47,960 nt of DNA from assembly GCA_964355335.1 (NCBI GenBank), contig CAYHDB010000004.1, positions 1-47,960 on the forward strand, in the 5' to 3' direction. The stretch is from an uncultured Candidatus Saccharibacteria bacterium (lineage in GTDB: Bacteria; Patescibacteriota; Minisyncoccia; Phycocordibacterales; SIBU01). The translations under genes were made by a program, and so were the position numbers. How positions within the stretch are numbered: the stretch's first letter is position 1; every line of letters begins with the position of its first letter. Below the pieces are notes generated by a model, which worked only from the letters and a program-made list of their open reading frames with translations, was not told where the DNA came from and ran no database searches. Of this stretch, positions 1-47,960 are shown piece after piece.

Positions 1-993
1 ATCCATCGGTACTCCCATGCGAGATGCGGCATTGATACGAGGACCTATTGTAAAACCAATATCATCCTCCGTGAGATGACGTTGATTGACCTTAAGTTTT
101 GAGAGAAGCTTCATCAGGCCGACACGCGGAGATTTCTGCAAAACTTTCATACCGTAATACGCGAAAACACGATTCTCACCGGTAAGAGGGACCATGTCGG
201 AAAGGGTGGCGATACCGACCATATCCAACAACCATTTCTCCCACCCATTCGGGATGGGAGAAATGGTTGCTAGTTTAAAGTTTAAAGTTGAAAGTTTAAA
301 AGTAAGAGCTTGAACAAGTTTAAATACAACTCCGGCGCCACAAAGCATTTTTTCCGGATACAGACAGTCAGATTGCTTGGGATTGAGAATCGCAAAAGCG
401 GGTGGAAGTTGCTCTCCAAAATCCCCCTTAGAAAAGGGGGTTGCTTTGGGGGGTTGTGACATCCCTCCTTCCGAAGACGGCAGTGCTCCCTTTTCTAAGG
501 GAGATTTAGAGCGTAGCGGTAAGTGATGATCTGTGACAATAACATCCAACCCAAGCTCTTTCGCTCTTGCTATGGAAACAAAATCACCCGTTCCGCAATC
601 GATAGTTATCAAAAGTTTTACTCCGTCATTTGCGAATTGTTCGACCGCCTCCAGATTAAGACCGAAACCCTCGTCATGTCGATGCGGAATATAATTTATA
701 AAATTATCAAAACCAATTTTTTTAAAAAAATCGTGTAAAACCACGGCTCCCGGGATACCATCAGTGTCATAATCACTGTAAATAACTACCTTCTCGTTAT
801 TTTTTACCGCCTGAAGTACTCGCTCGACCACATTTTCCATATCCTTCATTAAATATGGGTCATGCATGTGTTTCTCATAATCCGGGGACAAAAAAGCCTC
901 AGATTTTTCCGAACCGTCAACTCCTCTTGAAATCAACAAATGATCAAGTAAAGTTGTTCCTTTTATCGGCCGTACCGCGTATTTTTTAGACAT
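1..993 (-). CDS. recJ: Single-stranded DNA exonuclease RecJ, N-terminal part (runs off the window start)
   Basis: Not in the ORF track. Manual translation from ATG at 993 is open to position 1: MSKKYAVRP...HDPYLMKDM...IYSDYDTDG...ITIDCG...VTDHH...LCGAGV...ATLSDMVPL...PRINAASRMG (all DHH/RecJ motifs). Confidence 0.93.
   Translation of the reverse strand, partial: MSKKYAVRPIKGTTLLDHLLISRGVDGSEKSEAFLSPDYEKHMHDPYLMKDMENVVERVLQAVKNNEKVVIYSDYDTDGIPGAVVLHDFFKKIGFDNFINYIPHRHDEGFGLNLEAVEQFANDGVKLLITIDCGTGDFVSIARAKELGLDVIVTDHHLPLRSKSPLEKGALPSSEGGMSQPPKATPFSKGDFGEQLPPAFAILNPKQSDCLYPEKMLCGAGVVFKLVQALTFKLSTLNFKLATISPIPNGWEKWLLDMVGIATLSDMVPLTGENRVFAYYGMKVLQKSPRVGLMKLLSKLKVNQRHLTEDDIGFTIGPRINAASRMGVPMD
419..507. 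repeat. Palindromic element inserted in frame in recJ
   Basis: 20-bp terminal inverted repeats AAATCCCCCTTAGAAAAGGG (419-438) and CCCTTTTCTAAGGGAGATTT (488-507), 19/20 complementary; adds about 30 aa just after the DHH motif. Confidence 0.75.
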
Positions 994-1066
994 CTGATTA
1001 TTCTATCACGGGGAAAATTGTTCTAACCTATTTACTATTATCTATTTTCTATTTACTATTCTCTGT

Positions 1067-1474
1067 ATGGATTGTATTTTCTGCAAAATCATAGCCGGCG
1101 AATTACCTTCCTCAAAAATCTATGAGGATGGGGACGTTTTTGCCTTTCTCGACATCAAGCCAGTAAATCCAGGGCATGTATTGGTAATTCCAAAAAAACA
1201 TTACGAAAGTATTCACGATACTCCAAACGACATTTTTGCGAAAATGAGTGTTACGGCAAAGAAAATCGCCACATCCATTCAGGACAATCTAGGGGCCAAA
1301 GGAGTAAACATCGGGATGAACAACGGCAAAACTGCCGGCCAAGTCGTCTTCCATGCTCATATTCACGTTATGCCCCGCTACGGCAAAGACTCATTCCAAC
1401 TATGGATTGGAGAGGAATCCAAAGCAGATGAACGGGTAAAAATTGCCGAGACTCTCAAAAAGGTCCTCAATTAA
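1067..1474 (+). CDS. HIT family nucleotide hydrolase
   Basis: MDCIFCKII N-terminus, GHVLVIPKKH and the histidine triad HAHIH. Confidence 0.95.
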   Translation: MDCIFCKIIAGELPSSKIYEDGDVFAFLDIKPVNPGHVLVIPKKHYESIHDTPNDIFAKMSVTAKKIATSIQDNLGAKGVNIGMNNGKTAGQVVFHAHIHVMPRYGKDSFQLWIGEESKADERVKIAETLKKVLN

Positions 1475-1503
1475 AGGCATATAAAAAGACCCGCAAAGCG
1501 AGT

Positions 1504-1698
1504 CTAATAACGACGGGGGTCATCTCTCTGCAACTGGCTGGAAGACGATTGTTTACGTGGTTCATCAATCAATAGCCGACGGCTGACCTCCGAGAATATC
1601 TCCTTGGGTGTAAATTGACCTGTCCAACCAGTCGAGGTGGGAGGGATAACGTCTCTCAAAAGATCCAAAAGCGCGCTATTCGAAATTTTCTTAATCAT
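1504..1698 (-). CDS. Small hypothetical protein (64 aa)
   Basis: ATG start, fills the gap after pgk, and is followed directly by a hairpin with a minus-strand U-tract (1483-1505). Confidence 0.4.
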   Translation of the reverse strand: MIKKISNSALLDLLRDVIPPTSTGWTGQFTPKEIFSEVSRRLLIDEPRKQSSSSQLQRDDPRRY

Positions 1699-1748
1699 AT
1701 CTAGGCTCTATATAAAATATAGCCTGAGTCGCTTACATAATCAAATAT

Positions 1749-2882
1749 TTAGAGCTTGTTTTCCAGAGCCTCGATGCCGGGCAATGTCTCATTCGCCAGG
1801 AAATCAAGCATTGCTCCACCACCGGAAGACACAAAAGAAAACCTATCCAACAGGTTCAACTTCGAAACACAAGCGAGAGTATCTCCCCCACCGACAATCG
1901 ACTCGACTCCGCTTTCTGCGATAGTGCGTGCCAACATTTCTGACCCTTCCGCAAAACCGTGTTCATAAATACCGAGCGTGCCATTCCATAAAATAAACTT
2001 TGCATTTTTAAATTGATTTTTTAACTCTTCTATAGTCATCGGACCGGCATCAAAAATCGACTCGTCTGAAGAAACCTCCGAAACCATCTTTGTCCGCCTT
2101 CCACTTGGACCGTCCACCACAACATCCACAGGAAGTACAAGTTTCGGATTCGAAACAATCTCGGAAAAATCGAATGTCCCATCCGAGCGCTTGGACTTCC
2201 CAATTTCCAACCCTTTTTCCTTAAATAAATCATTCGCAAGCGCCCCACCAATAAATACAGAATCGGCGGTTTTTAAAAACTTATTTACCAACGGTAATTT
2301 GGTATCAAACTTGGCACCGGCAAGGATAAACACAAATGGCTTTGGCGGATTAAAAGCCCTTGAAAGCCTTTCTACCTCCTCGGCAAAAAGAAAACCTGCG
2401 TAGCTAGGAAGGTATTTTGGCACTCCCACGATAGAGGCGTGGGCTCTGTGCGAGATAGAGAATGCCTCGTTCACATACACATCACCGAGTGTTGCCAGCT
2501 CCTTGACAAAGCTGTCGTCATTTTTCTTTTCTTTTTCGCCTGCAATTTTTCGGATATTTTCCAGAAGAACAAATGAACCTTCCTGTGCCCGCTCGGAGGC
2601 CTCGCGGGCGCTCTCTAAAGTTTCCGCAAAAACCACACTATAAGATTTCTTCAAATATTCAAAAACCGGCCGAAGGGTCGCCTCCTCATCAGTTCTATGG
2701 GAAATAAGTATTGTGCGAGCGCCTCCTTCTCTCAGAAAATCCAACGTTCTCCGACTTCTGACTATCCTGTAATCGTCAATTACAGCACCGTCTTGTATCG
2801 GTACATTCAAATCAATGGCAAGAAGAACTTTTTTACCACGCAAGTCACCAACCTCGTTAATAATTTTGAAACTAAACGGCAT
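1749..2882 (-). CDS. pgk: Phosphoglycerate kinase
   Basis: DLNVP, LLENIR, YVNEAFSISHRAHAS, GGALAN, DAGP, WNG, GGGDT and SSGGGAMLDFL motifs. Confidence 0.96.
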   Translation of the reverse strand: MPFSFKIINEVGDLRGKKVLLAIDLNVPIQDGAVIDDYRIVRSRRTLDFLREGGARTILISHRTDEEATLRPVFEYLKKSYSVVFAETLESAREASERAQEGSFVLLENIRKIAGEKEKKNDDSFVKELATLGDVYVNEAFSISHRAHASIVGVPKYLPSYAGFLFAEEVERLSRAFNPPKPFVFILAGAKFDTKLPLVNKFLKTADSVFIGGALANDLFKEKGLEIGKSKRSDGTFDFSEIVSNPKLVLPVDVVVDGPSGRRTKMVSEVSSDESIFDAGPMTIEELKNQFKNAKFILWNGTLGIYEHGFAEGSEMLARTIAESGVESIVGGGDTLACVSKLNLLDRFSFVSSGGGAMLDFLANETLPGIEALENKL

Positions 2883-3630
2883 TTGCGCGCTTTAGCAATT
2901 CTATAAATTCATCGGCCTCCAGACTCTTATGGCCGACCAACACTCCTTCCACTTCTCCCTCACCAAGAATACTGGATATATTCTCAGTCTCTACTGAACC
3001 ACCGTAGATTATCCGTACAGATGATGATACTTTTTGATCATAAATATCGGACAAAACTTTTTTTATAAAAATAGATGTCTCCCTAATATCAACCGGTTTC
3101 ATCGCGTCCGCGAAACTTTTACCTATAGACCACAAAGGTTCATAAGCAATTGTCAAATCCGATAAATACTTCCTTTCCACACCAAGTAGCGACTGCTTCA
3201 ACTGAGTTTTGAGAAACTCGAAGTATTCGCCGGCCACATCACGTTCCTTTTCTCCAATGCACAATATCACTTTCAGGCCCTCCCGGAGACCGGCAAGGAC
3301 CTTTTTAGAAATCACCTCGTCGCTTTCTCCAATAGTCCTTCGCTCGGAGTGTCCGATAATACAGTATGTCACCCCAAGGTCTCTAAGCATCTCGGGACTG
3401 ACTTCCCCGGTGAAACTTCCAGCGTTCCTCCAAAATACATCTTGAGCACCGAGATTACTCTTCTTACCGCCAAGTGACGATAAATATACGAATGGTGGAC
3501 AGATAACACTCTCAATATTTTTGAGCCGTCCAGCCACTTTTGACACCTTTTTACAGAGTTCCTTTGCTTCATCCAAAGTTGCGGGGTTCATCTTCCAATT
3601 GGATACGATAAGTTTCTTGTTCTTTTTCAT
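2872..3630 (-). CDS. tpiA: Triosephosphate isomerase (probable start at ATG 3630)
   Basis: NWKMN, GSFTGEVS, IIGHSERR, AYEPLWSIG and YGGSV motifs; overlaps the pgk start. Confidence 0.95.
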   Translation of the reverse strand: MKKNKKLIVSNWKMNPATLDEAKELCKKVSKVAGRLKNIESVICPPFVYLSSLGGKKSNLGAQDVFWRNAGSFTGEVSPEMLRDLGVTYCIIGHSERRTIGESDEVISKKVLAGLREGLKVILCIGEKERDVAGEYFEFLKTQLKQSLLGVERKYLSDLTIAYEPLWSIGKSFADAMKPVDIRETSIFIKKVLSDIYDQKVSSSVRIIYGGSVETENISSILGEGEVEGVLVGHKSLEADEFIELLKRANAV

Positions 3631-3725
3631 CGCTATATGATAGCACTGAACAGACACGGAATGGAACACCGGAATTAACACAGAACCTTCAGTGTTGGCT
3701 TCGTTCAGCACCAGTTCCGTGTCTT

Positions 3726-5021
3726 CTATTGAACTTCTCTCCAACCATCAAACACATACCCGCCCGAAGGACCGCCAACAAACAATAGATGCGCGAGTCC
3801 ACTTTCATAACTAATTGTAGAATTATTTTGAGCTGTTATCCTATATGCGGATGCCTCCTTTACCGAAAGATGATTCGATATACCCACCTTACCATGGGGC
3901 GCGTACAAAATAACATCCTGGGTAGCATTGCTTGATGCTTCAATCGCAATGTCTCCCCTTCCTATTTCCGCGGCGTTATTCCGCGACAAAAGCAAAACGT
4001 ATGAATTGGGACTACCGCTAGTCACTTGCGCACCATTTCCCAAAAAGATTTTACTATGATCATCAAGATCTTCCGTATCGTGAGCAATCAAGGCGACACT
4101 TTTGCCGGCAAGCGACGGATCTGTTTTGACAATTGAACCGTTATTTAAATAAATATCTCCAACCACCCATACGTGTCCTCTTAATGTCAATTCATCTTTT
4201 GATTCTACATACAGACTGCATAGGATTTTCCTGGGACCCATAGTTTCCGGTCCAACGACTCGATAAGGACACGGACCATAGTAGGTTCCTCCTGAGGAGG
4301 CTGATGCTTCCCACGCATCTATAAGCTCTTCTGAAATCGGAAAGGAAGTTGTCGCCTGATCAATACTGCCAGGATGAAGAGTCCCATCCACCGACGTACT
4401 GGAAATTGACTGATAATACGCATCTCCATCAATATCCGAACTACTTATAGTATGTGCATAGGCAGTACTCGTCGCATGGATTCCACTAATTAGGCCTAAA
4501 GGTCCTGCGGACACGACAGTCCCCTTAATCAAATTGCCATTTTCTCCTGTTACAGGACCGTTTGAATAAACATTTCCCTTTACAAGAGAACTGTTTTGAA
4601 GGAAAATACCACCGCCACCGGCCTGCAATCCGTAGTAAAATGATGTACCACTGCCGGAAGCCAAATGCGTTTTGATATTTCTTACCAAACCGACAGCATT
4701 GCCCGACGAAGTGAGCTCCAATCCTCCTATGACCGAAGTCGATGTGGCTGTCGCCTTAAAACCATTCAATGTCAGTGTCGAAGGTGACACAAACTTCTTA
4801 TTTGTCTTGTATCGATAGATAGCATCCTCGTTCACAGACTGAGACACGTACAAACTAGCGCGAGTGTTGATAAAATCACTCGCTTGTTTCGCTTGCCGAA
4901 GCACCGGATTCATAATTCCAAAACCCATAATTGCGGAAATTGTCACGAAAAATATAACGGCCAAAATCACAGCCTGCCCACCGCTAGTTTTTAGTTTTAA
5001 GTTTTTAGTTTTTAGTTTCAT
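3726..5021 (-). CDS. PilX-like minor pilin/adhesin with a large beta-rich domain
   Basis: Basic leader followed by G|QAVILAVIFF hydrophobic helix; last gene of the pilin cluster. Confidence 0.7.
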   Translation of the reverse strand: MKLKTKNLKLKTSGGQAVILAVIFFVTISAIMGFGIMNPVLRQAKQASDFINTRASLYVSQSVNEDAIYRYKTNKKFVSPSTLTLNGFKATATSTSVIGGLELTSSGNAVGLVRNIKTHLASGSGTSFYYGLQAGGGGIFLQNSSLVKGNVYSNGPVTGENGNLIKGTVVSAGPLGLISGIHATSTAYAHTISSSDIDGDAYYQSISSTSVDGTLHPGSIDQATTSFPISEELIDAWEASASSGGTYYGPCPYRVVGPETMGPRKILCSLYVESKDELTLRGHVWVVGDIYLNNGSIVKTDPSLAGKSVALIAHDTEDLDDHSKIFLGNGAQVTSGSPNSYVLLLSRNNAAEIGRGDIAIEASSNATQDVILYAPHGKVGISNHLSVKEASAYRITAQNNSTISYESGLAHLLFVGGPSGGYVFDGWREVQ

Positions 5022-5022
5022 T

Positions 5023-5637
5023 TTAATAGGAATCCCTCAATATTGCCGTACCGTAAAACTTCGCGGTACGAGTCATACTTCCGCTCCCCGCCACCAGTGT
5101 CATCTCGATTTTTACCGCCTGCGAAACGCCGGTCGCCATTCTTTGAAAAACCAGGTTACTTACTGTCACATTGGGAAGAGTAAGAGGTCCTTGATCAACT
5201 CCGTTTTGTTTTATTCTCAGCACACCACCAGAAACAAGGAACTGATAGGTCACAGCACTGCCGGTATCGTCCGTAGAATTGAGAGTCAAAACACCAGGAC
5301 TTGTGCCCAATGTGCTCCCTGCTGTATCGACGCTTTTGGCATTTCTTATCTCACGAACGACTCTGTCCAGAGAATCTATAGCGGAAGTTTGAATTTGTGT
5401 AGACAATCTCATAAAGCCATACGCCTTACTCATACCTATCAACATATTCACCACGGCCACAATTATCAAAATCAGAAGCCCGATATAGATGATAGTTTCG
5501 ACGAGGGAGAACCCGGCACACGAATAGCGCGCCTTCGCCCGAAACGGACTTCGGCAACACGAATGCGCCCACACGAATCCCCTATTTGTGTCATTAGTGT
5601 TATTCGTTTTCATTCGTGTATTTGTGTCGTGTTCCAT
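5023..5637 (-). CDS. Prepilin-type N-terminal cleavage protein (PilW-like)
   Basis: AG|FSLVETIIYIGLL class III signal with E5. Confidence 0.88.
   Translation of the reverse strand: MEHDTNTRMKTNNTNDTNRGFVWAHSCCRSPFRAKARYSCAGFSLVETIIYIGLLILIIVAVVNMLIGMSKAYGFMRLSTQIQTSAIDSLDRVVREIRNAKSVDTAGSTLGTSPGVLTLNSTDDTGSAVTYQFLVSGGVLRIKQNGVDQGPLTLPNVTVSNLVFQRMATGVSQAVKIEMTLVAGSGSMTRTAKFYGTAILRDSY
5516..5616. repeat. 101-bp direct repeat, copy 1 (prepilin leader)
   Basis: 99/101 identical to 6628-6728 by manual alignment. Confidence 0.92.
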
Positions 5638-5638
5638 A

Positions 5639-6163
5639 TTAATTGCTAAACAAATTCGTCATATATGTCGAAAGAGTTCTACTCGTGGTCGTCGCACCGT
5701 TCTGCCAAGACACAACGACGGTGACCTTTTTTGTGCCAGTATCTAAGGTGCCACTTGATGCGATATTGTCATTTGAATCTCTGCTTACATTCTCAAAAGT
5801 TGCATATCTTGTATAAAAAGAATCGATTTTCGAAGCAGTGGCGGAAGTCGTCCATCTTGTACCGTCCCAATTAAAATAATATTTTGTTGAGCCGTTTAAT
5901 CCGGAAATATTGGAGGTCCAGCCGTAATCTCGCAAAATGCTTGCCGTCTCTATACCCTCCTCCAGAAGATACGTCGCTTGTATATTGTTCAAGGTATTCA
6001 TACCCACTTTCACAAACATACTGTATGCCGTGAGAAGTCCCGTAACAGCAAGCAAAAGGAGTGCCGAACCAATGACAACTTCGATGATGGAAACACCTGA
6101 AGAAGTTTTTAGCTTTGAGCTTTGAGCTTTTAGTTTTATTGAAATTCCTGATTCTTTATTCAT
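5639..6163 (-). CDS. Prepilin-type protein (PilV-like)
   Basis: SG|VSIIEVVIGSALL class III signal; C-terminal KKVTVVVSW. Confidence 0.85.
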   Translation of the reverse strand: MNKESGISIKLKAQSSKLKTSSGVSIIEVVIGSALLLLAVTGLLTAYSMFVKVGMNTLNNIQATYLLEEGIETASILRDYGWTSNISGLNGSTKYYFNWDGTRWTTSATASKIDSFYTRYATFENVSRDSNDNIASSGTLDTGTKKVTVVVSWQNGATTTSRTLSTYMTNLFSN

Positions 6164-6179
6164 AATTCGTGATTCTGCC

Positions 6180-6731
6180 CTAATTACTCGACACCAACCC
6201 AGTCCCGTTTATAGTTATTGTCTTTGTTTGAGCTGGACTAGCAACCAAAGAAAGAGTCACCGTACCGGTTTGAGACGTAGCACCGGTCAGCCGGTCAAAT
6301 AAAACATTACTTCCACCTCCAGACAGTGAAATGTTGGATATCGAAACCCTTCCACTCATTATTTCTGACTTATTTGTTGTGGCCCCAGCAGAATAAGTAG
6401 GACCGACATACAGGACCGCTCTATTGGATTCAAAATGGACTCCAAAAGATTGTGCATTTTTAGCAGACAAAGTGGAAGCTCGCGCATCGTTTAGCAGGGA
6501 CAGAACTATAGCCGTCTGCTTGTCCAAAGCTTCTCTGTCTGCCATTTTGGAAAAAACACCCATGGTTAAAAGTGATATTATCCCAGCAATCGAGATGACA
6601 ATCAGGAGTTCAACCAGGGTAAATCCAGCACACGAATAGCGCGCCTTCACCCGAAACGGACTTCGGCAACACGAATGTGCCCACACGAATCCCCTATTTG
6701 TGTCATTAGTGTTATTCGTTTTCATTCGCAT
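6180..6731 (-). CDS. Prepilin-type protein (FimT/GspH-like)
   Basis: AG|FTLVELLIVISIAGII signal; AR..TL and VLFDRLTG motifs. Confidence 0.88.
   Translation of the reverse strand: MRMKTNNTNDTNRGFVWAHSCCRSPFRVKARYSCAGFTLVELLIVISIAGIISLLTMGVFSKMADREALDKQTAIVLSLLNDARASTLSAKNAQSFGVHFESNRAVLYVGPTYSAGATTNKSEIMSGRVSISNISLSGGGSNVLFDRLTGATSQTGTVTLSLVASPAQTKTITINGTGLVSSN
6628..6728. repeat. 101-bp direct repeat, copy 2 (prepilin leader)
   Basis: 99/101 identical to 5516-5616. Confidence 0.92.
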
Positions 6732-6749
6732 ATTGGTGTTGTGTCAGCA

Positions 6750-7964
6750 CTAAACATTATTAAGCACACTATACATCGGAGTAATCATCGAGACGGCGAA
6801 AAATCCTACGACGACTCCGATAACGACCATAAGAAACGGTTCAATAATCGTAGACATATCCTTCGTCTTCTCGGTAACCTCATCCTCATAAAACGCGCCT
6901 ACACCCGCAAGCATCTCGGAAAGTTTACCGGTCTCCTCACCGACAGCAGCCATTTCCGAAAGAAATCCCGGATAAAGGTCTTCTCTTTCCATAAAAACTT
7001 TTGAAATAGGAATACCTTTTTCTATATTTTTTCCCGCCTGAGCCAGAACCTCCTTAAAATATGAATTTTGCAAAACCTCCTCGGTAATAGCCAGCGCTCT
7101 AGTGACAGGTACGCCGGATGACAAAAGTGATGACAATGTTCTAGCTGTGCGCGCAGTGTTCGTCTCCCTATCCAGGGTCCCGATAATTGGAATGCGCAAA
7201 ATAATATAATCGGCTATCCTTCTCCCTGTTTTTGTTCTCAAAAATAAATAAATGGAAGAAAAAACGACTACCGCGATGAGGATACCTAGCAGTGAGTTGT
7301 ATCTAAGGAAATCACTGACACCTATAACAATCTTGGTTGAAGTCGGCAATTCACTGTTTAGCTCTTTAAAGGTCTCGGAAAGTGTTGGAACAACATAAAT
7401 CATCATGAAAACTCCAATGAGCAACATGACGGACAAAATAATTCCCGGGTACAACATCGCCCCGCGAACCTTTCTTTCCAACGCATACGCACTGTCCATC
7501 TGACTCGCCACAATCTTTAAAGATCCGGACAGACTTCCACTCTCCTCTCCTGCCCTGGTCATCGATACGAAAAGTTTGGAAAAAACTCCTGGAAAATTCT
7601 CCAGCGACTCACTTAGGGTTTTTCCCTTTTCAACATTCTCTCTCAAGGCAGTCATAAGATTTTTCAACTTTGGCTTCTTACTTTGGCGTTCCATCACATT
7701 TAGAGCTCGGGAAAGTGATAGACCGGCCTCAAGCATTGCACCCAGATTTCTGGCAATTATTATCTTGTCGTGAGGACCGACCCTACCAAAAAAAGACAGC
7801 CGATTGATGATATTCCACGCTTTCGCGGGCTTAACTTCGGAAACCGTCACCACTATCTCCTCTTGTTTGCGCAAATCTCTGTACAGTGAATACTTATCAA
7901 GCGCTTCACGCTCTCCTTCATATATTTCACCGTCGGCTTTTTGGGCTTTGTATTTAAAACGCAT
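6750..7964 (-). CDS. pilC: Type IV pilus platform protein PilC / T2SS F family (probable start at ATG 7964)
   Basis: Two T2SSF repeats (AGEESGSL, VGEETGKL), AMLYP and IEPFLMV. Confidence 0.93.
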   Translation of the reverse strand: MRFKYKAQKADGEIYEGEREALDKYSLYRDLRKQEEIVVTVSEVKPAKAWNIINRLSFFGRVGPHDKIIIARNLGAMLEAGLSLSRALNVMERQSKKPKLKNLMTALRENVEKGKTLSESLENFPGVFSKLFVSMTRAGEESGSLSGSLKIVASQMDSAYALERKVRGAMLYPGIILSVMLLIGVFMMIYVVPTLSETFKELNSELPTSTKIVIGVSDFLRYNSLLGILIAVVVFSSIYLFLRTKTGRRIADYIILRIPIIGTLDRETNTARTARTLSSLLSSGVPVTRALAITEEVLQNSYFKEVLAQAGKNIEKGIPISKVFMEREDLYPGFLSEMAAVGEETGKLSEMLAGVGAFYEDEVTEKTKDMSTIIEPFLMVVIGVVVGFFAVSMITPMYSVLNNV

Positions 7965-8058
7965 AAGAAAGTTCAAAACGCAAAACTAAAAAATAAAAAC
8001 TTCAGATGAAAAAATGTTAAGATTCATAAACTTTGCACTTTTAGTTTTTAACTTTTAC

Positions 8059-9810
8059 TTATTCGGATACAACTCTAAACACCTCCTCAATCGTCGTGAT
8101 GCCTTCTGCACATTTGAAAATACCGTCCTCAAGCATGGTCAGCATCCCCTCCTTTCTGGCCTGAATTTCAATCTCGTTTGATGAGGCCCCTTTAAGAATA
8201 AGGTCTCTAATGGTCGGGGTCACCTTTAGGGTTTCGTGAATACCGATACGACTTGAGTAACCGTCTTTACATTCGGGACATGACGCAGGTTTATACATTG
8301 GCACCTTCTCCCACGTGACATCACCGGCAACAATCTTTTCAGCTTTTAATGCCTTGAGTACGCGGTCGAGGTCAACGGACTTCCCAAGTGTCACCAAAGC
8401 CGCTTTATTGAGAAAATATTTCTCCTTATTTGTGAACAACTTTCTGACGAGTCTCTGGGCGATGATGACATTGACCGTGGACACAATTAGAAATGGCTCC
8501 ACCTTCATATCCAATAGACGTGGGATTGCTCCCGCAGCTGAGTTGGTATGCAAAGTCGAAAGCACGAGATGTCCCGTGAGAGAAGCGTTTACCGCGAGTC
8601 CGGCAGTCTCATTGTCGCGAATTTCTCCCACCATGATGATATCGGGGTCCTGTCTGACCAAGGTACGGAGGCCTGCGCCAAAAGTAAAGCCTATCTCTGG
8701 TTTTACCTGAGTTTGGTTTACCCTTGGCATCTGATATTCGATAGGGTCCTCGACGGTTGAAATGTTGACCTCGGGTGTATTCAAAATATCAAGAATCGTG
8801 TAGAGAGTGGTAGTCTTTCCGCTACCTGTCGGACCCGTGGTCAATATCATGCCAGTCTTCTGTTTCATACCATAATGTATTTTCTCCAATGAATCCCCGT
8901 GAAAACCTATACCTTCGAGTGTAAACCCTGAGGAGCCCTCCTTCAGTAAACGCATGACAATCTTTTCACCAAAAAACGTCGGCATAACGGAAACACGAAA
9001 AGAAACTTTTTCGTTTGAAACTTCCACCTTGAAACGCCCATCTTGAGGAAGACGTTTTTCATCAAGTTTCAAACTGGCCAAAACTTTTATACGCGCAGTA
9101 ATGCTCCCCGAAGCATTTTTCGGCAGAGTCATGGTGTCGTGGAGAATACCGTCTATTCGGTATCGCACCAAAACCTCCGTCTCCATCGGCTCGATATGGA
9201 TATCTGAAGCATTCTGCAATATCGCGTGCTTGAGTAGAGTGTCGACAATACGGACAATCGGTAAATCTTCGGCCATCTTCTTCAAATCCTTCGGGTCCAA
9301 ATCCCCCACTGAAACATCGGGTACCGATTTCAAGGCCGCGGTTTCCTTCTGAATAATATCTCCGAACTCAGCCTTCAATGATTTTTGGTATTGCAAAAGC
9401 GCGCTCTTCAAAGACTCCTTGTCGGTAAGGCGTGGCGTGATTTTCAAATGTACCTTCTTTTTTATGAAATCAATGGCAGTGAGGTCATCCGTATCGAGCA
9501 TCGCCACTTCCAATGCAGTATCGTCTTTTTTAAAAGCAACAATATTGTGACTTCGAGCAATCGGTTCGGGAATAAGCGACAAAACATCAAAATCAAGCTT
9601 CTGTCCTTTAAGGTCGACAAAGGGAATGCCGAGCACATAAGCTTGCACCTTGCGCAAATCATCATCGGTAATCTTGCCCTTAGTGACAAGTACTGTGCCG
9701 ATACTTTGGTTCGTCTTTTCCGCTTCCTTAGCGGTTTCTTCAAGATCAGTGCGAGTGACCAATCCGGAATCCAAAATAAACTCCCGAAGTTGTTTTTCTT
9801 CTATGAACAC
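8059..9810 (-). CDS. pilB: Type IV pilus assembly ATPase PilB (GspE/PulE family)
   Basis: ASDIHIEP, RLPQDGRF, Walker A GPTGSGKTT, VEDPIEY, RQDPDIIMVGEIRD and GHLVLSTLHTN. Confidence 0.95.
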   Translation of the reverse strand: MFIEEKQLREFILDSGLVTRTDLEETAKEAEKTNQSIGTVLVTKGKITDDDLRKVQAYVLGIPFVDLKGQKLDFDVLSLIPEPIARSHNIVAFKKDDTALEVAMLDTDDLTAIDFIKKKVHLKITPRLTDKESLKSALLQYQKSLKAEFGDIIQKETAALKSVPDVSVGDLDPKDLKKMAEDLPIVRIVDTLLKHAILQNASDIHIEPMETEVLVRYRIDGILHDTMTLPKNASGSITARIKVLASLKLDEKRLPQDGRFKVEVSNEKVSFRVSVMPTFFGEKIVMRLLKEGSSGFTLEGIGFHGDSLEKIHYGMKQKTGMILTTGPTGSGKTTTLYTILDILNTPEVNISTVEDPIEYQMPRVNQTQVKPEIGFTFGAGLRTLVRQDPDIIMVGEIRDNETAGLAVNASLTGHLVLSTLHTNSAAGAIPRLLDMKVEPFLIVSTVNVIIAQRLVRKLFTNKEKYFLNKAALVTLGKSVDLDRVLKALKAEKIVAGDVTWEKVPMYKPASCPECKDGYSSRIGIHETLKVTPTIRDLILKGASSNEIEIQARKEGMLTMLEDGIFKCAEGITTIEEVFRVVSE

Positions 9811-9882
9811 CTTCTAATTATAACAGAAAAAGGAAACGTGTTCTCCGTAACATTGTTCACAGAAAGCGCAGAAATTTTACGT

Positions 9883-10536
9883 CTAGTAAATAGGAGTAAA
9901 ATCTTTAAAATTTGAATTTGTCATAAAACCTCGAACGTAGGTATTTCTTTTTGTTTGTTCCAAGCAATTCAAGTCAATCGACTGCGGTATTTTACCTTTA
10001 TTTTTGATAAAAATTTCGATGATTCTCATAATAAAATCGTGCGCAATTATAAGCTTGGTATCATCAATAGAGAATATATCATCAAAAAATCTCTTAATCC
10101 GGTCAAAAGTGCTGACGTAAAATTCAGCGTCTTCCCCAGACACCATGCCCCGAAATACTGCACTGTTCACAGCCGCAATACCATCGCCTCCTTTAAACAA
10201 TTTTGCCAAATCAAAACTTATTTCGTCCAATTCTGAAAACTTTTTGACCGGGGGCCGAACACCTGTCACCTTCTCAATCTCATTCTGAAAAATAAGGGCA
10301 GTTTCCCCTGTGCGCGGAATCGTGCTCGTGTATATTACCTTAGACAAAAGTATTTCTGGAAAATTGGAAATTAATTTTTTGACCAGTATCGTCGAATATT
10401 CCATATCTATAGGAGGGTTAAGCTTCCTGTCTCCCAAACCCGAAAGCACTGAAATCGGCATCTCACTGTGATCCTTGAAAGGAAGAGATAGCTTTCCGTG
10501 CCTAACTATAAAATATCTTGATAAATTTTTATTCAT
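9883..10536 (-). CDS. Histidine phosphatase (phosphoglycerate mutase-like) family protein
   Basis: FIVRHG, TS..PRTGETA, ELDEI and LIIAH motifs. Confidence 0.8.
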   Translation of the reverse strand: MNKNLSRYFIVRHGKLSLPFKDHSEMPISVLSGLGDRKLNPPIDMEYSTILVKKLISNFPEILLSKVIYTSTIPRTGETALIFQNEIEKVTGVRPPVKKFSELDEISFDLAKLFKGGDGIAAVNSAVFRGMVSGEDAEFYVSTFDRIKRFFDDIFSIDDTKLIIAHDFIMRIIEIFIKNKGKIPQSIDLNCLEQTKRNTYVRGFMTNSNFKDFTPIY

Positions 10537-10570
10537 TGTTTTTTGTAGTATAACAAATTAATAATAAATA

Positions 10571-10599
10571 GAGGGAGCGCAATATTTTGCAACTCCCCC
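10571..10599 (-). terminator. Probable intrinsic terminator after the PEP-utiliser gene
   Basis: Imperfect GGGAG...CTCCC hairpin next to an A/T-rich tract, just after the stop codon. Confidence 0.45.
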
Positions 10600-10608
10600 G
10601 TACGATAA

Positions 10609-13089
10609 TCACTTGGAAATGATTGTTATCTTGCCCGAAGCCCCGTCAACTCTCACCCGCATTCCCGTTTTAAGCACGTGGGTAGCTCTCGGGACATTAA
10701 GTACCGCCGCAAAGCCGATTTCCCGAGCATAGATGGCTCCATGCGCAAGTAATCCTCCCACTTCGGTAACAAGCCCTCCTTTCGCCCCTACTATTGCGAG
10801 TGCCGGTGCCCAAGCTGGATCGGTCTGTTCTGTAACAAGAATTGACCCAGGCTTAAGCATTTTAATGGTCACTGTATCTGCTAAACTCCTGACAATAACC
10901 ACTTCTCCCGTAACCGAGGCGTTCGTAACACCAATACCCTTCAGAACACTCGCGGTGTTAAAAAAAGCATCAGCTGTTCCAATGTGTCGCAACTCTGCCG
11001 CAAACGAAACTGGCGGTACGTAAACGTCCCTATGGAGTCTCCGCATTTCCTCTCTTCCGTCTGCTCTCCGTCGAAGAATACCTGCCTTGGTGGTAAGATG
11101 CCCGACCTCTTCCGGTTTAAGGTAAAAGATTCGACCCTCATCCCAACCAAGCTTGCGTTCGATGACTACAGCAAGTTCCCGAAGGAGTGCATAGCCTCGG
11201 AGATATTCGAATTTTACCTCTTCTCTAAGACCCAAGTATGTCTGAGCCATGGATAGCAGGTCGCTCAAACCCTGCAAGTGCTTCCGCCCCGGTCTAAACA
11301 ACCTAGCAAGAAGCATTACACGCTCGTCTTCTTTCGAAGAAAGGTCGTGTTCGGGTGATTCCGTGATTCCCTCGGAAAGTTGGCGAAGTGTTTCCGGTTG
11401 ATTGGCAAAACGAGGCGTTGAAATTTCCAATTCATGTTGGGCAAGATGCCCGTAGCGTTCACAAACCTCTTCGAGAGTAACAGTTCCCTGTTTCAAATTA
11501 AAGAGGTCTGCCGTGAACTGCAGATTTGGATTTGTCTTCCGCGCCGATCCGCCAGTTAATACATTGAGGAATTGATCCGCCTTTTTTCCGTGATGTTTCT
11601 TTATCATCTTTCGCGCTTGCGCGTAAGAGAAGAAGCCGAGCCGAGCTGCCTTCACGAAGATCCTACAAGCACGGGTTCGAAGCAACTCACAAATCGCCAT
11701 GTACTGCGAAGTGAGTTCCGCAAGTGATCCATTGCCTAGTGAATGTTTAGCTTTTGAGATCGCAGCGGTCCATTCCGGAAGAAACTTGCTTCGATACTCA
11801 TCTTCCGTTGTGGTCGCTGCATTCAAAAGCTTTTGTTCAAAGACTTGGTACGCTTTGTGAAAGCATTTGCCCTTTCGAACTCCGAAGAGATCTGAAAGGA
11901 AGCGCCGTGTTGGGTTCTGGTTGTACAGAACCACCTCTGGATAATTGGCAAGACTCCTGTCTGCTCGAACTCTTGCAAGGTAGTGATTCACCAACTTGCA
12001 ATAATCGAGAAGCGGAATACCTGCTATCCTGTAAGTAAAAGCATCGTGAATTATGCTTGAACGTGGCTGCCCTCCTATGAGGGCGAAAAAACCACAATCC
12101 AACTCATCCCCGATCTCATACCCGAGCTCATTTCGAGCCATACGTATTGCTCCATTCCCATGGGCAAAACAATACGTGAATAATCCAAACCCCATTGTCG
12201 TAGGAAAGGACGTCAGAAGTTCGACAATGTTTTGGTCCGTGAACACGTCCTCAGCGAGTCTGCAACCAAGCGTGACAAGACGTTTTTTCTCCCTGCCAAC
12301 CTCTGCGACGGTTTCTTTGATAGAACGTTGAACTTTCGGAGAGAGCTTCTTGTCATTCAATTGGCCCAGTGTGTCAGAACGGCTTTTCCGACCCTGATTA
12401 ATAAACAACAAGCCGGTAGTGCACTCGAACGCCCATTCAATATCATTCACCCCGAGGTTCTTGTTAAGCAGCTTGGCAGTTTGGACAAGCTCCTTGATCT
12501 GCTTGGGACTCAAGTCAACACCACCTTTTCCCTCAACCCTTTTCACCAGTCCGGTTTTCTTATACACGTACCAGCGCCTCGGCTCTTCCTGCCCGGAAAC
12601 CAGTTTGTCTGCAGTACCGGTCGTGGCCTCAATGACCATGCATTCCTTGTCACCGTTTGCGGGATTATCAGTAAAGATAACCCCTGCGACAGACGCATCA
12701 ACCATCTCCTGCACAAAAAGGGCTAACCGTGGTTCTCGTGCGTGATGGACTTTCCGGTATGACTGCGCTACCGTGCTTTTTACAGCTTGGGCGCATTCAA
12801 TTACTGCGGCACCGAGGTCTTTTCGAGCGACAAACAGCTTGCTTACAAACTGCCCCGCCCACGACAACTCGCCGTCTTCGTCAACTGCGGAACTGCGAAC
12901 AGCAAAACCTACGCGGTTGTCGTCAAGAGAGCTAGTAGAATTCAACAACCCTGCTGGCAGCCTGCCAGTTCGATTGATAAAATCTACCCTTTCTACTTCT
13001 AACGAAACAAAGGGTTTAACGTTTGCCAACTTTCTGATGCGAAACAACATTACTGCTTTTCGCCCGTTATGTTTAACTGAGAGTTTCAT
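10609..13089 (-). CDS. PEP-utiliser/PPDK-type kinase: N-terminal ATP-grasp, central substrate domain, C-terminal phosphohistidine swivel (rifampin phosphotransferase / L-glutamine kinase architecture)
   Basis: AVRSSAVDEDG..SWAGQF, VQEMV...AGVIFT, DIEWA and C-terminal TDPAW...GGLLAHGAIYAREIG..AV. Confidence 0.85.
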   Translation of the reverse strand: MKLSVKHNGRKAVMLFRIRKLANVKPFVSLEVERVDFINRTGRLPAGLLNSTSSLDDNRVGFAVRSSAVDEDGELSWAGQFVSKLFVARKDLGAAVIECAQAVKSTVAQSYRKVHHAREPRLALFVQEMVDASVAGVIFTDNPANGDKECMVIEATTGTADKLVSGQEEPRRWYVYKKTGLVKRVEGKGGVDLSPKQIKELVQTAKLLNKNLGVNDIEWAFECTTGLLFINQGRKSRSDTLGQLNDKKLSPKVQRSIKETVAEVGREKKRLVTLGCRLAEDVFTDQNIVELLTSFPTTMGFGLFTYCFAHGNGAIRMARNELGYEIGDELDCGFFALIGGQPRSSIIHDAFTYRIAGIPLLDYCKLVNHYLARVRADRSLANYPEVVLYNQNPTRRFLSDLFGVRKGKCFHKAYQVFEQKLLNAATTTEDEYRSKFLPEWTAAISKAKHSLGNGSLAELTSQYMAICELLRTRACRIFVKAARLGFFSYAQARKMIKKHHGKKADQFLNVLTGGSARKTNPNLQFTADLFNLKQGTVTLEEVCERYGHLAQHELEISTPRFANQPETLRQLSEGITESPEHDLSSKEDERVMLLARLFRPGRKHLQGLSDLLSMAQTYLGLREEVKFEYLRGYALLRELAVVIERKLGWDEGRIFYLKPEEVGHLTTKAGILRRRADGREEMRRLHRDVYVPPVSFAAELRHIGTADAFFNTASVLKGIGVTNASVTGEVVIVRSLADTVTIKMLKPGSILVTEQTDPAWAPALAIVGAKGGLVTEVGGLLAHGAIYAREIGFAAVLNVPRATHVLKTGMRVRVDGASGKITIISK

Positions 13090-13166
13090 TTCAGTAATCC
13101 TTTCGTTTATTGTTCAAAACAACATTTCTGTACATACGCGTTATCGCGAAACATACACACCGATTA

Positions 13167-13796
13167 TCAACTAAGATCGACGCAGTTACCCAGGTAATCA
13201 ATAAGGTCACAAGAGTACCTAGTCCGTCGTACTTGTGCGTCAACCCTACCAAATAAACAAGCAATCACCCAAGAAGCACTCGTTCCGGTACATTTGCAAA
13301 TATACTTTATGAGTGATCTGTGTGCGTCAACATCAGAAGCTTCCCGTGCAACCGGGCAATCAGTGGGTTTCTCCCTATATCTTTGCTCCAGGTAACCAAG
13401 CGTGCAGAGCATTTTTGATTTGCATTCAGGAAAAAGCCTTTGTAGGGTTTCAGAAACGCTTTCATCCATTGCTAAGATAATCGAGGATTCTTCGATATCT
13501 GTACTACTCACTTCCTGTGCCAACCGATCTGTGGGCATAACAACTCCACACTCACTAAGAACAGGTTTAATTGTTAACCACAAAGCCGGAAAGTCTTTCA
13601 CCAGACTTTTCCCGGCACACCCAGTTAATCCCCGAGAGATACAGGTTGCCGACCTTGGCACCCTGTACAACTGCAAAGGTTCGTATGAAGCAGTGCGTTT
13701 TATTCTTAGTGTTTCATTGAGGCATGTTTCTGCAATAACTGAACGGTAAACGTTGTCTGCACAAACGATGAGAATTTGATTTTTCATAACAATCAT
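13167..13796 (-). CDS. Low-molecular-weight protein Tyr/Arg phosphatase or ArsC-like protein
   Basis: N-terminal ILIVCADNVYRSVIAE (CX5R P-loop), SRGL and IILAMD. Confidence 0.75.
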   Translation of the reverse strand: MIVMKNQILIVCADNVYRSVIAETCLNETLRIKRTASYEPLQLYRVPRSATCISRGLTGCAGKSLVKDFPALWLTIKPVLSECGVVMPTDRLAQEVSSTDIEESSIILAMDESVSETLQRLFPECKSKMLCTLGYLEQRYREKPTDCPVAREASDVDAHRSLIKYICKCTGTSASWVIACLFGRVDAQVRRTRYSCDLIDYLGNCVDLS

Positions 13797-13858
13797 TTTG
13801 TCAAAGAACTACTTTTCTGGCTGTCTATGACGGCGAATTGGTCGCCGGCATATTCCAA

Positions 13859-13900
13859 ACAAAAAAGACACCTTGGCGAAATCCAAGGTGTCTTTTTTGT
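13859..13900 (-). terminator. Attenuator terminator hairpin
   Basis: Perfect 18-bp inverted repeat ACAAAAAAGACACCTTGG-cgaaat-CCAAGGTGTCTTTTTTGT including a U-run. Confidence 0.9.
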
Positions 13901-13909
13901 CATAATTAA

Positions 13910-13996
13910 TTAACGACAAAACAGATGGATCTCGCCATGATTAGACATAGACCATCGCCAAACTGCATTTTTAATTTTTACTAATAATTGATTCAT
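13910..13996 (-). CDS. Trp-containing leader peptide (TrpL-like), 28 aa MNQLLVKIKNAVWRWSMSNHGEIHLFCR
   Basis: Manual translation; starts 4 nt after the trpR stop; TGG-CGA-TGG codons at 13960-13952; overlaps alternative hairpins upstream of the terminator. Confidence 0.8.
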   Translation of the reverse strand: MNQLLVKIKNAVWRWSMSNHGEIHLFCR

Positions 13997-14000
13997 ATTT

Positions 14001-14279
14001 TTATTTGACTTTATAATTCTTCAAAACCTTCCAAAATCCACCTTTATCGTTCAATAATTCTCTGGAACCGCGAGTAATCTTGGCAATACTGACTCCTAAA
14101 TTACCGGCTATTTCTCTTTGAGGTACCCTCTTCGAGAGCAACTTGATGATTTGCCAGCGAATACTGATATCCTCAAACTCCGTCGGAGTAAGCAGATCCT
14201 CAAGGAACTCATCCATCAGCTTTGGATTCCTGATAGATACCAACAGCTTCATTAATTCCTCTCGATATTTCTTATCCAT
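14001..14279 (-). CDS. trpR: Trp repressor (TrpR/YerC-YecD family) HTH regulator
   Basis: FLEDLLTPTE...RWQIIKLL...PQREIA.NLGVSIAKITRGSREL matches the TrpR signature. Confidence 0.88.
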   Translation of the reverse strand: MDKKYREELMKLLVSIRNPKLMDEFLEDLLTPTEFEDISIRWQIIKLLSKRVPQREIAGNLGVSIAKITRGSRELLNDKGGFWKVLKNYKVK

Positions 14280-14284
14280 ATGAT

Positions 14285-14314
14285 TTGTACTGTTGTAATG
14301 CTACACAAGTACAA
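14285..14314. promoter_or_regulatory. Tandem TrpR-type operator overlapping the trpR promoter
   Basis: TTGTACT-N16-AGTACAA with an internal GTAAT-N8-AGTAC; compare the E. coli GTACT-N8-AGTAC core with 8-bp tandem spacing. Confidence 0.7.
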
Positions 14315-14369
14315 TATCATATACGTAAAATAGCACAAGTTTGGGGTGTGGATAACTCAGATTTCACAT

Positions 14370-14400
14370 AAATAAAAGACGCTCTGTGATAGAGCGTCTT
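14370..14400 (-). terminator. Intrinsic terminator after the zinc-ribbon ORFs
   Basis: AAGACGCTCT-gtgat-AGAGCGTCTT with an adjacent minus-strand U-tract. Confidence 0.8.
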
Positions 14401-14417
14401 GGCTACAAAGAACTTTC

Positions 14418-14588
14418 TTAATACGTCACAGTGCGAACAATCTCATGTCTCATCCCGAAGTCTTCCGCCTTGTAAGGTGGCATAAGCAACCAATTACACT
14501 TAGGACAAAGGGCGGGTGATGTAACTTTCGGAAACACAATCCTGCTACACTGCCAGCACCAGTAGCATCTCCGTCTTGGATTTTTCAT
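14418..14588 (-). CDS. Small zinc-ribbon-like protein (56 aa, MKNPRRRCYWCWQC...LCPKC)
   Basis: Two CxxC pairs; GAGGGA SD upstream of ATG 14588; followed by a terminator. Confidence 0.6.
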   Translation of the reverse strand: MKNPRRRCYWCWQCSRIVFPKVTSPALCPKCNWLLMPPYKAEDFGMRHEIVRTVTY

Positions 14589-14607
14589 CACATATCCCTC
14601 TTTGTGT

Positions 14608-14811
14608 TCACGCACTCCAGGCCGAACGGCGAGGTTTGGTGCGTGTCGGTGCAGTGCCGAAACCAGCGGGACGGCTTGGCTCAGACAGAACCGCACTGAT
14701 AGGTAACTCTTCAAGAACAGTATTGCACTTTGCGCAGTGGATGTTCCGGCCGATTTGTTTTGTTGTGACATCGGCCAAACAGCGAACGCAGTATTTAGTT
14801 GGTGTATTCAT
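14608..14811 (-). CDS. Small zinc-ribbon-like protein (67 aa, YCVRC...HCAKC)
   Basis: Two CxxC pairs; first ORF after the T-box terminator. Confidence 0.6.
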   Translation of the reverse strand: MNTPTKYCVRCLADVTTKQIGRNIHCAKCNTVLEELPISAVLSEPSRPAGFGTAPTRTKPRRSAWSA

Positions 14812-14854
14812 TTTAAGGAACTATTTTTTGAGAACGATTTTTGTTTTTGAAACG

Positions 14855-15175
14855 AAAAATCCCATCCCCAATGTCCCGACATAATGTCGAGACGCTAAGG
14901 ACGAGATTTGTTTCCCGTGGTGCCACCTTGCTTGTCCGCCTAAGTTTTGTTCTCACAAAAATTTTGGCGTGCTTCTCATCAGCTCATGCTCCTTGCGGAA
15001 GATACTGATTATCTCTGTTACGGGAGAACCCGGGCCTGCACACGAGCTATACCTTTCGGTCGCTCAAGCACAGACCATCCTGTCATCTGTTTTCACAAAC
15101 GACTTATCTAGCCCCAACCCCAGCCACCTTTCGGCAACCAGGAACTAGACATGGATGTTGTAACTGTCAACCTGA
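14855..15175 (-). ncRNA. T-box riboswitch (transcriptional) with an atypical 5' domain
   Basis: T-box AAGG-UGGCACC-ACG (14929-14916) pairs with CGUCCUU (14903-14897); a competing long terminator with U-run spans 14909-14855; stem III-like hairpin upstream; F-box-like CCCGUAAC (15024-15017). Confidence 0.8.
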
Positions 15176-15179
15176 TATT

Positions 15180-15207
15180 AGGTTACCAGACCCCCAAAAT
15201 TTGTCAA
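15180..15207 (-). promoter_or_regulatory. Sigma70-type promoter for the T-box leader
   Basis: TTGACA-N16-TAACCT with an extended TG. Confidence 0.6.
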
Positions 15208-15212
15208 CAATA

Positions 15213-15836
15213 TCAGATTTTAAACCTCCTTGAAAAATCCCCAACGTGATATTTTCTAAAATCAAAGACTATATTTACCTCTTTATTAAGCGTCTTTATA
15301 TAAGCAAAAAATTGACTGGCATCCCAGACACTTAAGTCCAGGCCTTTCACTACCTCATCCAACTTCTTCTGAGCAACAGCAACCTCATCTGAATGACTCA
15401 TTATTTCCGCCTCAAAATAATAGCTGTGGTTCGGAACCTCTACCAAGGCGAGCTCAACACCCTTATATTCATAGACCCATGAGTTTCTTACACAAAGCAT
15501 CCCCTTTTCCAAACCGATACTACCGAAAATCCTTACTAAGTCATCGAAGGAATTATTCGGAGTACATACAGATATTTCCTCCCGACTTTCCTTGCTACCC
15601 CAGGAACCAAGCTTAACTATTATTTCAGGAACCCCGTTCGTAACCCGAAGGCGAATATCTTTATTTCTTGCATTGAGCTTCTGACCTTTTATAAAGGTAG
15701 AATAATCAATCAGAACTCTTTCCTTTTTCAATTTGAATTTGCCATTCGTCGTCAGAAACTTTTTTACACGCAAAAACTCATTTCGGGCTAAAGTCCCTCG
15801 CACTTCCACTTCTATTGTTTTCGCTTTCTTAGCCAT
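15213..15836 (-). CDS. CYTH (class IV adenylate cyclase / triphosphate tunnel) domain protein
   Basis: IEVEVR (ExExK-like), IRLR, SREEI and YYFEAE motifs. Confidence 0.8.
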   Translation of the reverse strand: MAKKAKTIEVEVRGTLARNEFLRVKKFLTTNGKFKLKKERVLIDYSTFIKGQKLNARNKDIRLRVTNGVPEIIVKLGSWGSKESREEISVCTPNNSFDDLVRIFGSIGLEKGMLCVRNSWVYEYKGVELALVEVPNHSYYFEAEIMSHSDEVAVAQKKLDEVVKGLDLSVWDASQFFAYIKTLNKEVNIVFDFRKYHVGDFSRRFKI

Positions 15837-16099
15837 TCACTTCACAAAAATAATTTAATAACCGTATTGTGCTCTCCTCCCCTGTTTTGTCAAACAAAAC
15901 CAAGAATTATCTGTGAAATAGTTAAAAATAATACGAACCAAAAAATCTGGACTTAATCTAATGGTGTGCTACCCTCTGGGTAGCTAATGGATCTTCGAAA
16001 AATGGCCTAATAAAGGCGTGAAATACCATTGGTGTGGCTAAGCGTAGCCACAGATTTTGCTCACAAAACGACAGTTCAGACAAGAAAGATGAGGTAATA

Positions 16100-17251
16100 A
16101 TGAATGCACAACTTGATGTAAAAAGCTTGACAAGTGCGATGGTTTCGTTTGATACAGTTTCCTCGAAAAGCAACATGCCCCTAGTGAAATTCCTACATCC
16201 CCTGCTCACCGAGATTGGGTTTGAGGTAGAAATCCAGGGTCATGAGCTTCAGCAGGAAATACTGACAAAGGCGAACATCATTGCCCGAGCAGGTCCACGA
16301 GATGTGGAACCTCTGATGTTCTCCGCACACACCGACACAGTACCTGAGGGCAGCCATTGGGACTATAAGCCGTTTGAATTAACGGAGGACAAAAGACGCG
16401 GATTGCTGTTTGGACGCGGTGCAGTGGATATGAAAGGTTCAATCGCATCAATGATATGCGCATTGGCTCCACTTTTGCCAAAGGCGAACAGTTTCAAACG
16501 CGAACTGATTCTCGGATTAACCTTCGATGAAGAGGTGGGTTTGCTTGGCGCAAAACATCTCGTTCAATCCGGATTGATCAAGCCGAAATACGCATTGGTC
16601 GGTGAACCGACATTAATGAAACCGATGCGTATGCACAAGGGTCACATCTACTTGCGCGCCGTATGCCATGGAGCAAGCGGTCATGCGAGCGACCCGAAAA
16701 GCGGTGTAAATGCAATTGAGATTGCTGGACGGGTCATCGAAATACTGCGAGCATTTGCCGGGGAACTGGCAGTGCAAGGCAACGATGAGTATGACCCTCC
16801 TTACGCGACTCTCAATCTGGGTGTAATCAAGGGTGGCACGATAGCCAACGTAATCGCGGAAGAATGCATGATAGAGTTCGATATCCGCCCCATCGAGGGG
16901 CAGACATCAGACTTGATGATTCGCGACCTCGTGGCTCGTATGCAAAGCATCGGTGAACACTGCGGTCAACCACTTGTTTCTCTGAAGCTGACACGTTGCC
17001 CTACAGAACCGGTCACCACGGATCCAAATTCGTTGATTGTGACTGTCGCCGAGCAGGTAACCGGTATGAAGGCGCGAGGAGTGCCTTATGGTACGGATGC
17101 GTCCGTACTCCAACTAATGGGTACCGATTGTCTCATCCTTGGGCCTGGCGATATCGCACAGGCGCACAAGCCAAATGAGTATGTAAAAACCGAGCAACTC
17201 GAGCTTGCTGTAAGCAAATTCAGGCAAATCGCTCAAAAAATTTGCCTATGA
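16100..17251 (+). CDS. argE: Acetylornithine deacetylase (M20 family); probable start at ATG 16100
   Basis: SAHTDTVP, GRGAVDMKG, FDEEVGLLGA, VGEPT, HKG, YGTDA and GPGDIAQAHKPNEY; GAGGT SD; operon with argA. Confidence 0.85.
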   Translation: MNAQLDVKSLTSAMVSFDTVSSKSNMPLVKFLHPLLTEIGFEVEIQGHELQQEILTKANIIARAGPRDVEPLMFSAHTDTVPEGSHWDYKPFELTEDKRRGLLFGRGAVDMKGSIASMICALAPLLPKANSFKRELILGLTFDEEVGLLGAKHLVQSGLIKPKYALVGEPTLMKPMRMHKGHIYLRAVCHGASGHASDPKSGVNAIEIAGRVIEILRAFAGELAVQGNDEYDPPYATLNLGVIKGGTIANVIAEECMIEFDIRPIEGQTSDLMIRDLVARMQSIGEHCGQPLVSLKLTRCPTEPVTTDPNSLIVTVAEQVTGMKARGVPYGTDASVLQLMGTDCLILGPGDIAQAHKPNEYVKTEQLELAVSKFRQIAQKICL

Positions 17252-17270
17252 AATCCGGAAAGGAGTTCAC

Positions 17271-18500
17271 ATGAAAGACAGAAAATTGGCAACTAACAGA
17301 CTTCGTGAGATGCTCTATTACGTTGCGCGTTTCAGAAATTCGACCTTCGTCATCGCAATCGATGGCAGGGTACTGGAGGGAAATGACATGCTCTCTCTTG
17401 CAGAAGACATTTCCCTACTTCACTCAATCGGCATCCGTATTGCATTGGTGACAGGACTGTCGGATCAAAGTGACTTCAAAGAAAGACGAAGGACCCGATA
17501 CACACGGCTACGATCAACCACTGAGCAACTGTGCAAGTCCATCAATACGGTCCACCGAGGCCTCTCATCTCCTTTCATATCCAGAAGCGAGGAATCCCAA
17601 AATTTCGCGCAAAGGATCGACGAGGATGATATCGGCACAGGATTGCTTCCCAGCAGAGTCAGTGAGGCTCTCTCAGGCGGACTAATACCTGTGGTTGTCG
17701 CAAAGCCGATAAACGAGAAGACCGAGGATTCGTGGTTTGGTTCACTGCTGAGAGCAGCTACAAGTCTCTGTGGTGCAATCCTTACCGACAAATTGGTTTA
17801 CCTATCGTACTTTGACGGCATATTCACGGAAGGCAGAACTCTGCTTCGAGAGGCCCAGCTGGACCAAGTACAGCAACTGGTCGCGGATGAAACCATTAGC
17901 GGGCAATTCGCAGAGTTTGTGAAAACCGCCGAGACCGTCATTAACGCCGGAGTAATCCGCGTGCACTTCATCAACGGCAAAGTCGAAGGCAGTCTTCTTT
18001 GCGAACTGTTCACAAAAGACGGCGTCGGAACGATGATTCACCGAAATCAATATCAGGAAATTCGCCCCGCGCGAACGCCGGATATTAGTGGCATCCTGAA
18101 TGTGCTCGGTACGCAAGGAAGTCACGGCGACGTCAGACGACACACTGAGGAAATGATCAGTGCTCAACTCCCCAGCTACCGTGTCGTGGTCAAAGACAAT
18201 GGAGTTATAGCCTGTGGATGCCTACGTTGTTTCCCTGGAGAGAAAAAGGCACTTGTCAGTTCGCTTGGTGTTGACCAGTCCTATCTCAGTCAAGGAATCG
18301 GCGAACTTCTGCTTAAAAGCTTCATCACTGAGGCCAAGAGCAAAGGAGTCACTCTACTGACACTAGTAAGTCCTCAGACAGGTCAGTGGTGGCTTGGTCG
18401 AGAGTTTGACCCCGGGAAAGTCTCCGACCTTCCGAGCGACCTTCAGGCCAGCGTCAATACGCCCTCCACCACAATTTTGGTGAGTAGGCTCGAAGATTAA
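17271..18500 (+). CDS. argA: Amino-acid N-acetyltransferase ArgA (AAK + GNAT domains)
   Basis: Y..RFRNSTFVIAIDG, DISLLHSIGIR, GVIRVHFING..EGSLLCELFTKDGVGTMI, and C-terminal GNAT QGIGELLL. Confidence 0.85.
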   Translation: MKDRKLATNRLREMLYYVARFRNSTFVIAIDGRVLEGNDMLSLAEDISLLHSIGIRIALVTGLSDQSDFKERRRTRYTRLRSTTEQLCKSINTVHRGLSSPFISRSEESQNFAQRIDEDDIGTGLLPSRVSEALSGGLIPVVVAKPINEKTEDSWFGSLLRAATSLCGAILTDKLVYLSYFDGIFTEGRTLLREAQLDQVQQLVADETISGQFAEFVKTAETVINAGVIRVHFINGKVEGSLLCELFTKDGVGTMIHRNQYQEIRPARTPDISGILNVLGTQGSHGDVRRHTEEMISAQLPSYRVVVKDNGVIACGCLRCFPGEKKALVSSLGVDQSYLSQGIGELLLKSFITEAKSKGVTLLTLVSPQTGQWWLGREFDPGKVSDLPSDLQASVNTPSTTILVSRLED

Positions 18501-18516
18501 TCGTTCATTCAACCCG

Positions 18517-18556
18517 CCCGAAGTTACGCAAGTGTAACTTCGGGATTTTTATTTTT
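18517..18556 (+). terminator. Intrinsic terminator of argE-argA
   Basis: CCCGAAGTTACGC/GTGTAACTTCGGG hairpin followed by a U-tract. Confidence 0.85.
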
Positions 18557-18640
18557 CAAGATTGATAGTTAGGTATTAAAAAACGGCACCAAAAATAGCA
18601 CCGTTTACTTCACAAATCATTATGTTTTTCCACAAAACAT

Positions 18641-19417
18641 CTAAATCATTCCTTTAAGTCGGGATGCTTTAATCAAATCAATCCTCTCCCCTTCCTTTAT
18701 CGAACTCCCAATGATTGCTCCGTTCGCGACAGAGAATTGTTCTCGAATGTTTCCTTCATTCACGCCAGCACCGACAAAAATCGGAAATTGCGGAAATGCT
18801 TTCCGTACCTCCCTAATTTTCTCTATAGGTGTCTCAACTCCCGTCGCCTGACCTGTAATGACAAGTCCGTCTGAACCACTGTTTATCACAAGCTCAGCCG
18901 ATACCGCAAGTGGCCTTGGGGTCAACATTGTCTTGTACTTGACCTGTATGTCGGTAAGCAAAAGAAGCTCCGGGTAGATAGCATTTTTGTGGGAAAAGAT
19001 TTCTTCGGGCACGGGATTTATTTCACCCCATTTTGAACTGACGTGGTCCACGAACACATCGAGTCTCGTGAATTTCGCCCCAACAGCCTTCGCGATGGCA
19101 AAAGAAGTTTTCCAATCATTGAGCATCATCTGCACACCGATTGGGATTTTTGCAACTCGGCAAACCTCATTTGCGACAACAGAAAAACTCGCGATTTGCG
19201 CTTCGTTCGCAAACTCGGTATGTGGCTTGTCGTTGTCATTCTCAATCAATGCACCGTCAAACCCGGCTTTCTCCAAAGCCGAAAGATCCGCCAAAGCCCC
19301 CTCAATCATCTTCCCCATTCCAGAAAATCCTTCAATGGAAAGCAACGGTGGAAGGTGAATCATTCCGATAAGGATTTGATTTTCTTTGCCGAATACTTCA
19401 TTAATGCTTGGTTTCAT
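18641..19417 (-). CDS. BtpA/SgcQ family TIM-barrel protein
   Basis: IGMIHLPPL, IENDNDKP, DIQVKY, DGLVITGQATG, VGAGV and GAIIGSSIK. Confidence 0.9.
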   Translation of the reverse strand: MKPSINEVFGKENQILIGMIHLPPLLSIEGFSGMGKMIEGALADLSALEKAGFDGALIENDNDKPHTEFANEAQIASFSVVANEVCRVAKIPIGVQMMLNDWKTSFAIAKAVGAKFTRLDVFVDHVSSKWGEINPVPEEIFSHKNAIYPELLLLTDIQVKYKTMLTPRPLAVSAELVINSGSDGLVITGQATGVETPIEKIREVRKAFPQFPIFVGAGVNEGNIREQFSVANGAIIGSSIKEGERIDLIKASRLKGMI

Positions 19418-19591
19418 TCTTTTCTCCTCATATGGGTACTGTATTGTTCTTAAGATTCTAATTAGAAGTCGATTTATTACACGAAAGACTTCCTTATACC
19501 AAACATACAGTACAAAATATGTTGGCCACTGTCAAAACTTCAGTATCTTAAAATTACTGTGCGGATATTTAAAATAATATGATAGTAAAAT

Positions 19592-20659
19592 CTACAAGCC
19601 AACCCCTAATCCAGGCTTCGTAGGCACCTCAACTGTATACCCGTTCCACAACAATCTTGAGGCTTTTTTAGGCAAAAATCTACTTGGCAAAGTCAGATCG
19701 TAACTTACAAAGTCGCCCAGGCAGGATGCGTGTAAGTTATATGCTGTACCAACTTCTGACTGAATCATGTCACCAAGCATATACTTGAGTCCATTTTCTT
19801 GGCAATAAGCAATCATTCGCTTAGCCTCAAATAATCCCCCACATTTGCTTAACTTAATGTTAACCATATCGATTGCATGTTTTTCATTTAAAAGTTTCAG
19901 ATGCCAAAGGGTATGACAACTTTCATCCGCCATGATTGGAATATTCGTCTTAAGCCGTAGCGAAGCAAGTCCATCATAGTCCTCGGCGTGCAAAGGTTGC
20001 TCCAACCATTCAATCCTGACTGGATTTAAAGCCTTCAAAAAAACGAGCGCAGACATAGGTGAATTCCATGCTTGATTGGCATCAAGCACAATAGAAATAT
20101 CAGGAAACGACTTGTTAATCGCTTTTAATATACTTACCTCAACCAGTGTATCTCCACCGACTTTAAACTTAAATATTTTAACACCCTGCTTCTGCGCTTT
20201 TTTGATAACCTCCTCAGGACCATTGTGCATTTCCTCAAAAGAAAAAGTTTTCTGCAGGAGAACAGACACCTTATTCTTACCTCCAAGTAATTCAAATATA
20301 GGTTTCCCTTCGGCTTGCCCTAAAATATCAAGCATTGCCGATTCAATCGCAGATTTAATACCTGTATTTCCGGCAAGATATGAATTGATGTTCTCCATCA
20401 CGGTATTCACATCATCCAGATTAGAAATACTCGCCCCCGAAACAATGGGCTCAACAAGTTTTATTACAGCCAACGCACCTTCTTGAGTTTCGCCGGTGAC
20501 ATCCCATGCCAATGCCGCCTCTCCTAAACCGACCAAACCTGAATCAGATGTGATTCTCACAAGCACATATTTCAGAGTGTTCAATGTCAGTGTGTGATAT
20601 GAAAAAGGCTCCCTCAACTTGAGGTCAAACTTTTCAGCTTCTATCAACTTGATTGTCAT
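19592..20659 (-). CDS. Enolase superfamily, MLE subgroup (dipeptide epimerase / N-succinylamino acid racemase-like)
   Basis: GLGEA, KFKVG (KxK), DANQ, EQP, ADES, NIKLSKCGG and KPGLG. Confidence 0.88.
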   Translation of the reverse strand: MTIKLIEAEKFDLKLREPFSYHTLTLNTLKYVLVRITSDSGLVGLGEAALAWDVTGETQEGALAVIKLVEPIVSGASISNLDDVNTVMENINSYLAGNTGIKSAIESAMLDILGQAEGKPIFELLGGKNKVSVLLQKTFSFEEMHNGPEEVIKKAQKQGVKIFKFKVGGDTLVEVSILKAINKSFPDISIVLDANQAWNSPMSALVFLKALNPVRIEWLEQPLHAEDYDGLASLRLKTNIPIMADESCHTLWHLKLLNEKHAIDMVNIKLSKCGGLFEAKRMIAYCQENGLKYMLGDMIQSEVGTAYNLHASCLGDFVSYDLTLPSRFLPKKASRLLWNGYTVEVPTKPGLGVGL

Positions 20660-20683
20660 GTATGAAAAATAGCACGAGTATAT

Positions 20684-20717
20684 AAAAAAGAAAAGACGAT
20701 GACCTAGTCATCGTCTT
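20684..20717 (-). terminator. Intrinsic terminator after the ATP-grasp gene
   Basis: AAGACGATGAC-cta-GTCATCGTCTT perfect stem with a minus-strand U-tract. Confidence 0.85.
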
Positions 20718-20732
20718 GAATAACAATCGAAT

Positions 20733-21974
20733 TCAAACCTCAATTTCTCGCATTACCCTACGTTTCGCCTTTTCAAATCTTGCTTCTGCGGAAGCAGGTG
20801 ATACCCAGGAAATACCCGTGATATCGCAATAGCCGTGAGCAATCACACCTGGATTGGAGACGACCGCAAAACCTGAAAAGTGAGGGACCAGCAAATCACC
20901 GAGAAGGTTTTGAATTTCTAAAAAACTGTAAGCTTCGACACGGTCAGGAAGACGCAGGTGCTCATGCCTGAAAAAACCGCTGTCGGAGTTCGCGTGCGCC
21001 CGAGAAAGTCTGCGGACCATATCATGAACATAGAGGATTGCCCCTTTTCTTGGATTAAAGTCAATCCAGTAAGGGACACCGTCATCGTCCACAACAATAT
21101 CACAACAGAAGAAACCGATCGCACCTTCAGCAATCAAGGCGGGCCAAAATCTGCTCTCCGCCTCATTCATGATACATCGGCGAGTCTCTTTCGGTAAACT
21201 TTGGGCCGGCCAAACCGCTCCAGCATATCCGAAATTACGGGAAAGTTGCTCAAAAATACCAGTGAAGCACGCTTTTCCCTCTTCGGTTATCTGCCAATGA
21301 AGAGAAACCTCTGTCGAATGGGGTATGACTTCCTCAATCATAAACTCCGCACCAAAGGCCAATCCTTGTCCAGTCAAATTACGCAGCTGCTCCTCGTTGG
21401 CAATAAGCTTCATACCACCGCAAGCAATTCCACCAGTCCCATCCTCCGCCTTCAACAACAAGGTCTTGCCCACTTGAAGCATGGGAAGGCCGTGCCGAAG
21501 CAACTCTTCCCCGTTTCGGCACGCAAACCAAGAAGGTGTCCGCAAACCATTTCGGTCAAAAAACCTCTTGAAGTTCGGCTTGCGGGAAAGCGGAATAGAA
21601 ACATCGAAATTGCAGTACGGAGCTATTCCAAGAGCCTCTGACACCTGTCGTTCACTTTCCTCAATACAGAAGAACTCGAGACGGGATGGCTCTCCGTTTA
21701 CCCGCGACCGAATTTGCCCCTGAAGAAACTGGTTTCGAAGTACAAGTTGTGACAGGGTACATGTTGGGTCAAATGGACCAGCCACCAGAAACTCCGGGAG
21801 GTCAAATCCTAGGCCTTCCCAATAACGAAGAAAGTCCCGATTGATAGGGTCAGTAGTGACCACAACATCTCCCGTGCCCGCCTGACAGATACCACCACGC
21901 TGATCATACGATTGCTCCAAAGCGACACCTTTGAAATGACGGTTGCTCTGAGTGTCTAATATTACACGTCTCAT
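20733..21974 (-). CDS. ATP-grasp peptide/amide ligase with a pre-ATP-grasp domain (PGM1-like)
   Basis: GDVVVT..P...DFLRY N-domain, LLLKAEDGTGG, MIEEVI, GFFCCDIVV and WIDFNPR. Confidence 0.75.
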   Translation of the reverse strand: MRRVILDTQSNRHFKGVALEQSYDQRGGICQAGTGDVVVTTDPINRDFLRYWEGLGFDLPEFLVAGPFDPTCTLSQLVLRNQFLQGQIRSRVNGEPSRLEFFCIEESERQVSEALGIAPYCNFDVSIPLSRKPNFKRFFDRNGLRTPSWFACRNGEELLRHGLPMLQVGKTLLLKAEDGTGGIACGGMKLIANEEQLRNLTGQGLAFGAEFMIEEVIPHSTEVSLHWQITEEGKACFTGIFEQLSRNFGYAGAVWPAQSLPKETRRCIMNEAESRFWPALIAEGAIGFFCCDIVVDDDGVPYWIDFNPRKGAILYVHDMVRRLSRAHANSDSGFFRHEHLRLPDRVEAYSFLEIQNLLGDLLVPHFSGFAVVSNPGVIAHGYCDITGISWVSPASAEARFEKAKRRVMREIEV

Positions 21975-22015
21975 GATAGGTTCCTTTTGTTTTCAAATAG
22001 TTATTACCTCTAATT

Positions 22016-22053
22016 TCTAAATTTAGACTAACTGGCAACAACACCCTTGTCAA
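22016..22053 (-). promoter_or_regulatory. Promoter with palindrome TCTAAATTTAGA (shared-motif copy 3)
   Basis: TTGACA (22053-22048) lies 20 nt from the palindrome (22016-22027), the same spacing as copies 1 and 2. Confidence 0.5.
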
Positions 22054-22097
22054 GGGTCACAAAAAATACAGCACTGCTTAGATATAAATTTGAATAT

Positions 22098-22124
22098 AAA
22101 AAAGCGGCCTAAGTTAAGCCGCTT
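22098..22124 (-). terminator. Intrinsic terminator after the PLP enzyme
   Basis: AAGCGGC...GCCGCTT stem with a minus-strand U-tract. Confidence 0.7.
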
Positions 22125-22130
22125 CGTGTG

Positions 22131-23384
22131 TTATAGATGATGCTCCAAGACCTGTTCAGCAATGATGGTGCACAATTCTTCAAGGGTTGTTTTCTTTTCA
22201 ATCAACAACACTCTCCCAAGTTGTGGTGCTCCGTGTTTCTCGATGAGATCGGGACGATTTCGTCTTACCGAATCAAGCAATGTCTCGGAAATATCCGGAG
22301 CCACGCGAACAATCCCATGCTGATCTTTCGCGCCATTGCCTGTAAATGACAGCAACAGCACGTCTCTGGAATCAAATCGACTCTTCCACTTGAGAGCCGC
22401 GGCCAGGGACATAATGCCTGTCGGTTCGGGAATCACCCCCTTATTCACCAACTCATCTTCATTGGCAAGTACACGATACGCCTCACCCAGATCATTGTTG
22501 ATGAGACCCCCAAGAGGAAACCCTTCAGTCAACTTCAGGCCGTGCATCAACTGAGGCATGCTGTAGCTTTCTATGGCAATTGACCCTTCAGCGGCATCGA
22601 CCTCACTCTCTGAAGTTCGGAATTCCGTATATTTTTGCAGGGGAACGCTCTGATAGAACGCATCCTCTGTTGGAAATGCGCCCTTCATTCCAACAGGGAC
22701 AATTTTGGTTGGAACCGCTTTTTTTTGCCATGAAAATCCTAAAGCAATCCCAGCCAAGTAACTACCGTTGCCGACACCCGAAAGAACGTGAGTGGGTATT
22801 TCAGGAAGCGATAGGATGTCGTCAACAATCACGCTAAACCCAGGAAGAAGATCCTCGTTGTCGACATTGGCGTTACAAATGCCATCCAACCGACACAGGT
22901 CAGCTTTTGTAACGAGATTGTAAACATCTTCAAAGATTGCATCCTTCATTCCCACCACTGTCACGCTTGGAAACGCCGACAGGAGAGTTATCTTCGAGGA
23001 GGAGGCTGGAGTAAAAACAATTGCATTCGCTCCAATCTCCTGCACTCGCCGACACAAGGAATAAGCATGATTGCCGGACGATATAACCGAAAAAGTCCGC
23101 TTCCCCAAAGCATTCCCCATGTCAACGGCACGCTCCACCGAATAATCCTTCATACTGCCGGAAGGATTGGCTCCTTCATCGCGTATGAATACCCGACGGA
23201 CTCCAATGGCTCTGGCAATTTTCGGAACTTCGTATGTCGGAACACGAAACGGGCGTGGACGCACATCCGTTTTAGGTGGCCACAATATACCGTAGCCGAC
23301 AGCATCTGCGTGCACGCGTTTGTGCTCTGCGATGCAATCCCGGGCAACCATTTGGCCACATAGCAAACACTGAAACATACTCAT
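22131..23384 (-). CDS. Fold-type II PLP enzyme (threonine synthase-like) with an N-terminal Cys/His zinc finger; probable start at ATG 23384
   Basis: DEGANPSGSMKD (PLP lysine), SSGNHA, GVGNGS, EPTG and TGNGAKD; AAGGAGG SD before 23384. Confidence 0.8.
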   Translation of the reverse strand: MSMFQCLLCGQMVARDCIAEHKRVHADAVGYGILWPPKTDVRPRPFRVPTYEVPKIARAIGVRRVFIRDEGANPSGSMKDYSVERAVDMGNALGKRTFSVISSGNHAYSLCRRVQEIGANAIVFTPASSSKITLLSAFPSVTVVGMKDAIFEDVYNLVTKADLCRLDGICNANVDNEDLLPGFSVIVDDILSLPEIPTHVLSGVGNGSYLAGIALGFSWQKKAVPTKIVPVGMKGAFPTEDAFYQSVPLQKYTEFRTSESEVDAAEGSIAIESYSMPQLMHGLKLTEGFPLGGLINNDLGEAYRVLANEDELVNKGVIPEPTGIMSLAAALKWKSRFDSRDVLLLSFTGNGAKDQHGIVRVAPDISETLLDSVRRNRPDLIEKHGAPQLGRVLLIEKKTTLEELCTIIAEQVLEHHL

Positions 23385-23513
23385 TCTGGAACCCTCCTTT
23401 ATGTGGGTTGATTGTGAATTGTTAAAGACCGCTGTGGATAAGCCACCTGCATCACTGAGAGAAAAATTAGTCACTTTTACCCCCCTTTCAATATAGAGAT
23501 TATTTTCTAACAA

Positions 23514-23558
23514 TTTCTGAAGTTCAGATTAGACCATATCAAAACCACTGTCAACAAA
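23514..23558 (-). promoter_or_regulatory. Promoter with palindrome TCTGAAGTTCAGA (shared-motif copy 1)
   Basis: TTGACA...TGGTCTAAT followed by the palindrome at 23516-23528; 38/45 identical to 24420-24464. Confidence 0.7.
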
Positions 23559-23613
23559 TTTTAAATATCGCAAAAAAGAGCGCTGTGATTTGGCACATAC
23601 GCTCTACTCGAAT

Positions 23614-24399
23614 CTACTTTTGATGGCGACAGAAAAAGAGCCCTTCGTTGTTTATCCCGACCCCGAGATAGCCCTGTTCTAGCAAACCGGATATCTGGGA
23701 ATGAGTTTCCAGACACACAGGTTGAGGTTCATCGGGTTTATCAAACCCTACGGGGACAAACACACAGTTGGGAGGTAAGGGATTCTTGGGAGGAAAGACA
23801 AGGTTACCGGCGAGTTTCTTCCTGAGGCGAAGCCCCAAATCCTTATTAATATCCGAACCGTAGAAATTTGGCATGCACTCATAAATCTCATAGCCCATAC
23901 CCAATCGCAGTCCCAGGCTGGCACCATTTGAAACACGAATAGCCATAAACAACTCGGTCACACCCTCCGCCCTGGCAAGGTTCTCCTGGTGGTAGGCAAT
24001 ATGCCTGCCAAACCCTTCACCTGTATATTCAGGCAATAAACCTGTGCTGTAGCAATAACCTGCTGGATAGGAAAAATGAAAAGACATCTCATCAATGTGA
24101 TGAAAAAGGATTTGGGAATGACCGATAAGCTCGCTACTCGCCTTCACTCGCATTAATATCAAGGATCCAAATGCCACAATCTTTCTCAACTCATCGATGG
24201 ATATTTCCTGTTCACCTTCAAACACCTTGTCGTCAACAAGCTTAACCTCCTTAAGGACCGACTCATCTGACGTTGAAAGCTCAAAGAAAACTTCATGACC
24301 TCTCTTACCCCTGGCCTCGCCCAACCTTTTACCGATCATTTGACTCACAGTGCCCAGTTTTCCAAAATTCAGATTAGACATACTGTCTCCTTCTATCAA
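23614..24399 (-). CDS. GNAT family acyltransferase
   Basis: TGLLPEYTGEGFGR acyl-CoA motif A, N.AS..L...GY and PNFYG. Confidence 0.8.
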   Translation of the reverse strand: MIEGDSMSNLNFGKLGTVSQMIGKRLGEARGKRGHEVFFELSTSDESVLKEVKLVDDKVFEGEQEISIDELRKIVAFGSLILMRVKASSELIGHSQILFHHIDEMSFHFSYPAGYCYSTGLLPEYTGEGFGRHIAYHQENLARAEGVTELFMAIRVSNGASLGLRLGMGYEIYECMPNFYGSDINKDLGLRLRKKLAGNLVFPPKNPLPPNCVFVPVGFDKPDEPQPVCLETHSQISGLLEQGYLGVGINNEGLFFCRHQK

Positions 24400-24419
24400 A
24401 AAGGTTTTACCTTCACTAT

Positions 24420-24464
24420 TTTCTGAATCTCAGATTAAGCCATATCAAAACCGTAGTCAACAAA
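24420..24464 (-). promoter_or_regulatory. Promoter with imperfect palindrome TCTGAATCTCAGA (shared-motif copy 2)
   Basis: TTGACT...TGGCTTAAT; 38/45 identical to 23514-23558. Confidence 0.7.
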
Positions 24465-24537
24465 CCTGCCAATTCCAACATTTAAAAAAACTCCGAAAAT
24501 ATTTTCGGGGTTTTGTAAAAAACCTGTAGACAAAACG

Positions 24538-25440
24538 TTATTCCAACTTGGCAAAATAAAACCACTCGTCACCAATCTTGGGATTTTGCTTGGGCATTAC
24601 GACGTATCCGTCATAGGGTGCGGACACAACTGTCCCTCCTTCCCTCCTCCCGATCGCCTGGCCACTAGAAACGGGTTCGAAATTTTTCCATTTCTTCAAC
24701 AGGACATCTCCCACCGCATCTCTGTAGTAAATCTGATCAAGTCGGATCACTTTTTGCGCAGGTGCCTTCTTGGTTTTACCACCAATAACACCGAAGTGGC
24801 GTAAGACATTGATGGCCGAACTGTAAGCCGCCTTAAAAGCGGAGACGGAATTATGCTGACCACATTCAATCGTAGCAGACACCTTCCCCTTTTCGTGCGC
24901 GTAATGACCCGTATCATACGAAGTCTTTTGAGAGTCCGATTTTCCAATTTTTTCGTACAACTCAATCCACCCGGCAAGCACATTCGACATACCCGTAGCC
25001 GTCACCAACTGTCGATTGGCCTCCGACTCGTAATCAAGGAAAACAAATGGGGCACTTCTAGCGCTGGTAGAGTGAATGTCCACAAGCATATCGCACTGAT
25101 CTACAGCCGAGGCAAGTTCGTTTGCCAATTTTGCCTCGTCTGTTTTGGGGTTAGGATGATAAGTGAAAATCCTGTTTAGATTTTCTTCGCAATACCTGAC
25201 CTTTTCTGAAAAAGCCTTCGGGTTGCAGACCGGAACGATAGTGACAGACCCCTTCAGAACCTTAAGTTTACCTGTTGAAAATTGGTCAACAAGCTTCTTA
25301 AGCGCCTTAGTCCCACACGGTTCATCACCGTGTATAGCGCCAAAAAAGAGAATTCTTGGCCCCTCCCTATCCGTGCCGAAGGTGTACTTATCAACGATAA
25401 GTTTGGTATTTCCTGAATTTACATTACTTTTCGGTTTCAT
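24538..25440 (-). CDS. Succinylglutamate desuccinylase/aspartoacylase (AstE/AspA, M14-like) family
   Basis: GAIHGDEPCG, NP.A, NLNRIF, VDIHS and TIECGQH. Confidence 0.88.
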   Translation of the reverse strand: MKPKSNVNSGNTKLIVDKYTFGTDREGPRILFFGAIHGDEPCGTKALKKLVDQFSTGKLKVLKGSVTIVPVCNPKAFSEKVRYCEENLNRIFTYHPNPKTDEAKLANELASAVDQCDMLVDIHSTSARSAPFVFLDYESEANRQLVTATGMSNVLAGWIELYEKIGKSDSQKTSYDTGHYAHEKGKVSATIECGQHNSVSAFKAAYSSAINVLRHFGVIGGKTKKAPAQKVIRLDQIYYRDAVGDVLLKKWKNFEPVSSGQAIGRREGGTVVSAPYDGYVVMPKQNPKIGDEWFYFAKLE

Positions 25441-25599
25441 AAGTTATCGTGTTTGAAGGTTAGGATTTTCGACTTTCATGCATACTGTAAAACTACAACG
25501 ATTTCCACCTAAAAGATAGCACTTATTGGATATAATATGCAAATAAAAAACCGCCTCGACAACTTGTCGGGGACGGATTTACACTTGATCCAAGATTGG

Positions 25600-26298
25600 C
25601 TAATTCAGACCCTCTGGATCGCCTTGGAGCAATACCCCGCCGAGAGGCACATGGGTTATGGTATTTATTTCATCGCATGTCCCACTCAAGACGAAACGTT
25701 CGCATTCGGCAAGAGGAATTTTGTATAGAACAACCCGCTGATCTGAGGGTCCCGCCAGACACATCCCCAAAACGTTGAGATAGGGAAAGTGTCCCACGAC
25801 ACCAACTCTAAGAAGAAGCTTATTGAGAACGGGATCGCCATCTCTCCGTAGCAAAACGGTTTTAACTTCAACAACGAACTTCTCCGCGACTACTTCGATG
25901 CGCCGATCAATGGCGCATCGTGCTGGTTTATCTTTTCCCCATTTTACCCAGTCATATCCGTTGCGTTTCCTTGCCTCGAGCAGAATTTTCGCATCACTAC
26001 TCTCAGCAGGATCGGCGCTCTTAGGATTTGGGTCGTAAAGTTCCGGTATTTCAACCAGCGAAGTGTTTGGGTTTGAGAGTGCAAGAGCCAGACGGTGTGT
26101 TCGGATTGCCGGTGAGTAAAATACAACATCAAACTCAGTACCCTCCTTCTTCAGCGCCAAACGAAGCATCTTGATTTGTTCCTTTCCTTCGTCGTTTGGC
26201 AGTCGAAATAAATCGTGAATGTTCGTCACTTCATCCGTCATCATGTCCCGGATAAGTTGGAATTCGATTCTCTTTTTGCCTGTTATGTTCACAATCAA
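25600..26298 (-). CDS. Degenerate histidine-phosphatase-fold protein
   Basis: FYSPAIRT..LA, IPEL and VVGH motifs are present, but RHG appears as RDM. Confidence 0.5.
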   Translation of the reverse strand: MIVNITGKKRIEFQLIRDMMTDEVTNIHDLFRLPNDEGKEQIKMLRLALKKEGTEFDVVFYSPAIRTHRLALALSNPNTSLVEIPELYDPNPKSADPAESSDAKILLEARKRNGYDWVKWGKDKPARCAIDRRIEVVAEKFVVEVKTVLLRRDGDPVLNKLLLRVGVVGHFPYLNVLGMCLAGPSDQRVVLYKIPLAECERFVLSGTCDEINTITHVPLGGVLLQGDPEGLN

Positions 26299-26423
26299 CC
26301 TTTCTTTTTTCTTTGTTTTTTGGACATTCCTAATAGAACCCGGAACCCTTGAAACAAGGAGTTTTTCAACACTAAACTGTTGAAACAGTATTACCGGTTT
26401 GTCTATTTGTCAATTTATCAAAT

Positions 26424-26456
26424 AAAAAAGGAGAAGATCTTTTGGAAATTCTCCTT
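26424..26456 (-). terminator. Intrinsic terminator after argS
   Basis: AAGGAGAA...TTCTCCTT stem with a U-tract; similar to 28532-28566. Confidence 0.7.
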
Positions 26457-26491
26457 GGCTTAATGATAACTATTCGACAGCGATACCGAAA

Positions 26492-28366
26492 CTACATTCG
26501 CTCAGGAATCCCGATACCGAGCAATTTGAGTCCGTTTTCGAGCACCACCCGTGTAGCCTTGCACAACTCGAGCCGCTCCCGACAAACGACACCCTCGGTG
26601 ATCACATGCTGGCTCCGATAGAACGACGAAAAGGCTTTCGCTATTCCATAGAGTGCACCCGTGACCATCGAAGGGTTATATTGCTCTGTCGCTCGCGCCA
26701 CCACACCAGGGAACTCCATCAAGGCTTTGATGAGTTGAAAGGCATCATCATCCATCAAGGCGCTTGGGTCCTCCACCTCAGGCAGCCCTTCCGCTTTCTT
26801 GATGATTGACCCAATCCGAACACAGGAATACTGAATGTACGGTCCTGTGTCACCCTCAAACTCAATGGACTTCTCTGGGTCGAACAGCATGTCAAACCGA
26901 GGAGTGACCGTAGCAAGATAGTAGTTAAGCGCCCCAATCGCGATGATCGCGGAGGAACGTCGAACTTCTTCCTCACCGATGTCCGAACCGGCACGCTGAA
27001 GCTTCTGCGCCGCCGCCTGCTCGAGTTCGTCGAGCAAATTGTCGGCATCCACCACCGTTCCCTCTCGAGACTTCATCCTACCGGACGGCAGATTCACCAT
27101 CCCGTAGGAGAGGTGGTACAAAGACGACGCCCAATCATAGCCGTAGCGCTTGAGCAATTCGAAAAGAACTTTGAAATGATGGTCCTGTTCCGTGGCGACC
27201 ACGTAAATGATGCTATCAAGTCGTCCCTCTTGTTCGAACCGCGTTACGGCCAGACCAACATCTTGAGTCATGTACACCGATGTCCCGTCGGCCCGCAAGA
27301 GAAGCTTTTTGTCGAGGTTTACGTCAGTGAGGTCAATCACGACCGCGTCGTCCGCTCGTCGTTCACCAATTCCTTTTTTCAATCGGTCCAGAACGATTTT
27401 GCGTCCCAGCAAGTAAGTCTGACTTTCGTAATAGACCCGGTCAAACGTAAATCCCAATCGGGCGTTTGACTGATCGAACCCCGACAGCACCCACTGGTTC
27501 ATCTGTTTCCAAAGCGGGAGAACCGTTGGATTTCCCAACTCCCACTGTCGAAGCATCTCTCGAGCCTCAATCATCAGCAGGCATTCCTTTTCGAACAACT
27601 CGTCGTTTTGCTCCTGGCCTTCATCGGTAAGTTCGTCCCAGACAACTCCTTTTTCCTTCAGCCACTCGGCCTTCAGACGTCGGAGTTCGGTCTCGAACCT
27701 GACATAGTATCGCCCGACGAAATGGTCTCCTTTTTCACCTGTCGATTCGGGTGTCTCTCCATTACCGAACTTTTGGTAAGTGAGCATCGACTTGATGATG
27801 TGAATGCCCCGGTCATTGATGTTGTTCGCCTTGAGCACAGTTGCACCGCAGGCTTCAAGCATTCGAGCTGTGATTGTTCCAATCACACCGTTTCGAAGGT
27901 GTCCGAGATGAAGAGGCTTGTTTGTATTCGGAGAAAGATACTCCACCATACAGGTCTTCCCCGCAAGTTTACTGTTGCGACCGTATCGCTCGCCTTCTGA
28001 GAGAATCATCGCTACCGTAGGCGCGCTTATTAAGGCGCGACTGAGTCGGATATTCACGTAGGGCCCGGCGACCGAAACACTTTCAATCTTGGGGTCAGAC
28101 GGAATCGCGGAAGCGAGCATATTCGCCACAGCGGTTGCATCCTCTGGCTTGATCTTGTCTTGATGATAATACTCTTTCGCCAAACCGTAGCAGGCGACCG
28201 AAATGTCACCGAACTTAGGATTAGGCGTAGCGCCGACGTGAACAGCCTTCCGAGGCGACTCACAACCGGCAAACTCATCCGAACAGAGTGCCGTGCATAA
28301 TGCATCTTCGACTAGGTAAGCAAGACAGCTTTCCGACTTTGCAACCAAATTTTTCGTGGATTTCAT
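26492..28366 (-). CDS. argS: Arginine--tRNA ligase
   Basis: VEYLSPNTNKPLHLGHLRN (HIGH), NDRG, LLRADGTSVYMTQD, MKSREG, FEGDTGPYIQY and C-terminal LGI.IPERM. Confidence 0.95.
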   Translation of the reverse strand: MKSTKNLVAKSESCLAYLVEDALCTALCSDEFAGCESPRKAVHVGATPNPKFGDISVACYGLAKEYYHQDKIKPEDATAVANMLASAIPSDPKIESVSVAGPYVNIRLSRALISAPTVAMILSEGERYGRNSKLAGKTCMVEYLSPNTNKPLHLGHLRNGVIGTITARMLEACGATVLKANNINDRGIHIIKSMLTYQKFGNGETPESTGEKGDHFVGRYYVRFETELRRLKAEWLKEKGVVWDELTDEGQEQNDELFEKECLLMIEAREMLRQWELGNPTVLPLWKQMNQWVLSGFDQSNARLGFTFDRVYYESQTYLLGRKIVLDRLKKGIGERRADDAVVIDLTDVNLDKKLLLRADGTSVYMTQDVGLAVTRFEQEGRLDSIIYVVATEQDHHFKVLFELLKRYGYDWASSLYHLSYGMVNLPSGRMKSREGTVVDADNLLDELEQAAAQKLQRAGSDIGEEEVRRSSAIIAIGALNYYLATVTPRFDMLFDPEKSIEFEGDTGPYIQYSCVRIGSIIKKAEGLPEVEDPSALMDDDAFQLIKALMEFPGVVARATEQYNPSMVTGALYGIAKAFSSFYRSQHVITEGVVCRERLELCKATRVVLENGLKLLGIGIPERM

Positions 28367-28531
28367 TCATTTTTCCTGGGTTTGTAGCGATTTGTATCGC
28401 TGTTTTTAAGGTTCTGCAAAGAAATATTTCCTTGAGCTAAACGAACATTATGGCTTTTTTCAGCAACTGTCAACATATTGACACTTTAATATAACAATAT
28501 CAAAAACCGTTTCTACGGTACTTATCTTTTC

Positions 28532-28566
28532 AAAAAAAGGAGAAGATTCATCAGAATCTTCTCCTT
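28532..28566 (-). terminator. Intrinsic terminator after the M20 gene
   Basis: AAGGAGAAGATTC-atca-GAATCTTCTCCTT perfect 13-bp stem with a U-tract. Confidence 0.85.
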
Positions 28567-28602
28567 GCTTCAAATTATCTAATCACCGTATCAGATGGCC
28601 GT

Positions 28603-29688
28603 CTACAGGCTTTCCAGAAAGGTGAGGATGCATTGATAATGGCGTTGCAACGACACTTCACTTACCCATTCATCCTCTTGATGTGCGCCTCCTCCTATTG
28701 GAAGGAACAACGTTGCAGGAGTACCGTTTTCCGCAAAGAAAACAGCATCACTTGTTCCCGCCTCTCGTTTCATCTCAACCTTCTGGCCTGTGACCCTTTT
28801 GATCGCTTCGGACAGTTTTCTCACATGGACATTGTCCGGATCGACCTCAAGCGCGGAATTTTCAGCAATGATCTCACAGGTGCCGGATACATCGAGAAAA
28901 TTGTTCACAGTATCCAAAACAAGTTGTCGGTGACCATTTGTCACATAACGAATATCGAAACATGCTTCGGCCATTTCCGGTATTTGATTGACAGCGGTGC
29001 CGGAATTGATTTTGGTCAAAACCACAGAAGTCTTCCAGTCATCCTTCGTGCAAGGCTGAGGGAACACACTGTGCAAATGGCTCATCAATTCAAACACCTT
29101 CACAATCGGGTTAACTCCTTCAGAAGGCCTGGAGGCGTGAGCACTTTTGCCCACAACCGAAATCTTCAATTGCAGAAATCCCTTTTGTCCAACAATAATT
29201 TCATTCTCACTTCCTCCGTCGGACAACAAAGCAAAATCCGCTTGATACTCTCTGCTATCTAGAAGCGCTTTCATTGACGCTCCACTGGTCTCTTCATCAG
29301 TACTCACCAGGATCGCAATACGCTTCGAGGTATCAGGTGAGGCCTCAAGAAAATCACGGACAGCGCACATACCAGCAAGAAGCGGCCCCTTCATATCAAT
29401 CACTCCCCGCCCATAAAGCCTGCCGCCATCACTCTGCATGACGAACCGCTCATCACTAGAGGCCGGAACAACGTCAATGTGGCCGGAAAGAATGAAATCA
29501 AACCGCCCACCCTCCACATTGGAAAGCAACAACATCGGTTGACCTGCAGACTGCAGGCGAGTCACAATAAGTTTGTCGCCAAAAGCGCCTTCGATAGTCT
29601 TCAGGCAATCCGCAATTGCCTCGTTGTTGCCTAGAACCGATTTGAATGAGATCAACTTGGCCAACAATTGAATGTCCTGTGTTTTCAT
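28603..29688 (-). CDS. M20 family metallo-deacylase/peptidase (DapE/ArgE-like)
   Basis: SGHIDVVP, GRGVIDMKG, TDEE, GKSAHAS.P..G.N, GTSDA and GAHQEDE. Confidence 0.9.
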   Translation of the reverse strand: MKTQDIQLLAKLISFKSVLGNNEAIADCLKTIEGAFGDKLIVTRLQSAGQPMLLLSNVEGGRFDFILSGHIDVVPASSDERFVMQSDGGRLYGRGVIDMKGPLLAGMCAVRDFLEASPDTSKRIAILVSTDEETSGASMKALLDSREYQADFALLSDGGSENEIIVGQKGFLQLKISVVGKSAHASRPSEGVNPIVKVFELMSHLHSVFPQPCTKDDWKTSVVLTKINSGTAVNQIPEMAEACFDIRYVTNGHRQLVLDTVNNFLDVSGTCEIIAENSALEVDPDNVHVRKLSEAIKRVTGQKVEMKREAGTSDAVFFAENGTPATLFLPIGGGAHQEDEWVSEVSLQRHYQCILTFLESL

Positions 29689-29989
29689 ATGTCAATTTGC
29701 AAACTGCGATTCCGTATGTTTTCTGTAAGCGTCTACAACGATAGTAGAACGCACCGTAACTGATGAAACAATATAAATTGTTTAAGAAACTGTCAATAAA
29801 TGTTACCTCTAAAAATCCTTGGGTCACGCACTATATTTGTTGACTATCTTCACTAAACTGGTATAACTACCGCAGAAAGAAATTGCCAATCTCTCTACAG
29901 TACGACAATATCCTCATCCGCGAAGATTTGCGGATATCTAGATAGGTCGAATGACCCGACTGTAACAACGGCAACGGAGAACGTTAACA

Positions 29990-31237
29990 ATGAAAATGGT
30001 TCTAGCATACTCAGGTGGCCTCGATACTTCGACGCTACTACATTGGCTCAAGAAGAAATACGATGCCGAAATGATCGCTTTCTGCGCCGACGTCGGCCAG
30101 GAGGAGGAACTCAGCGGACTCGAAGACAAGGCAACAAAAACCGGCGCTTCACGCGTTTACATTTCCGATCTGCGGGAGGAATTCGCTCGGGATTTCATCT
30201 TCCCGATGATGCAAGCGGGCGCGACCTACGAAGGCCAATACCTTCTAGGTACGAGCATCGCTCGTCCTCTCATCGCCAAGGAATTGGTCAGAATTGCCCA
30301 GTTGGAAAAAGCCGATGCCGTCGCGCACGGATGCACAGGCAAGGGCAACGACCAGGTCCGTTTCGAACTCGCGGTGGCGACCCTCGCTCCAGAACTCAAA
30401 GTCATCGCCCCGTGGCGCGACGAAAGTTTCCGTAAAGAGTTACCTGGCCGACAGGAGATGATTGCTTACTGCAAACTGCACGATATTAAGGTGGAAGCGA
30501 GCGCCGAGAAACCGTACTCCACGGACAGAAACCTGTTGCACATTTCCTTCGAGACCGGCATCCTGGAGGAACTCGACTTCAACGCATTCCAGCCTTCGAA
30601 CAAGGACATGTTCAAGCTCTCTGTGGCGCCGGAAGACGCCCCGGATGAGCCTGAATACATCGTTCTCAGATTCGAGAATGGAATTTGCATTGACGTCAAA
30701 GCTCACGCGGACGAGTTTGGCCAAAGATTAAGCCCTCTTACCGTCATTAAGACGCTCAACACAATCGGTGGCAAACACGGCATCGGTCGAGTGGACATGG
30801 TGGAGAATCGCTATGTGGGTATGAAATCACGAGGCGTGTACGAGACGCCCGGTGGTACCATCCTTCATTTCGCCCACCGGCAGATGGAATCGATAACAAT
30901 GGACCGTGAAGTCATGCACCTGCGCGACTCGCTCATCCCCCGCTACGCCGAAATGGTTTACTACGGCTACTGGTTCGCCCCGGAGCGTCTTGCTCTCCAA
31001 GCCCTCATCACCGAAAGCCAAAAGAACGTGACGGGTACAGTGCGTCTGAAACTCTACAAAGGCAACATCATGGTTGCCGGTCGTTTCTCTCCAGTAAGCC
31101 TGTACAGCCCTGCCATCGCCACGATGGAGGCCGACCCCACAAAGGCTTACGACCAAAACGACGCCACAGGCTTCATCCGATTGAATGCCCTCCGTCTCAA
31201 AGTTGCAGCCCGACTGCGACAAGGCAATAAGGTGTGA
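29990..31237 (+). CDS. argG: Argininosuccinate synthase
   Basis: [43 protein letters not shown] and [18 protein letters not shown]. Confidence 0.97.
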
Positions 31238-31268
31238 ACGACACCTCACAAACATCGTTCATTAATTC

Positions 31269-31317
31269 AACCACCGTCTAGTAGCACCAAGTGCGAACGG
31301 CGGTTTTTTCTTTTTTT
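31269..31317 (+). terminator. Intrinsic terminator after argG
   Basis: AACCACCGT...ACGGCGGTT stem followed by a long U-tract. Confidence 0.7.
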
Positions 31318-31440
31318 AATACCAATCTTACCAATTTAAGCTATCCACATTTGCATTTCAGACACGTTTCCCTATACTTCTACTCAGAGGTACCCGAGAT
31401 GTGGGTACCAATTTTTAAAAGAAAACACTAATAACAACAA

Positions 31441-31881
31441 ATGAGCAAAACAAAAAAAGCACTCGACGATGACCCTTCACGTAGGACGGGCGGTTCCAAT
31501 GAAATCAAGGGATACGGTCCACATCTCACATACGACGGATACGGAGCTGATCCGGCCCGCCTGAATGATATGAAGATTGTGTTCGACTTCTTGTTGAATC
31601 TGCCCAAAATCATCGGGATGCAACGGCTGACAATGCCGTACGTCCTATCGTACGACGGCGCGGACAAACCGAACGATTATGGTGTGACGGGAGTTGTTAT
31701 TATTGCGACTTCCCACATCTCAATCCACACTTACCCGCACGACAGGACATTCTTTTTGGACATCTTTTCCTGCAAAGGATTCGATCAAGAAAAGGCCCTC
31801 GCCTACATCCGAAAAACCTTCGGTGCAAAAAGTGAAGAGGTGGACCTCGTCACTCGAGGAAAACGTTTTCGCCAGAAGTAA
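31441..31881 (+). CDS. Pyruvoyl-dependent decarboxylase, SpeD/SpeH (AdoMetDC) family
   Basis: GPHL..D, GVTGVVIIATSHISIHTYP and LDIFSCK; autocleavage site is T|SH rather than the usual E|SH. Confidence 0.85.
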   Translation: MSKTKKALDDDPSRRTGGSNEIKGYGPHLTYDGYGADPARLNDMKIVFDFLLNLPKIIGMQRLTMPYVLSYDGADKPNDYGVTGVVIIATSHISIHTYPHDRTFFLDIFSCKGFDQEKALAYIRKTFGAKSEEVDLVTRGKRFRQK

Positions 31882-31912
31882 GCAAGTTTACTTCCGTTAA
31901 GCAAAACAAATC

Positions 31913-31946
31913 GACACCAAGGACAGCTCCCTCGGTGTCTTTTTTT
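31913..31946 (+). terminator. Intrinsic terminator after the SpeD-like gene
   Basis: GACACCAAGG...CCTCGGTGTC stem followed by a T-run. Confidence 0.75.
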
Positions 31947-32032
31947 ATTAAATCAACTTTAGTTCAGCAAAAATCGTGACGTTAAAGTTTTATTAAATTA
32001 CCACTTTTCGATTAATTAAGTATAATAATTGA

Positions 32033-33070
32033 ATGAAATTCGTTAAATTGGCCAAACTTAATAAGGGCGACAAAGTTGCAATACTTTCCCCCTCATTTGC
32101 TGCTCCCGGCAAATGGCCACATGTTTATGAACTGGGATTAAAAAGATTGCGTGAGATTTTCGAACTTGAGCCTGTAGAGTTTCCTACGACAAAAAAACTT
32201 GGAGCCTCGACCAAGGAAAGATCTGACGACCTCATTAAAGCTTTTGAAGACAAGTCAATAAAGGCCGTAATAACTACACTTGGCGGAAACGACCAAGTCA
32301 CTTATATAAAAAACCTGTCTCCTAAAACATTTACAGAAAATCCGAAACCTTTTTTTGGATTTAGCGACAATTCTCATTTTATGAACTTTTTGTGGCAACT
32401 AGGAATACCGTCGTATTATGGCGGGGCCCTATTTACCCAATTTGCCCGACAAGGAAAAATGGATGACTATACTATCAAGTACTTAAAAAAAGCTTTTTTT
32501 GAATCAGAAAACGTAGAAATCAAGGCGAGCGATACATACAATGACATTGGACTTGGATGGGACGACCTTGAAAATCTTAAAAAATTCAGAGAGTATGAAA
32601 CCAATGAAGGTTGGATATGGGATGGCGCCACCAACATTGAGGGCATAACATGGGGCGGATGCCTTGAATCTATCGACGAGATGCTAAGACACGGAATTAA
32701 AATCCCTTCGCCTGAGGATTTTAAAAACATCATACTTCTTACCGAAACATCAGAGGAGATTCCTAAACATGAATATGTATTCCGGGTATATAGAGCATTG
32801 GGAGAAAGAGGTCTACTTGAAAATGTGCGGGCAGTCTTGGTTGGCCGTCCGAAAGCGTGGGAATTTGATAAACCCAACAATGCCGATGAAAAAGCAAAAT
32901 ACAAGCAGAAACAACGTGAAGTAATCCTAAAAATAATTAGGCAATACAATGAATCGGCTCCTGTCATTCAAAATGTGGACTTTGGCCACACTGACCCGCA
33001 AATACCCTTCCCCTACGGAGGCATAGTAAAAATAGATTCCGAAAACAAAAAAATCTTTGCCCAATTTTAA
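32033..33070 (+). CDS. S66 peptidase (LD-carboxypeptidase / MccF-like)
   Basis: GDKVAILSPS, GGND, GFSD (Ser), WGGCLE, ETSEE (Glu) and DFGHTDPQ (His). Confidence 0.92.
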   Translation: MKFVKLAKLNKGDKVAILSPSFAAPGKWPHVYELGLKRLREIFELEPVEFPTTKKLGASTKERSDDLIKAFEDKSIKAVITTLGGNDQVTYIKNLSPKTFTENPKPFFGFSDNSHFMNFLWQLGIPSYYGGALFTQFARQGKMDDYTIKYLKKAFFESENVEIKASDTYNDIGLGWDDLENLKKFREYETNEGWIWDGATNIEGITWGGCLESIDEMLRHGIKIPSPEDFKNIILLTETSEEIPKHEYVFRVYRALGERGLLENVRAVLVGRPKAWEFDKPNNADEKAKYKQKQREVILKIIRQYNESAPVIQNVDFGHTDPQIPFPYGGIVKIDSENKKIFAQF

Positions 33071-33082
33071 ACTCTATTTATC

Positions 33083-33124
33083 AAGACAAAAAACACCGAA
33101 GGTTCCTCGATGTTTTTTGTTTTT
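33083..33124. terminator. Probable bidirectional terminator between convergent genes
   Basis: ACAAAAAACA...TGTTTTTTGT inverted repeat. Confidence 0.6.
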
Positions 33125-33128
33125 GAAA

Positions 33129-34778
33129 TTAAACCAACTTTAGTTCCACGAAGAACGTGGCGCCCTTGCCCTCCCCTTCGGACTCCACCCAGATTTTACC
33201 GCCATGAGCTTTTATCATTTCTTTGGCGACATAGAGACCGAGGCCTGTGCCTAAAATATTTACTTTTGAAGCGTCCTCGGCTCGGCTGAACTTCTGGAAC
33301 AAGTGCGGGATAGTCGAAGCACGGATACCAACGCCTGTATCTTTTATCATAAGCAAAACTTTTTTATCTGCGAGGTTTGGATTAAGCGAAACGGTAATAC
33401 TTCCCTTCTGAGTATATTTCGACGAGTTGTCCAAAAGGTTCGAGACCACCTGCTTGAGCTTACCATAATCCCCGCTGATATTTACCGATTCAGAACAAGT
33501 CGTAACCGAAAACTGTAACCCTTTATTCTCAATCGTCGGTCTTATCTCATTGGCCACTTCATTGATTAGTTTACACAAATCAAACACCGTAAGGTCATAC
33601 TTCATCCTCCCCTGTTCGATACGCGACACGTTCAAGAAATCATCCACAATTACCGCAAGTGAGCGACTCGACTGATAGATAGTATCAATCGGACCCTTGA
33701 ACGGTCTAGGCAAATCTCCATAATCTCCTTCAAGGACCATAGACGCATACCCTTTTATCGAAGTCAGCGGTCCTCGTATCTGATGCGTGGCGAGCGACAC
33801 GAACTCGCTCTTGAGTTGGTCCAGCTCCTTCAATCGCGCATTCGCCCCCTCAAGTTCCTTTTCCTGCTTTTCAATCTTCTCTCGCTGTGCAACCTCTTTT
33901 TTCACACTTCGTATGAGGTTTATGCCGATCACTCCTGTAACGGCAAGAGTGATAGCCGTCAGAACTCTATTTGTATTATTTCTAATAAAGAAGAATTGCG
34001 AACCAATCAGAATTATAAGAGAAAAAACAAGCGCCTGCGCTCCAACGAGCTTTATATTGAAAGTTTTAAACCGAACAATCAGAAATGCCAGGGACCCGAT
34101 AAAGATCACCATGCCAAACAAACCGTAAATCTCATAGGTATAGTCAAGGGTCTTCTCCGATATAAAACCGGCAACAAAAAACGCAAAAATGAAACTCGCA
34201 AGTCCAAGTGAAAGAAGAAGTATTTGTTTTCGAAACTGTTTGTCCGCCTTTACATACTTGACGATAGCAAAAATTATAATTGAAAAGGAAGTAACAGCTT
34301 TAACAAAAAATACATATTGAAGATAGAGGCTATTCTCGAGAGCCACGCATTCCCGAGCATCAAAACCCTTAAGGTATAGCGTCGTCGGAGCGGAAATAAT
34401 AAGTGGCGCAAGAATCAGCGAAAATAGCACCTTCTTTCTCAAGGAAACATCTCTCTTTTCACAAAAAACATCGATAAAATAAAGACTAAGAAGAAAAAGG
34501 GTTACGCTAAAAATCTCAATAGGTGCCCAGGATGACATTATTACACTCGCCTTGTCATAATTGATCCAAATCAGCAGATCAAGTGTTGCCCAAATCGCGA
34601 AAACAAAAGAAATTGCAAGCAAAATCTTACTCAAAATACTGCGACTTTTCAGGTAAACGTAAAATCCGACAATCAGACCTATAGACGCTGTCGGTATATG
34701 CGAATAATACAAAAGGCTTGAATACTGTTCCACTATTTGCCTGCAGTACTCCAAATTTGTGGCAAGATTATAATCCAT
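33129..34778 (-). CDS. Membrane-bound sensor histidine kinase (multi-TM N-terminus, HisKA + HATPase)
   Basis: SEFVSLATHQIRGPLT H-box, NLLDNSSKYT, DTGVGI, GTGLGL and GGKIWVESEG.GKG. Confidence 0.95.
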   Translation of the reverse strand: MDYNLATNLEYCRQIVEQYSSLLYYSHIPTASIGLIVGFYVYLKSRSILSKILLAISFVFAIWATLDLLIWINYDKASVIMSSWAPIEIFSVTLFLLSLYFIDVFCEKRDVSLRKKVLFSLILAPLIISAPTTLYLKGFDARECVALENSLYLQYVFFVKAVTSFSIIIFAIVKYVKADKQFRKQILLLSLGLASFIFAFFVAGFISEKTLDYTYEIYGLFGMVIFIGSLAFLIVRFKTFNIKLVGAQALVFSLIILIGSQFFFIRNNTNRVLTAITLAVTGVIGINLIRSVKKEVAQREKIEKQEKELEGANARLKELDQLKSEFVSLATHQIRGPLTSIKGYASMVLEGDYGDLPRPFKGPIDTIYQSSRSLAVIVDDFLNVSRIEQGRMKYDLTVFDLCKLINEVANEIRPTIENKGLQFSVTTCSESVNISGDYGKLKQVVSNLLDNSSKYTQKGSITVSLNPNLADKKVLLMIKDTGVGIRASTIPHLFQKFSRAEDASKVNILGTGLGLYVAKEMIKAHGGKIWVESEGEGKGATFFVELKLV

Positions 34779-34782
34779 ACAA

Positions 34783-35562
34783 CTAGGTTTTTGATTTTAA
34801 ATATTTCAAAACTTCTTGCCTGATTGAAATCGGATAGGATAACCAACTGGTGTACTTTTCGTATTCAACTGGCAACAATGGAAAGATGAGGGGTTTTACA
34901 CCGAATATTTCCGAAGCCTTGATAAAACTTGGTAAAATTTTATTTTTCACAAACAGAGTCTCCTCTTTGTCATCTTCCAGAAAGTTCTCAAAAAGTACTC
35001 CGTGACAAATAAAAAGCGAAAGATAGCATAGATAATAGTGTCCCTGGGTATCCCTTGTTCTATTGAACCATCCGTAGATATCTATAATTTTACCATTAAG
35101 ACTGGGGTCGTGCATATATAAAAGATTGTGGTGAAAATCAATCAGTCGCTCGTTCCAATTCGTCATCACCTTATCCAGCTTCTTTCCTTGGTACTTGTCG
35201 ACGTCGACAATTTTCATTTCAGCTCTTTTGTCCTCTCTTTTGTGGTCCGTATAAAAGAACAATTTGCACAAATGCATCTTATCCTGATTTTTAGTGACAA
35301 GCTTGTCTGGATATTCCAAAAATAAAGGTGGTAAATCAACATCCTTTGCTAAATCGAGAAAATAAAGGGTCTCAAGATTGGGAGTCACGACACTTCTGGA
35401 AAAAAAAGCATGGGGCAGATCGTTCGGAAAAGGAAACCCATGATCCTGCAAAAATAGCTCAACTTTCTTTCTTAGTTCGGTATTATTCCACCTTGACTCC
35501 AACTCACTGATTATTTCAGAAAGAGAACTATACATTCCAGCGATTTCAGAAATATTGTGCAT
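34783..35562 (-). CDS. Hypothetical soluble protein (probable start at ATG 35562)
   Basis: Long ORF tightly coupled to the neighbours (4 nt before the kinase start); no recognised family. Confidence 0.7.
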   Translation of the reverse strand: MHNISEIAGMYSSLSEIISELESRWNNTELRKKVELFLQDHGFPFPNDLPHAFFSRSVVTPNLETLYFLDLAKDVDLPPLFLEYPDKLVTKNQDKMHLCKLFFYTDHKREDKRAEMKIVDVDKYQGKKLDKVMTNWNERLIDFHHNLLYMHDPSLNGKIIDIYGWFNRTRDTQGHYYLCYLSLFICHGVLFENFLEDDKEETLFVKNKILPSFIKASEIFGVKPLIFPLLPVEYEKYTSWLSYPISIRQEVLKYLKSKT

Positions 35563-35569
35563 TTCGGTA

Positions 35570-35920
35570 TTATTCGTTACTGCATGAGTCCTCGATTTCA
35601 AGTGTCTCCCTGGTTTCGGTAGAACACAAAAAGGTCTGACAATCGGCACTGTCCACGCAATCAAGTGGCGGTACTTTATACGCCTTCATCAAAATAACCT
35701 TATAATTCCTGGTCACATCACCACTACAACGAGGATCTGCATCCGCGTCACATTCCGACACAAAACAAACATCAACGTCCGGATTACATGGCAATTCAAC
35801 CCGAACAAAATAATCATTTTTAACAATATATTTCTGATACACCAAAAACAGGCTCACCAATACACTAAGAATCAGTGCTCTTAAGAAAATATTTGATTTT
35901 GTATTATCTGCAGACCCCAT
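35570..35920 (-). CDS. Small membrane-anchored Cys-rich protein
   Basis: One N-terminal TM helix followed by 8 Cys. Confidence 0.7.
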   Translation of the reverse strand: MGSADNTKSNIFLRALILSVLVSLFLVYQKYIVKNDYFVRVELPCNPDVDVCFVSECDADADPRCSGDVTRNYKVILMKAYKVPPLDCVDSADCQTFLCSTETRETLEIEDSCSNE

Positions 35921-35951
35921 ATATTGCTATACAATACAGTATACTAACAAA

Positions 35952-36866
35952 TCAACCGTTCAAAAAGTGGCTTCCCACAATGATAATCGCTATGGCACAC
36001 ACCTTTTGAAGAATATCTCTTCGTGTGATTTTTTCCTGGGCAATCCTTGGAAACAACAAAGTAAGCAAAACACCGATAACGAATACAAACCCTGGCTGAT
36101 AGGAGCTCACCACAAGCACAAGAGCGATCGGCACAGAAAGCGCGACGAAGGTGGTAATTATGTTACCGACAAACGTGAGAATCTCACTTCCCAAATTAAG
36201 GGAGAGTATCCATCGTGAGTTCGTTCGCAATAATTTCATAAACTCCTCCCTGTATCTGCCGACAAACACAAAAAGTACTGCTCCAAAAATAATAAGTCCA
36301 ACATGCTCCCAAAAGGTAGAGACCCAGAAATCCTCGGAAACTGCCACAAACTTAAAAAGTACCTCGTAAAATGCGAAGGTCAGAGAGGACAGAGCCATAA
36401 GAACCGCTATCCTCCACTTAAATCGGTATTTCGCGCTTTGATTTAAATCAATCGACAAGACGAGGGCACCTGCAACGATCAACAAACCGGCTAAAATCTG
36501 CTCAAGAGTCAATGATTCGTCGAGAAAAATATAACCCAAAAGATAACCAAAAACGGGTACCAATTGCCAAAACGGAACCACTACCGTAGCTTCCTCATCT
36601 CGAAGAGCAAGTAAATACAAAAATATTGCTACCGATCCCAGCAATCCTGACACAATAAGAATACCTATGTCCGCAAATGAAACGCTGAGCAATGAGGAAT
36701 TATTGTATAGGGCAACGGGAAGCACAAGAATTCCGGACAGCGTGGAAAAAATCATAAGAGCTCCCACTCCCCCATGCTTGAAATACTTAGACAACAAGTA
36801 TTTGTCTGTGTGATTTACAATCGCCCACAAAAACGGAGCGACAAGTGCGATAAAAAACCAACTCAT
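35952..36866 (-). CDS. DMT/EamA family transporter
   Basis: About 10 hydrophobic helices in two repeats; DKY, EEATVVVP and GYIFLDESLT motifs. Confidence 0.85.
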   Translation of the reverse strand: MSWFFIALVAPFLWAIVNHTDKYLLSKYFKHGGVGALMIFSTLSGILVLPVALYNNSSLLSVSFADIGILIVSGLLGSVAIFLYLLALRDEEATVVVPFWQLVPVFGYLLGYIFLDESLTLEQILAGLLIVAGALVLSIDLNQSAKYRFKWRIAVLMALSSLTFAFYEVLFKFVAVSEDFWVSTFWEHVGLIIFGAVLFVFVGRYREEFMKLLRTNSRWILSLNLGSEILTFVGNIITTFVALSVPIALVLVVSSYQPGFVFVIGVLLTLLFPRIAQEKITRRDILQKVCAIAIIIVGSHFLNG

Positions 36867-36980
36867 GGAGCTAATTTTACCACAAACTCGCCTTATTGAA
36901 TTTGACACTTCTTTGATGTATCTTCATAACAGAAACATCCGTTCGGGTGAACGGTATGTGAAAAAGGCAAGAACGTTGAA

Positions 36981-39485
36981 ATGGAAAAGTGTCTGACTAT
37001 GAGAATTACTACAACTCTACTTGTCGCGATTTTTATCGTGACAAACTTCAGCAAAATCGGGACAGCAAAGGCAAGTGATGCCCTAAATAATATGGTGCAG
37101 ATCCCCGCAGGTGAATTCGTTATGGGAAATACGTTTAATCGTTTCAACCCTTTCGTACGTACAGTATATGTAGGTGAGTTTTACGTGGACAAATACGAGG
37201 TAACGAAGGCGTTGTGGGACGAGGTATACCAGTGGGCAACCAGTCATGAATACAAGTTTGATAACAGAGGTGTCGGGAAAGACTTAAACCACCCTGTATA
37301 TGGAATGAACTGGTACGACATGGTGAAGTGGTGCAACGCGAGAAGCGAAAAGGAAGGATATGTACCTTCGTATTACACAGATACAAGCCTGTCTATTCCC
37401 TATCGAACCGGCAACATTGACACCAAAAATAATTGGGTAAAGTGGGATGCGGGTTATCGGTTACCTACGGAAGCGGAATGGGAAAAGGCGGCTCGAGGTG
37501 GTTTGAACGGTAAACGTTTCCCCTGGGGAGACACAATCAGCCACAGTCAAGCAAATTACTTCAGTTCTGCAACCCTTTTTTATGACATTAGTCCGACACG
37601 AGGATTACACCCTAAGTTCAAAAGTGGCATCTACCCATATACAAATCCTGTGGGTTATTTCGCACCAAATGGGTATGGTCTATACGATGTGACGGGGAAT
37701 GTCTGGGAATGGTGCTGGGATTGGTATGTTGAAATTAACTTTGACTCATCCCCTGCAAATAACCCTCGAGGACCAACGACGGGAAAGGGTCGGACACTAC
37801 GCGGTGGTAGTCTTGGCGGTGATGCCTGGGGTAACGGAGTAGGTTTTCGCAACGGAGACGGGCCATATACCATGACATATAGTGAAGTTGGCTTCCGAAC
37901 TGTCTTGTCAGCGAAAACAACCACATCGATAACACCGATACCTGATCCAGTTCAGATAATCAAAGCACAGCCCGTGCAACCAACTTACTCCAAACCGCCT
38001 GAAAAGGAGGGTGGTAAGGATAGTTTGGTGATAGTCACACACGGATGGAAACCAGATATCACATGGGTTGAAACAATGACAAACGTCATTACAGACTACC
38101 TTACTGCTAACAGACTCAGTAACTGGCAAGTCAGTGCGTACAAGTGGGCGGAGAAGGCTCAAACACCTCTACCATTGGGGCCAGAAATAACTCTGTCCAA
38201 AGCCGAGCAAGAAGGCGCAAGTCTTGGTGACTTCATCGCAACAAAAGAATGGAAACATGTCCATCTTATTGCACATAGTGCGGGGGCTCCATTAATCGAA
38301 AAAGTTGCAGAAAAAATCAAAGACAAATGGGCCAGCAATACAGCAGTTCACCTCACCTTTCTTGACCCTTATGTCGGATTGGTCTACGGCGGGAGAAACA
38401 AGTATGGTGTGCATGCCGACTGGGCAGATAACTACTTCTCAAGGGACTTGGGGACAAGCGGGGAGACTTTCACACTTACAGAGGGAGCCTTAAAATACGC
38501 TTTCAATGTGGATGTGACGTTTCTAGATAAAAGCAAAACCAAGGGGGATGTTTACCGTTCTTCCTCCGGTTCCATCGTCCAACAATGTCAGGAAGCAATC
38601 ACCACTCACGATTGGCCGTATGAGTTTTATACTCAGACGATTCCGCCAAGCGTATTACTTGGCGCGGAAAACTTCGGTTTTTCGTTGAGCAAAGTAGGTG
38701 GGGGTTGGAACCCTGTGAGCATTCAACACAAAGCAGGAAACGATCCGTCGTTTATCCTGGGTAATTCTGACCCTTCCTGTCTTCCCTCCCTCTATGAAAC
38801 AACCCCTGCATACGTTGGTGACCAAATGAATTTTTCCACAATTCCGACAATATCAAGTCCGACCGGGATAATTCAGAAAAATGATTTTGGTGTCAACCTC
38901 ATCAGTATTATGCAGGGAGTAAAACTTCAATCACTTACTCACAGTAAGCTTTCCACACCCGTCTCATCAGTGGGACCGGCATGGCTTGCGTCAACAATAA
39001 CGGTCACCAACGCGGTCAATTTTCTTTCCTTTGATTCCCGCTTCTTAAGCGACACAGGAGCAGAAGGGTTACTGTCGGTATATTGGGATACGAATGTCGT
39101 TGGAACCATCGACGAAAGAACGGCATCGTCTGGAATTCGTCAGTACACATTCCCTATTCCTAAAGTCACGAATGGCATCGGAACACTTGGGTTTCGTTTG
39201 GATTCCTTCACCAACACCACATCAAGCGTAACAGTTACAAACGTTTCGCTCGGCTTTGTGGGAATGAGAGAACAATTCTCATTGTCATTTGCCGGTTCGG
39301 GACCAGATGGATTGCCGACGCTTCAGTTAACAGGTCAAAAAGACTTCAACTACACAGTTGAGACCTCCACTAACTTTGTTGACTGGAAAGTGTTTGCGAT
39401 TCTGGTCAATACCAACGGTGTCGTGCGATTTAACACGGCACCAAACAACACAACTGCTCATTTCTACAGAGCCGTTGTGCCCTAG
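36981..39485 (+). CDS. Secreted FGE-sulfatase (SUMF1) domain protein fused to an alpha/beta-hydrolase-like domain
   Basis: Signal peptide; IPAGEFVMG, YEVT, YRLPTEAEWEKAARGG, NGYGLYDVTGNVWEW and RGGS..GFR; then VTHGW, HLIAHSAG and LTFLDP. Confidence 0.85.
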   Translation: MEKCLTMRITTTLLVAIFIVTNFSKIGTAKASDALNNMVQIPAGEFVMGNTFNRFNPFVRTVYVGEFYVDKYEVTKALWDEVYQWATSHEYKFDNRGVGKDLNHPVYGMNWYDMVKWCNARSEKEGYVPSYYTDTSLSIPYRTGNIDTKNNWVKWDAGYRLPTEAEWEKAARGGLNGKRFPWGDTISHSQANYFSSATLFYDISPTRGLHPKFKSGIYPYTNPVGYFAPNGYGLYDVTGNVWEWCWDWYVEINFDSSPANNPRGPTTGKGRTLRGGSLGGDAWGNGVGFRNGDGPYTMTYSEVGFRTVLSAKTTTSITPIPDPVQIIKAQPVQPTYSKPPEKEGGKDSLVIVTHGWKPDITWVETMTNVITDYLTANRLSNWQVSAYKWAEKAQTPLPLGPEITLSKAEQEGASLGDFIATKEWKHVHLIAHSAGAPLIEKVAEKIKDKWASNTAVHLTFLDPYVGLVYGGRNKYGVHADWADNYFSRDLGTSGETFTLTEGALKYAFNVDVTFLDKSKTKGDVYRSSSGSIVQQCQEAITTHDWPYEFYTQTIPPSVLLGAENFGFSLSKVGGGWNPVSIQHKAGNDPSFILGNSDPSCLPSLYETTPAYVGDQMNFSTIPTISSPTGIIQKNDFGVNLISIMQGVKLQSLTHSKLSTPVSSVGPAWLASTITVTNAVNFLSFDSRFLSDTGAEGLLSVYWDTNVVGTIDERTASSGIRQYTFPIPKVTNGIGTLGFRLDSFTNTTSSVTVTNVSLGFVGMREQFSLSFAGSGPDGLPTLQLTGQKDFNYTVETSTNFVDWKVFAILVNTNGVVRFNTAPNNTTAHFYRAVVP

Positions 39486-39516
39486 TTCTTCGTAAAATTA
39501 GTTCGTAAGAGCCACT

Positions 39517-39831
39517 TCACTGTTGGCTCTTTTTTATTTTTATATAACCTACCAGAGCGCCGACAAGGGAACCAACGAGAAACCATATTATGATGCCAAT
39601 CGACAAGTAAACAACTGATGGCAACTCAAAAATCCAAAGTGACCCAGGTAGTGTAAATAAAAAAGGTATCCAAGGTATAGAAAATGGAAAACATTCGAGT
39701 CCCAAACCACCATATCCTTGAGTTACAAATAAAAATCCGCACAAACGGCTTAGTATGGCCGACACTAATGCAACCCCTCCCCCAATCACTCCCCCACGAA
39801 GCCAATACGGCCAATGTTTCCAAGATTTCAT
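39517..39831 (-). CDS. Small membrane protein
   Basis: Two to three hydrophobic segments; upstream TATAAT and an ATG start. Confidence 0.65.
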   Translation of the reverse strand: MKSWKHWPYWLRGGVIGGGVALVSAILSRLCGFLFVTQGYGGLGLECFPFSIPWIPFLFTLPGSLWIFELPSVVYLSIGIIIWFLVGSLVGALVGYIKIKKSQQ

Positions 39832-40024
39832 ATGGATAAATTATACACCTCTTTTCCTAAAATCCTCGGATTTCAAAAACAACACGACGAACTCCCTGTT
39901 ACAACCCAACTAAGGCGATAGCTTGGGTTAGGTCACAACCTAAACTTATCCGGATACGATTATTTCACCGCATCAAGCTCATTCGGTTATTCGTGGCCAT
40001 CTGTCCGTGGGGTGACTGGTGGTA

Positions 40025-40351
40025 TTACAGTTTCAACATCTTCCTAATCTCCTGCCCCACTGACTTGATTTCATTTGCCGAGAGAAAACCGATTCTCTTT
40101 TCCAGTCTTTTAGCGTCAATGGCTCTCAACTGAAAAATCATAGCTATTGAGATGGAGGATAAGTTGTTTGAAACGGTTGGTTGAAACTGAATTGTATGTG
40201 CAAATCGCAACGCTTTAACGTTAGAGGTAAAAGGAACAACCACAACAACGTTAGCAACGACACCGGAAACGACAACTGCCGGCCGTATTCCCGACTGTTC
40301 ATGCCCATTTGAATCTCCAGAGTTAATTATCCAAATCTCACCCTTCTTCAT
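40025..40351 (-). CDS. PemK/MazF family toxin
   Basis: KKGEIW, GHEQSGIRPAVVVS, VVPFTS and QLRAID..RL..RIG. Confidence 0.92.
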   Translation of the reverse strand: MKKGEIWIINSGDSNGHEQSGIRPAVVVSGVVANVVVVVPFTSNVKALRFAHTIQFQPTVSNNLSSISIAMIFQLRAIDAKRLEKRIGFLSANEIKSVGQEIRKMLKL

Positions 40352-40353
40352 GA

Positions 40354-40548
40354 CTACAGGCTACTTTTAGCTAGCGCCTCATCACTTAAATAGTCCCAAA
40401 ATTCAATTTCTTTTTTGAACTCCATCTCTCCTTTGATGGCGTCCAGGTAAAACAGGGATGCTCTTTCAAGAATATCCTTTTCCTCAACACCTAGAACCTT
40501 TGAGGCATTCTTTATGCTAGTTCTTGTTCTTTTAGTCAACATTTCCAT
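40354..40548 (-). CDS. Putative antitoxin
   Basis: Small ORF ending 2 nt before the toxin start; acidic C-terminus WDYLSDEAL. Confidence 0.65.
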   Translation of the reverse strand: MEMLTKRTRTSIKNASKVLGVEEKDILERASLFYLDAIKGEMEFKKEIEFWDYLSDEALAKSSL

Positions 40549-40607
40549 ATGCGTCCATAATACCAAAATTGTCACTTTTTACAAATTTTACCTCAACTCA
40601 GAAATCC

Positions 40608-43600
40608 CTAAAAGTTCTGGAACTTCGGACGGCTGTCGTTTGTAAAGAGTTTGACGGTAGCGTCGTGACTCCTTCCTGCGACATCCGGACTAGCGTGAAC
40701 CGTGATTGTATATCCGTCAGCGGATACCGGTATGAAATTATCCGCCTTAATCACCATATCAAGTCCGTCCTTATACTCGTTCTTTTTAAGAACCGCGGTT
40801 GAACCTTGAGAAACTCCATTCTTATAAAACGTATAGAAAAGACTGGCATTAAACTCTTCAAACCTACCCGGGGCTGCGGTTATGGTTATATCCTTATCGA
40901 ACCATGTCATATCGTCAATTGTGATATGTACTTTATTCGACGAAGCCACGTTACCGACAAAGCTCATCGTCGCGGTCGGGCTGGCGATTATCTTGTAGTC
41001 ATCGTTGGAATTGTAAACAAGTACTTCGCAATTCGCAGTCACAGTTCTAGGGTCCGGTAATGTGGAGGAGTCAGTCACTGTGATAGTTCCGCTTTTAAAA
41101 CCTGGAACGTCCTTTGCAGGGTCATATGGCACTTTGGTTGTAAACGGCTTTGTCGGGTCAAAAGGTAAATACGGCTTACTATCAACCTGCCAGGCATAGT
41201 AATAATCAGGGGTGCCGGTATTGTTGGTTGAAGCCGTAAGTGTCAACGACTTCTTTCCATCAAGACCAGTCAAAACTTTTGAAACAGTACAAGAAACCGA
41301 CAGAGGTGTGCCTTGTGGTGGCGTCACAGTTTCCGGCCCTCCACAAACCACTGTTGTCGTTTTTGAGTCAGACACTAGAGTTGAATCAATTACTTTCACC
41401 GTCGCAACTTTTCTGTTTCTCTGAGTCACATTTGGATCATATGTTACAGATACAGATTTATCCGACAGAGAGGAAGCAGTACCTTGCATACCGTCACCGC
41501 TCCACAAATATGTAAATGGCGAAACTCCATCATTTACAGTCGCGGTCCATACGACTGTTTGAGCAGTAGCAAGATTGGCCAGATCCATAGGACTTGGGGA
41601 TGCAGAACAAGAAACAGAAGGTGGTATAGGTGGAGGAATAGGGGGAGCACAATTCGGAGGACAATTTGATGTGGCCGTAGATGGAGGTGGTGGAGCAAAG
41701 CGTATCGTCGTGCTTTCGGAACAATTGTTATATTCACCAATATGAGGAATGACGGTGGAATCGGAGGCATCGGAAACCTGAGTCTCATCAATCGCTCCGT
41801 GATAAGGCGCGTCATTTGGCGGAAAGTCTACACAATAACGGATTTTGTATGTTTCATTTGCTCCAACTTGCGAAGTCCGAGTTATTCCTACAGCGGTAGG
41901 CAGTTCCAACCTAGTACCAAGTCCTCCCGCCACCGTTGCAAAATTGGGGAAATCAACATAACTTTCATCAGACTCCGTCTCTCCCTTATGTTGGAACTTA
42001 ATATTGAACGGCCCGGCATTACCCCCTCCGACATTTTTAGGTATTGCTCTGAGCGTAATTATTTCCCCTGACCTGAAACTGTTATCCGAATTTCTTAGTC
42101 CATCAACTATTGGCGGAATTGTCGGCATCAAGTCCGGCTTTGGTGCCGGGTCCACTTTCACACTCACCTCACAAGATTTAGTTTCGACGGCATTTGATGA
42201 AGTCAGTCTATAACCATACTCGCCTATCGAGGAGACATCCCTGTATTTAATCTCTTCCACGCCCTGACGTGCATTGCCTGTAATGACACTGCCTCCTTCC
42301 GCTCTGCCCAACACAACCTTAAACAATTGCGCTGACGTCGCACTACCGGCAAACCACTGTATTTCAACTCCACTACCGAGATATGTGTTGGCTGTTTTGC
42401 CGTACACACCACCAAGAGGACGAATACTTATAACACACTCTGGTTTCTCAGTTTGTGTCGGGCGATTCACGTTTACCGTCACAGTATCGACAAGATTCCC
42501 GCAAGTGACTTTGTATGAGTAAGGGCTTCTACTATTCAGAAGTGGTCCGGCAGATTCATCTGTGCCGATTTTCTCGATAGACGCGGGAGTTTTCCAATCT
42601 GTCACGCACGAGGAAGTGCCATCGTAAGACCATTTCAAATCAACACGGTCTCCATCATTTACTGTCAGAGTCTCGTGAGAATATGGGTCAACGCCAGCTT
42701 TGCGAACTTGCAACAATAATTTTGCCGTCGGGGGTGGTGGAGGTGGCTTCGGTTTTAATCTTATAGTCGTGTTGCCCGAACAGTTGTTGTACTCCCCTAC
42801 ACGGTTCGTCTTGTCCACATTGTCATTTATATTTGTATAAGCACTTTGCTTCTCCACCACATTTCCCATGTAATCATTCGGTGGCATGTCCACGCAATAT
42901 CGGAAATCCCATACTTGCTCGCCAGTGACAGAAGCACTGATACTGTGAGTAGACGACGGTCTTTTCTCTGTCGGAACTTCCTTGCCACTAGTCAAAAGTG
43001 AAGCGACATCTGCAGAAACATCTCCGATACTCGATAAATCTTGGAATAAATCCTGAGACTGAGTGCTCAATTTTGCCTGGAACTTCACTCTGAAGGCCGT
43101 ACTTCCGACATCCCCGGGGCCGGCATTTTTCGGTTGAGCTTTGAGAGTGAGAGTTGTGCCGGGAATATAATATGTAACATTTGGCGTGACGGAAGTGTCG
43201 GTCCAAGTCGAACCTGACGGTCCGGAAATATCCGGGGTGTCGTTCGGCATAAGGTCGGGATGTGTTTCTACAGGAGGAGGCGTGACCACCGTCACATCCA
43301 CCGTATCTGTAACCTTTGTTCCTGCGGGGTCCGCAATATTCCAACACTCGATTGTGAATGAACGTCCAGCGGACAACAGGTCGGTCAAAGCGTCACCACT
43401 TAACGGCAAACTATTTTTGAACTCGCCCGACGCTGAATCGGCTTTCGGCTGACAAACAATGTTTCCACTATTTGTTCCAGTCGATTGGCCACCCGCCCCG
43501 CCCGTCACACTCTCTCCATTACCGGTGCCTGGAGAAGATATCTCGCCAATCGAACCAGTACGATTTTCCATAAACGGAATAGAACTGAAAGGCGTCAGTT

Positions 43601-43910
43601 GAAGTTGCTTTGTTCCTGTACTGTCAAAAATTGCATACTGATACTCTACTCCTGCGGTCAATCCACGGTCCGCAAGTGGAAGCGATTCCATAAATCCCTT
43701 CGCCACCTGAATCCAATTATTATCCTGTCCAGTCGCCCTCTTCAACATATATGTCACTCCCGCCTCCCCTCCCTCGTACTTCATAAGCAACTCCGTCTCT
43801 GAACTAGGTCGCACTCCAGCCACCACCCGTACATCGGCAAAAACAGACACAGCATTAAAGCAGAAAATCATAAGCCAGACGGAAATAATAATTTTTATTT
43901 TTTTACTCAT
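40608..43910 (-). CDS. Large secreted/surface protein with Ig-like (CARDB/PKD-like) repeats
   Basis: Signal peptide; Ser/Thr/Pro-rich; internal duplication PDLMP...PKN.G...F..KFQ...RYCVD.PPND...GEYNNCS..TTIR. Confidence 0.8.
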   Translation of the reverse strand: MSKKIKIIISVWLMIFCFNAVSVFADVRVVAGVRPSSETELLMKYEGGEAGVTYMLKRATGQDNNWIQVAKGFMESLPLADRGLTAGVEYQYAIFDSTGTKQLQLTPFSSIPFMENRTGSIGEISSPGTGNGESVTGGAGGQSTGTNSGNIVCQPKADSASGEFKNSLPLSGDALTDLLSAGRSFTIECWNIADPAGTKVTDTVDVTVVTPPPVETHPDLMPNDTPDISGPSGSTWTDTSVTPNVTYYIPGTTLTLKAQPKNAGPGDVGSTAFRVKFQAKLSTQSQDLFQDLSSIGDVSADVASLLTSGKEVPTEKRPSSTHSISASVTGEQVWDFRYCVDMPPNDYMGNVVEKQSAYTNINDNVDKTNRVGEYNNCSGNTTIRLKPKPPPPPPTAKLLLQVRKAGVDPYSHETLTVNDGDRVDLKWSYDGTSSCVTDWKTPASIEKIGTDESAGPLLNSRSPYSYKVTCGNLVDTVTVNVNRPTQTEKPECVISIRPLGGVYGKTANTYLGSGVEIQWFAGSATSAQLFKVVLGRAEGGSVITGNARQGVEEIKYRDVSSIGEYGYRLTSSNAVETKSCEVSVKVDPAPKPDLMPTIPPIVDGLRNSDNSFRSGEIITLRAIPKNVGGGNAGPFNIKFQHKGETESDESYVDFPNFATVAGGLGTRLELPTAVGITRTSQVGANETYKIRYCVDFPPNDAPYHGAIDETQVSDASDSTVIPHIGEYNNCSESTTIRFAPPPPSTATSNCPPNCAPPIPPPIPPSVSCSASPSPMDLANLATAQTVVWTATVNDGVSPFTYLWSGDGMQGTASSLSDKSVSVTYDPNVTQRNRKVATVKVIDSTLVSDSKTTTVVCGGPETVTPPQGTPLSVSCTVSKVLTGLDGKKSLTLTASTNNTGTPDYYYAWQVDSKPYLPFDPTKPFTTKVPYDPAKDVPGFKSGTITVTDSSTLPDPRTVTANCEVLVYNSNDDYKIIASPTATMSFVGNVASSNKVHITIDDMTWFDKDITITAAPGRFEEFNASLFYTFYKNGVSQGSTAVLKKNEYKDGLDMVIKADNFIPVSADGYTITVHASPDVAGRSHDATVKLFTNDSRPKFQNF

Positions 43911-43960
43911 ACGAATTGCGAATATCATCGAAAACAAAAAGTGACGCCTTTATCAAAATC

Positions 43961-46900
43961 CTATATCGGTATGTTGGCTGACGCGGATACGGGGATGTCA
44001 GGCTCGGCAACACGAAATACTCCACTGGATATTGTCGAACATCGGGAAGCGGAGGTGTCCGGACCAACACAGGAAAGCTCTAGGAAATAATTACCGGGAC
44101 GCAAACCCTGCGGAACTCCCCACGATTCGCTTCCGTCATTTGGTGTCGTAACGCCCTGCACAAGCTGACTAGTGAACAAAGTGGTAATGCTCCTGCTCTT
44201 CCTGAGCGACAAACGTATAGGTACATCATTCGGCAACAAATTACTCGTCCACCTTACAGTCATAAGTGTTCCTGCTTTGAAAACCTCTCCCTCCTTTGGA
44301 GCAATGATAAACGGTTCTTTGACTTGCACCGCGCGTTCAAACCCGATTATCTCCGGTGGTGCCTCTGGTTGGGGTGTTATTGGAACAATCGTTATGTTAG
44401 GCTGAGTCTTCCTTTCGGGAGGTAATGTATTACCCAAACGAGTATTCATTCTATCAATCTCCAAAGTAAGACTGCTCGTCTGTGACTCCGCACACTTCTC
44501 ACTCAAGCTTCCGAGCGAATTGGCCTTGTTGGCCCCAACCAACAATTCCTGCTCATTTTTAGGCACCACATACTCTACCCCGGCCTCCAAGGCTAGCTCA
44601 GGGGAATTGAAATGGAGGGAATATAAGTAGAATGACCTTCGGATAAACGACTTGAGACGAATGCGGTCTTCGTTCGGGACGTCAAAAGGAAATCGGTCAA
44701 CCGAAAGTAGTATCTTGTAAAGCTGTTTTTCATCTCCGAACATTTCGAGCCCAATTCTGCGATATGCCTGTAAATACTCTTTTCGTGCCTCCGGCAAAAG
44801 CTTATTGATATCGCTTCTCACTGCAGGTAGCCCGGGAGCATTACAGGTAAATGAAAAGTCATGGTCGTAGGAAATAGTAGTCCATTCGCCCGAAGCAGTC
44901 TGAGCATAATCCTCATTCCAAAACATAAAGTGGTCATAAAGATTCACAAAATCGGCAAGGATTCTATAACGAATAGCTGTTTCCTTTTCGAAAGAAATAT
45001 TTTTAGTTGCCCCATCTTTGGTGAACTTTAAATATGAAAGACGGTCTCCCTCCTTCCCCACAGACCAATACTGTTCCGATGCCAGCGCCTCGATGATCGG
45101 TAGTCTCAAATTAAACTGCTCAGTAAAAGGAATATCATCATCCTGTTCAGCCGTCCTCTGCAACATCATATATGGGTAAGACTTTGACTGGTCGAACGTG
45201 TTATCTGCGGATACAAACTTAAAGTTGGCAAAGCCCAACACATCGGGTGTCGGAATCCACGGTCGGAAAGTATCATAAACTACGAACTCCCGAAGAAGCA
45301 CGCTCGGAGCTTCAGGTGGCACAAGTGGCACAGGTTTCCTGTTTTTCAGGACTTCACAATCTGGCACAATGCGAATCTTCTGATAAAGAAGCTCGGTATA
45401 ATTTCTGTAAGTCGATCTGCCGTTAAAAAGGGGACGATCCTTTTCAAACGAAAGGTTGAGAACCGGCGGAATGCAGGTAGCACGGCTACGACTCTTCTTC
45501 TCGTACTTTATTCTCCAGGCCATACCTCGTGCCGACTCAAGAAGTTCCGGCTTCTTGTTCCCACTCAATTTTTCCACGTCCGCATCCAATGAATTACCTT
45601 TTGAATTTAAAATAAATGAGCGAATAGGTAATCTGGGGTCAGCTGGAATAACTCCTCTGTTTTTCAGATCCAACAAATAACTATCGTACCCATCTACAAC
45701 ACCGTCACCGTCCACATCGCCCGACTGTGTCACTTGTACTGATTTTCGCACCACTCCGGAACCTGAAGAAACAATAGTCGGCTGGACGGGTGCTCCCCCT
45801 TCATAATCTTCAGTGCGGATTTCCACAGAAGCGGTCCCAATAATTTTCCCGGAAGCATCCTTGCAGGAAATTGTGTAAATCGTCGAAGGAAAACGTGGTG
45901 TAACCTCAGTGGCACCGATACCAGCATCATTTATCCCGATTGTATCCCGCGCCCAGTTGCCGGTACATGTGGTGGCAGTCGTTGGGATTGTCCACGACAG
46001 CGTGACATTTTCTCCAAGTTCTATTGATAGCGGACCATCTGAGGTGTTGGCTTTTAAGTCAACCGACGAAGAGGTGTTCGAAGAAGATACCAAGCCAATT
46101 TTCAAAGACACTGGCATGGGTTGTCCGTCATACCAATTAACACCCATCGCGGGTGGTGTATCGCGCTCAAATATCACCTTATCACGAATAGCAGGCTTGG
46201 TCTGCGCGGATTGTTGCTTGGTGGACAATACATCAATAACAGAAGCAAGGAGACGATTGGGAGATACTGCGGAAGCAAGTACTACTGGTTTCACTATACT
46301 AAGACCAGCACACTCCGAAAAATATTCTGGTCCTGTTCCACCCTTGATCGCGGCAATAATATATCCACAACTCACCGCATTAAATCGTCTTGGGCGACCT
46401 AAATAACCCATAAGACTAAGCGGATGCGGGCGATAAACAGGCGTATGTGGTGTATCACTATTTGTCGTCACCTCTTTACCCGCCTTATATGCCTGCATAA
46501 GAGGGTCATCGGCGGGCAAGTTGATGATTCCTCCTGAATGGTTACATCCTTTTGTGTTGACGTTAGGTTTGTAACCGTACAACTTCCCTTCGTACATGAA
46601 ATCAGATAGTGGTGCGAATGAACAATTTTTGGATGCATTCACCGAATCAAAATCTGGAATGCCTCCCCCTCCATCCTCATCCAACAAATCCGCAAAGAGA
46701 TGACCAAACTCATGTATAACGGTGTCAACTCCCGCATTGGAACGCACCATAGTATTTCTACCTTTGGGAGACGCGATTCCATTAATTTCTAAGCCCCCTA
46801 GAAGCGTCTTCACATTAGCGTAGAGTATGTAGTTGTAAGTGGTATAGGCATAATCCCCTTTATGCAGTCTACATGAGGAATCAGAACGAATCCTATCCAT

Positions 46901-47785
46901 GTATTGCGAGGGAGCGGTGGATGAGGCGATTCCCTCAAGATAGTACGAGTCGTCATGATTCAAGAGGTCAACAATATGAGAAAAATACCCTCCCGGATGC
47001 TTGTCCACGCCCGGTTCGCTGTACTTCATAAAAGGGTCAATTTCTTCAAAGGCTTCAGTTCTAACCTTTTCCGCTCTGCCTGATACAAGCGCAGGGACAT
47101 CAAGCCCCGCGCTCTCGCCACGTCCATATACCACTTTATGCTCCCCGCTCCCCCATAACGGCGCACAAAGTCCAAATGTCGTTTCTTTCTCCTCCTTTTC
47201 AATTGTACCGCTACCACGCTTGACTCCGTCCACCGAAATCTTCACGGATTTTTTGTCATGAATGGCATTGATGAGCGTTTCGATTTTGATCGAATCGACA
47301 ATACCGTTCGGCCAGCCTTTAAGTTTCCATTCGTAAATGATTCGTCCGGTGGTGTCTCTACGAGTGCTTTGAGTCAAGATACCGGAATCAACAATGACTT
47401 GACTATCCGCCAAGATAGAAACCTTGAACGGAAGTGTTTTCGATGGTTCCTTTCCAAACTTCTCTGGTGTATCGGTATAACATGAACTAAAAATCGGAAC
47501 GGTCTCGACCGCTAAATCGTACATCGGGGTGACTGGCAAATCAGGAGTAAACCTTTCCATTTTCATTTTGTCGTTGAACTCTGGATCAACTATCACCCTA
47601 AGAGAATCCATTTCAACTCCAGATGGATATTGAAAGGTTCCTTTTGCCTGTACGTTTGTTTTACAATCCGCCGCCGTGCCATAAAGGACAGTACTGCTCT
47701 GAGCAAAAAGAACTTGTGGTGCGACGCAAAAAGTCACGAAGAGAGACAGTCCGAAAATTATATTTTTATACTTTTTTATCGTCAT
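43961..47785 (-). CDS. Large secreted modular protein: zincin metalloprotease (M64-like), Ig-like, dockerin/EF-hand-like and possible kinase-like domains
   Basis: Signal peptide; VIHEFGHLFADLLDE; SLM Met-turn-like; GDVDGDGVVDGYD; C-terminal Ig-like PNDGSESW domain. Confidence 0.75.
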   Translation of the reverse strand: MTIKKYKNIIFGLSLFVTFCVAPQVLFAQSSTVLYGTAADCKTNVQAKGTFQYPSGVEMDSLRVIVDPEFNDKMKMERFTPDLPVTPMYDLAVETVPIFSSCYTDTPEKFGKEPSKTLPFKVSILADSQVIVDSGILTQSTRRDTTGRIIYEWKLKGWPNGIVDSIKIETLINAIHDKKSVKISVDGVKRGSGTIEKEEKETTFGLCAPLWGSGEHKVVYGRGESAGLDVPALVSGRAEKVRTEAFEEIDPFMKYSEPGVDKHPGGYFSHIVDLLNHDDSYYLEGIASSTAPSQYMDRIRSDSSCRLHKGDYAYTTYNYILYANVKTLLGGLEINGIASPKGRNTMVRSNAGVDTVIHEFGHLFADLLDEDGGGGIPDFDSVNASKNCSFAPLSDFMYEGKLYGYKPNVNTKGCNHSGGIINLPADDPLMQAYKAGKEVTTNSDTPHTPVYRPHPLSLMGYLGRPRRFNAVSCGYIIAAIKGGTGPEYFSECAGLSIVKPVVLASAVSPNRLLASVIDVLSTKQQSAQTKPAIRDKVIFERDTPPAMGVNWYDGQPMPVSLKIGLVSSSNTSSSVDLKANTSDGPLSIELGENVTLSWTIPTTATTCTGNWARDTIGINDAGIGATEVTPRFPSTIYTISCKDASGKIIGTASVEIRTEDYEGGAPVQPTIVSSGSGVVRKSVQVTQSGDVDGDGVVDGYDSYLLDLKNRGVIPADPRLPIRSFILNSKGNSLDADVEKLSGNKKPELLESARGMAWRIKYEKKSRSRATCIPPVLNLSFEKDRPLFNGRSTYRNYTELLYQKIRIVPDCEVLKNRKPVPLVPPEAPSVLLREFVVYDTFRPWIPTPDVLGFANFKFVSADNTFDQSKSYPYMMLQRTAEQDDDIPFTEQFNLRLPIIEALASEQYWSVGKEGDRLSYLKFTKDGATKNISFEKETAIRYRILADFVNLYDHFMFWNEDYAQTASGEWTTISYDHDFSFTCNAPGLPAVRSDINKLLPEARKEYLQAYRRIGLEMFGDEKQLYKILLSVDRFPFDVPNEDRIRLKSFIRRSFYLYSLHFNSPELALEAGVEYVVPKNEQELLVGANKANSLGSLSEKCAESQTSSLTLEIDRMNTRLGNTLPPERKTQPNITIVPITPQPEAPPEIIGFERAVQVKEPFIIAPKEGEVFKAGTLMTVRWTSNLLPNDVPIRLSLRKSRSITTLFTSQLVQGVTTPNDGSESWGVPQGLRPGNYFLELSCVGPDTSASRCSTISSGVFRVAEPDIPVSASANIPI

Positions 47786-47792
47786 ATCAATT

Positions 47793-47960
47793 CTATAGTC
47801 CCGACTCTACTTCCCAGCACAATTTCGCCTTAGTGCCCTTGGTTACTTCCGCTGTCTTGTCGCCATTGCAAGCAAGACCGGCAGGAGCGATGTAAAGATT
47901 AACCCTCGGTCTTGTGATAACTGCCCTTGGAACAATCTTAAAATGCACTTTTGACGTACA
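47793..47960 (-). CDS. C-terminal end of another Ig-like surface protein (partial)
   Basis: Open frame from the window end: CTSKVHFKIVPR...AEVTKGTKAKLCWEVESGL*, stop 7 nt before the next ATG. Confidence 0.55.
   Translation of the reverse strand, partial: CTSKVHFKIVPRAVITRPRVNLYIAPAGLACNGDKTAEVTKGTKAKLCWEVESGL

Follow-up and report, generated by a model that had tools for sequence, protein, structure and literature searches.

The window, a 47,960-nucleotide stretch of DNA from a tiny patescibacterial (CPR) genome (G000) whose nearest named relatives bear the label Candidatus Taylorbacteria, carries two adjacent transcription units on its minus strand between positions 9883 and 15207 (Table 1). 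Unit 1 consists of a predicted Trp-specific T-box, two orphan zinc-ribbon microproteins and a terminator. Unit 2 consists of a promoter, a GTACT...AGTAC operator, trpR, a leader with W-R-W codons and a four-segment attenuator, followed by genes for a low-molecular-weight phosphatase-like (LMW-PTP-like) protein, a dikinase and a histidine phosphatase. The original prediction had listed these parts in this order on one strand, and all of them were found; it had also read them as one continuous series, whereas the terminator at 14400-14376 splits them in two. Its proposal that the sensors are wired to phospho-transfer genes fits TrpR and the leader of Unit 2 by their position but not the T-box, which stands in a separate unit and would control the zinc-ribbon genes. 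As it had stated, no trp, transport or synthetase gene is present between 9883 and 15207. A single contig from X1, the possible source sample, covers 12727-15041 with zero differences, and a contig from a second sample, X2, covers 14026-14500; only the X1 contig spans the passage from the leader into the LMW-PTP-like gene.

Table 1. Features of the two units, in the order of transcription
Feature	Position	Strand	Basis or remark
Candidate sigma-70 promoter of the T-box unit	15180..15207	-	TTGACA (15207-15202), 16 nt, TAACCT; read from sequence
T-box leader, predicted Trp-specific, transcription-attenuation type	14849..15152	-	Rfam RF00230 and homologous leaders
T-box specifier UGG	15116-15114	-	in Stem I
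T-box motif GGUGGCACC	14927-14919	-	
T-box antiterminator	~14929-14897	-	competes with terminator helix
T-box terminator and U-run	~14907-14849	-	
Zinc-ribbon microprotein 1, 67 aa	14608..14811	-	ORF; CxxC...CxxC, basic tail ending AWSA
Zinc-ribbon microprotein 2, 57 aa from internal ATG	14418..14588	-	ORF; motif PPYKAEDFG
Intrinsic terminator closing the T-box unit	14376..14400	-	10-bp stem, then T-rich tail
TTATCCACA motif, DnaA-box-like	14347..14355	-	left edge of trpR cassette
Candidate trpR promoter, TTGTGC ... TG-n-TATTGT	14287..14338	-	overlaps operator; read from sequence
Candidate operator, GTACT-tgt-GTAGC-attacaac-AGTAC	14312-14287	-	palindromic; read from sequence
trpR, 92 aa	14001..14279	-	PF01371 (Trp_repressor), 77.7 bits
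Leader peptide ORF, 28 codons, MNQLLVKIKNAVWRWSMSNHGEIHLFCR	13910..13996	-	W-R-W; ORF list and sequence
Leader Trp codons, UGG CGA UGG	13960-13952	-	
Attenuator	13861..13936	-	antiterminator/terminator pairing and covariation
Attenuator antiterminator	13936-13927 with 13884-13875	-	
Attenuator terminator	13892-13867, U-run 13866-13861	-	
Second conserved hairpin, 3' of attenuator	13829..13849	-	same position in relatives
LMW-PTP-like phosphatase, 209 aa	13167..13796	-	PF01451, 30.6 bits; CX5RS motif CADNVYRS
Dikinase of rifampin-phosphotransferase-like build, 826 aa	10609..13089	-	PPDK_N and PEP-utilizers
Histidine-phosphatase-superfamily protein, 217 aa	9883..10536	-	RHG and second His

T-box leader and zinc-ribbon genes

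The promoter stretch of Unit 1 is 92.8% identical to its counterpart in L051, and G006 has TTGACA-N16-TATACT in the same place. The leader behind it scored 28.8 bits against Rfam RF00230 in cmscan (gathering score 93; local E 4e-4) and contains the 7-nt bulge and T-box motif, with antiterminator and terminator helices that are mutually exclusive; its Stem I is reduced and lacks the distal platform. Another 13 genomes or contigs have homologous leaders (n = 14 in total), in which the GUUGG loop is invariant and UGG stays between covarying helices. Minimum-free-energy folds of 13 of the 14 place a GUUGG loop between the distal hairpin and the P1 helix, and the latter shows two to four pair types per position. 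In the two further T-boxes of this genome (Asp and Thr), the specifier lies in the terminal loop.

The GUUGG loop also contains the triplets GUU and UUG, and we read it as Trp because of the bulge base, the tRNA discriminator and the gene context. The bulge reads UGGC or UGGU among the leaders, and UGGC matches G73 of tRNA-Trp, the discriminator in all six genus genomes checked; strict covariation is not seen at this base, as UGGU would pair with G73 by wobble only. Trp genes lie downstream in 3 of the 14 cases, namely trpB and trpA in G002, TrpE in G536 and a TrpD-family gene in G532. That the RNA is T-box-like with a specificity other than Trp, or is no working riboswitch, appears extremely unlikely, even with an RF00230 score under the Rfam threshold and GUU and UUG readable in the loop. 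Val and Leu tRNAs usually have A73, which would not pair with UGGC, and trp genes recur behind a leader conserved across 14 genomes and contigs. A first reading of the cmscan alignment had pointed to another hairpin, with GAC (Asp) as its specifier, and this candidate was rejected as that hairpin is not conserved in relatives.

A profile search with the first zinc-ribbon microprotein gave just 4 matches among 1.84 billion representatives. Its relatives behind the same T-box (in G001, G002, G006, L051 and G681) keep the four Cys and the C-terminal Trp. The second microprotein has a homologue in L051 (43% identity), its PPYKAEDFG motif being also found in a fused protein of G006, and L051 has a hairpin equivalent to the terminator of Unit 1.

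The trpR cassette and its attenuator

The TTATCCACA motif lies 5' of the -35 element and is kept in most trpR cassettes; homology between G000 and G003 starts at this motif and ends a few bases past the start codon of the cargo. TrpR operator half-sites are GNACT-type palindromes, and GTACT-N8-AGTAC or a tandem form occupies the same place in related trpR cassettes. The repressor scored slightly under the TIGR01321 cut-off (63.9 vs. 67.25), and it aligns with the helix-turn-helix of Escherichia coli TrpR, with ...R-x...IAxITRGS kept. Its clade occurs in small-genome MAGs and has its next relatives in Chlamydiae and Coxiellaceae, at odds with the earlier description of TrpR and its leader as a gammaproteobacterial feature.

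G003 and L051 conserve the leader peptide, the changes in it leaving the frame intact, and tandem-Trp leaders are present at 21 of 37 related trpR loci, starting between -28 and +20 nt from the trpR stop. In 13 of the 17 leaders scored, the antiterminator duplex outscored 95% or more of the shuffles. Across eight aligned leaders, 95% of the antiterminator cells and 98.7% of the terminator cells were paired, compared with 11-59% in slid controls, and two pairs in each helix were altered on both sides, counts that overstate independence because the relatives are kin. The second hairpin recurs at the same position in L021, L022, L057, L020 and L060. Relatives conserve the T-box, the operator and the leader with its attenuator, each with compensatory changes, so that the parts exceed chance. 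The claim that all three sensors are real and directed at Trp is supported.

Phospho-transfer cargo and its recurrence

The dikinase has an N-terminal ATP-grasp domain (PPDK_N), a long middle region and a C-terminal swivel-His domain. Its best solved relatives are 5fbs and 5hv1, which we take to be rifampin phosphotransferase, and it matched the NCBIfam RPH model with an E value of 2e-44 and a score of 151.9 vs. an equivalog cut-off of 999. The histidine phosphatase scored 17.7 bits against PF00300, under the cut-off of 21.7; homologues lie 3' of the dikinase in G005 (75% identity) and G680 (37% identity), and a histidine phosphatase follows the dikinase in all three complete cases. A homologue of the LMW-PTP-like (LMWPc) protein lies 3' of the trpR-leader cassette in L052, and in P0051 an LMWPc domain is fused to a dikinase homologue.

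Dikinase homologues occur otherwise in few genomes (2 of 301 for the order, 2 of 401 for the class), and a Trp sensor lies directly upstream in all four with readable upstream DNA: TrpR and leader in G000 and L059, a T-box in G005 and G680. The pair of dikinase and histidine phosphatase directly follows the T-box in G005 and in G680, which belongs to another family (45% protein identity), and the L059 homologue stands behind another trpR-leader cassette (59% TrpR identity). Because these three repeat it, the wiring of Trp sensor and phospho-transfer module recurs and is no one-off refill. The same trpR-leader cassette, in the same position, precedes trpE and trpG in G003 and L051, and in L023 a complete trp operon stands under a trpR cassette; further non-trp cargo under both sensor types consists of a GCS2-like gene with AstE_AspA or GGACT. 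The original prediction had offered two readings, Trp status as a cue for a phosphorylation module and the refilled shell of a lost trp operon, and the comparison of neighbourhoods lends support to both: trpEG (G003 and L051) and trpBA (G002) behind the same sensors to the latter, and dikinases behind Trp sensors in G005, G680 and L059, with trpR-leader-dikinase repeated in L059, to the former.

The search of the genome for trp genes that it had proposed found no TrpE with tblastn and no trpB, trpD or aroC family matches with the queries used, and the organism is, judged from these queries, a predicted Trp auxotroph; trpS is present elsewhere in the genome, and in G005 a second TrpRS gene adjoins the locus. 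In all genus genomes examined the locus adjoins pilB and pilC, and a separate TATAAT promoter serves pilB. What fills the slot 5' of pilB changes with every one of these genomes, and a hypervariable slot in this place favours accidental juxtaposition. A terminator lies 3' of the cargo in G001, G003 and L051.

Comparison with known systems and interpretation

Unit 2 resembles the trp control of E. coli, which, as far as described in PMC7755916, combines a Trp-activated repressor, a leader with adjacent Trp codons and alternative 1:2, 2:3 and 3:4 hairpins, the last being the terminator. Repressor and operator palindrome, Trp-codon leader and alternative hairpins with a terminator are shared; unlike in E. 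coli, the transcript itself opens with trpR, the leader separates trpR from a non-trp cargo, the top and loop of the terminator serve as segment 3, and the host belongs to the CPR. The order of trpR, leader and cargo is that of Chlamydia trachomatis trpRBA, where the account in PMC7755916 places an intergenic region with a proposed leader after trpR. By the same account the chlamydial leader is atypical, with 59 aa and without adjacent Trp codons, whereas the leaders here are short with WW, WWW or WRW, the attenuator covaries and the cargo is a dikinase module. The next relatives of the TrpR studied here include chlamydial ones, with 41-56% identity in the best segment. Unit 1 can be likened, by description, to the Bacillus subtilis anti-TRAP (rtpA) operon, in which, as PMC10327191 outlines it, uncharged tRNA-Trp acts through a Trp T-box to turn on a small protein that binds zinc; here a predicted Trp-specific T-box stands before small zinc-ribbon genes. 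The surroundings of the locus showed no TRAP gene.

T-boxes with a shortened Stem I, of the actinobacterial ileS type, lack the distal tRNA-elbow platform and act on translation. Set against these generally known class features, the leader here similarly has a Stem I without the platform, followed by a Stem II and IIA/B (F-box-like CCGUAA) region, but it has a classic terminator and antiterminator, and its specifier occupies an internal loop of 5 nt beneath a short hairpin instead of a terminal loop. Riboswitches with a shortened Stem I are treated in parts of PMC11297988 and PMC7583486. The dikinase shares its domain order, which includes no PEP/pyruvate TIM barrel, with rifampin phosphotransferase and PEP-synthase-like dikinases (5fbs and 5hv1; NF041857 and PRK06241); it differs in scores far under every equivalog cut-off and in standing with one or two phosphatases under Trp sensors.

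The locus could be the leftover shell of a trpEG or trpBA operon into which recombination inserted unrelated genes, Trp control being accidental and non-adaptive. Such an origin would fit trpE and trpG after the same cassette and trpB and trpA after the same T-box, the variable slot 5' of pilB and the end of G000/G003 homology just inside the cargo; we nevertheless consider it unlikely, given the dikinase and histidine phosphatase pair behind a Trp T-box in another family, the L059 dikinase under a distinct trpR cassette and the recurrence of other non-trp cargo under both sensors.

Resistance, with the dikinase phosphorylating a xenobiotic, possibly an inhibitor of Trp-tRNA charging, and the sensors reporting the drop in charged tRNA-Trp, would agree with the architecture and presumed rifampin phosphotransferase kinship of the enzyme, its RPH match, the sensing of charging and not of free Trp by T-box and leader, and the second TrpRS gene in G005. 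A charging inhibitor would not relieve TrpR, however, because TrpR senses free Trp; together with the low RPH score, the phosphatases able to undo the modification encoded alongside and remaining cargo sets unlike resistance genes, this leaves a role in resistance quite improbable. Even less probable is signalling of Trp scarcity by phosphate transfer from the swivel-His protein to a protein, reset by the LMW-PTP-like and SixA-like phosphatases and used, for example, to interact with a host by means of the adjacent type IV pilus genes. The kinase is indeed joined by two phosphatase families often acting on proteins, and pilB and pilC adjoin the locus, but the separate pilB promoter and the terminators after the cargo set the pilus genes apart, a receiver or target protein is not evident, and the closest characterised architecture works on small molecules.

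Sequence anatomy, conservation, covariation and recurrent gene context instead point, in our view with good probability, to two adjacent Trp-responsive units in Trp-auxotrophic Patescibacteria, with the dikinase module forming part of a Trp-limitation regulon. The T-box, with its reduced Stem I, would display UGG in a small internal loop, and uncharged tRNA-Trp, with its CCA anticodon and G73 discriminator, would base-pair to UGG and the UGGC bulge, stabilising the antiterminator and admitting RNA polymerase to the two zinc-ribbon genes; with charged tRNA-Trp the long terminator would form. Unit 2 would be a portable cassette in which Trp-bound TrpR represses its own promoter at the GTACT...AGTAC operator. 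Transcripts started past TrpR would next reach the leader, where a ribosome stalled at the W-R-W codons would release segment 2 (GGCGAGAUCC) to bind the top and loop of the terminator, allowing transcription into the LMW-PTP-like, dikinase and histidine phosphatase genes. The predicted activity of the dikinase is, most likely, phosphorylation of a small-molecule hydroxyl via phospho-His with conversion of ATP to AMP and Pi, and the phosphatases may remove or reset the phosphate that it adds; one kinase set beside two phosphatases has the look of a futile cycle, which counts against this explanation of the module. Trp-directed sensors without a trp target thus stand from the earlier interpretation, and a T-box acting directly on the phospho-transfer genes does not. 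T-box, TrpR and Trp-codon leader are known kinds of sensor; new is that they occur in the CPR, in a stacked arrangement and linked to a module of dikinase and phosphatases.

Stacked sensor units on one strand

The original prediction had placed a T-box, two zinc-ribbon microproteins, a trpR gene with its operator, a W-R-W leader attenuator and three phospho-transfer genes in order on one strand, and we located all of these parts on the minus strand between 15207 and 9883. They form two units, the first consisting of a promoter, the T-box, the zinc-ribbon ORFs and a terminator, and the second of the operator, trpR, the leader attenuator and three cargo genes.

Features of the sensor locus and its immediate neighbors in the window
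Feature	Coordinates	Strand	Remark
CYTH/CyaB-like gene	15836–15213	minus	outside the finding
Candidate promoter, TTGACA	15207–15202	minus	
T-box-like leader	15152–14849	minus	
Zinc-ribbon ORF 1, 67 aa	14811–14608	minus	
Zinc-ribbon ORF 2, 57 aa	14588–14418	minus	
Terminator after the zinc-ribbon ORFs	14400–14376	minus	
TTATCCACA motif, then promoter and palindromic operator	motif 14347–14355	minus	upstream of trpR
trpR	14279–14001	minus	
28-codon leader ORF, MNQLLVKIKNAVWRWSMSNHGEIHLFCR	13996–13910	minus	strong terminator next
LMW-PTP-like gene	13796–13167	minus	
PPDK_N and PEP-utilizers protein ("dikinase"), 826 aa	13089–10609	minus	
RHG histidine-phosphatase-like gene	10536–9883	minus	
pilB-like T2SSE ATPase	9810–8059	minus	

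The window makes up contig C4 of the 968-kb genome G000, which comprises 56 contigs and is 92.6% complete, and its nearest named relatives (the locus L019 and the dikinase homologue P0003) carry the depositor label Candidatus Taylorbacteria. A contig of 2315 nt from the sequencing run X1, possibly the source sample, spans 12727–15041 with zero differences, and a contig of a second sample spans 14026–14500. RNA runs containing the region were not found. The CYTH/CyaB-like gene lies directly 5′ of the T-box promoter and matches TIGR00318 with an E value of 8e-6, under the cut-off. A histidine kinase takes its place in the genus genome G003 and in L051, a locus of a relative; the G000 orthologue of this kinase lies at ~33132–33881.

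The T-box leader and its zinc-ribbon cargo

Rfam gave zero matches in the window at gathering thresholds, and at relaxed thresholds RF00230 matched 15095–14894 with 28.8 bits, under the gathering threshold of 93; the T-box leaders of relatives scored 27–35 bits to the same model. The 3′ domain is canonical. The antiterminator has a seven-nucleotide bulge of the UGGN type, AAGG[UGGCACC]ACGGG...CUCGUCCUU, and the long terminator, formed by AUCUCGUCCUU...GGGGAUGGGAU and followed by a U-run, reuses the antiterminator 3′ arm as its 5′ arm, the two structures competing with each other. Terminator energies ranged from −28 to −48 kcal/mol in all seven leaders folded.

Among 61 related genomes searched at the DNA level, five of the six other members of the genus have homologous leaders. 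We compared 14 leaders: those of the genus, those of L051 and of G680, a genome of a different family, and six from class genomes found by a pattern search. For 13 of them, the MFE fold of the 5′ part is a P1 helix around a plain distal hairpin and a five-nucleotide 3′ internal loop, GUUGG, the loop of the fourteenth being UUGGGC. The five P1 pairs flanking the loop show two to four pair types each (for example, UCUAG/CUAGA, UUAAG/CUUAA, UCUGG/CCAGA and CUGGAG/CUUCAG). The distal platform of Stem I (AG bulge and distal loop, tRNA elbow) is absent from the leaders folded, which have a plain hairpin of 6–11 bp with variable sequence.

The GUUGG loop offers UGG, UUG or GUU as the specifier. UGG is the best reading, because the same leader precedes trpB (601 bits to TIGR00263) and trpA in G002, after two zinc-ribbon ORFs, TrpE in G536 and a TrpD-family protein in G532; trp genes lie 3′ of the T-box in 3 of the 14 leaders. 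The cmscan alignment and two other T-boxes of G000 had pointed to ACAGAUGACAGGAUGGUCUGU as an ultrashort Stem I with GAC or UGG; this reading was dropped, since relatives have a variable hairpin there and their conserved specifier loop is located closer to the 5′ end. The tRNA-Trp has G73 in all six genus genomes checked (G000, G001, G002, G003, G005 and G006), its 3′ end in G000 being G-CCA, and the bulge of the leaders is UGGC or UGGU. Strict covariation of bulge and discriminator is absent, as the six tRNAs all have G73 and the bulge has C or U; by their sequences UGGC (C–G) and UGGU (U·G) can both pair with G73, which is compatibility, not covariation. Judged by this comparison, the leader is a genuine and probably Trp-specific T-box of the transcriptional type with a reduced, minimal Stem I, and a response to tRNA is predicted.

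A pattern census of the T-box gave 7 of 401 class genomes and 0 control matches, a lower bound obtained with a pattern that does not fit the genus-type F-box region and misses G000 itself. A second pattern with a longer gap, which likewise missed G000, gave 0 of 401 class genomes. The two other T-boxes of G000, at G000:C33:3633–3823 (−; L001) and G000:C37:6504–6634 (−; L003), have their specifier in the terminal loop. The first displays GAC (Asp) and precedes a class I/II aminotransferase gene, the second displays ACC (Thr) and precedes thrS, and both are under the Rfam threshold. A GGUGGGACC motif near G000:C9 21653 (−), upstream of an 880-aa aminoacyl-tRNA-synthetase-like ORF, may mark another atypical T-box.

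Relatives of zinc-ribbon ORF 1 are found behind the T-box in G001, G002, G006 (in a fused form), L051 and G681, a genome of another family, and keep four Cys, a basic tail and a Trp at most four residues from the C-terminus. For ORF 2, L051 has a relative with 43% identity, and the motif PPY(K/Q)xEDFG is common to ORF 2 and the G006 fusion. Pfam zinc-ribbon matches to these microproteins are marginal only, and a four-member profile retrieved only 4 proteins from 1.84 billion representatives, two being the profile's own. As far as their conservation and gene context tell, they are conserved orphan cargo of the T-box. There is a precedent for a T-box-induced small zinc protein in the anti-TRAP of B. 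subtilis, described in PMC10327191 as switched on by a Trp T-box; the likeness is one of context. The two ORFs are spaced by 19 nt in G000 and by 37 nt in G002, and at ~5160–5180 of L051 the GTG start of the second overlaps the last Trp codon and stop of the first (UGGUGA), which suggests translational coupling at the Trp codon.

The trpR-leader cassette

The TrpR protein scores 77.7 bits to PF01371, reaching the cut-off of 27, and 63.9 bits to the stricter equivalog TIGR01321, not reaching its 67.25. Its alignment with the E. coli repressor spans the helix-turn-helix and keeps the Arg of ...R-x-x-I... and IAxITRGS. Between the −10 element and the trpR ATG, the window has the operator GTACT-tgt-GTAGC-attacaac-AGTAC, and related cassettes have GTACT-N8-AGTAC or a tandem form in the same interval; GNACT-type operators are the consensus for E. 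coli TrpR. A perfect DnaA-box-like motif, TTATCCACA, is found ~35–45 nt 5′ of the trpR promoter in most cassettes (at the same position in L019, L051, L020, L053, L055, L021, L057, L059 and L067) and forms the left edge of the homology between G000 and G003; a site for a regulator and a boundary of recombination are two possible readings of it.

Downstream of trpR, the window leader encodes W-R-W within its 28 codons and continues into a terminator and U-run, as in a TrpL-type ORF. Among 37 loci with a TrpR identity of at least 44%, the window counted, 21 have a short ORF with WW, WWW or WRW starting −28 to +20 nt from the trpR stop; four of the 16 without such a tandem-Trp ORF hold at most 335 nt after trpR. 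In G000, GAUGGUCU, which holds the second Trp codon, is able to pair with AGAUCCAUC, and GGCGAGAUCC (13936–13927) with GGAUUUCGCC (13884–13875), the top and loop of the terminator. The equivalent partners in L021 are GGCAAGAUCC and GGAUCUUGCC, and the more distant L020 and L062, read by eye, have the same topology built from different sequences.

We compared the pairing of the post-Trp segment with the terminator 5′ arm and loop against 300 shuffles, and it beat at least 95% of these in 13 of the 17 leaders scored; the script picked wrong hairpins in four of the 17 (L058, L060, L062 and L078), and L069 and L081, in which it picked no terminator, were left out. In eight aligned leaders, standard pairs make up 95% of the antiterminator and 98.7% of the terminator cells, compared with 11–59% in slid controls, and two pairs in each structure have changed on both sides; as the eight are kin, these figures are supportive and not proof. 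Predicted from sequence, the attenuator follows the classic logic in which the antiterminator excludes the terminator. A second hairpin (13829–13849, −), kept in position and variable in sequence, lies between the attenuator terminator and the cargo start, and a matching hairpin follows the terminators of L021, L022, L057, L020, L060 and L069.

This TrpR is present in only two of the seven genus genomes, G000 and G003, with 95% identity between them; a paralogue of ~30% identity is all that the other five have, and G000 also carries it, on contig C1. Our trpR scans of public genomes and metagenomes found 32 and 55 loci, the close ones (44–95% identity) coming from small-genome MAGs, and the next TrpR relatives are in Chlamydiae, Coxiellaceae and other Gammaproteobacteria. 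The cassette is 82–90% identical among G000, G003 and L051, whereas the neighboring pilB is 70–76% identical. The difference fits either exchange or constraint, and no direction of transfer is derivable from it. By its recurring parts, the trpR-leader unit is a conserved and portable Trp-sensing cassette with a predicted response to Trp. The combination of TrpR and a Trp-codon leader has the same logic as E. coli TrpR/TrpL, and in placing trpR first, before an intergenic leader, the cassette resembles the chlamydial trpRBA operon (PMC7755916).

Variable cargo upstream of pilB

The 826-aa cargo protein has a PPDK_N domain at residues 56–184 and a C-terminal PEP-utilizers swivel domain at 746–819, with its His in GGLLAHGAIYARE (read from the translation), and a domain scan found the PEP/pyruvate TIM barrel to be absent. 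Its best solved relatives, 5fbs and 5hv1, which we take to be rifampin phosphotransferase, align to residues 522–824 and to the N-terminal part. Since it scores 151.9 bits to the rifampin phosphotransferase equivalog NF041857, against a cut-off of 999, we class this dikinase only as sharing the rifampin-phosphotransferase architecture; its best NCBIfam matches (PRK06241-type PEP-synthase-like, RedH, PigC and rifamycin phosphotransferase) are all far under their cut-offs. At E ≤ 1e-10 it has 855 homologues, the named ones at 40–48% identity belonging to Taylor-, Wildermuth-, Kaiser- and Sungbacteria, and one homologue, P0051, bears a C-terminal LMWPc domain, a fusion that ties the LMW-PTP-like gene to the dikinase. 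The LMWPc protein of the window scores 30.6 bits to PF01451, reaching the cut-off of 23.2, and has the CX5R(S/T) loop CADNVYRS near its N-terminus. The histidine-phosphatase-like protein scores 17.7 bits to PF00300, below the cut-off of 21.7, and has the RHG motif (FIVRHGK) and a later His (IIAHD). Both gave zero sequence matches among solved structures. From this architecture we infer that the dikinase would phosphorylate a hydroxyl at the expense of ATP via phospho-His, and that the phosphatases would remove or reset the phosphate.

The original prediction that the target genes here are not trp genes is borne out, as an LMWPc, a dikinase and a histidine phosphatase gene stand where a TrpL-type system controls trp genes. 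The search of the genome for trp genes agrees with it: TrpE was not found in G000 by tblastn with the G003 protein as the query, nor were family matches to trpB, trpD and aroC; positive controls gave matches in 14 of 14 reference genomes, and trpS is on another contig. With the genome 92.6% complete, the absence of trp genes is probable and not proven. The sensors expected to be conserved do recur in relatives, the T-box in 14 leaders, the tandem-Trp leader in 21 of 37 loci and the operator alongside, and the trp genes sought behind the cassette in relatives are found there: a full trp operon in L023, trpE and trpG in G003 (L019) and L051, and trpE in L070. Elsewhere, the cassette precedes genes for TrpB-like and ParB_N-like proteins and EPSP synthase (L058), a ParB_N-like protein (L061, L065), radical SAM and DUF169 (L021, L022, L057), LMWPc and radical SAM (L052), a 279-aa unknown and an AstE_AspA-like protein (L020, L053), and a dikinase homologue 40% identical over 514 residues (L059).

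The locus lies directly 5′ of pilB in every genus genome examined, and its content is different each time. The sensor stack of L051 is that of G000 with trp genes as cargo, and the G000 arrangement resembles a recombination product of the L051 and G005 types to which an LMWPc gene has been added. Outside the genus, this T-box recurs in G680, ahead of a dikinase (45% identity) and a histidine phosphatase (37%).

Content of the variable slot upstream of pilB in relatives of G000
Genome or locus	Content
G005	T-box, dikinase (80% identity), histidine phosphatase (75%)
G002	T-box, two zinc-ribbon ORFs, trpB, trpA
G001	T-box, zinc-ribbon ORF
G006	T-box, fused zinc-ribbon ORF
G003	trpR-leader, trpE, trpG
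L051	T-box, two zinc-ribbon ORFs, terminator, trpR-leader, trpE, trpG

Such changing content could reflect accidental placement of genes behind the sensors or selection for their control by Trp. The dikinase is rare, with matches in 2 of 301 genomes of the order and 2 of 401 of the class (E ≤ 1e-40), and a Trp sensor is directly in front of all four homologues with upstream DNA read, of the 855. A set consisting of a GCS2-like gene with AstE_AspA or GGACT is found behind the T-box in G533 and G578 and behind the cassette in L020 and L053. That both sensor types have this set in common is the main argument for a link between Trp sensing and the modules that was selected and not accidental, as far as gene order can indicate. 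The GCS2-like ligase has either a deacylase (AstE_AspA-like) or a cyclotransferase (GGACT-like) as its partner at L142 (G533), L146 (G578), L020 and L053, and the set suggests Trp release from a conjugate. Transcripts from the sensors are unlikely to run on into pilB and pilC: in all genomes examined, pilB is served by a TATAAT promoter of its own, and in three genomes the cargo is followed by a terminator.

The AGTTCYTT motif before the cargo starts has no clear genome-wide tie to gene starts (44 of 124 sites, compared with 52 of 201 in the reversed control). Just upstream of its T-box-dikinase operon, G005 has a stretch, L139 (G005:C16; 2096–3459 (−) and 790–1977 (−)), with a second TrpRS gene, a 119-aa Cys-rich zinc-ribbon ORF before that gene and a fusion of CM_2 chorismate mutase and methyltransferase after it; no T-box was found in front of this TrpRS gene.

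Control by T-box riboswitches and by TrpR/TrpL is textbook knowledge from Firmicutes and Proteobacteria, where it is linked to amino-acid genes, and the sensors described here are of these known kinds. The text of the TBDB preprint places T-boxes in Firmicutes, Actinobacteria, Chloroflexi and the Deinococcus-Thermus group, and its figures and supplements may list other phyla; a full-text search of a limited set of papers gave none joining the T-box with Patescibacteria, the candidate phyla radiation (CPR) or Parcubacteria. The novelty lies in finding the sensors present and stacked in a CPR lineage, in how portable the trpR-leader cassette is, and in the recurrent connection of both sensors with modules other than trp. 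A tentative reading, which we hold to be possible and rather less than probable, is that this class of Patescibacteria has a modular Trp-starvation regulon, with two swappable sensor cassettes placed before a shared accessory pool of dikinase and phosphatases, GCS2-like ligase and deacylase or GGACT, radical SAM and DUF169, and zinc-ribbon microproteins. Auxotrophs might then read the host supply via Trp scarcity and switch on salvage or host-directed functions of a new kind, and the microproteins might be anti-TRAP-like regulators.

A transcriptional T-box with a minimal Stem I would extend the known structural range of these riboswitches, and both sensors are small, portable parts that are testable in E. 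coli or B. subtilis without culturing the organism. Both systems stand stacked at one locus in an uncultured and probably Trp-auxotrophic CPR lineage, repeatedly wired to genes without a known link to tryptophan, and they offer a regulatory handle on these CPR genes: the dikinase/phosphatase pair, the GCS2-like sets and the microproteins would be wanted when Trp is scarce.

Follow-up and report, generated by a model that had tools for sequence, protein, structure and literature searches.

Rifampin phosphotransferase (RPH-Lm; PDB 5FBS, 5HV1) combines an ATP-grasp domain, a substrate-binding domain and a C-terminal His-swivel domain in this order, and its reaction turns ATP and substrate into AMP, Pi and a phospho-product. 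The swivel of the RPH family carries the motif T/SxxGGxxxH with a conserved histidine; dikinases of this family take phenolic small molecules as substrates and have the kinetics of scavenging enzymes, the substrates described bear a hydroxyl group, and HpeHI has a sub-micromolar Km (PMC12167813). HpeHI, CreHI and the phenylphosphate synthase PpsAB belong to the same enzyme family; they act on small aromatic substrates, are split in two proteins, and are found in catabolic operons of free-living aromatic degraders. In the cresol and hydroxyphenylethanone pathways, the phosphate is removed again after an intervening step, which amounts to a protect-transform-deprotect scheme. Another system to be compared is the L-glutamine kinase Cj1418 of Campylobacter jejuni, which is described as resembling these enzymes in domain order and dikinase chemistry and as forming an N-P product. 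It has a role in phosphoramidate synthesis (PMC11800397), and its context is the capsule.

On the regulatory side, E. coli senses tryptophan by TrpR and trpL attenuation, and B. subtilis by a tRNA-Trp T-box. Few functional signposts in bacterial genomes are as specific as T-boxes, Trp-codon attenuators and TrpR, which normally mark genes for making, importing or charging tryptophan.

We analysed a stretch of 47,960 nucleotides from an uncultured Candidatus Saccharibacteria bacterium (the window), in which these same three sensing devices stand before a dikinase and two phosphatase genes (Table 1). The dikinase shares domain order and swivel motif with RPH, and the RPH reaction is assumed for it by homology, but its N-terminal ATP-grasp region is about 50 residues shorter, and neither the phosphatase pairing nor the control by Trp sensors is known for RPH. 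Unlike HpeHI, CreHI and PpsAB, it is a fused protein, its loci have no conserved carboxylase or oxidase partner, and control is by tRNA-Trp and Trp. The model Trp regulons control Trp-biosynthesis genes, whereas the controlled genes here are the dikinase and phosphatases, in genomes without TrpB. By full-text search we found no publication on a Trp-linked dikinase module in Patescibacteria, and none that joins a T-box riboswitch with the Candidate Phyla Radiation.

Table 1 Features of the dikinase locus in the window
Feature	Position	Strand	Remarks
Predicted histidine-phosphatase (RHG) partner, 217 aa	9883..10536	(-)	72 nt downstream of dikinase; family residues and fold
Predicted RPH-type small-molecule dikinase, 826 aa	10609..13089	(-)	ATP-grasp, central substrate-binding region and His-swivel, without pyruvate barrel
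LMW-PTP-type (CX5R-S) phosphatase, 209 aa	13167..13796	(-)	77 nt upstream of dikinase; Pfam and P-loop
Terminator-type hairpin, 16-bp stem into U tract	13861..13898	(-)	Between leader peptide and LMW-PTP gene
Leader peptide ORF, 28 codons	13910..13996	(-)	MNQLLVKIKNAVWRWSMSNHGEIHLFCR; two Trp codons, W-R-W
TrpR-like repressor, 92 aa	14001..14279	(-)	PF01371 E 7.2e-22, 77.7 bits, cut-off 27
Inverted repeat TTGTAC(N18)GTACAA, putative TrpR operator	14285..14314	.	Just upstream of trpR
Terminator-like hairpin	14376..14400	(-)	After the two zinc-ribbon ORFs
Two small zinc-ribbon ORFs	14608..14811 (67 aa), 14418..14591 (57 aa)	(-)	Immediately after T-box
T-box leader, short Stem I	14851..15155	(-)	GGGGUUGGGG (UGG + purine) at specifier-like site; core AAGGUGGCACCACGG

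The dikinase and its family

The open reading frame that a sequence-only reading had singled out as a phosphohistidine kinase is real. Pfam analysis found PPDK_N at residues 56-184 (E 1.4e-25) and the PEP-utilizers mobile domain at residues 746-819 (E 2.6e-18), the latter being the sole PF00391 domain of the source genome. The PEP-utilizers_C barrel (PF02896) was absent from the protein and from the entire 968-kb genome (92.6% complete), which confirmed the order of ATP-grasp, central and His-swivel regions without a C-terminal barrel that had been proposed. All the motifs quoted in that reading (DQNIVEL, ARNELGY, GGQP, KLVNHYL, YGHL, EISTPRF) are present in the translation and occupy conserved columns in an alignment of 24 family members. 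The swivel motif is TEVGGLLAH, and its His783 is invariant in 24 of 24 sequences.

The comparison with RPH that had been suggested was then carried out on an AlphaFold model (pLDDT 87.9), and RPH was the top match. The best PDB fold match was 5hv1 (E 2.6e-30, 17% identity in the fold alignment), and RPH was the only full-length match both by fold and by sequence (E 1.3e-29). For the central region, the nearest Atlas clusters carry PF27448 Rph_4th. The nearest curated or solved relatives are PRK06241-type "PEP synthase", RedH, rifampin phosphotransferase and PigC, all with scores far under the cut-offs: 151.9 bits (cut-off 999) and 105.1 bits (cut-off 1700) with the rph models NF041857 and NF000283, 156.3 bits (cut-off 1350) with RedH, 136.9 bits (cut-off 1300) with PigC by NCBIfam, and 125.5 bits (cut-off 739.75) with the PEP synthase model TIGR01418. 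The protein is thus assigned by sequence to the broad family of RPH-type small-molecule dikinases, within which its group is predicted to be a distinct and rare family of Patescibacteria. At E <= 1e-60, the family was found in 2 of the 150 other Patescibacteria genomes sampled, which makes it an accessory trait rather than the usual way for Patescibacteria to obtain Trp. Relatives are auto-annotated as "pyruvate, water dikinase" or "PEP-utilizing enzyme". The relatives in Aromatoleum/Azoarcus (28-30% identity) have U32-peptidase, aminotransferase, FAA-hydrolase and ABC-transporter neighbours; no phosphatase gene was seen near them, and these neighbourhoods give no hint at a substrate.

Obligate pairing with two families of phosphatases

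The two flanking genes had been called an RHG phosphatase and a CX5R low-molecular-weight phosphatase, and both assignments held. For the product of the downstream gene, the direct Pfam match to His_Phos_1 was weak (E 0.0029, 17.7 bits, cut-off 21.7), but its relatives score up to 47 bits against the same model, and all 30 partner-family sequences share R12, H13, E105 and H166, with R75 nearly invariant. Its AlphaFold model (pLDDT 94.7) matches phosphoglycerate-mutase and histidine-phosphatase folds. A single-sequence PDB search gave no significant match, whereas a profile search did, and the top profile and fold matches were phosphoserine phosphatase 4ij5 (E 2e-6), CobC, PhoE and a riboflavin-pathway phosphatase, with the protein phosphatases Sts and PGAM5 also among the matches. 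Taken on sequence and model, this protein belongs to branch 1 of the histidine phosphatase superfamily (PF00300). A histidine-phosphatase domain embedded in the IleRS of the same genome aligns with the partner family as well (hhalign probability 96%, E 4e-9).

The upstream gene product matched LMWPc (PF01451) above the cut-off (E 4.7e-7, 30.6 bits, cut-off 23.2), and its P-loop C-A-D-N-V-Y-R-S is of the CX5R-S type; five relatives have the loop C-x-G-N-[IV]-[HY]-R-S. The general-acid D-P was seen in the LMW-PTPs of L005, L006 and L020, and its position is not clear in the protein of the window. Catalytic residues are kept in both partner families.

We collected 58 loci of the dikinase family, which fell into 46 non-redundant groups, and pairing could be assessed in the 43 groups with an intact flank. 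All 43 had a phosphatase gene within 2.1 kb of the dikinase, and in 38 of them it lay immediately downstream on the same strand. The partner was a histidine phosphatase only in 32 groups, an LMW-PTP only in 7, and both in 4, so that LMW-PTP homologs take the place of the histidine phosphatase at other loci. Pairing of the dikinase with a phosphatase is obligate. Since the bracketing recurs in every assessable related locus, it is far from chance, and the make-and-break module proposed from the window alone has become much stronger by the 43/43 pairing and by the use of two unrelated phosphatase families as stand-ins for each other.

Tryptophan control of the dikinase-phosphatase unit

The window carries all three kinds of Trp sensor, namely a UGG T-box, a gene for a TrpR-like repressor, and a Trp-codon leader with a terminator. 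The terminator-type hairpin behind the leader peptide had a minimum free energy of -47.9 kcal/mol (z -4.78), which none of 200 shuffled sequences equalled. The TrpR-like protein scored 63.9 bits with the TIGR01321 TrpR model (cut-off 67.25) and 25.7 bits with YerC/YecD (cut-off 42.2); that it responds to Trp is predicted from the Trp-codon leaders and T-boxes. The putative operator before its gene is the single such site in the whole genome, and related GTAC-centred palindromes precede trpR in six other loci (L010, L011, L013, L015, L025, L057). The T-box of the window reached only 28.8 bits with Rfam RF00230 (E 1.3e-4 in a 501-nt search; gathering score 93), a low score that is due to its short Stem I, and it is separated from the dikinase by two terminator-like hairpins. 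The zinc-ribbon ORFs directly behind it align with the second ribbon of Zn-ribbon proteins that stand beside TrpRS2 in L002, L008 and L022. A T-box followed by zinc-ribbon ORFs in the window, and by an EamA transporter in relatives, is reminiscent of B. subtilis rtpA-ycbK, where ycbK is an EamA protein. The T-box there drives zinc-binding anti-TRAP (PMC10327191).

Upstream control could be assessed in 40 of the 46 groups, and a Trp sensor precedes the operon in 37 of these. In 25 it was the T-box core motif; the leader of L012 scored 99.1 with RF00230 and thereby exceeded the gathering score, and apart from this leader and that of the window, recognition was by core motif and terminator only. 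The specifier UGG is invariant in the T-box leaders of all 25 groups and the bases before it vary, whereas a control leader before another gene in L020 has UCG at this site. In the UGGN bulge, N was a pyrimidine in all 28 leaders (C in 14, U in 14), in agreement with G73 in the adjacent tRNA-Trp genes of L012 and L002. Another 12 groups have a TrpR-like gene and/or a short Trp-codon ORF with terminator before the operon. Of the 16 loci that lack a T-box, 8 have a WW leader before the operon, compared with 2 of the 23 T-box loci, and a TrpR homolog adjoins the dikinase in 10 non-redundant loci. Thus, the dikinase-phosphatase unit is shown here to be wired to tryptophan shortage. A second T-box of the genome (C33, before an aminotransferase) was considered as a link to Trp salvage and rejected, as its short Stem I loop GAC-A fits Asp rather than Trp.

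The neighbours also speak of tryptophan. Fourteen of the 46 groups have a TrpRS gene near the dikinase; the six copies scored with TIGR00233 all passed its cut-off, and in 4 of 5 genomes the dikinase-adjacent TrpRS was an extra, lower-scoring paralog. Among the seven tRNA genes within 25 genome loci, three were tRNA-Trp. TrpB and TrpA occur in L019, and TrpB2 in L069 between T-box and dikinase. EamA transporters (in L062 between T-box and dikinase), AstE/AspA-type deacylases, TDO-like and methyltransferase genes and further aromatic-amino-acid enzymes were also found near dikinase loci. In L066, TDO overlaps the TrpRS2 stop codon downstream of the dikinase, and 8 loci contain a group II PLP decarboxylase gene, which in L069 lies inside the T-box operon. 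The sequence-only reading had likened the dikinase to L-glutamine kinases; the evidence from regulation and gene neighbourhood, which it missed, points throughout to tryptophan instead.

TrpB was absent from all five kinase-bearing genomes tested, and the hosts are probably tryptophan-auxotrophic, judging from their gene content. A tblastn search of the genome of the window found no TrpB, TrpA, TDO, IDO-like, CM-methyltransferase or decarboxylase gene; its only hits were a single TrpRS, on a different contig, and an AstE-like sequence, so this genome carries a minimal module. We had also considered that the dikinase feeds TrpB, for example with phosphoserine for TrpB2. As a general role this was ruled out, because TrpB or TrpB2 occurs in 2 groups only and TrpB is missing from 5 of 5 other kinase-bearing genomes.

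Possible roles of the module

Our preferred reading is that the unit phosphorylates and then dephosphorylates tryptophan or a close indole compound and is switched on at Trp-tRNA shortage, and we give it an even chance of being right. From what is known of the family, the ATP-grasp domain would pass the beta-phosphate of ATP to His783, yielding AMP and Pi, and the swivel domain would carry the phosphate to the substrate in the central domain. The candidate substrate would be tryptophan or an indole or other aromatic compound close to it, and the one or two dedicated phosphatases, working as a unit with the dikinase, would take the phosphate off again. The putative unit of the relatives follows immediately on a T-box that senses tRNA-Trp (UGG); that of the window would be governed by the TrpR-like gene with its palindrome, the W-R-W leader and the terminator, with the T-box one unit further upstream. 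The module would serve a Trp-auxotrophic cell when charged tRNA-Trp is low. It may trap a scarce Trp source that is released later, or it may protect, transform and deprotect a compound, following the pattern of the dikinase pathways for phenol, cresol and hydroxyphenylethanone.

Several points count against this reading. A kinase and a phosphatase acting on one compound without a step between would be a futile cycle, and the T-box unit of many loci contains no genes besides those for the dikinase and phosphatase. Tryptophan has no hydroxyl group, whereas the substrates described for the RPH family bear one. The TDO and PLP decarboxylase neighbours would consume Trp, not supply it. The rarity of the family counts on this side too, as do the low Rfam score of the T-box in the window and the two hairpins between it and the dikinase.

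The first alternative is a defence against a Trp antimetabolite or a TrpRS inhibitor, which the dikinase would phosphorylate and so inactivate, much as rifampin is inactivated by RPH. The Trp switches would then fire because TrpRS is inhibited, the TrpRS paralog would be a resistant backup, and EamA would export the compound. In favour of this are the divergent extra TrpRS genes, RPH as the closest solved relative, the patchy accessory distribution, and neighbours (EamA, TDO-like, methyltransferase, decarboxylase) that could modify or expel Trp analogues; resistant aminoacyl-tRNA synthetase paralogs are also known elsewhere next to genes for resistance or biosynthesis. But the co-transcribed phosphatase found in all 43 groups would undo the inactivation, tblastn found no second TrpRS in the genome of the window, no candidate compound is known, and the score with the rph model is far below its cut-off. 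We consider defence unlikely.

It is more doubtful still that the swivel histidine hands its phosphate to a target protein, or to the partner phosphatase at its catalytic His or Cys, in the manner of PTS Enzyme I, or that the phosphatases reset the phospho-His of the kinase; in each case the pair would be a signalling device active in Trp starvation. Protein phosphorylation pairs typically have their kinase and phosphatase in one operon. Enzymes of either phosphatase family work through a covalent phospho-enzyme intermediate, and there are protein phosphatases among them, for example Sts and PGAM5; the two unrelated families are interchangeable, and the swivel domain is common to the dikinase and Enzyme I. 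Against this stand the central domain, a homolog of the RPH region that binds small molecules, the best matches of the histidine phosphatase, which are small-molecule enzymes, and the lack of a candidate target protein conserved beside the pair.

Very improbable is a Cj1418-like kinase that forms an N-P bond on glutamine or another amino acid, with the phosphatases as phosphoramidases and no link to tryptophan. The domain order is presumably the same as in the Cj1418 family, both phosphatase families contain N-P hydrolases, and the IleRS-embedded domain hints at a link between these phosphatases and amino-acid charging. However, the regulatory signals are all Trp-specific, and no NCBIfam or PDB match to a glutamine kinase was found. 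Where the LMW-PTP loops have Ile or Val, arginine phosphatases have Thr, which leans slightly against an N-P product. Among the Pfam names of the neighbours, none suggests an equivalent of Cj1415-1417. Finally, an ordinary PEP synthase or a rifamycin-specific phosphotransferase is hardly credible: the first name is carried by auto-annotated relatives and the top NCBIfam models, but it is contradicted by the barrel missing from protein and genome and by the TIGR01418 score; the rph scores speak against the second, and Trp-specific control with an obligate phosphatase partner would be unexpected for either.

Within the phosphorylation and dephosphorylation of tryptophan or an indole compound, we can go one step further. 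A phosphorylated Trp or indole precursor, perhaps a phosphoramidate or an aryl or enol phosphate, might be a working intermediate in these ultra-small bacteria, such that the dikinase uses ATP to capture a scarce Trp source and the phosphatases release it for charging of tRNA-Trp; the module would then stand where the trp operon stands elsewhere, under TrpR, attenuation and T-box. We regard this version as rather unlikely, placing it between defence and protein phosphorylation. If it is true, the histidine-phosphatase domain in IleRS would suggest a wider use of phospho-amino acids in the phylum.

What the three Trp switches point at is an enzyme pair without a known place in tryptophan metabolism, in organisms that probably cannot make tryptophan and rely on other cells for it. 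If the pair supplies or protects Trp charging, it would be a new chemistry of amino-acid acquisition or defence, and it would be the first physiological role of an RPH-type dikinase beyond antibiotic inactivation, pigment synthesis and aromatic catabolism.

Kinase architecture and family range

The kinase ORF is intact and encodes 826 residues. Pfam searches found an ATP-binding PPDK_N domain (E 1.4e-25) and a phosphohistidine "mobile" domain (E 2.6e-18) and no PEP/pyruvate barrel, which bore out the sequence-only reading of an ATP-grasp/His-swivel kinase without a barrel, and all motifs quoted in that reading were present at conserved positions in an alignment of 24 family members. K11, R65, and the catalytic His783 (TEVGGLLAH) are invariant in this alignment. 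Across the window's whole assembly (968 kb, 56 contigs, 92.6% complete), no PF02896 barrel was found, and the only PF00391 domain was that of the kinase. Listeria rifampin phosphotransferase (RPH) was the sole full-length solved relative by sequence (E 1.3e-29) and the sole full-length solved match of the kinase model (pLDDT 87.9; E 2.6e-30, 17% identity), while the ESM-Atlas clusters nearest to the central region bear PF27448 "Rph_4th". The kinase belongs among the RPH-type small-molecule dikinases, a class whose description an excerpt of PMC12167813 credits to Stogios et al. All 24 NCBIfam matches were far under their cut-offs, the best being the PRK06241-type "PEP synthase" (189 bits, cut-off 972), RedH (156, cut-off 1350), rph (152, cut-off 999), and PigC (137, cut-off 1300) models. 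Assignment of the kinase as RPH, PigC/RedH, or PpsA was rejected.

A word-indexed search gave about 65 cluster representatives that were 40-80% identical to the kinase across 92% or more of its length, and those with names were Taylor-, Wildermuth-, Magasanik-, and Pacebacteria or "Patescibacteria group". Profile-guided scans then supplied 25 loci from species genomes (L002, L005-L028) and 32 from metagenomes (L051-L082), and the 58 loci including the window were merged into 46 groups at 95% DNA identity. The family is rare: in an even draw of 150 other Patescibacteria genomes, just two had a member (E <= 1e-60). The next relatives, in Aromatoleum and Azoarcus, had 28-30% identity and a different gene context. 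The kinase was split into two ORFs in four loci (L022, with 552 + 245 aa, L052, L076, and L077), for which frameshifts, sequencing errors, and gene decay are possible causes, and L065 held only a C-terminal piece.

Obligate phosphatase partners

The sequence-only reading had two phosphatases bracketing the kinase, and both were confirmed. The upstream LMW-PTP-type protein contains the C-x5-R-S loop and scored above the LMWPc cut-off (30.6 vs 23.2 bits). The downstream histidine phosphatase on its own matched His_Phos_1 weakly (17.7 bits, cut-off 21.7), but R12, H13, E105, and H166 were kept in 30/30 sequences of its family, and its AlphaFold model (pLDDT 94.7) matched histidine-phosphatase and phosphoglycerate-mutase folds. 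Its best profile matches were small-molecule enzymes, namely phosphoserine phosphatase 4ij5 (E 2e-6), CobC, and PhoE.

A phosphatase gene was found within 2.1 kb of the kinase in 43/43 groups, leaving out L011, L019, and L081, where the sequence ends at the kinase, and in 38 of the 43 it directly followed the kinase on the same strand. The pairing is obligate in every assessable group, which strengthens the earlier idea of a kinase-plus-phosphatase module. The histidine phosphatase alone was present in 32 groups, the LMW-PTP alone in seven (L005, L006, L008, L020, L022, L054, and L071), and both in four (the window, L055, L066, and L078). That two unrelated phosphatase folds fill one slot indicates that what the module needs is the removal of phosphate itself.

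The window LMW-PTP gene and the kinase gene of L002, a locus 80% identical to that of the window, share their first five codons (MIVMK) and the bases upstream of them, and this match suggests a scar of LMW-PTP gene insertion at the kinase start. Within the window's genome, the closest relative of the histidine phosphatase family was an IleRS in which a histidine-phosphatase domain is embedded. It was the second-best match to the partner-phosphatase HMM (E 5.3e-8), and hhalign aligned the two over 179 columns with 26% identity (probability 96%, E 4e-9), the C-terminal R-x-x-x-x-x-G-F stretch being part of the alignment.

Tryptophan and tRNA-Trp sensors ahead of the operon

The kinase-phosphatase module is under the control of Trp and tRNA-Trp sensors. 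In 25 of the 40 groups with enough upstream sequence, the operon was preceded by a T-box core motif and then a terminator, and the L012 leader, right ahead of the kinase, passed the Rfam gathering score (99.1 vs 93). Nine T-box leaders were canonical (GAA, 0-2 variable bases, UGG) and sixteen had a short Stem I with GGG(G/A)UUGGG; the only triplet common to all was UGG, while a control T-box leader ahead of another gene in L020 had UCG at the specifier position. Among the 28 leaders listed, N of the UGGN bulge was divided equally between C (14) and U (14), with no A or G. This fits G73 of the tRNA-Trp genes adjoining the operon in L012 and L002 and argues against tRNAs for Leu, Val, or Met, in which position 73 is A.

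Twelve further groups without a T-box directly ahead had a TrpR-like gene and/or a short Trp-codon ORF with a terminator, so a Trp sensor preceded the operon in 37/40 groups. WW or WxW leader peptides were found in 8/16 loci without a T-box directly ahead vs 2/23 T-box loci, where both start with TTG; L006 and L014 had single-Trp leaders, and the TrpR ORF of L010 has a W-S-W tail. A TGTACTGGTACA palindrome lies between divergent trpR and kinase in L015 and L025, and trpR is just downstream of the kinase in L065. Among the 40 groups, no Trp sensor was seen in the L058-60 group or L066. TrpR-likeness alone is insufficient for assigning Trp specificity, which is based here on the UGG T-boxes and the Trp-codon leaders. 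A GTTCTTT(G/A)A-type motif occurred between terminator and start codon in 17/39 loci including the window, and 16 times in the window's whole genome; it is a candidate promoter box, leader element, or chance occurrence.

To judge from the gene order, the T-box of the window would directly control only the two zinc-ribbon ORFs, and the kinase operon stands behind trpR and an attenuator-like leader. In B. subtilis, a tRNA-Trp T-box drives the zinc-binding anti-TRAP protein (excerpt of PMC10327191), and the window has a similar order of tRNA-Trp T-box and zinc-ribbon ORFs. By this analogy, the ORFs could be an anti-repressor for the adjoining TrpR-like protein. Two-ribbon relatives adjoin TrpRS2, the extra TrpRS paralog, in L002, L008, L022, and L051.

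Coordinates of features in the window and in related loci
Feature	Source	Position	Strand	Remark
BtpA to deacylase run	window	18641-26298	-	
207-aa ORF	window	15213-15836	-	just upstream of T-box; weak CYTH/class IV adenylate cyclase match (TIGR00318, E 7.6e-6, under cut-off)
T-box	window	about 15155-14851	-	Rfam 28.8 bits, E 1.3e-4, under gathering score
Two small zinc-ribbon ORFs	window	14418-14811	-	67 + 57 aa; directly behind T-box
Terminator-like hairpin	window	14400-14376	-	
Inverted repeat	window	14314-14285		sole one of its kind in genome
trpR	window	14279-14001	-	
Leader peptide	window	13996-13910	-	MNQLLVKIKNAVWRWSMSNHGEIHLFCR
Strong hairpin and U tract	window	13898-13861	-	
GTTCTTT(G/A)A-type motif	window	about 13809-13817	-	
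LMW-PTP gene	window	13167..13796	-	MIVMK codons 13782-13796
Kinase	window	10609..13089	-	
Histidine phosphatase	window	9883..10536	-	
TrpRS	L002	3041-4048		
TrpRS	L012	1564-2604		
TrpRS	L017	2429-3496		
TrpRS	L020	10906-11928		
Fusion protein	L002	4167-5354		chorismate mutase-methyltransferase
MIVMK codons of kinase	L002	5983-5997		
T-box leader	L012	5648 to 5882		
Split kinase	L022	6001-8465		
16S rRNA gene	L020	1-1517	-	group I intron
T-box	window's genome, contig C33 (L131)	3633-3823	-	ahead of aminotransferase gene
IleRS	window's genome, contig C1 (L133)	62508-66080		

Neighbouring genes and possible role of the module

TrpRS genes lay near the kinase in 14/46 groups; all six copies tested passed TIGR00233, and the remaining ones were identified by an HMM made from these six. 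In 4/5 genomes, the kinase-adjacent TrpRS was an additional, lower-scoring, and more divergent paralog. tRNA-Trp accounted for 3/7 tRNA genes within the 25 genome loci, with tRNA-Trp(CCA) beside the operon in L002, L012, and L026. Other neighbours were group II PLP decarboxylases (8 loci), AstE/AspA-type deacylases (7 loci), EamA transporters (7 loci; between T-box and kinase in L062), TrpB and TrpA (L019), TrpB2 (between T-box and kinase in L069), TDO (L024 and L066), an IDO-like gene (L020), an aromatic amino-acid hydroxylase (L057), and a prephenate dehydratase (L055). Seven groups (L002, L008, L017, L020, L022, L051, and L067) had a fusion protein of about 395 aa, joining a type II chorismate mutase to a class I methyltransferase, in genomes where the shikimate pathway is not expected. 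Neither TrpB/A nor a second TrpRS was found in the window's genome, and TrpB was absent from the 5/5 other kinase-bearing genomes examined.

A second short-Stem-I T-box in the window's genome (contig C33; 46.1 bits, E 7.4e-8) fits Asp because of its loop GAC-A and bulge UGGC, and a third T-box-like core stands ahead of a ThrRS-like ORF on contig C37. A same-strand run elsewhere in the window encodes BtpA, an MR/MLE enolase-superfamily protein, an ATP-grasp protein with a pre-ATP-grasp domain, a 460-aa PALP enzyme, two unknown ORFs, and an AstE/AspA-type deacylase, with ArgE-like, NAGS-like, ArgG, ArgRS, and M20 genes around it; the run could be a small cluster for the modification of amino acids or dipeptides. 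The 16S rRNA gene of L020, a Kaiserbacteria MAG, carries a group I intron (RF00028, 70.5 bits).

Phenolic dikinase pathways include phosphatase steps. By homology, the kinase would convert ATP to AMP and Pi via a phospho-His783 intermediate and pass the phosphate to a small molecule bound by its central domain. The gene context points to tryptophan or a close indole/aromatic relative as the most likely substrate, from which the partner phosphatase(s) would take the phosphate off again. Such a cycle might trap a scarce Trp source for later release, or it might be a protect-transform-deprotect route, as in the pathways of the phenolic dikinases, enzymes described in an excerpt of PMC12167813. 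As the main alternative, the module would protect against a Trp antimetabolite or an inhibitor of TrpRS, the additional TrpRS serving as a resistant copy in reserve. The kinship of the kinase to RPH and the patchy distribution of the family agree with this reading, but it leaves the phosphatase unexplained, and we consider it unlikely. A protein-level phosphate relay seems more improbable still. Against a simple role in Trp supply, kinase and phosphatase would form a futile cycle, Trp has no hydroxyl, and some neighbours (TDO, decarboxylases) would consume Trp.

Full-text literature search found no publication on the dikinase-phosphatase module. The finding is real and goes further than the description in the sequence-only reading: the module is rare and conserved, and in these Trp-auxotrophic Patescibacteria its regulatory setting is that of a trp operon.

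Follow-up and report, generated by a model that had tools for sequence, protein, structure and literature searches.

Directly behind trpR on the minus strand of the window, by which we mean the whole 47,960-nucleotide stretch of DNA analyzed, lies an element that is very probably a ribosome-mediated tryptophan attenuator built into a trpR-led operon. The original prediction had placed a 28-aa leader ORF with a W-R-W motif immediately downstream of the repressor gene, and all of its elements are found at the predicted minus-strand coordinates. The ORF starts 4 nt past the trpR stop codon and encodes Trp13-Arg14-Trp15, with the Trp codons at 13960-13958 and 13954-13952. In the following, G000 denotes the genome under study, G003 its sister species, and G005 a congener; related loci carry L-numbers. 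The cassette is composed of the following parts:

14287..14356, minus strand: putative upstream control region of trpR (sequence reading and comparison of 20 upstream regions)
14356-14347, minus strand: DnaA-box-like 10-mer upstream of trpR
about 14338-14311, minus strand: weak −35/extended −10, the putative trpR promoter
14312-14287, minus strand: operator-like inverted GTAC...GTAC repeat, overlapping the −10 and ending 8 nt ahead of the trpR start
14279-14001, minus strand: trpR, first gene of the unit, encoding a 92-aa Trp-repressor family protein (Pfam PF01371)
13996-13910, minus strand: trpL-like leader ORF, 28 codons plus stop (ORF list; 19 homologous loci)
13944..13959, minus strand: segment 1, comprising the Trp codons with the nucleotides that follow (MFE folds)
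13923..13937, minus strand: segment 2, the strand common to the anti-antiterminator and the antiterminator (duplex and ribosome-masked folds)
13895..13921, minus strand: small A/U-rich hairpin nested in the antiterminator (ribosome-masked fold)
13859..13900, minus strand: intrinsic terminator (folding; U-run from 13866)
13885-13874, minus strand: segment 3, the terminator apex and antiterminator partner
13813..13866, minus strand: second conserved RNA hairpin, past the terminator (fold of −23.4 kcal/mol)

The product of trpR belongs to the Pfam Trp_repressor family (PF01371; E = 7.2e-22, 77.7 bits, cut-off 27), and its residues 21-75 align to the E. coli Trp repressor chains (E = 2e-5) with the LTP and ITRGS stretches kept; both the helix-turn-helix and the corepressor region of the predicted protein are aligned to solved TrpR. 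The protein is 95% identical between G000 and the sister species. Upstream of the gene, the 10-mer, a TTGAC −35, and a GTAC-N-GTAC palindrome shortly ahead of the start codon are common to most of the 20 upstream regions compared, and on this sequence evidence region 14287..14356 may act as promoter and TrpR operator, such that TrpR would repress its own synthesis. A promoter scan did not include the putative trpR promoter (about 14338-14311) among its listed sites, and reading of the sequence found no Shine-Dalgarno ahead of the leader ORF, trpR, or the first downstream gene. Neither of the other two Trp-repressor-family genes of G000 (contigs C1 and C8) is followed by a leader or attenuator.

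Unconstrained folding of positions 14000-13850 yielded a hairpin between segments 1 and 2 (1:2 hairpin) together with a 19-bp terminator at −44.8 kcal/mol (z = −5.95; 0 of 200 shuffles as low). The core stem-loop of this terminator (13892-13867) has 10 bp and a 6-nt loop and reaches 19 bp with A-tract/U-tract pairing; our own hairpin scan recovered the G+C-rich 10-bp stem at −21.0 kcal/mol and, behind it, a run of six U, one G, and three U. A simple terminator scan did not include hairpin 13892-13867 among its listed sites, probably because the stem runs into the A/U tracts and leaves no T-run after it, and folding was therefore used as the basis. The alternative pairing that had been proposed, 13937-13926 with 13885-13874 (12 bp, one G-U), encloses a nested 13921-13913/13903-13895 hairpin, which holds the leader stop codon and engages some of the A-tract otherwise available for lengthening the terminator stem. 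When the RNA was masked through to 12 nt beyond the final Trp codon, the kind of constrained folding that the original prediction had named as a check, this antiterminator became the fold (−28.5 kcal/mol); its duplex has an energy of −23.3 kcal/mol versus a shuffled mean of −8.0 (z = −6.4; 0 of 1000 shuffles).

Segment 3 is made up of the 6-nt loop flanked by 3 nt of each arm, those at the end of the 5′ arm and those at the start of the 3′ arm. The original picture needs one amendment: terminator and antiterminator are mutually exclusive, and the invaded partner is the apex rather than the whole 5′ arm. The antiterminator leaves the middle of that arm unpaired, so that strand invasion by the 3′ arm is conceivable. 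Segment 2 begins 13 nt past the last Trp codon in the window, and in transcripts cut after it, 10 of its 16 nucleotides pair with the stretch that a Trp-stalled ribosome would cover.

The same architecture recurs in related loci. Besides the window, 19 loci that encode a related TrpR have a WW, WWW, or WRW leader followed by a terminator; 5 come from the 32 listed genome loci and 14 from the 33 listed metagenome loci (small genomes and metagenomes), counts that are not independent because the loci are relatives. Conservation of the Trp codons in homologous loci, which had been named at the outset as a test, is thereby borne out. Among loci with a TrpR at least 55% identical and enough downstream sequence, leader and terminator occur together in 16 of 18, the exceptions being L052 (no leader) and L057 (a leader with a single Trp codon). 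The counts exclude L057, L079 (WW ORF 14 nt past the stop), and L077 (runs off its contig), as well as 22 loci (L082-L103) with TrpR matches of 36-60% identity, most of them partial. The leader starts −29 to +19 nt relative to the trpR stop. When 18 leader peptides were aligned, Met1 and the first Trp were the sole invariant residues, with Trp also filling the next column in 15 of the 18, and peptides outside the window's own group are 13-29% identical to that of the window.

A terminator was found in all 20 loci, and in each a segment past the Trp codons is complementary to the locus's own terminator apex. The antiterminator strand starts 10-18 nt past the last Trp codon in 18 of the 20 loci (13-15 nt in most); the duplexes of L021 and L056 reach to 3 nt from that codon through weaker pairs. 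Duplex z-scores range from −3.4 to −7.7, with 0 of 1000 shuffles reaching the observed energy in 13 loci and 1-5 in the other 7. We examined covariation on a MAFFT alignment of 19 sequences that was not fitted to any structure: the antiterminator is paired in 86.1% of cells versus 75.1% in shuffles (0/500 reach this value), 8 of its 11 pairs change on both sides (2/500 shuffles reach), and controls with slid registers are paired in 21-48% of cells. Masking of the ribosome footprint made the nascent RNA adopt the antiterminator fold in 20 of 20 loci; in 16 of them the antiterminated state at full length was no more than 1.4 kcal/mol above the MFE.

The pairing of segments 1 and 2, also part of the original prediction, was seen in folds and showed no significant covariation in the column test. 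When truncated transcripts were folded free of ribosomes, segment 2 was paired with the footprint region in all 20 loci, a count made with no shuffle control; in the column test the 1:2 helix was 65.4% paired, no higher than controls, and 188 of 500 shuffles scored at least as high for covariation. When segment 1 by itself was shuffled, z-scores stayed between +1.1 and −1.8, since G-rich stretches of Trp codons retain the ability to pair with segment 2 even after shuffling. The energetic balance varies among loci. In L049, a close relative, a loop change places a mismatch in the middle of the antiterminator (−17.3 vs. −23.3 kcal/mol), and the terminated state is 9.8 kcal/mol more stable. The ribosome-free MFE shows the antiterminator instead of the terminator in 6 of the 20 loci; termination there must therefore use kinetics or ribosome occlusion. 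Between G000 and G003, the leader and terminator differ at 5 of 138 nt and trpR at about 25 of 279 nt (alignment count), and the terminator is identical except for one extra T in the U-tract.

Past the terminator, the second hairpin uses the U-tract as its 5′ strand and encloses an inner stem-loop. Across six aligned, closer loci it is paired in 95% of cells versus 41-53% in slid controls, with 7 of 20 pairs changing on both sides; RNAalifold gave no consensus for 11 more diverse post-terminator regions.

These data bear on two other accounts of the element. The hairpin is strong and symmetric and could act in both directions, which is what one would expect of a plain terminator that ends a one-gene trpR transcript, next to an ORF and an alternative pairing that arose by chance and ahead of genes with their own promoter. 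Such an account is exceedingly improbable, since the Trp codons are kept in 19 other loci while the remaining peptide drifts, the antiterminator covaries with the apex, its spacing is constant, and the promoter scan listed no site in the 62 nt between the terminator and the first downstream gene.

The second account dispenses with the decoding ribosome, either through an RNA fold that binds tryptophan or tRNA or an RNA-binding protein, or through an RNA or peptide that acts mainly in trans, as has been published for the Sinorhizobium trp attenuator RNA (rnTrpL) and peptide (peTrpL). An Rfam scan of 12500-15500 placed no family on the element at its gathering score, and the Trp-leader family was absent among the 17 matches listed at E up to 10; the best sub-threshold matches were terminator-like matches to sRNA families, PyrR (24.3 bits), and the trpB motif, whose weak match overlapping the element (23.4 bits, gathering score 59, E = 3.4) would speak for a switch of this kind. 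What stays invariant, however, are the AUG and the UGG codons, all in frame, and in most loci segment 2 follows at a distance of 13-15 nt; this pattern fits a decoding ribosome and not a ligand pocket. The leader peptide is unconserved beyond Met and Trp, and a trans role would in any case supplement attenuation instead of replacing it. We thus regard this second account as very unlikely. A search for sequencing runs containing this DNA listed no RNA run, and two metatranscriptome runs from samples containing this DNA produced no contig over 13100-14400 and are uninformative either way.

Taken as a ribosome-mediated attenuator, the element would work as follows. Transcription would start at a promoter likely repressed by TrpR itself, trpR would be translated, and the leader would then be read by the ribosome that ends trpR or by a new one loading at the adjacent start, coupling the two genes in translation. 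When charged tRNA-Trp is plentiful, the ribosome would pass Trp13-Arg14-Trp15 and segment 2 and reach the stop codon; with segment 2 covered or re-paired with segment 1, the 13892-13867 hairpin would form, RNA polymerase would halt in the U-tract, and expression would be limited to trpR and the leader. When charged tRNA-Trp is scarce, the ribosome would stall at the Trp codons, hiding segment 1 and leaving segment 2 free to pair with the nascent terminator apex before the 3′ arm is made. The terminator would stay open, and RNA polymerase would read on through the second conserved hairpin and into the genes beyond. The genes gated in this way would be trpE-trpG in the ancestor and the sister species; in G000 they would be one phosphatase-like gene, one for a PEP-synthase-like phosphotransferase, and one further gene:

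13167..13796, minus strand: first downstream gene, a 209-aa ORF for a low-molecular-weight phosphatase-like protein (Pfam LMWPc)
10609..13089, minus strand: second downstream gene, an 826-aa PEP-synthase / rifamycin-phosphotransferase-like enzyme (Pfam PPDK_N and PEP-utilizers)
9883..10536, minus strand: third downstream gene, 217 aa, with an RHG motif and weakly like histidine phosphatases (ORF list)

The first product carries a C-x5-R-S loop near its N-terminus (LMWPc, E = 4.7e-07, 30.6 bits, cut-off 23.2) and is 30% identical over 168 aa to the product of the LMWPc gene behind the L050 cassette. The 826-aa enzyme has an ATP-binding domain and a mobile His domain (PPDK_N, 1.4e-25; PEP-utilizers, 2.6e-18), every NCBIfam match being far under its cut-off; it is 40% identical over 524 aa to the product of the gene behind the L057 cassette and has an 80%-identical orthologue in G005. 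The third product scored 17.7 bits against Pfam His_Phos_1, under the 21.7 cut-off, and its gene is the last of the block that replaces trpE-trpG. This block (9847-13797) has no counterpart in the sister species, where a cassette 90% identical over 586 nt stands directly ahead of trpE-trpG; the flanks differ entirely between the two genomes, and homology stops within a few bases of the downstream start codon. Because this replacement lies behind the attenuator, the three G000 genes are predicted to switch on under tryptophan starvation. In a second sample, the Logan contigs are interrupted between 13803 and 14025, so that contig continuity across the cassette lacks independent confirmation.

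In L049 the cassette is followed by a small ORF and then trpE-trpG, and in L021 it stands ahead of trpE-G-D-C(F). The trpL-type logic assigned to the element at the outset is thus supported by a cassette ahead of trpE in three relatives, in addition to the compensatory changes in the antiterminator, the retained Trp codons, and the spacing beyond a stalled ribosome. As for the accompanying claim, that the element controls non-trp genes, it would apply to G000 only because a gene swap displaced trpE-trpG from this position. A match between regulated genes and the biosynthetic pathway is accordingly seen in G003, L049, and L021 and not in the window; such a match is usual for the attenuator class and is not part of the mechanism. 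Elsewhere, TrpB-type genes lie behind the cassette (L053 and L056), and the recurring non-trp genes encode an LMWPc-like phosphatase, a PEP-synthase-like phosphotransferase, a radical-SAM/SPASM protein with DUF169, a carboxylate-amine-ligase-like protein paired with an aspartoacylase-like one, and a serine-kinase-like protein. As far as comparison of the loci can tell, this appears to be a genuine trpR-coupled cassette type with swappable downstream genes, conserved over about twenty loci, and the shared segment of terminator, post-terminator hairpin, and start codon may be the joint at which genes are swapped.

The attenuator could be real and nevertheless a relic, one that still gates read-through into genes to which a recent swap coupled it by accident and without adaptive meaning. 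Such a history would leave what is seen here: a cassette 90% identical to that of the sister species between flanks that differ entirely, a breakpoint within a few bases of the downstream start codon, and no Trp-pathway gene found in G000 with the queries used. We nevertheless consider it unlikely, since like gene types lie behind homologous cassettes on unrelated contigs (LMWPc and radical SAM in L050, a PEP-synthase-like gene in L057). Moreover, the 80%-identical PEP-synthase-like operon of the congener G005 lies behind a T-box-like leader, next to a tRNA-Trp gene. This leader has UGG in its conserved 5-nt bulge and a UGGC bulge that matches the G discriminator of tRNA-Trp, and from these features it is probably Trp-specific.

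Possibly, though we hold this view tentatively, the unit of trpR, leader, and terminator is a portable sensor of tryptophan starvation, which recombination has placed before different genes in ultra-small, mostly Trp-auxotrophic bacteria, and the non-trp genes may form an unrecognized tryptophan acquisition, salvage, or starvation-response function. The PEP-synthase-like operon under two predicted tRNA-Trp-sensing devices, the attenuator in G000 and the T-box-like leader in G005, fits such a sensor, as do the TrpB2-type and serine-kinase-like genes behind the cassette elsewhere, which hint at indole and phosphoserine salvage. The sister-locus genome is named Candidatus Taylorbacteria (Patescibacteria group), and four other host genomes measure 0.8-1.2 Mb. 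The host organisms are thought to live off other cells and to be mostly unable to make amino acids, and a tRNA-Trp sensor therefore marks the genes it gates as candidates for tryptophan response or acquisition. The cassette in this way gives uncharacterized enzymes a testable physiological context, and it is small and self-contained, making direct testing in a laboratory host feasible.

Leader-peptide attenuation is a textbook mechanism and hence not itself new. What looks novel is the packaging, in which one compact cassette unites the repressor gene, a leader probably coupled to it, and an antiterminator directed at the terminator apex, together with its occurrence: a literature search returned nothing relevant on leader peptides or attenuators in the Candidate Phyla Radiation, or on TrpR in Patescibacteria. 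A precedent for a ribosome-mediated Trp attenuator on a gene outside Trp biosynthesis exists in Streptomyces, where a Trp-codon attenuator precedes an auxiliary tryptophanyl-tRNA synthetase gene; in that case the gene remains part of Trp-tRNA metabolism, and the attenuator is not known to be coupled to trpR. T-box leaders (RF00230) likewise bring about antitermination upon falling tRNA charging, but they read the uncharged tRNA through RNA-RNA contacts with neither ribosome nor leader ORF, and the G000 element contains no T-box sequence. The T-box-like leader of G005 holds the place of the trpR-leader cassette ahead of the orthologous PEP-synthase-like operon.

The trpB motif (RF04312), as characterized in PMC11109978, comprises two hairpins, the second an intrinsic terminator, and an anti-terminator region; it was reported from Firmicutes and Fusobacteria, mostly precedes an ABC transporter and sometimes trpB, and is left by its authors as a possible classic attenuator. 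The element resembles it in having two hairpins, with the terminator second, and an anti-terminator region; membership in RF04312 was rejected at 23.4 bits against the gathering score of 59 (E = 3.4).

The textbook counterpart is the E. coli trpL attenuator of trpEDCBA, as described in PMC7755916. Both have a short leader ORF with neighboring Trp codons, the alternative 2:3 / 3:4 pairings (the 1:2 pairing here being predicted from folds), and an intrinsic terminator, and in both TrpR repression (here predicted) and attenuation converge on one operon. Unlike in E. coli, the leader here sits behind the repressor gene itself, with probable translational coupling; the terminator apex, rather than the 5′ arm, serves as segment 3; the terminator is followed by another conserved hairpin; and the downstream genes of G000 are non-trp genes. 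The gene order resembles that of the Chlamydia trachomatis trpR - TrpL - trpBA locus, in which, according to PMC7755916, trpR comes first and a putative leader lies between it and the regulated genes. The chlamydial TrpR proteins are the next relatives of the TrpR clade studied here (41-56% identity), although in the chlamydial loci we compared trpR lies directly before trpE or trpD without a WW leader. Chlamydial TrpL is portrayed in PMC7755916 as a 59-aa peptide with non-consecutive Trp codons, predicted to be a poor attenuator and unvalidated; the element described here, in contrast, is compact, and its antiterminator pairing is backed by covariation.

Directly behind trpR on the minus strand, the window carries a leader ORF and a switchable terminator that very probably form a genuine tryptophan attenuator, as proposed for 13859-13996 by the original prediction. 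The cassette and its immediate surroundings comprise the following features:

14347-14356, minus strand: 10-mer with a perfect DnaA-box consensus
14312-14287, minus strand: inverted GTAC...GTAC repeat
14279-14001, minus strand: trpR, 92 aa, Trp-repressor family (Pfam PF01371, E 7.2e-22)
13996-13910, minus strand: leader ORF of 28 codons, starting 4 nt past the trpR stop
13866-13813, minus strand: post-terminator hairpin from the U-tract to 13813, irregular, 20 pairs, -23.4 kcal/mol, with the terminator U-tract as its 5' strand

The tryptophan codons of the leader are codons 13 and 15, separated by a single arginine codon (Trp13-Arg14-Trp15), which bears out the claim of a W-R-W leader behind trpR. 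In the unconstrained fold of 14000-13850, the Trp-codon region pairs with 13936-13920 as a hairpin and a perfect terminator of 19 bp comes next; the energy of -44.8 kcal/mol (z = -5.95) was equalled by none of 200 shuffles. The alternative pairing that had been claimed, between 13937-13926 and 13885-13874, has a duplex energy of -23.3 kcal/mol compared to -8.0 kcal/mol in shuffles, and was reached by none of 1000. When the RNA is masked up to a point 12 nt beyond the final Trp codon to mimic a stalled ribosome, the nascent transcript folds into this same antiterminator pairing (-28.5 kcal/mol). The pairings of the trpL-like scheme (1:2 anti-antiterminator, 2:3 antiterminator, 3:4 terminator) are all found in the folds, but segment 3 is not the whole 5' arm of the terminator; it is the apex, made up of the loop with 3 nt of either arm.

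A genome search with TrpR returned 32 loci, for all of which the region behind trpR was inspected, and a metagenome search using six aligned, closely related TrpRs returned 55, of which 33 were inspected; the other 22, with TrpR matches of 36-60% identity that were mostly partial, were left out. By a rule-based scan, the window has such a leader and so do 19 more loci (L017-L021, L049-L051, L053-L056, L058-L061, L063, L067, and L076). These loci are kin, with L061 a duplicate of L060 and L053 nearly identical to L018, and counts over loci are not independent. The predicted conservation of the Trp codons holds in all 19, in arrangements of WW, WWW, or WRW. Leader start codons fall between -29 and +19 nt relative to the trpR stop, four of them overlapping it as ATGA, and Met1 and the first Trp are the sole invariant positions in 18 aligned leader peptides. 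Among the 18 loci with sufficient sequence and a TrpR at least 55% identical, 16 have the leader, L052 is without it, and L057 has a leader with one Trp codon. No such leader was found at the distant TrpR loci inspected in genomes, including the chlamydial ones, where trpR stands directly before trpE, trpD, or other genes. Two of the relatives are labelled Gammaproteobacteria although the genome of one of them, that of L019, has only 0.8 Mb; the taxonomic spread is therefore uncertain.

The RNA switch is conserved along with the leader. In all 20 loci a terminator lies behind the leader, and a segment following the Trp codons is complementary to the apex of that locus's own terminator. In 18 loci the antiterminator begins 10-18 nt downstream of the final Trp codon, a spacing that matches the ribosome footprint, while weaker pairs bring L021 and L056 to 3 nt. 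Duplex z-scores range from -3.4 to -7.7 across the 20 loci, and the duplex energy was reached by none of 1000 shuffles in 13 loci and by 1-5 of 1000 in the other seven. The 2:3 helix covaries when 19 sequences are aligned with MAFFT, without fitting to any structure: 86.1% of the cells of the 11-pair antiterminator are paired, compared to 75.1% in shuffles (0/500), and 8 of the 11 pairs are changed on both sides (2/500 shuffles), with 21-48% paired when the columns are slid as a control. Column-wise covariation of the 1:2 helix was not found in the alignment column test. With the ribosome footprint masked, the antiterminator folds in 20/20 loci, and in 16 of these the full-length antiterminated state lies at most 1.4 kcal/mol from the minimum free energy (MFE), the exceptions being L049, in which a mismatch interrupts the antiterminator, L051, L059, and L063. 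In ribosome-free truncated transcripts, segment 2 is paired with the footprint region in every locus (20/20), and the ribosome-free full-length MFE contains the terminator in 14/20; at the six other loci, termination is dependent on kinetics or on the ribosome.

The post-terminator hairpin is itself conserved in six loci, with 95% of cells paired compared to 41-53% in slid controls and seven pairs changed on both sides; it is a structure that would form in read-through RNA only. By eye, the congener G005 appears to have a similar arrangement after a T-box terminator.

We propose that the leader is translated, probably via coupling to trpR, and that a ribosome stalled at Trp13 or Trp15 would leave 13937-13926 free to pair with the apex of the terminator. 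TrpR would repress its own promoter, and tryptophan starvation would induce the three downstream genes. Most loci have a TTGAC-type -35 element and an inverted GTAC...GTAC repeat right before the trpR start codon, a repeat that we take to resemble the E. coli trp operator, and the window TrpR retains the LTP and ITRGS stretches when aligned with E. coli TrpR. From the promoter, the repeat, and the retained stretches we infer that TrpR is probably autoregulatory. The DnaA-box 10-mer, present in 15 copies genome-wide versus ∼1.8 expected, also precedes the trpR promoter in most related loci; several copies stand 5-8 nt before a TTGAC -35 box and six are part of a longer repeated motif, and it may represent a lineage-typical promoter-upstream element.

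The original prediction also held that the attenuator controls non-trp genes. In the window the genes behind the cassette are indeed not trp genes, but trp genes follow it in the sister species G003 and in L049, L021, L053, and L056. The genes behind the window's cassette are:

13796-13167, minus strand: LMWPc-like phosphatase gene, the first gene behind the cassette
13089-10609, minus strand: PEP-synthase/rifamycin-phosphotransferase-like gene, 826 aa
10536-9883, minus strand: 217-aa gene with weak similarity to histidine phosphatases

The genome to which the window belongs as contig C4 has 0.97 Mb in 56 contigs (92.6% complete); with the queries used, TrpE, TrpD, TrpC, TrpA, TrpB, and chorismate synthase were not found in it. 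In G003 (locus L017), catalogued as Candidatus Taylorbacteria within the Patescibacteria/Parcubacteria group, 586 nt align with window 13798-14377 at 90% identity; the shared block takes in trpR with its leader and terminator and reaches the next start codon. It is followed by trpE (Chorismate_bind and Anth_synt_I_N), trpG (GATase), and then pilus genes; the pilus genes and beyond are syntenic with window 614-9846, and 9847-13797 has no counterpart in G003. Thus, trpE-trpG occupy the same chromosomal position as the window's three other genes: the genes behind the cassette have been replaced, and its link to trpE is ancestral. The trpE-trpG genes (L015, 10879-12943) are the only Trp-pathway genes found in G003, whose 89% complete genome yielded no IGPS, Trp_syntA, or chorismate synthase, and look like an orphan anthranilate synthase pair. 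In G003 the gene immediately upstream of trpR is a histidine-kinase gene matching window 33105-33940; ∼19 kb of the window (14378-33100, including a T-box-like leader) is therefore absent from that position in the sister species.

Contig continuity through the leader is given by the window assembly alone, independent contigs reaching 13819 and resuming at 14026. A third-study contig spans 13553-13819 without any difference and thereby supports the junction between the downstream genes and the post-terminator stretch. Logan contigs from a second sample end at 13802 and restart at 14026, with the flanks covered at at least 99%; a break at 13803-14025 would be expected if strains that differ in the genes following the cassette coexist there.

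Other loci extend this modularity. A radical-SAM/SPASM gene and a DUF169 gene follow the cassette in L019, L020, and L055, and LMWPc and radical-SAM genes in L050. L057 has a PEP-synthase-like gene 40% identical over 524 aa to that of the window, and L018 has carboxylate-amine-ligase-like and aspartoacylase-like genes, which the L051 ORFs match in sizes and start. Genes like the N-terminal part of a serine kinase follow the cassette in L059 and L063, the former (1166-1570) encoding a 134-aa protein like that part of ADP-dependent serine kinase/SbnI, and L056 (3338-4714) encodes a TrpB-like (TrpB2-type) enzyme with 705 bits (cut-off 366). Together, the L059 and L056 genes hint at a possible salvage route to tryptophan that would use indole and phosphoserine. 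IGPS, Trp_syntA, and chorismate synthase are all carried by the L021 host genome; none was found in those of L019 and L020 (0.8 and 1.2 Mb). The non-trp genes that the cassette would gate in the window's genome are most likely a tryptophan-starvation response.

The 826-aa protein was found in only 2/401 genomes of the order, the window's own and G005 (80% identity). The G005 gene occupies the corresponding position in front of pilB, accompanied by neither the LMWPc gene nor trpR; upstream of it stands a T-box-like leader that has the T-box sequence and a terminator (27.3 bits, gathering score 93). Related features are:

∼15150-14846, minus strand: T-box-like leader in the window, with T-box sequence and terminator-like 3' end (28.8 bits on 14894-15095, gathering score 93)
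14608-14811 and 14418-14588, minus strand: zinc-ribbon-like Cys-rich ORFs of 67 and 56 aa, between that leader and the trpR promoter
L105 4459-4529, plus strand: tRNA gene with anticodon CCA (Trp) in G005, directly upstream of its T-box-like leader and divergent
C37:6504-6634, window's genome: T-box-like leader (22.1 bits) before a threonyl-tRNA-synthetase-like gene (thrS)
C33:3633-3823, window's genome: T-box-like leader (46.1 bits) before an aminotransferase-like gene

The window's element is an unusual short-Stem-I T-box in a Patescibacteria genome. A homologous leader precedes a zinc-ribbon ORF and pilB in genome G001, and in all three leaders the basal hairpin has, on its 3' side, a conserved bulge of 5 nt that contains UGG. 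The antiterminator bulge is UGGC in the window's genome and G005, fitting the G discriminator of the former's tRNA-Trp; under the same rule, a 7-nt hairpin loop of the thrS leader shows ACC and its bulge, UGGA, matches the U discriminator of tRNA-Thr. Other bulge frames, for tRNA-Leu(CAA), tRNA-Val, and tRNA-Gly(CCC), were rejected because their A discriminators misfit UGGC. We lean toward the three leaders being Trp-specific, in which case the PEP-synthase-like operon would answer to tRNA-Trp charging in two species via two different devices. The window's zinc-ribbon-like ORFs, the second of which (14418-14588) has three Trp, matched no Pfam family above cut-off; comparable ORFs occur after the L049 attenuator (85 aa, before trpE) and after the G001 leader (98 aa).

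Our search of the main texts of open-access papers found nothing on attenuators or TrpR in Candidate Phyla Radiation/Patescibacteria, and by covariance-model matches the cassette is a member of no Rfam family. The Rfam trpB motif, from Firmicutes, is a different element (PMC11109978). Of published layouts, that of the Chlamydia trachomatis trpR-IGR-trpBA operon comes closest; PMC7755916 describes its annotated TrpL as atypical and not validated, with poor attenuation predicted. The window's cassette would work like E. coli trpL, and is distinctive in being probably coupled to trpR, apex-invading, and modular in the genes it controls.

Follow-up and report, generated by a model that had tools for sequence, protein, structure and literature searches.

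The window analysed here, a stretch of 47,960 nucleotides from an uncultured Candidatus Saccharibacteria bacterium, carries on its minus strand, from about 15175 to 14850, an RNA leader that is very probably a tryptophan-specific T-box acting by transcription attenuation, with a reduced variant of the tRNA-decoding domain. It is placed among the T-boxes because the core is present, namely the T-box sequence, its bulge, two competing helices, the Stem IIA/F-box element and Stem III. The likeliest form is a Trp T-box that acts on transcription and has neither a K-turn nor an elbow platform, given the link between codon and downstream genes, the match to a G73 discriminator and the competing terminator. 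An earlier note on this DNA had proposed a T-box with a non-canonical 5′ domain. All the motifs it named, without giving a strand, were found on the minus strand, the three-way junction it drew was reproduced in the MFE fold, and its view of the 5′ domain held, since that domain has no platform, no AGUA/GAA S-turn and, in this genus, no K-turn.

The T-box core and the expression platform

At gathering scores, no Rfam family matched anywhere in the window. When the thresholds were relaxed, the T-box model RF00230 aligned with positions 14894-15095(-) at 28.8 bits (E 2.8e-4), far short of its gathering score of 93 bits. The alignment took in a Stem II-like hairpin, the F-box/IIA hairpin, Stem III, the T-box sequence and the antiterminator, that is, the 3′ half only, and 85 model positions of Stem I were skipped; the Rfam search that the earlier note had suggested as a check thus recovered the 3′ half of a T-box, below the cut-off and without Stem I. 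The MFE fold of 14850-15180(-) had an energy of -126.8 kcal/mol (z = -6.19), which none of 100 shuffles equalled, and consisted of the three-way junction followed by Stem II, Stem IIA, a linker hairpin, Stem III and a long 3′ helix. The features of the locus are as follows, with the source of each in brackets where there is one.

15202-15207, minus strand: TTGACA, possible -35 box (read from the sequence)
15153-15157, minus strand: P1 5′ strand, CAUCC, closing the three-way junction (MFE fold)
15105-15151, minus strand: hairpin A, most likely a truncated Stem I, with a lower helix of 8 bp, an upper helix of 11 bp and a GAAA cap at 15129-15132 (MFE fold)
15113-15117, minus strand: putative specifier bulge UUGGG, with codon UGG at 15114-15116 and the next purine, G, at 15113 (fold, alignment)
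15082-15103, minus strand: hairpin B, GUCGUUUGU-GAAA-ACAGAUGAC, third arm of the junction (MFE fold)
15076-15080, minus strand: P1 3′ strand, GGAUG (MFE fold)
15034-15075, minus strand: Stem II, with top UGC 15068-15070 / GUG 15039-15041 and an extension capped by GAAA at 15054-15057 (MFE fold, RNAalifold)
15012-15032, minus strand: Stem IIA (CGGG/CCCG), with the F-box-like CCCGUAAC at 15017-15024 and AGAGA at 15012-15016 (Rfam alignment)
14978-15009, minus strand: linker hairpin with a GCAA cap at 14993-14996 (MFE fold; hairpin at the same place in relatives by eye)
14934-14972, minus strand: Stem III (Rfam alignment and MFE fold)
14894-14931, minus strand: antiterminator, with the T-box sequence AAGGUGGCACCACGGG at 14914-14929 (Rfam alignment; fold of -9.8 kcal/mol)
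14922-14925, minus strand: UGGC within the 7-nt antiterminator bulge (Rfam alignment and fold)
14850-14909, minus strand: intrinsic terminator, stem 14857-14909 (15 + 9 pairs), then UUUUUCGUUU (fold)
14608-14811, minus strand: first presumably regulated ORF, P0001, 67 aa, a CxxC...CxxC zinc ribbon with the C-terminal tail ...TRTKPRRSAWSA
14418-14588, minus strand: second presumably regulated ORF, P0002, 56 aa, a cysteine-rich zinc ribbon
14376-14400, minus strand: terminator-like hairpin closing the two-ORF unit

The consensus of the conserved T-box sequence is AGGGUGGNACCGCG; the leader's AAGGUGGCACCACG at 14916-14929 was aligned to the RF00230 model with high posterior probability. CGGG-UUCU-CCCG together with GUAAC fitted the Stem IIA/B element of RF00230, and Stem IIA was invariant among the relatives; AGAGA could pair with the IIA loop to form the IIB pseudoknot.

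The terminator folded at -32.6 kcal/mol (z = -8.0), none of 200 shuffles folding as well, so that the antiterminator is much weaker than the 24-pair helix that competes with it. The two are mutually exclusive, since the terminator overlaps the 3′ strand of the antiterminator over the common stretch AAAUCUCGUCCUUAG. A U tract follows the terminator and the first start codon, at 14811, lies about 40 nt further on, with no ribosome-binding site inside the competing helix, which therefore looks like a terminator and not like an RBS sequestrator. The same observations tell against a translational switch of the Actinobacteria-like sequestrator/antisequestrator kind; short Stem I forms are indeed known from translational T-boxes, according to the available part of PMC7583486, and even so we give this alternative a very small likelihood.

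The possible -35 box, TTGACA, recurs at a similar distance in the relatives. Candidates for the -10 box are TAACCT at 15180-15185 (16 nt spacing) and TAATAT at 15175-15180 (21 nt), the choice being uncertain. As a sigma-70 scan reported no minus-strand promoter site upstream of the leader, the promoter is one that we infer from these boxes, and the 5′ end of the leader would lie at about 15170-15175.

Relatives of the leader

The relatives were drawn from five sources: BLAST against the six further genomes of the genus; a scan of one genome per species for the exact IIA/F-box pattern, which gave 25 loci (11 in Patescibacteria-labelled MAGs and 14 in Clostridia-type genomes with an ordinary Stem I); a pattern of short Stem II plus IIA, which gave 8 genome loci and 22 in metagenome contigs; a covariance model, R1; and 80 weak RF00230 matches from a phylum sample. 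Five of the six other genomes of the genus contained the element, and it was not found in G001 (89% complete).

Hairpin A and its putative specifier bulge

Hairpin A, whose tip is the GCC-GAAA-GGU motif, is most likely a truncated Stem I, modelled with the specifier in a 5-nt bulge directly between its two helices. Its 5′ strand runs unbroken from the lower into the upper helix, and on the 3′ strand there is only the Y-NNN-G of the bulge; from the sequence, the UGG in it is predicted to pair with the anticodon CCA. Neither the model alignment nor the fold revealed in hairpin A the AG bulge and distal loop of a tRNA-elbow platform, and the AGUA/GAA S-turn motif was not found in hairpin A of the window or of the relatives parsed. 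Among the relatives the upper helix ranges from 6 to 11 bp and the cap from 3 to 17 nt, with no conserved motif, which leaves room for neither a platform nor a conserved GNRA cap. The emphasis that had been laid on GNRA-capped hairpins was accordingly not supported, the second hairpin being missing altogether in several relatives.

A parser for the arrangement of lower helix, upper helix, loop and 5-nt bulge accepted 15 of 16 relatives as against 1 of 3200 shuffles, the sole miss being L020, where a U-C mismatch adjoins the bulge. RNAalifold, run on nine sequences, predicted hairpin A with its bulge as well as Stem II and Stem IIA. In pair counts over nine sequences, 95.1% of cells were paired, compared with 29-54% when partners were slid, and 14 pairs had changed on both sides, compared with 3-7 after sliding (shuffles reaching it, 0 of 500). 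The covariance model from relatives that had been called for was built as R1; across the 36 sequences aligned to it the pairs of hairpin A were kept in 94.8%, with 21 two-sided changes and again 0 of 500 shuffles, figures that overstate independence because the alignment was fitted to R1 and its rows are kin. MAFFT alignment A1, in which the 5′ strands were misplaced, was left out of the counts. Altogether, compensatory changes were seen in three helices.

The codon in the bulge and the genes downstream

Among the 36 aligned Patescibacteria leaders, the bulge triplet was UGG in 29, UCG in five and UCA in one, with gaps only in the remaining one; the preceding base was U, C or A and the following base always G. 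The codon classes found in the bulge were thus Trp and Ser only, UCG to UCA being a synonymous change. UGG leaders stand upstream of anthranilate synthase component I (trpE) in L029, L133, L127, L141 and L125 and before trpG-like and trpD-like genes in L117. Within the window's own genus, the leader of G005 is followed by a 67-aa zinc ribbon, an 89-aa zinc ribbon and then trpB (TIGR00263, 434 bits against a cut-off of 392). The UCG leaders L020 (= L122) and L021 and the UCA leader L116 precede SerA-like D-2-hydroxyacid dehydrogenases, that of L116 also having an ACT domain and so the SerA architecture, and the other serine-type leaders, L033a, L024b and L134, precede small ORFs. The specifier therefore matches the genes in a variant form, by way of the relatives' genes, and because many of the sequences are kin the link rests on few independent events. 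Other genes found directly behind leaders of relatives encode a PPDK_N protein (L025, L136, L126), an LMWPc protein (L128) and a GCS2-type ligase (L129).

These data bear on the possibility that the T-box senses a G73 acceptor end only, or reads the anticodon without a codon, with the 5′ hairpins as a scaffold. Such a reading would suit a window without S-turn, platform or K-turn, in which the Rfam alignment passes over Stem I. It does not account for a bulge triplet that is conserved, that switches with the downstream pathway (UGG with trp, UCG/UCA with SerA-like genes) and around which the flanking helices vary freely, and we consider it improbable. For the same reason the suggestion of a different anticodon readout or none, made in the earlier note, gives way to a conserved 5-nt bulge carrying a codon that tracks the downstream genes.

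On each of three contigs (L024, L033 and L116) a serine-type and a tryptophan-type leader were observed within about 2 kb of one another, with the coordinates 4273-4365 and 6115-6209 in L024, 4037-4165 and 6168-6297 in L033, and 5880-5976 and 7491-7584 in L116.

The acceptor end of tRNA-Trp

ARAGORN identified 42 tRNA genes in the window's genome (G000). Its tRNA-Trp(CCA) ends in ...CAGCUCCC-G-CCA, so the discriminator is G73 and the UGGC of the antiterminator bulge is matched by it; the expectation that UGGC calls for a tRNA with G73 was in this way borne out within the same genome. The tRNA-Trp of G005 and G006 likewise has G73. Several leaders of relatives carry UGGU, which would need a G-U wobble with G73, a combination that was seen in G006 (UGGU with G73); the tRNA-Trp of G004 was looked for and not found, and the UGGU/discriminator match was thus checked in G006 only.

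In the window's genome tRNA-Ser and tRNA-Gln also have G73, and the leader could on that ground answer to another G73 tRNA (Ser, Gln, Asp or Asn) with its specifier elsewhere, for example the GAA in the loop of hairpin B, a GAA followed by A being present in two loops. Hairpin B and its loop, however, lack conservation, several relatives having neither, tRNA-Glu has A73, and the leader of G005, from the same genus, heads a trpB operon; this alternative is accordingly most unlikely. The GAA of hairpin B as a Glu specifier was ruled out, the hairpin not being conserved and tRNA-Glu having A73.

The junction, the K-turn and Stem II across lineages

P1 was also present in the folds of L007, L006, L136 and L034 with different sequence (CGCUG/CAGCG in L034, for example), and is less well supported because RNAalifold did not recover it. 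Hairpin B is lineage-specific: relatives of the window's type have it with other sequence and it is absent in L020, L021, L024 and L109. No K-turn was found at the base of hairpin A in the window, where CAUCC-A-UGUCUAG... lacks tandem G-A. By eye, the base of hairpin A in L020, L021, L024, L033 and L109 resembles a K-turn (C-helix, three bases, GA ... GA, C-helix). Such a base, with no hairpin B except in L033, indicates a normal Stem I that has been truncated above the specifier, and the description of Stem I as replaced does not hold, the first hairpin being a truncated Stem I set on a normal K-turn in those five leaders. Watson-Crick pairs take the place of the G-A pairs in L028, L034, L128 and the genus of the window, so that P1 and hairpin B form a plain three-way junction. 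An extra hairpin was seen by eye beside the 3′ GA in L033 and L117.

Wang and Lilley are said to have described, in 2014, the k-junction, a K-turn with a third helix inserted. To judge by eye, L033, with its hairpin between Stem I and the 3′ GA, and L117, with a hairpin after that GA, resemble it; the window differs in having Watson-Crick pairs at the tandem G-A site and hence, presumably, a plain junction.

The extension of Stem II is lineage-specific. At its top, G-U and C-G occurred in 35 of the 35 rows with letters and U-G in 28. Alignment A4 shows the top to be class-specific beside this invariant tandem G-U/C-G, reading UGC/GUG in Trp leaders and UGC/GUA in serine leaders; on the tentative reading of the domain given below, this part of Stem II could therefore be in contact with the codon-anticodon helix.

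The presumably regulated ORFs and their neighbourhood

No Pfam family was found for P0001 or P0002, each of which contains CxxC...CxxC motifs, and in the ESM Atlas P0001 matched only unnamed small zinc-ribbon clusters. P0002 and a 150-aa ORF behind the leader of G004 have PPY..EDFG.R in common. The tail of P0001, G-F/W-x...R-T/K-K-x-R...G/A-W, recurs in G005, G006, L024 and L033 in the ORF that comes first after the Trp leader; it could serve in recognition or as a peptide signal. Nothing known links the two ORFs regulated in the window with tryptophan, which counts against the Trp reading.

First ORFs with a basic, near-terminal-Trp tail were noted at 14608-14811(-) of the window, L008:1592-1795, L016:322-618, L024:6427-6630 and L033:6486-6686; the tails in these five lineages include ...TRTKPRRSAWSA, ...RKRSRSTGW, ...TRTKRKGTGWS and ...DRTKRRGQSGW.

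Just downstream of the two-ORF unit lies a TrpR-family gene, 14001-14279(-), with 77.7 bits to PF01371 and 63.9 bits to TIGR01321 (cut-off 67.25), followed by an LMWPc-like gene and a gene for an 826-aa PPDK_N/PEP-utilizers protein; all three probably form a unit separate from the two ORFs. TrpR-family matches were present in four of the five congeners searched, with three copies in G001. That the small proteins might bind their TrpR-family neighbour as an 'anti-TrpR' was considered and set aside: a terminator separates the units, G006 (100% complete) has a P0001-like ORF behind its leader yet no TrpR-family match, and G001 has three TrpR-family matches without a leader.

Near the leader in the window, 10609-13089(-), 13167-13796(-) and 9883-10536(-) are PPDK_N, LMWPc-like and His_Phos_1-like genes, respectively, which may represent a tryptophan-linked pathway. 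For the 826-aa PPDK_N protein, the best NCBIfam rows, all below cut-off, were PEP synthase, RedH/PigC ligases and rifamycin phosphotransferase. PPDK_N and LMWPc genes were also observed directly behind Trp leaders in L025, L136, L126 and L128. Elsewhere in the window, a PemK/MazF-type toxin-domain gene at 40025-40351(-) adjoins two large ORFs, 40608-43937(-) and 43961-47785(-), of 1109 and 1274 aa, for which Pfam gave nothing at E <= 1e-5.

The window's genome (92.6% complete) gave no match for trpE or trpB, and trpS is present in it. That a sensor of tRNA-Trp is nonetheless wired to two zinc-ribbon ORFs points to a starvation response. Together with the low Rfam score and with regulated genes that have no assigned function, the missing trpE and trpB would also be expected of a decaying, non-functional T-box relic in a reduced genome. 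A relic would hardly have been kept in five of six congeners with compensatory changes in three helices, or have left T-box sequence, IIA element and terminator intact, and it has in our view scarcely any probability.

Proposed mechanism and comparison with known T-boxes

As a transcriptional Trp T-box, the leader would work as follows. The anticodon CCA of uncharged tRNA-Trp would pair with UGG 15114-15116 in the bulge of the truncated Stem I, without an S-turn, and Stem II and IIA/B would probably help to hold the anticodon arm, as in T-boxes with a short Stem I. The free 3′ end of the tRNA, GCCA, would pair with UGGC 14922-14925 in the antiterminator bulge; the weak antiterminator would thereby be stabilised against the stronger terminator and RNA polymerase would read into the two zinc-ribbon ORFs. 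Charged tRNA-Trp would be unable to pair in this manner, and transcription would end at about 14850-14857. In this scheme the binding of tRNA is putative, and so are the parts assigned to hairpin B, the linker hairpin and Stem II and any function of the regulated proteins. Display of a codon by a 5-nt bulge between two helices is likewise a predicted mode, and this counts against the proposal.

In common with canonical transcriptional T-boxes (RF00230; Bacillus subtilis tyrS and glyQS), the leader has a UGGN bulge matched to the discriminator, competition between antiterminator and terminator, Stem IIA with an F-box, Stem III, and a codon followed by a purine on the 3′ side of Stem I. Unlike them, it has no AG bulge/distal loop and no AGUA/GAA S-turn, its specifier lies in a pure 5-nt bulge, a three-way junction stands at the place of the K-turn in the window, and Stem II has the conserved UGC/GUG top instead of a GAA/AGUA motif. 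The decoding domain thus departs from the canonical form in platform, S-turn, K-turn (in the window) and Rfam threshold. Zhang's review (PMC7583486) states that transcriptional T-boxes generally need a long Stem I with an elbow-binding motif for fast tRNA capture, a generalisation that counts against a transcriptional reading of a leader without an elbow platform.

Sherwood and colleagues reportedly described, in 2015, translational T-boxes with an intermediate or ultrashort Stem I in Actinobacteria. The leader resembles the T-boxes of that phylum in having a Stem I without elbow platform, for which Stem II and IIA/B are expected to compensate. It differs from them in its intrinsic terminator in place of an RBS sequestrator, in its host, a Patescibacterium, and in carrying the specifier in a bulge below a variable helix instead of in a terminal loop; T-boxes of the terminal-loop form are also present in the window's genome (L001, L003). 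In the available parts of PMC7583486 and PMC11297988, intermediate and ultrashort Stem I forms are those of translational T-boxes of Actinobacteria, such as Mycobacterium tuberculosis ileS. The short-Stem-I model of TBDB was applied to Actinobacteria, and the available part of its description makes no mention of candidate phyla (PMC7778990).

We found no description of a T-box in Patescibacteria, Saccharibacteria (TM7), Parcubacteria, Microgenomates, Gracilibacteria or CPR, or of this form of Stem I, in the open-access literature, to which the search was confined; within that scope, a terminator-type T-box that lacks the elbow platform and carries its specifier in a bulge is a reduced form so far undescribed. 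Without platform or S-turn, and in the genus without K-turn, it offers a test of the minimal RNA for anticodon reading.

A further idea, which we put forward tentatively and think rather unlikely, is that the domain is a distinct decoding module and not a trimmed copy of Stem I. The codon would be flipped out of the 5-nt bulge between stacked or kinked helices and read together with the short Stem II, with no elbow contact; where trpE and trpB were not found, the module would drive zinc-ribbon proteins with a basic ...GW tail as effectors of tryptophan starvation, anti-TRAP-like in logic. If true, a transcriptional T-box would work without contact to the tRNA elbow. As judged from the available part of bioRxiv 10.1101/2023.06.29.547145, the leader of Bacillus subtilis rtpA (anti-TRAP) similarly has a Trp T-box antiterminator, which there precedes a tiny zinc-binding protein. 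The two resemble each other in logic alone; no TRAP is known here, and the TrpR-family genes do not co-occur with the small protein.

Distribution of T-boxes in the phylum

Model R1 gave no match in any of the 150 other genomes of a class sample or the 150 of a phylum sample, in searches that used a coarse pre-filter with about 22 candidates scored per genome. L109 (G131), with 32 bits in cmsearch, escaped these searches, and given this and the coarse scoring, close relatives are to be taken as rare, not absent. RF00230 matched 54 of the 151 genomes of the phylum sample at E <= 0.01 and five of the 151 above the gathering score, which means that standard annotation misses most T-boxes of the phylum. 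T-boxes of the sample lay mostly upstream of aminoacyl-tRNA synthetase genes, and many showed a form with a short K-turn and a terminal loop.

Two further sub-threshold T-boxes, of 46.1 and 22.1 bits, were observed in the window's genome, both with an ultrashort Stem I and the codon in the terminal loop. The one at C33:3633-3823(-) (= L001:1501-1691) has the loop UGACA (GAC-A) and UGGC and lies upstream of a class I/II aminotransferase gene; that at C37:6504-6634(-) (= L003:1501-1631) has the loop CUACCAA (ACC-A) and UGGA and lies upstream of thrS, the tRNA-Thr having U73. Stem I of these T-boxes is a K-turn or short hairpin.

Follow-up and report, generated by a model that had tools for sequence, protein, structure and literature searches.

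Results and Discussion

The window, a 47,960-nucleotide stretch of DNA from an uncultured Candidatus Saccharibacteria bacterium, carries an island of arginine-related genes between 16.0 and 33.1 kb. Pfam and NCBIfam scans of the 39 open reading frames in the window gave the family assignments below; a repeated leader element is listed with them.

16034–17251, plus strand: ArgE, M20 deacylase of the acetylornithine-deacetylase type (TIGR01892, 311 bits, cut-off 297.7)
17271–18500, plus strand: ArgA-like protein, amino-acid-kinase domain and GNAT (PF00696, PF00583)
18641–19417, minus strand: BtpA/SgcQ family protein (TIGR00259, 172 bits, cut-off 153.4)
19592–20659, minus strand: MR/MLE enolase-superfamily enzyme, N-acyl-amino-acid racemase-like (best solved relative 2p88/2p8b/2p8c)
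20733–21974, minus strand: PreATP-grasp/ATP-grasp amide ligase, family A1 (PF18604)
22131–23513, minus strand: ThrC-like fold-type-II PLP enzyme, PALP (PF00291)
23514–23558, minus strand: 45-nt leader element with TTGACA, direct-repeat family D1
23614–24399, minus strand: GNAT N-acyltransferase (PF00583, E 4e-5)
24538–25440, minus strand: AstE/AspA-family zinc deacylase, AstE_AspA_cat (PF24827)
25600–26298, minus strand: 232-aa protein adjoining ArgS
26492–28366, minus strand: ArgS, island arginyl-tRNA synthetase (TIGR00456, 385 bits, cut-off 262)
28603–29688, minus strand: M20b, second M20 enzyme, DapE/ArgE subfamily (TIGR01910, 166 bits, under all equivalog cut-offs)
29990–31237, plus strand: ArgG, argininosuccinate synthase (NF001770, 565 bits, cut-off 334)
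31441–31881, plus strand: AdoMet_dc (SpeD-like) pyruvoyl decarboxylase (PF02675)
32033–33070, plus strand: S66 LD-carboxypeptidase-family hydrolase (PF02016, PF17676)

These scans bear out the original prediction that genes for ArgE, ArgG, ArgS, a second M20 enzyme, an AstE-like deacylase and a SpeD-like decarboxylase lie together here. The predicted argA is present as a gene combining kinase and GNAT domains, but its product falls below the cut-offs of both NF003641 (202 bits) and TIGR01890 (176.5 bits, cut-off 202.85). Because of the latter score we call it ArgA-like, not a certified ArgA; it is 66% identical to the copy in a genome of the same genus, G026. The BtpA/SgcQ, MR/MLE, ligase, PALP, GNAT, 232-aa and S66 genes had not been named before. 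The BtpA/SgcQ gene is a lineage-specific addition: a homologue occupies the matching position in L065 alone (80% identity); L089 has a weak one and loci L003–L026 none. The 232-aa protein matched no Pfam or NCBIfam family at E ≤ 0.001, gave only chance-level matches at E ≤ 1, and bears no similarity to the 241-aa protein at the equivalent place in G026. An S66 gene immediately precedes the ligase in L013. Further D1 copies at 24420–24464 (84% identical) and 24359–24403 (62%) place this element just upstream of PALP as well as of the GNAT gene, both on the minus strand, as a putative promoter or operator.

A Conserved Module around ArgS

The island, a gene cluster that looks acquired, is common to scattered other uncultured bacteria. 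Five genes form its core, encoding ArgS, the ThrC-like PLP enzyme, an ATP-grasp ligase of the BesA/PGM1-like type, an N-acyl-amino-acid racemase of the enolase superfamily and an M20 deacylase. Of the 24 genome loci retrieved via the ligase, 8 have the complete set, and six of these keep this order; the loci were recruited with the module's own proteins, related loci are not independent, and most of the genomes are incomplete MAGs. Among 35 metagenome loci retrieved via PALP, 19 of them on contigs shorter than 6 kb, PALP directly adjoins the following ATP-grasp gene in 13. M20b comes immediately after MR/MLE in L003, L006, L007, L008, L009 and L021; an EamA transporter gene separates the two in L004, and the M20b copy of L005 is weak (23% identity). 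Apart from this copy, the module proteins are 34–63% identical to those at the other loci. The proposed co-occurrence of the accessory enzymes in other genomes is thus real and has a fixed order. The unit is arginine-centred, as predicted, with its centre at the five core genes instead of argA, argE and argG.

Close relatives lack the module (ligase in 0/60), and its patchy distribution looks horizontal. Where the ligase occurs in Desulfobacterota and one spirochaete, its neighbours are a PF04392 binding protein, MFS fusions and racemases of other kinds, and no arginine genes lie near it. Ligase, racemase and M20b are missing from the same-genus genome G026, which still has the second ArgS, ArgA, ArgE, the SpeD-like gene and, as its PLP enzyme, a ThrC-like protein of another kind. 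Since G026 keeps the ArgS–PLP pair but not these three, the pair can work without them. No gene is tied to ArgS as tightly as PALP, and this holds even for G026 with its different ThrC-like enzyme.

A second argS, whose presence elsewhere in the genome had been proposed as a check, lies at C1:59020–60729 (372 bits) and is 33% identical to the island copy. Two ArgRS genes are found in all nine full-module genomes, this one included, with one copy cut by contig ends in two of the eight others. By comparison, none of eight Patescibacteria-type genomes with the ligase only has two, and two full copies occur in 1 of 60 relatives. The island ArgS clades with the ArgS copies of other modules (support 97/96); it retains HLGH, and its MS[ST]R motif has K in place of S. 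This type is the sole ArgRS of G010, G011 and G013 and is therefore not intrinsically special-purpose. The ArgS of L078 is of a different type (28% identical to that of the window).

Racemase, PLP Enzyme, and Exchangeable Partners

The best solved relative of the racemase, 2p88/2p8b/2p8c (E 2e-49), ranks ahead of dipeptide epimerases; we take 2p88 to be BC0371. The N-succinyl-L-Arg racemase BC0371 groups with Ala-Glu epimerases but is without three of their residues (PMC2948282). In the island enzyme the catalytic KxK aligns, as do the D/E/D metal ligands and the second lysine. The DxD of dipeptide epimerases reads D-L-T, resembling the E-L-T of 2p88, and the counterpart of YkfB Arg24 is leucine. 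By this alignment the catalytic residues are intact and the active-site motif is of the N-acyl type. The PALP family profile retrieved ThrC 2zsj from the PDB (72 bits), followed by Ser dehydratases and racemases. PALP contains an N-terminal CxxC...HxxxH motif and a conserved PLP lysine motif, SGSMKD; ThrC phosphate-site residues, at what we assume to be the correct numbers, align to H, V and L. Residues 1–43 are not conserved among seven homologues, and translation probably starts at Met44 (23384) or Met46 (23378).

The positions of the ligase and of the deacylase can each be filled by a non-homologous enzyme. A GNAT replaces the ligase between PALP and MR/MLE in L068, L071, L073, L077 and L082, where no ATP-grasp gene occurs. 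The window GNAT is 29–36% identical to these five, and a reverse search with the L068 protein matches window positions 23629–24255 (E 7e-34). Likewise, an AstE-like enzyme replaces M20b after MR/MLE in L078, L083 and L086; it adjoins ArgS in L065 and the ligase in L022, L025 and L026. The best solved relatives of the window's AstE-like protein are N-acetyl-L-2,4-diaminobutyrate deacetylases (6twm/6twl, E 7e-9). The window holds all four: ligase, GNAT, M20b and AstE-like enzyme. These positional swaps fit a cycle in which arginine or a close analogue is acylated, racemised and deacylated.

Arginine Metabolism around the Module

Consistent with the original prediction, argB, argC, argD, argF and argH are missing from the window. 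The whole assembly (968 kb in 56 contigs, 92.6% complete, 2.9% contamination, so that about 7% of missing genome limits these absences) contains no match to argH, argC or argD, and for argB matches solely the kinase part of the ArgA-like gene (25 bits). An OTC-family search found a single match under the cut-off, on contig C52, which scores as an aspartate carbamoyltransferase (TIGR00670, 236.6 bits, cut-off 236.95). Searching the assembly by tblastn with OTC and ArgH queries from relatives added nothing further. These results support the conclusion that the classical arginine route is incomplete genome-wide. Across the nine full-module genomes, argB and argD exceed the cut-off in none and argC has no match in any; ArgG exceeds it in five and ArgH in four. 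ArgG and ArgH of four full-module relatives all lie on the contig of the module, and ArgG of the present genome lies in the window. Neither enzyme scores above the cut-off in any of the eight ligase-only genomes, nor does ArgG in G026.

Arginine-interconverting enzymes have been recruited repeatedly next to the module: ArgG/H, OTC, DDAH, ADI and three families of decarboxylase. The ArgE/ArgA-like pair is near it in L003, L005, L007, L009, L021 and L012, and in the metagenome loci L065, L066, L068, L083 and L086. The link to arginine extends to unrelated lineages: planctomycete loci have the order ArgA, ligase, AstA-like, M20, ArgS, and L078 reads DDAH, DDAH, AstE, GNAT, PALP, ligase, MR/MLE, AstE, ADI, ArgS. 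The SpeD-like gene adjoins ArgS in G026 and L065, and PLP-type or PvlArgDC decarboxylases hold equivalent places in L004, L005, L008, L022 and L068; neither spermidine synthase nor arginase/agmatinase family members were found in the genome. The SpeD-like protein may thus be an arginine decarboxylase.

Proposed Function

We surmise that the island is an acquired arginine-dedicated stereo-inversion module and not decayed arginine biosynthesis, a proposal to which we give an even chance. The α-amino group would be N-acylated by the ligase (acid and ATP) or the GNAT (acyl-CoA), the N-acyl amino acid would be racemised by the enolase-superfamily enzyme, and a stereoselective deacylase (M20b or AstE-like) would free the other enantiomer. 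This order of steps is the one we consider plausible, and genomic context together with one characterised relative at ~172 bits suggests arginine or an arginine-like substrate. The ThrC-like enzyme and the second, phylogenetically distinct ArgRS would always accompany the cycle, with the interconverting enzymes as optional side entrances and exits recruited independently by each lineage: ArgE, ArgA-like, ArgG and the SpeD-like decarboxylase here; ArgH, OTC, DDAH, ADI or other decarboxylases elsewhere. Within this mechanism we lean slightly towards conversion of D-, N-acyl- or modified arginine to L-Arg that the co-encoded ArgRS and decarboxylase can use. That the cycle instead makes a D- or analogue amino acid or a dipeptide, with the extra ArgRS as self-protection, we would put just short of even. 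Salvage or interconversion and supply of a small peptide metabolite, the two functions first suggested, both survive as the leading readings. Several observations count against a stereo-inversion module: the PLP enzyme, the tightest partner of ArgS, has no role in a plain acylate–racemise–deacylate cycle; G026 has an ArgS–PLP pair without the enzymes of the cycle; the island-type ArgRS serves G010, G011 and G013 as their sole ArgRS; the ligase of Desulfobacterota and one spirochaete has no arginine genes around it; and ArgG occurs in this genome without ArgH. In this tiny-genome bacterium the cluster joins one more enzyme for charging arginine to a set that apparently acylates, racemises and de-acylates arginine or a look-alike.

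A rather unlikely alternative is that the genes form a small biosynthetic cluster whose product is an arginine antimetabolite or a dipeptide with a D-residue. In that case an amino acid resembling arginine or citrulline would come from the PLP enzyme, its ureido or guanidino group would be modified by ArgG/ArgH (or DDAH/ADI), and the ligase, racemase and deacylases would assemble or process a dipeptide or an N-acylated prodrug; the extra ArgRS, perhaps with N-acylation, would protect the producer. One ArgRS inside the cluster and another elsewhere in 9/9 full-module genomes fits such self-protection, and a recent preprint provides a precedent in cluster-encoded ArgRS copies and GNATs that give immunity to ArgRS-inhibiting tiarins (bioRxiv 10.64898/2025.12.02.691738). 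The close tie of PALP to ArgS, the scattered distribution, the natural-product ligases nearest to the ligase fold and the EamA transporter (within the module in L004, 3 kb away in the window) point the same way. Across loci, however, no product, known warhead chemistry or dedicated exporter is conserved; three genomes have the island-type enzyme as their only ArgRS, and a GNAT standing in for the ligase suits simple N-acylation better than dipeptide assembly. Genomes of ~1 Mb also seldom afford secondary metabolism.

The S66, AstE/M14-like, MR/MLE and M20 families are also enzyme types of murein-peptide recycling, so the ligase–epimerase–peptidase set could make or recycle a D-amino acid for peptidoglycan, for example D-Glu via an N-acyl or dipeptide intermediate where a genome has no glutamate racemase, or by LdcA-MpaA-YcjG-PepD-type recycling. 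MurI exceeds the cut-off in just two of the nine full-module genomes and was not found in this one; elsewhere the ligase occurs with non-homologous racemases (an Asp/Glu racemase plus an M15 D-Ala-D-Ala dipeptidase in L012, Ala_racemase_N in L015, a DAP-epimerase-like gene in L018). We nevertheless consider a cell-wall role improbable: the racemase is without the DxD and Arg24 used by Ala-D/L-Glu epimerases, MurI coexists with MR/MLE in G006, G019 and G011, and a peptidoglycan function would not explain why a second ArgRS is present or why ArgG/H, DDAH, ADI and arginine decarboxylases adjoin the module. Least credible of all is a remnant or incompletely assembled classical pathway, its genes recently lost or on unassembled DNA and its neighbours unrelated. 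The assembly is indeed incomplete and fragmented, and module-bearing relatives have ArgH in 4/8 cases and OTC in one; against this, argB and argD never exceed the cut-off in full-module genomes and argC has no match there. Moreover, the window's ArgG (35–38% identical to the module-side copies of L003, L004, L008 and L021), ArgE (31–35%) and ArgA-like protein (25–27%) are less similar across loci than the module proteins, which suggests separate recruitment, not shared decay.

Relation to Known Systems

The analogy to phaseolotoxin clusters that had been drawn for this locus falls, since the PEP-utiliser-like gene (10609–13089) has no counterpart in the 24 genome or 35 metagenome loci and no phaseolotoxin hallmark (resistant OTC, amidinotransferase) was seen. 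The names shown for the 59 homologues of the ligase are all "hypothetical protein" or a generic ATP-grasp domain. The confident AlphaFold model of the ligase (pLDDT 94.8) gave BesA 8yi6 (E 7e-24) and the Streptomyces peptide ligases 8ynd and 3wvq/3wvr as top Foldseek matches, BesA and 3wvq/3wvr being the amide ligases nearest to it.

Gene Content of the Island

Scans of the 39 window ORFs against Pfam and NCBIfam confirmed the gene list of the original prediction and drew attention to enzymes that it had not singled out (marked "added" below). ArgE and ArgG of the classical pathway pass their curated cut-offs.

Genes of the arginine island and a PEP-utiliser-like gene outside it (window coordinates)
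10609-13089 (minus strand): PEP-utiliser-like protein, 826 aa; PPDK_N ATP-binding part and PEP-utiliser mobile domain; Rph/PigC/RedH type
16034-17251: ArgE; TIGR01892, 311 bits against a cut-off of 297.7
17271-18500: ArgA-like AAK+GNAT protein, below the curated cut-off
19592-20659: MR/MLE enolase-superfamily enzyme (added)
20733-21974: PreATP-grasp/ATP-grasp ligase; Pfam PF18604 (added)
22131-23513 (minus strand): ThrC-like PLP enzyme, PALP (added)
23614-24399: GNAT (added)
24538-25440: AstE/AspA-family deacylase
26492-28366: ArgS, the island ArgRS copy, above the curated cut-off
28603-29688: M20b (DapE/ArgE-subfamily M20)
29990-31237: ArgG; NF001770, 565 bits against a cut-off of 334
31441-31881: AdoMet_dc-family (SpeD-like) protein
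32033-33070: S66 LD-carboxypeptidase (added)

The gaps between the originally named genes also hold BtpA/SgcQ and a 232-aa orphan, and the window contains no tRNA gene.

A 45-nt element with TTGACA on the minus strand occurs at 23514-23558, 24420-24464 (84% identical to the first copy) and 24359-24403 (62%), immediately upstream of the genes for PALP and the GNAT, and may be a shared promoter or operator. Strong hairpins with T-runs lie on the minus strand at 28367-28602 (M20b/ArgS), 21975-22130 (PALP/ligase) and 20660-20732 (ligase/MR/MLE). They may act as terminators or attenuators, or represent copies of palindromic elements of this genome. Window-wide scans for promoters (27 vs 21.8 ± 4.7) and terminators (26 vs 19.7 ± 5.5) did not rise above shuffled sequences, and within the window no known regulatory RNA, such as a T-box, reached the Rfam gathering score (a single hairpin match, E 0.21, is at chance level). 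The segments 6180-9810, 40025-40351 and 40608-47785 encode type IV pilus components (pilin, PilC, PilB), a MazF-like toxin and two very long proteins (1109 and 1274 aa) with hardly any family assignment.

A Five-Gene Module Recurs in Other Genomes

The ATP-grasp protein has 59 homologues with 33-83% identity, most from Patescibacteria-type records, plus Desulfonema magnum. All source-given names shown were "hypothetical protein" or the generic "ATP-grasp domain-containing protein". A profile built from 30 of these homologues led to 24 loci in species-representative genomes, which were searched by tblastn with all 39 window proteins. ArgS, PALP, ATP-grasp ligase, MR/MLE enzyme and M20b occur together in eight of the 24, a count that applies to loci retrieved, like all related loci here, through the module's own proteins, from genomes that are not independent and are mostly incomplete MAGs. 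The accessory enzymes thus co-occur in other genomes, as expected of the island originally proposed. The order ArgS-PALP-ATP-grasp-MR/MLE-M20b is kept in L003, L004, L005, L008, L009 and L021, with an EamA gene inserted in L004 and a weak M20b match (23% identity) in L005; in L006 and L007, ArgS is located after M20b. Genes for TrpR/YerC-family regulators are found no more than a few kb from the module, both in the window (14001-14279, minus strand) and in two related loci (L025, 12169-12582; L086, 11237-11479).

Arginine genes surround the module in changing combinations, as judged by Pfam and NCBIfam matches of the neighbours. A true ArgH adjoins ArgG in L003, L004, L008 and L021, and the neighbours in L003 include a true OTC. 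An ArgE-like/ArgA-like pair is found in L003, L005, L007, L009 and L021, ProBAC in L009, and arginine decarboxylases of the PLP type in L004 and L008 and of the pyruvoyl type in L005. By tblastn, module proteins are 34-63% identical across loci (the weak L005 M20b excepted), whereas the window ArgG, ArgE and ArgA-like proteins share 35-38%, 31-35% and 25-27% identity with their counterparts beside the module elsewhere. Given this difference, recruitment of arginine genes to the neighbourhood of the module seems to have happened repeatedly.

The Classical Arginine Route Is Incomplete

The window is an entire contig (C4) of a 968 kb assembly (56 contigs, 92.6% complete). As some 7% of the genome is missing from this assembly, genes without a hit in our searches are "not found" rather than "absent". 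The incomplete classical route predicted from the window extends to this whole assembly, in which argB, argC, argD, argF and argH were not found. No match at all was obtained for argH, argC and argD; the sole argB match is the AAK part of the ArgA-like gene (25 bits); and OTC (ArgF) was not found, the one transcarbamylase (on contig C52) scoring as aspartate carbamoyltransferase (PyrB). Searching the assembly by tblastn with the relatives' OTC and ArgH gave nothing further. The same approach with other proteins of the relatives found no PLP- or pyruvoyl-type arginine decarboxylase, no ProA, ProB, ProC or deoxyhypusine-synthase-like protein, and no Asp/Glu racemase or M15 dipeptidase in the assembly. 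Members of the spermidine synthase and arginase/agmatinase families were likewise not found in this genome.

Relatives with the full module show a similar picture: none of the other eight has argB or argD over the cut-off, and argC has no match in any. ArgG passes in five of the nine full-module genomes (this one included), ArgH in four and OTC in one. All four relatives that have ArgG and ArgH carry both on the module's contig, and the ArgG of our genome lies in the window. Neither passes its cut-off in any of the eight ligase-only genomes, nor does ArgG in the same-genus genome G026. Two ways of closing the route were considered and rejected. Substitution of ArgB, ArgC and ArgD by four uncharacterised enzymes is contradicted by the lack of any reductase or aminotransferase conserved at the locus, and a role of the MR/MLE enzyme as a non-homologous ArgH by relatives in which a true ArgH adjoins the same MR/MLE enzyme.

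A Second ArgRS Accompanies the Module

The original prediction had raised the question of a second argS. Such a gene is present on another contig (C1:59020-60729); its product exceeds the curated cut-off, as the island copy does, and is 33% identical to it. Two ArgRS are found in all eight other full-module genomes (one copy being cut by contig ends in G004 and G007), and a single one in all eight small genomes that have only the ligase, with or without M20b or AstE. Among 60 relatives (six of the same genus, 54 of the same order), none has the ligase and only G026 has two full-length ArgRS. The single ArgRS of G048 and of G068 appears as two halves on separate contigs (~19-335 and 322-569; 1-369 and 373-569), which may reflect a split gene or an assembly break.

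In a maximum-likelihood tree of 27 sequences, the island ArgRS copies form one clade (support 97/96), which also includes the second copy of G001 and the sole ArgRS of G010, G011 and G013. The non-island copies are scattered among different ArgRS types; the one on C1 clusters with enzymes from other small genomes that have a single ArgRS. In the island clade, HLGH is retained and K replaces the S that others have in the MS[ST]R motif; from its sequence, the island protein looks like a working ArgRS of a different type. The PALP family was not found in G010, G011 and G013 at E ≤ 1e-10, and "PALP beside ArgS" and "two ArgRS" therefore coincide in 10 of 10 cases, including G026.

Features of the Individual Enzymes

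Among solved structures, the MR/MLE enzyme matches 2p88/2p8b/2p8c best (172 bits), with dipeptide epimerases behind at 158-147 bits; we take 2p88 to be BC0371. Alignment with 2p88, 3jva, 1jpm and 3q45 shows that FKFKVG, LDANQ, LEQP, MADES and NIKLSK are conserved and that all catalytic residues are retained (KxK, the D/E/D metal ligands and the second catalytic Lys). The same alignment does not reveal the hallmarks of a dipeptide epimerase: where YkfB (1jpm) and 3q45 have DxD (D-F-D), the window enzyme reads D-L-T and 2p88 reads E-L-T, and a Leu occupies the position of YkfB Arg24. In such epimerases, DxD binds the ammonium group of the dipeptide and Arg24 (B. subtilis YkfB numbering) the Glu side chain. 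The L-Ala-D/L-Glu epimerase model NF041118 gives 165 bits, against a cut-off of 500. According to a review, BC0371 groups with Ala-Glu epimerases but lacks three of their residues, and its best substrate is N-succinyl-L-Arg with a kcat/KM of 1.4e5 (PMC2948282).

The structural model of the ATP-grasp ligase (pLDDT 94.8) finds BesA, Streptomyces peptide ligases and 3wvq/3wvr as its best Foldseek matches, followed by PurK and PurD. PALP is weakly similar to ThrC (TIGR00260, 40.5 bits against a cut-off of 167). It carries the PLP lysine motif, and in the alignment the residues with which ThrC binds phosphate are not conserved, H, V and L standing at what we take to be T88, S155 and R160 of the T. 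thermophilus enzyme. PALP homologues share an invariant zinc-finger-like motif, CxxC...HKxxxH, N-terminal to the PLP domain. Conservation is lacking over the first 43 ORF residues, and homologues start at the equivalent of Met44 or Met46. The true start is therefore probably one of these, which would make the listed ORF 43-45 codons too long. ESM Atlas matches, all below 0.9, point to "cysteate synthase family" clusters and serve as a lead, not as evidence. The AstE-like enzyme is closest to N-acetyl-diaminobutyrate deacetylase.

Acylating and Deacylating Enzymes Alternate around a Constant Racemase

A second profile, built from eight PALP proteins, retrieved 35 metagenome loci, 19 of them on contigs shorter than 6 kb, which were again searched by tblastn with the window proteins. 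PALP is directly followed by the ATP-grasp ligase in 13 of the 35. In L068, L071, L073, L077 and L082, which contain no ATP-grasp gene, a GNAT with 29-36% identity to the window GNAT lies between PALP and MR/MLE; L084 holds a sixth PALP-GNAT pair. The MR/MLE gene is followed by an AstE-like gene instead of M20b in L078, L083 and L086. At one position, two unrelated acylating enzymes thus replace each other, and at another two unrelated deacylases do, while the racemase stays constant. All four alternates (ATP-grasp, GNAT, M20b and AstE-like enzyme) are present in the window. L065, which is 66-82% identical to the window throughout, has the order SpeD / ArgS-AstE-PALP-ligase-MR/MLE-BtpA / ArgA-ArgE. 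Other racemase families also occur with the ligase, namely an Asp/Glu racemase in L012 (with an M15 D-Ala-D-Ala dipeptidase) and Ala_racemase_N in L015, and a DAP-epimerase-like gene accompanies it in L018. The presence of such non-homologous racemases points to D-amino-acid chemistry.

The link to arginine also reappears in different guises. Decarboxylases of three non-homologous families (Orn_Arg_deC, PvlArgDC and AdoMet_dc) stand in corresponding positions next to ArgS or the module. From this placement, and from the lack of a spermidine synthase in the genome, we infer that the SpeD-like gene encodes an arginine decarboxylase, a reading that has a crenarchaeal precedent. Two Planctomycete loci read ArgA (over cut-off)-ligase-AstA-like-M20-ArgS, and L078 reads DDAH-DDAH-AstE-GNAT-PALP-ligase-MR/MLE-AstE-ADI-ArgS, with an ArgS of another type (28% identity to the window ArgS). 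A reduced island in the same-genus genome (G026:C1; L062 5976-13379) contains SpeD-like (74% identity to the window), ArgS2 (75%), ArgA (66%) and ArgE (83%) proteins and a 241-aa orphan without similarity to the 232-aa orphan of the window. Its ThrC-like enzyme differs (26% identity to the window PALP) and retains the Arg of ThrC; ligase, racemase, M20b and ArgG are not found in this island.

On Gram-negative-type contigs (L085, L092-L097), PALP occurs with an NNMT-like methyltransferase and a PF04392 "ABC substrate-binding" protein. A PF04392 protein also adjoins the ligase in L010, L015-L017 and L019 (Desulfobacterota, spirochaete); PALP-side and ligase-side members are 47-53% identical, within an overall range of 47-77%. 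L085 also carries a PRMT-like arginine methyltransferase, and L093-L095 an additional binding-protein/MscS fusion. On another metagenome contig, a 1206-aa IleRS with an inserted His_Phos_1 domain (L081 2034-5654, minus strand) adjoins an M20 and a PALP-family gene.

Proposed Function

A constant racemase flanked by interchangeable acylating and deacylating enzymes is the signature of an acylate-racemise-deacylate route. The closest characterised relative of this racemase, and the arginine-specific neighbours in several unrelated lineages, suggest arginine or a near analogue as the amino acid. We give even chances to the idea that inversion of such a compound is the core function. In this sequence-based proposal, the amino acid would be N-acylated by the ATP-grasp ligase or the GNAT, the configuration of the N-acyl amino acid would be inverted by the MR/MLE racemase, and the acyl group would be removed by M20b or the AstE-like deacylase.

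The direction of this chemistry may be read in two ways, much as the original prediction had placed salvage beside supply of a peptide-metabolite precursor. We slightly favour salvage or detoxification, in which D-, N-acyl- or modified arginine would be turned into L-Arg for use by the ArgRS and the decarboxylase encoded alongside. Nearly as likely is that the module makes a D- or analogue metabolite, against which the second ArgRS would protect the cell. This reading, by analogy, has a precedent in the tiarin (trifolitoxin-like) clusters, in which the cluster ArgRS and GNATs were shown to confer immunity (bioRxiv 10.64898/2025.12.02.691738). Neither salvage nor production explains the PLP enzyme, or an ArgG without ArgH in this genome.

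A more elaborate version of the production reading, which we consider rather unlikely, describes a mobile cluster in ultra-small Patescibacteria. The ThrC-like PLP enzyme would build a short amino acid with a ureido or guanidino group, to be tailored by enzymes of the urea-cycle type (ArgG/ArgH, or DDAH/ADI run backwards), as happens for canavanine in plants. N-acylation or ligation together with epimerisation would then yield a protease-proof D-form prodrug of an arginine antimetabolite, and the cluster-borne ArgRS would shield the producer's translation. If true, an episymbiont whose genome measures about 1 Mb would own a chemical weapon or a tool for host manipulation.

Patescibacteria presumably rely on hosts for their amino acids. 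Retention of an acquired module and a second ArgRS in a 1-Mb genome would indicate special selection on arginine, or on a mimic of it, as a resource. The module joins four enzyme families without assigned function (PreATP-grasp ligase, ThrC-like PLP enzyme, N-acyl racemase and DapE/AstE-type deacylases), and the acylate-racemise-deacylate logic would likely include a new solution for the acyl donor, with an ATP-grasp enzyme replacing acyl-CoA. PALP adjoining ArgS in a genome with two ArgRS may serve as a genomic marker by which either a novel route of arginine salvage or a novel class of metabolites directed at ArgRS could be found.

Comparison with Known Systems

Literature searches returned no report that combines Patescibacteria, arginine biosynthesis and ATP-grasp, and nothing relevant on ArgRS/ATP-grasp/racemase gene clusters or on N-succinylamino acid racemase with D-arginine and desuccinylase. 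Article listings on CPR argininosuccinate synthase and arginine yielded nothing relevant either.

The phaseolotoxin analogy drawn in the original prediction was not supported: we found no resistant OTC, no amidinotransferase and no conserved link to a PEP-utiliser. By tblastn, this genome has no homologue of the GME/amidinotransferase superfamily (DDAH- or ADI-type), and the PEP-utiliser-like gene has no homologue in the 24 and 35 related loci, so that it is not part of the module. Compared with classical ArgA-H, the genome offers ArgE and ArgG over their cut-offs and an ArgA-like protein, without detectable argB, C, D, F or H. The AST pathway is echoed by the AstE-like protein in the window and by the AstA-like gene flanking the ligase in Planctomycete loci, but neither an AstC/D-type class-III aminotransferase nor a ProA-type aldehyde dehydrogenase turned up in the genome.

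Murein-peptide recycling (LdcA-MpaA-YcjG-PepD) was rejected as the main reading, since the epimerase motifs are missing and the links to arginine and ArgRS would be left unexplained. A D-Glu bypass of MurI was rejected as well: the anticorrelation is only partial, with MurI over the cut-off in two of the nine full-module genomes and co-present with MR/MLE in G006, G019 and G011. The DgcN-DgcA route to D-glutamate (N-acetylation, then N-acetyl-Glu racemase) follows the same acylate-then-racemise logic, but the DgcA model NF042940 matches the window MR/MLE enzyme at 139 bits, far under its cut-off of 400, and the context here is arginine, not glutamate.

The ligase shares PF18604 with BesA and with 3wvq/3wvr (PGM1), to which it is related in fold (Foldseek E 7e-24 to 1e-20, TM 0.75-0.78) at a sequence identity of just 16-19%. 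BesA joins Glu and propargylglycine, and PGM1 a guanidino acid and a peptide. The tiarin clusters resemble the island in having one ArgRS inside, another elsewhere, and GNATs nearby, the layout expected of a putative self-resistance synthetase. Unlike those clusters, the island contains no RiPP precursor or tfx-type enzyme, and the island-type ArgRS is the only ArgRS in three genomes.

A close parallel, together with the N-succinyl-Arg/Lys racemase BC0371 of Bacillus cereus, is the N-succinylamino-acid racemase route for D-to-L conversion of amino acids, in which a GNAT succinyltransferase, an enolase-superfamily racemase and an M20 desuccinylase act together, as in the Geobacillus kaustophilus operon. 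The same three enzyme types are adjacent here, the gene layout across the loci places ATP-grasp or GNAT upstream of the racemase and M20b or AstE-like enzyme downstream, and the racemase is closest to 2p88, which likewise lacks the epimerase DxD. In contrast to the known route, the place of the acyltransferase is usually taken by an ATP-grasp ligase, the M20 enzyme can be replaced by an AstE-type enzyme, and the set is always accompanied by a ThrC-like PLP enzyme and a second ArgRS.
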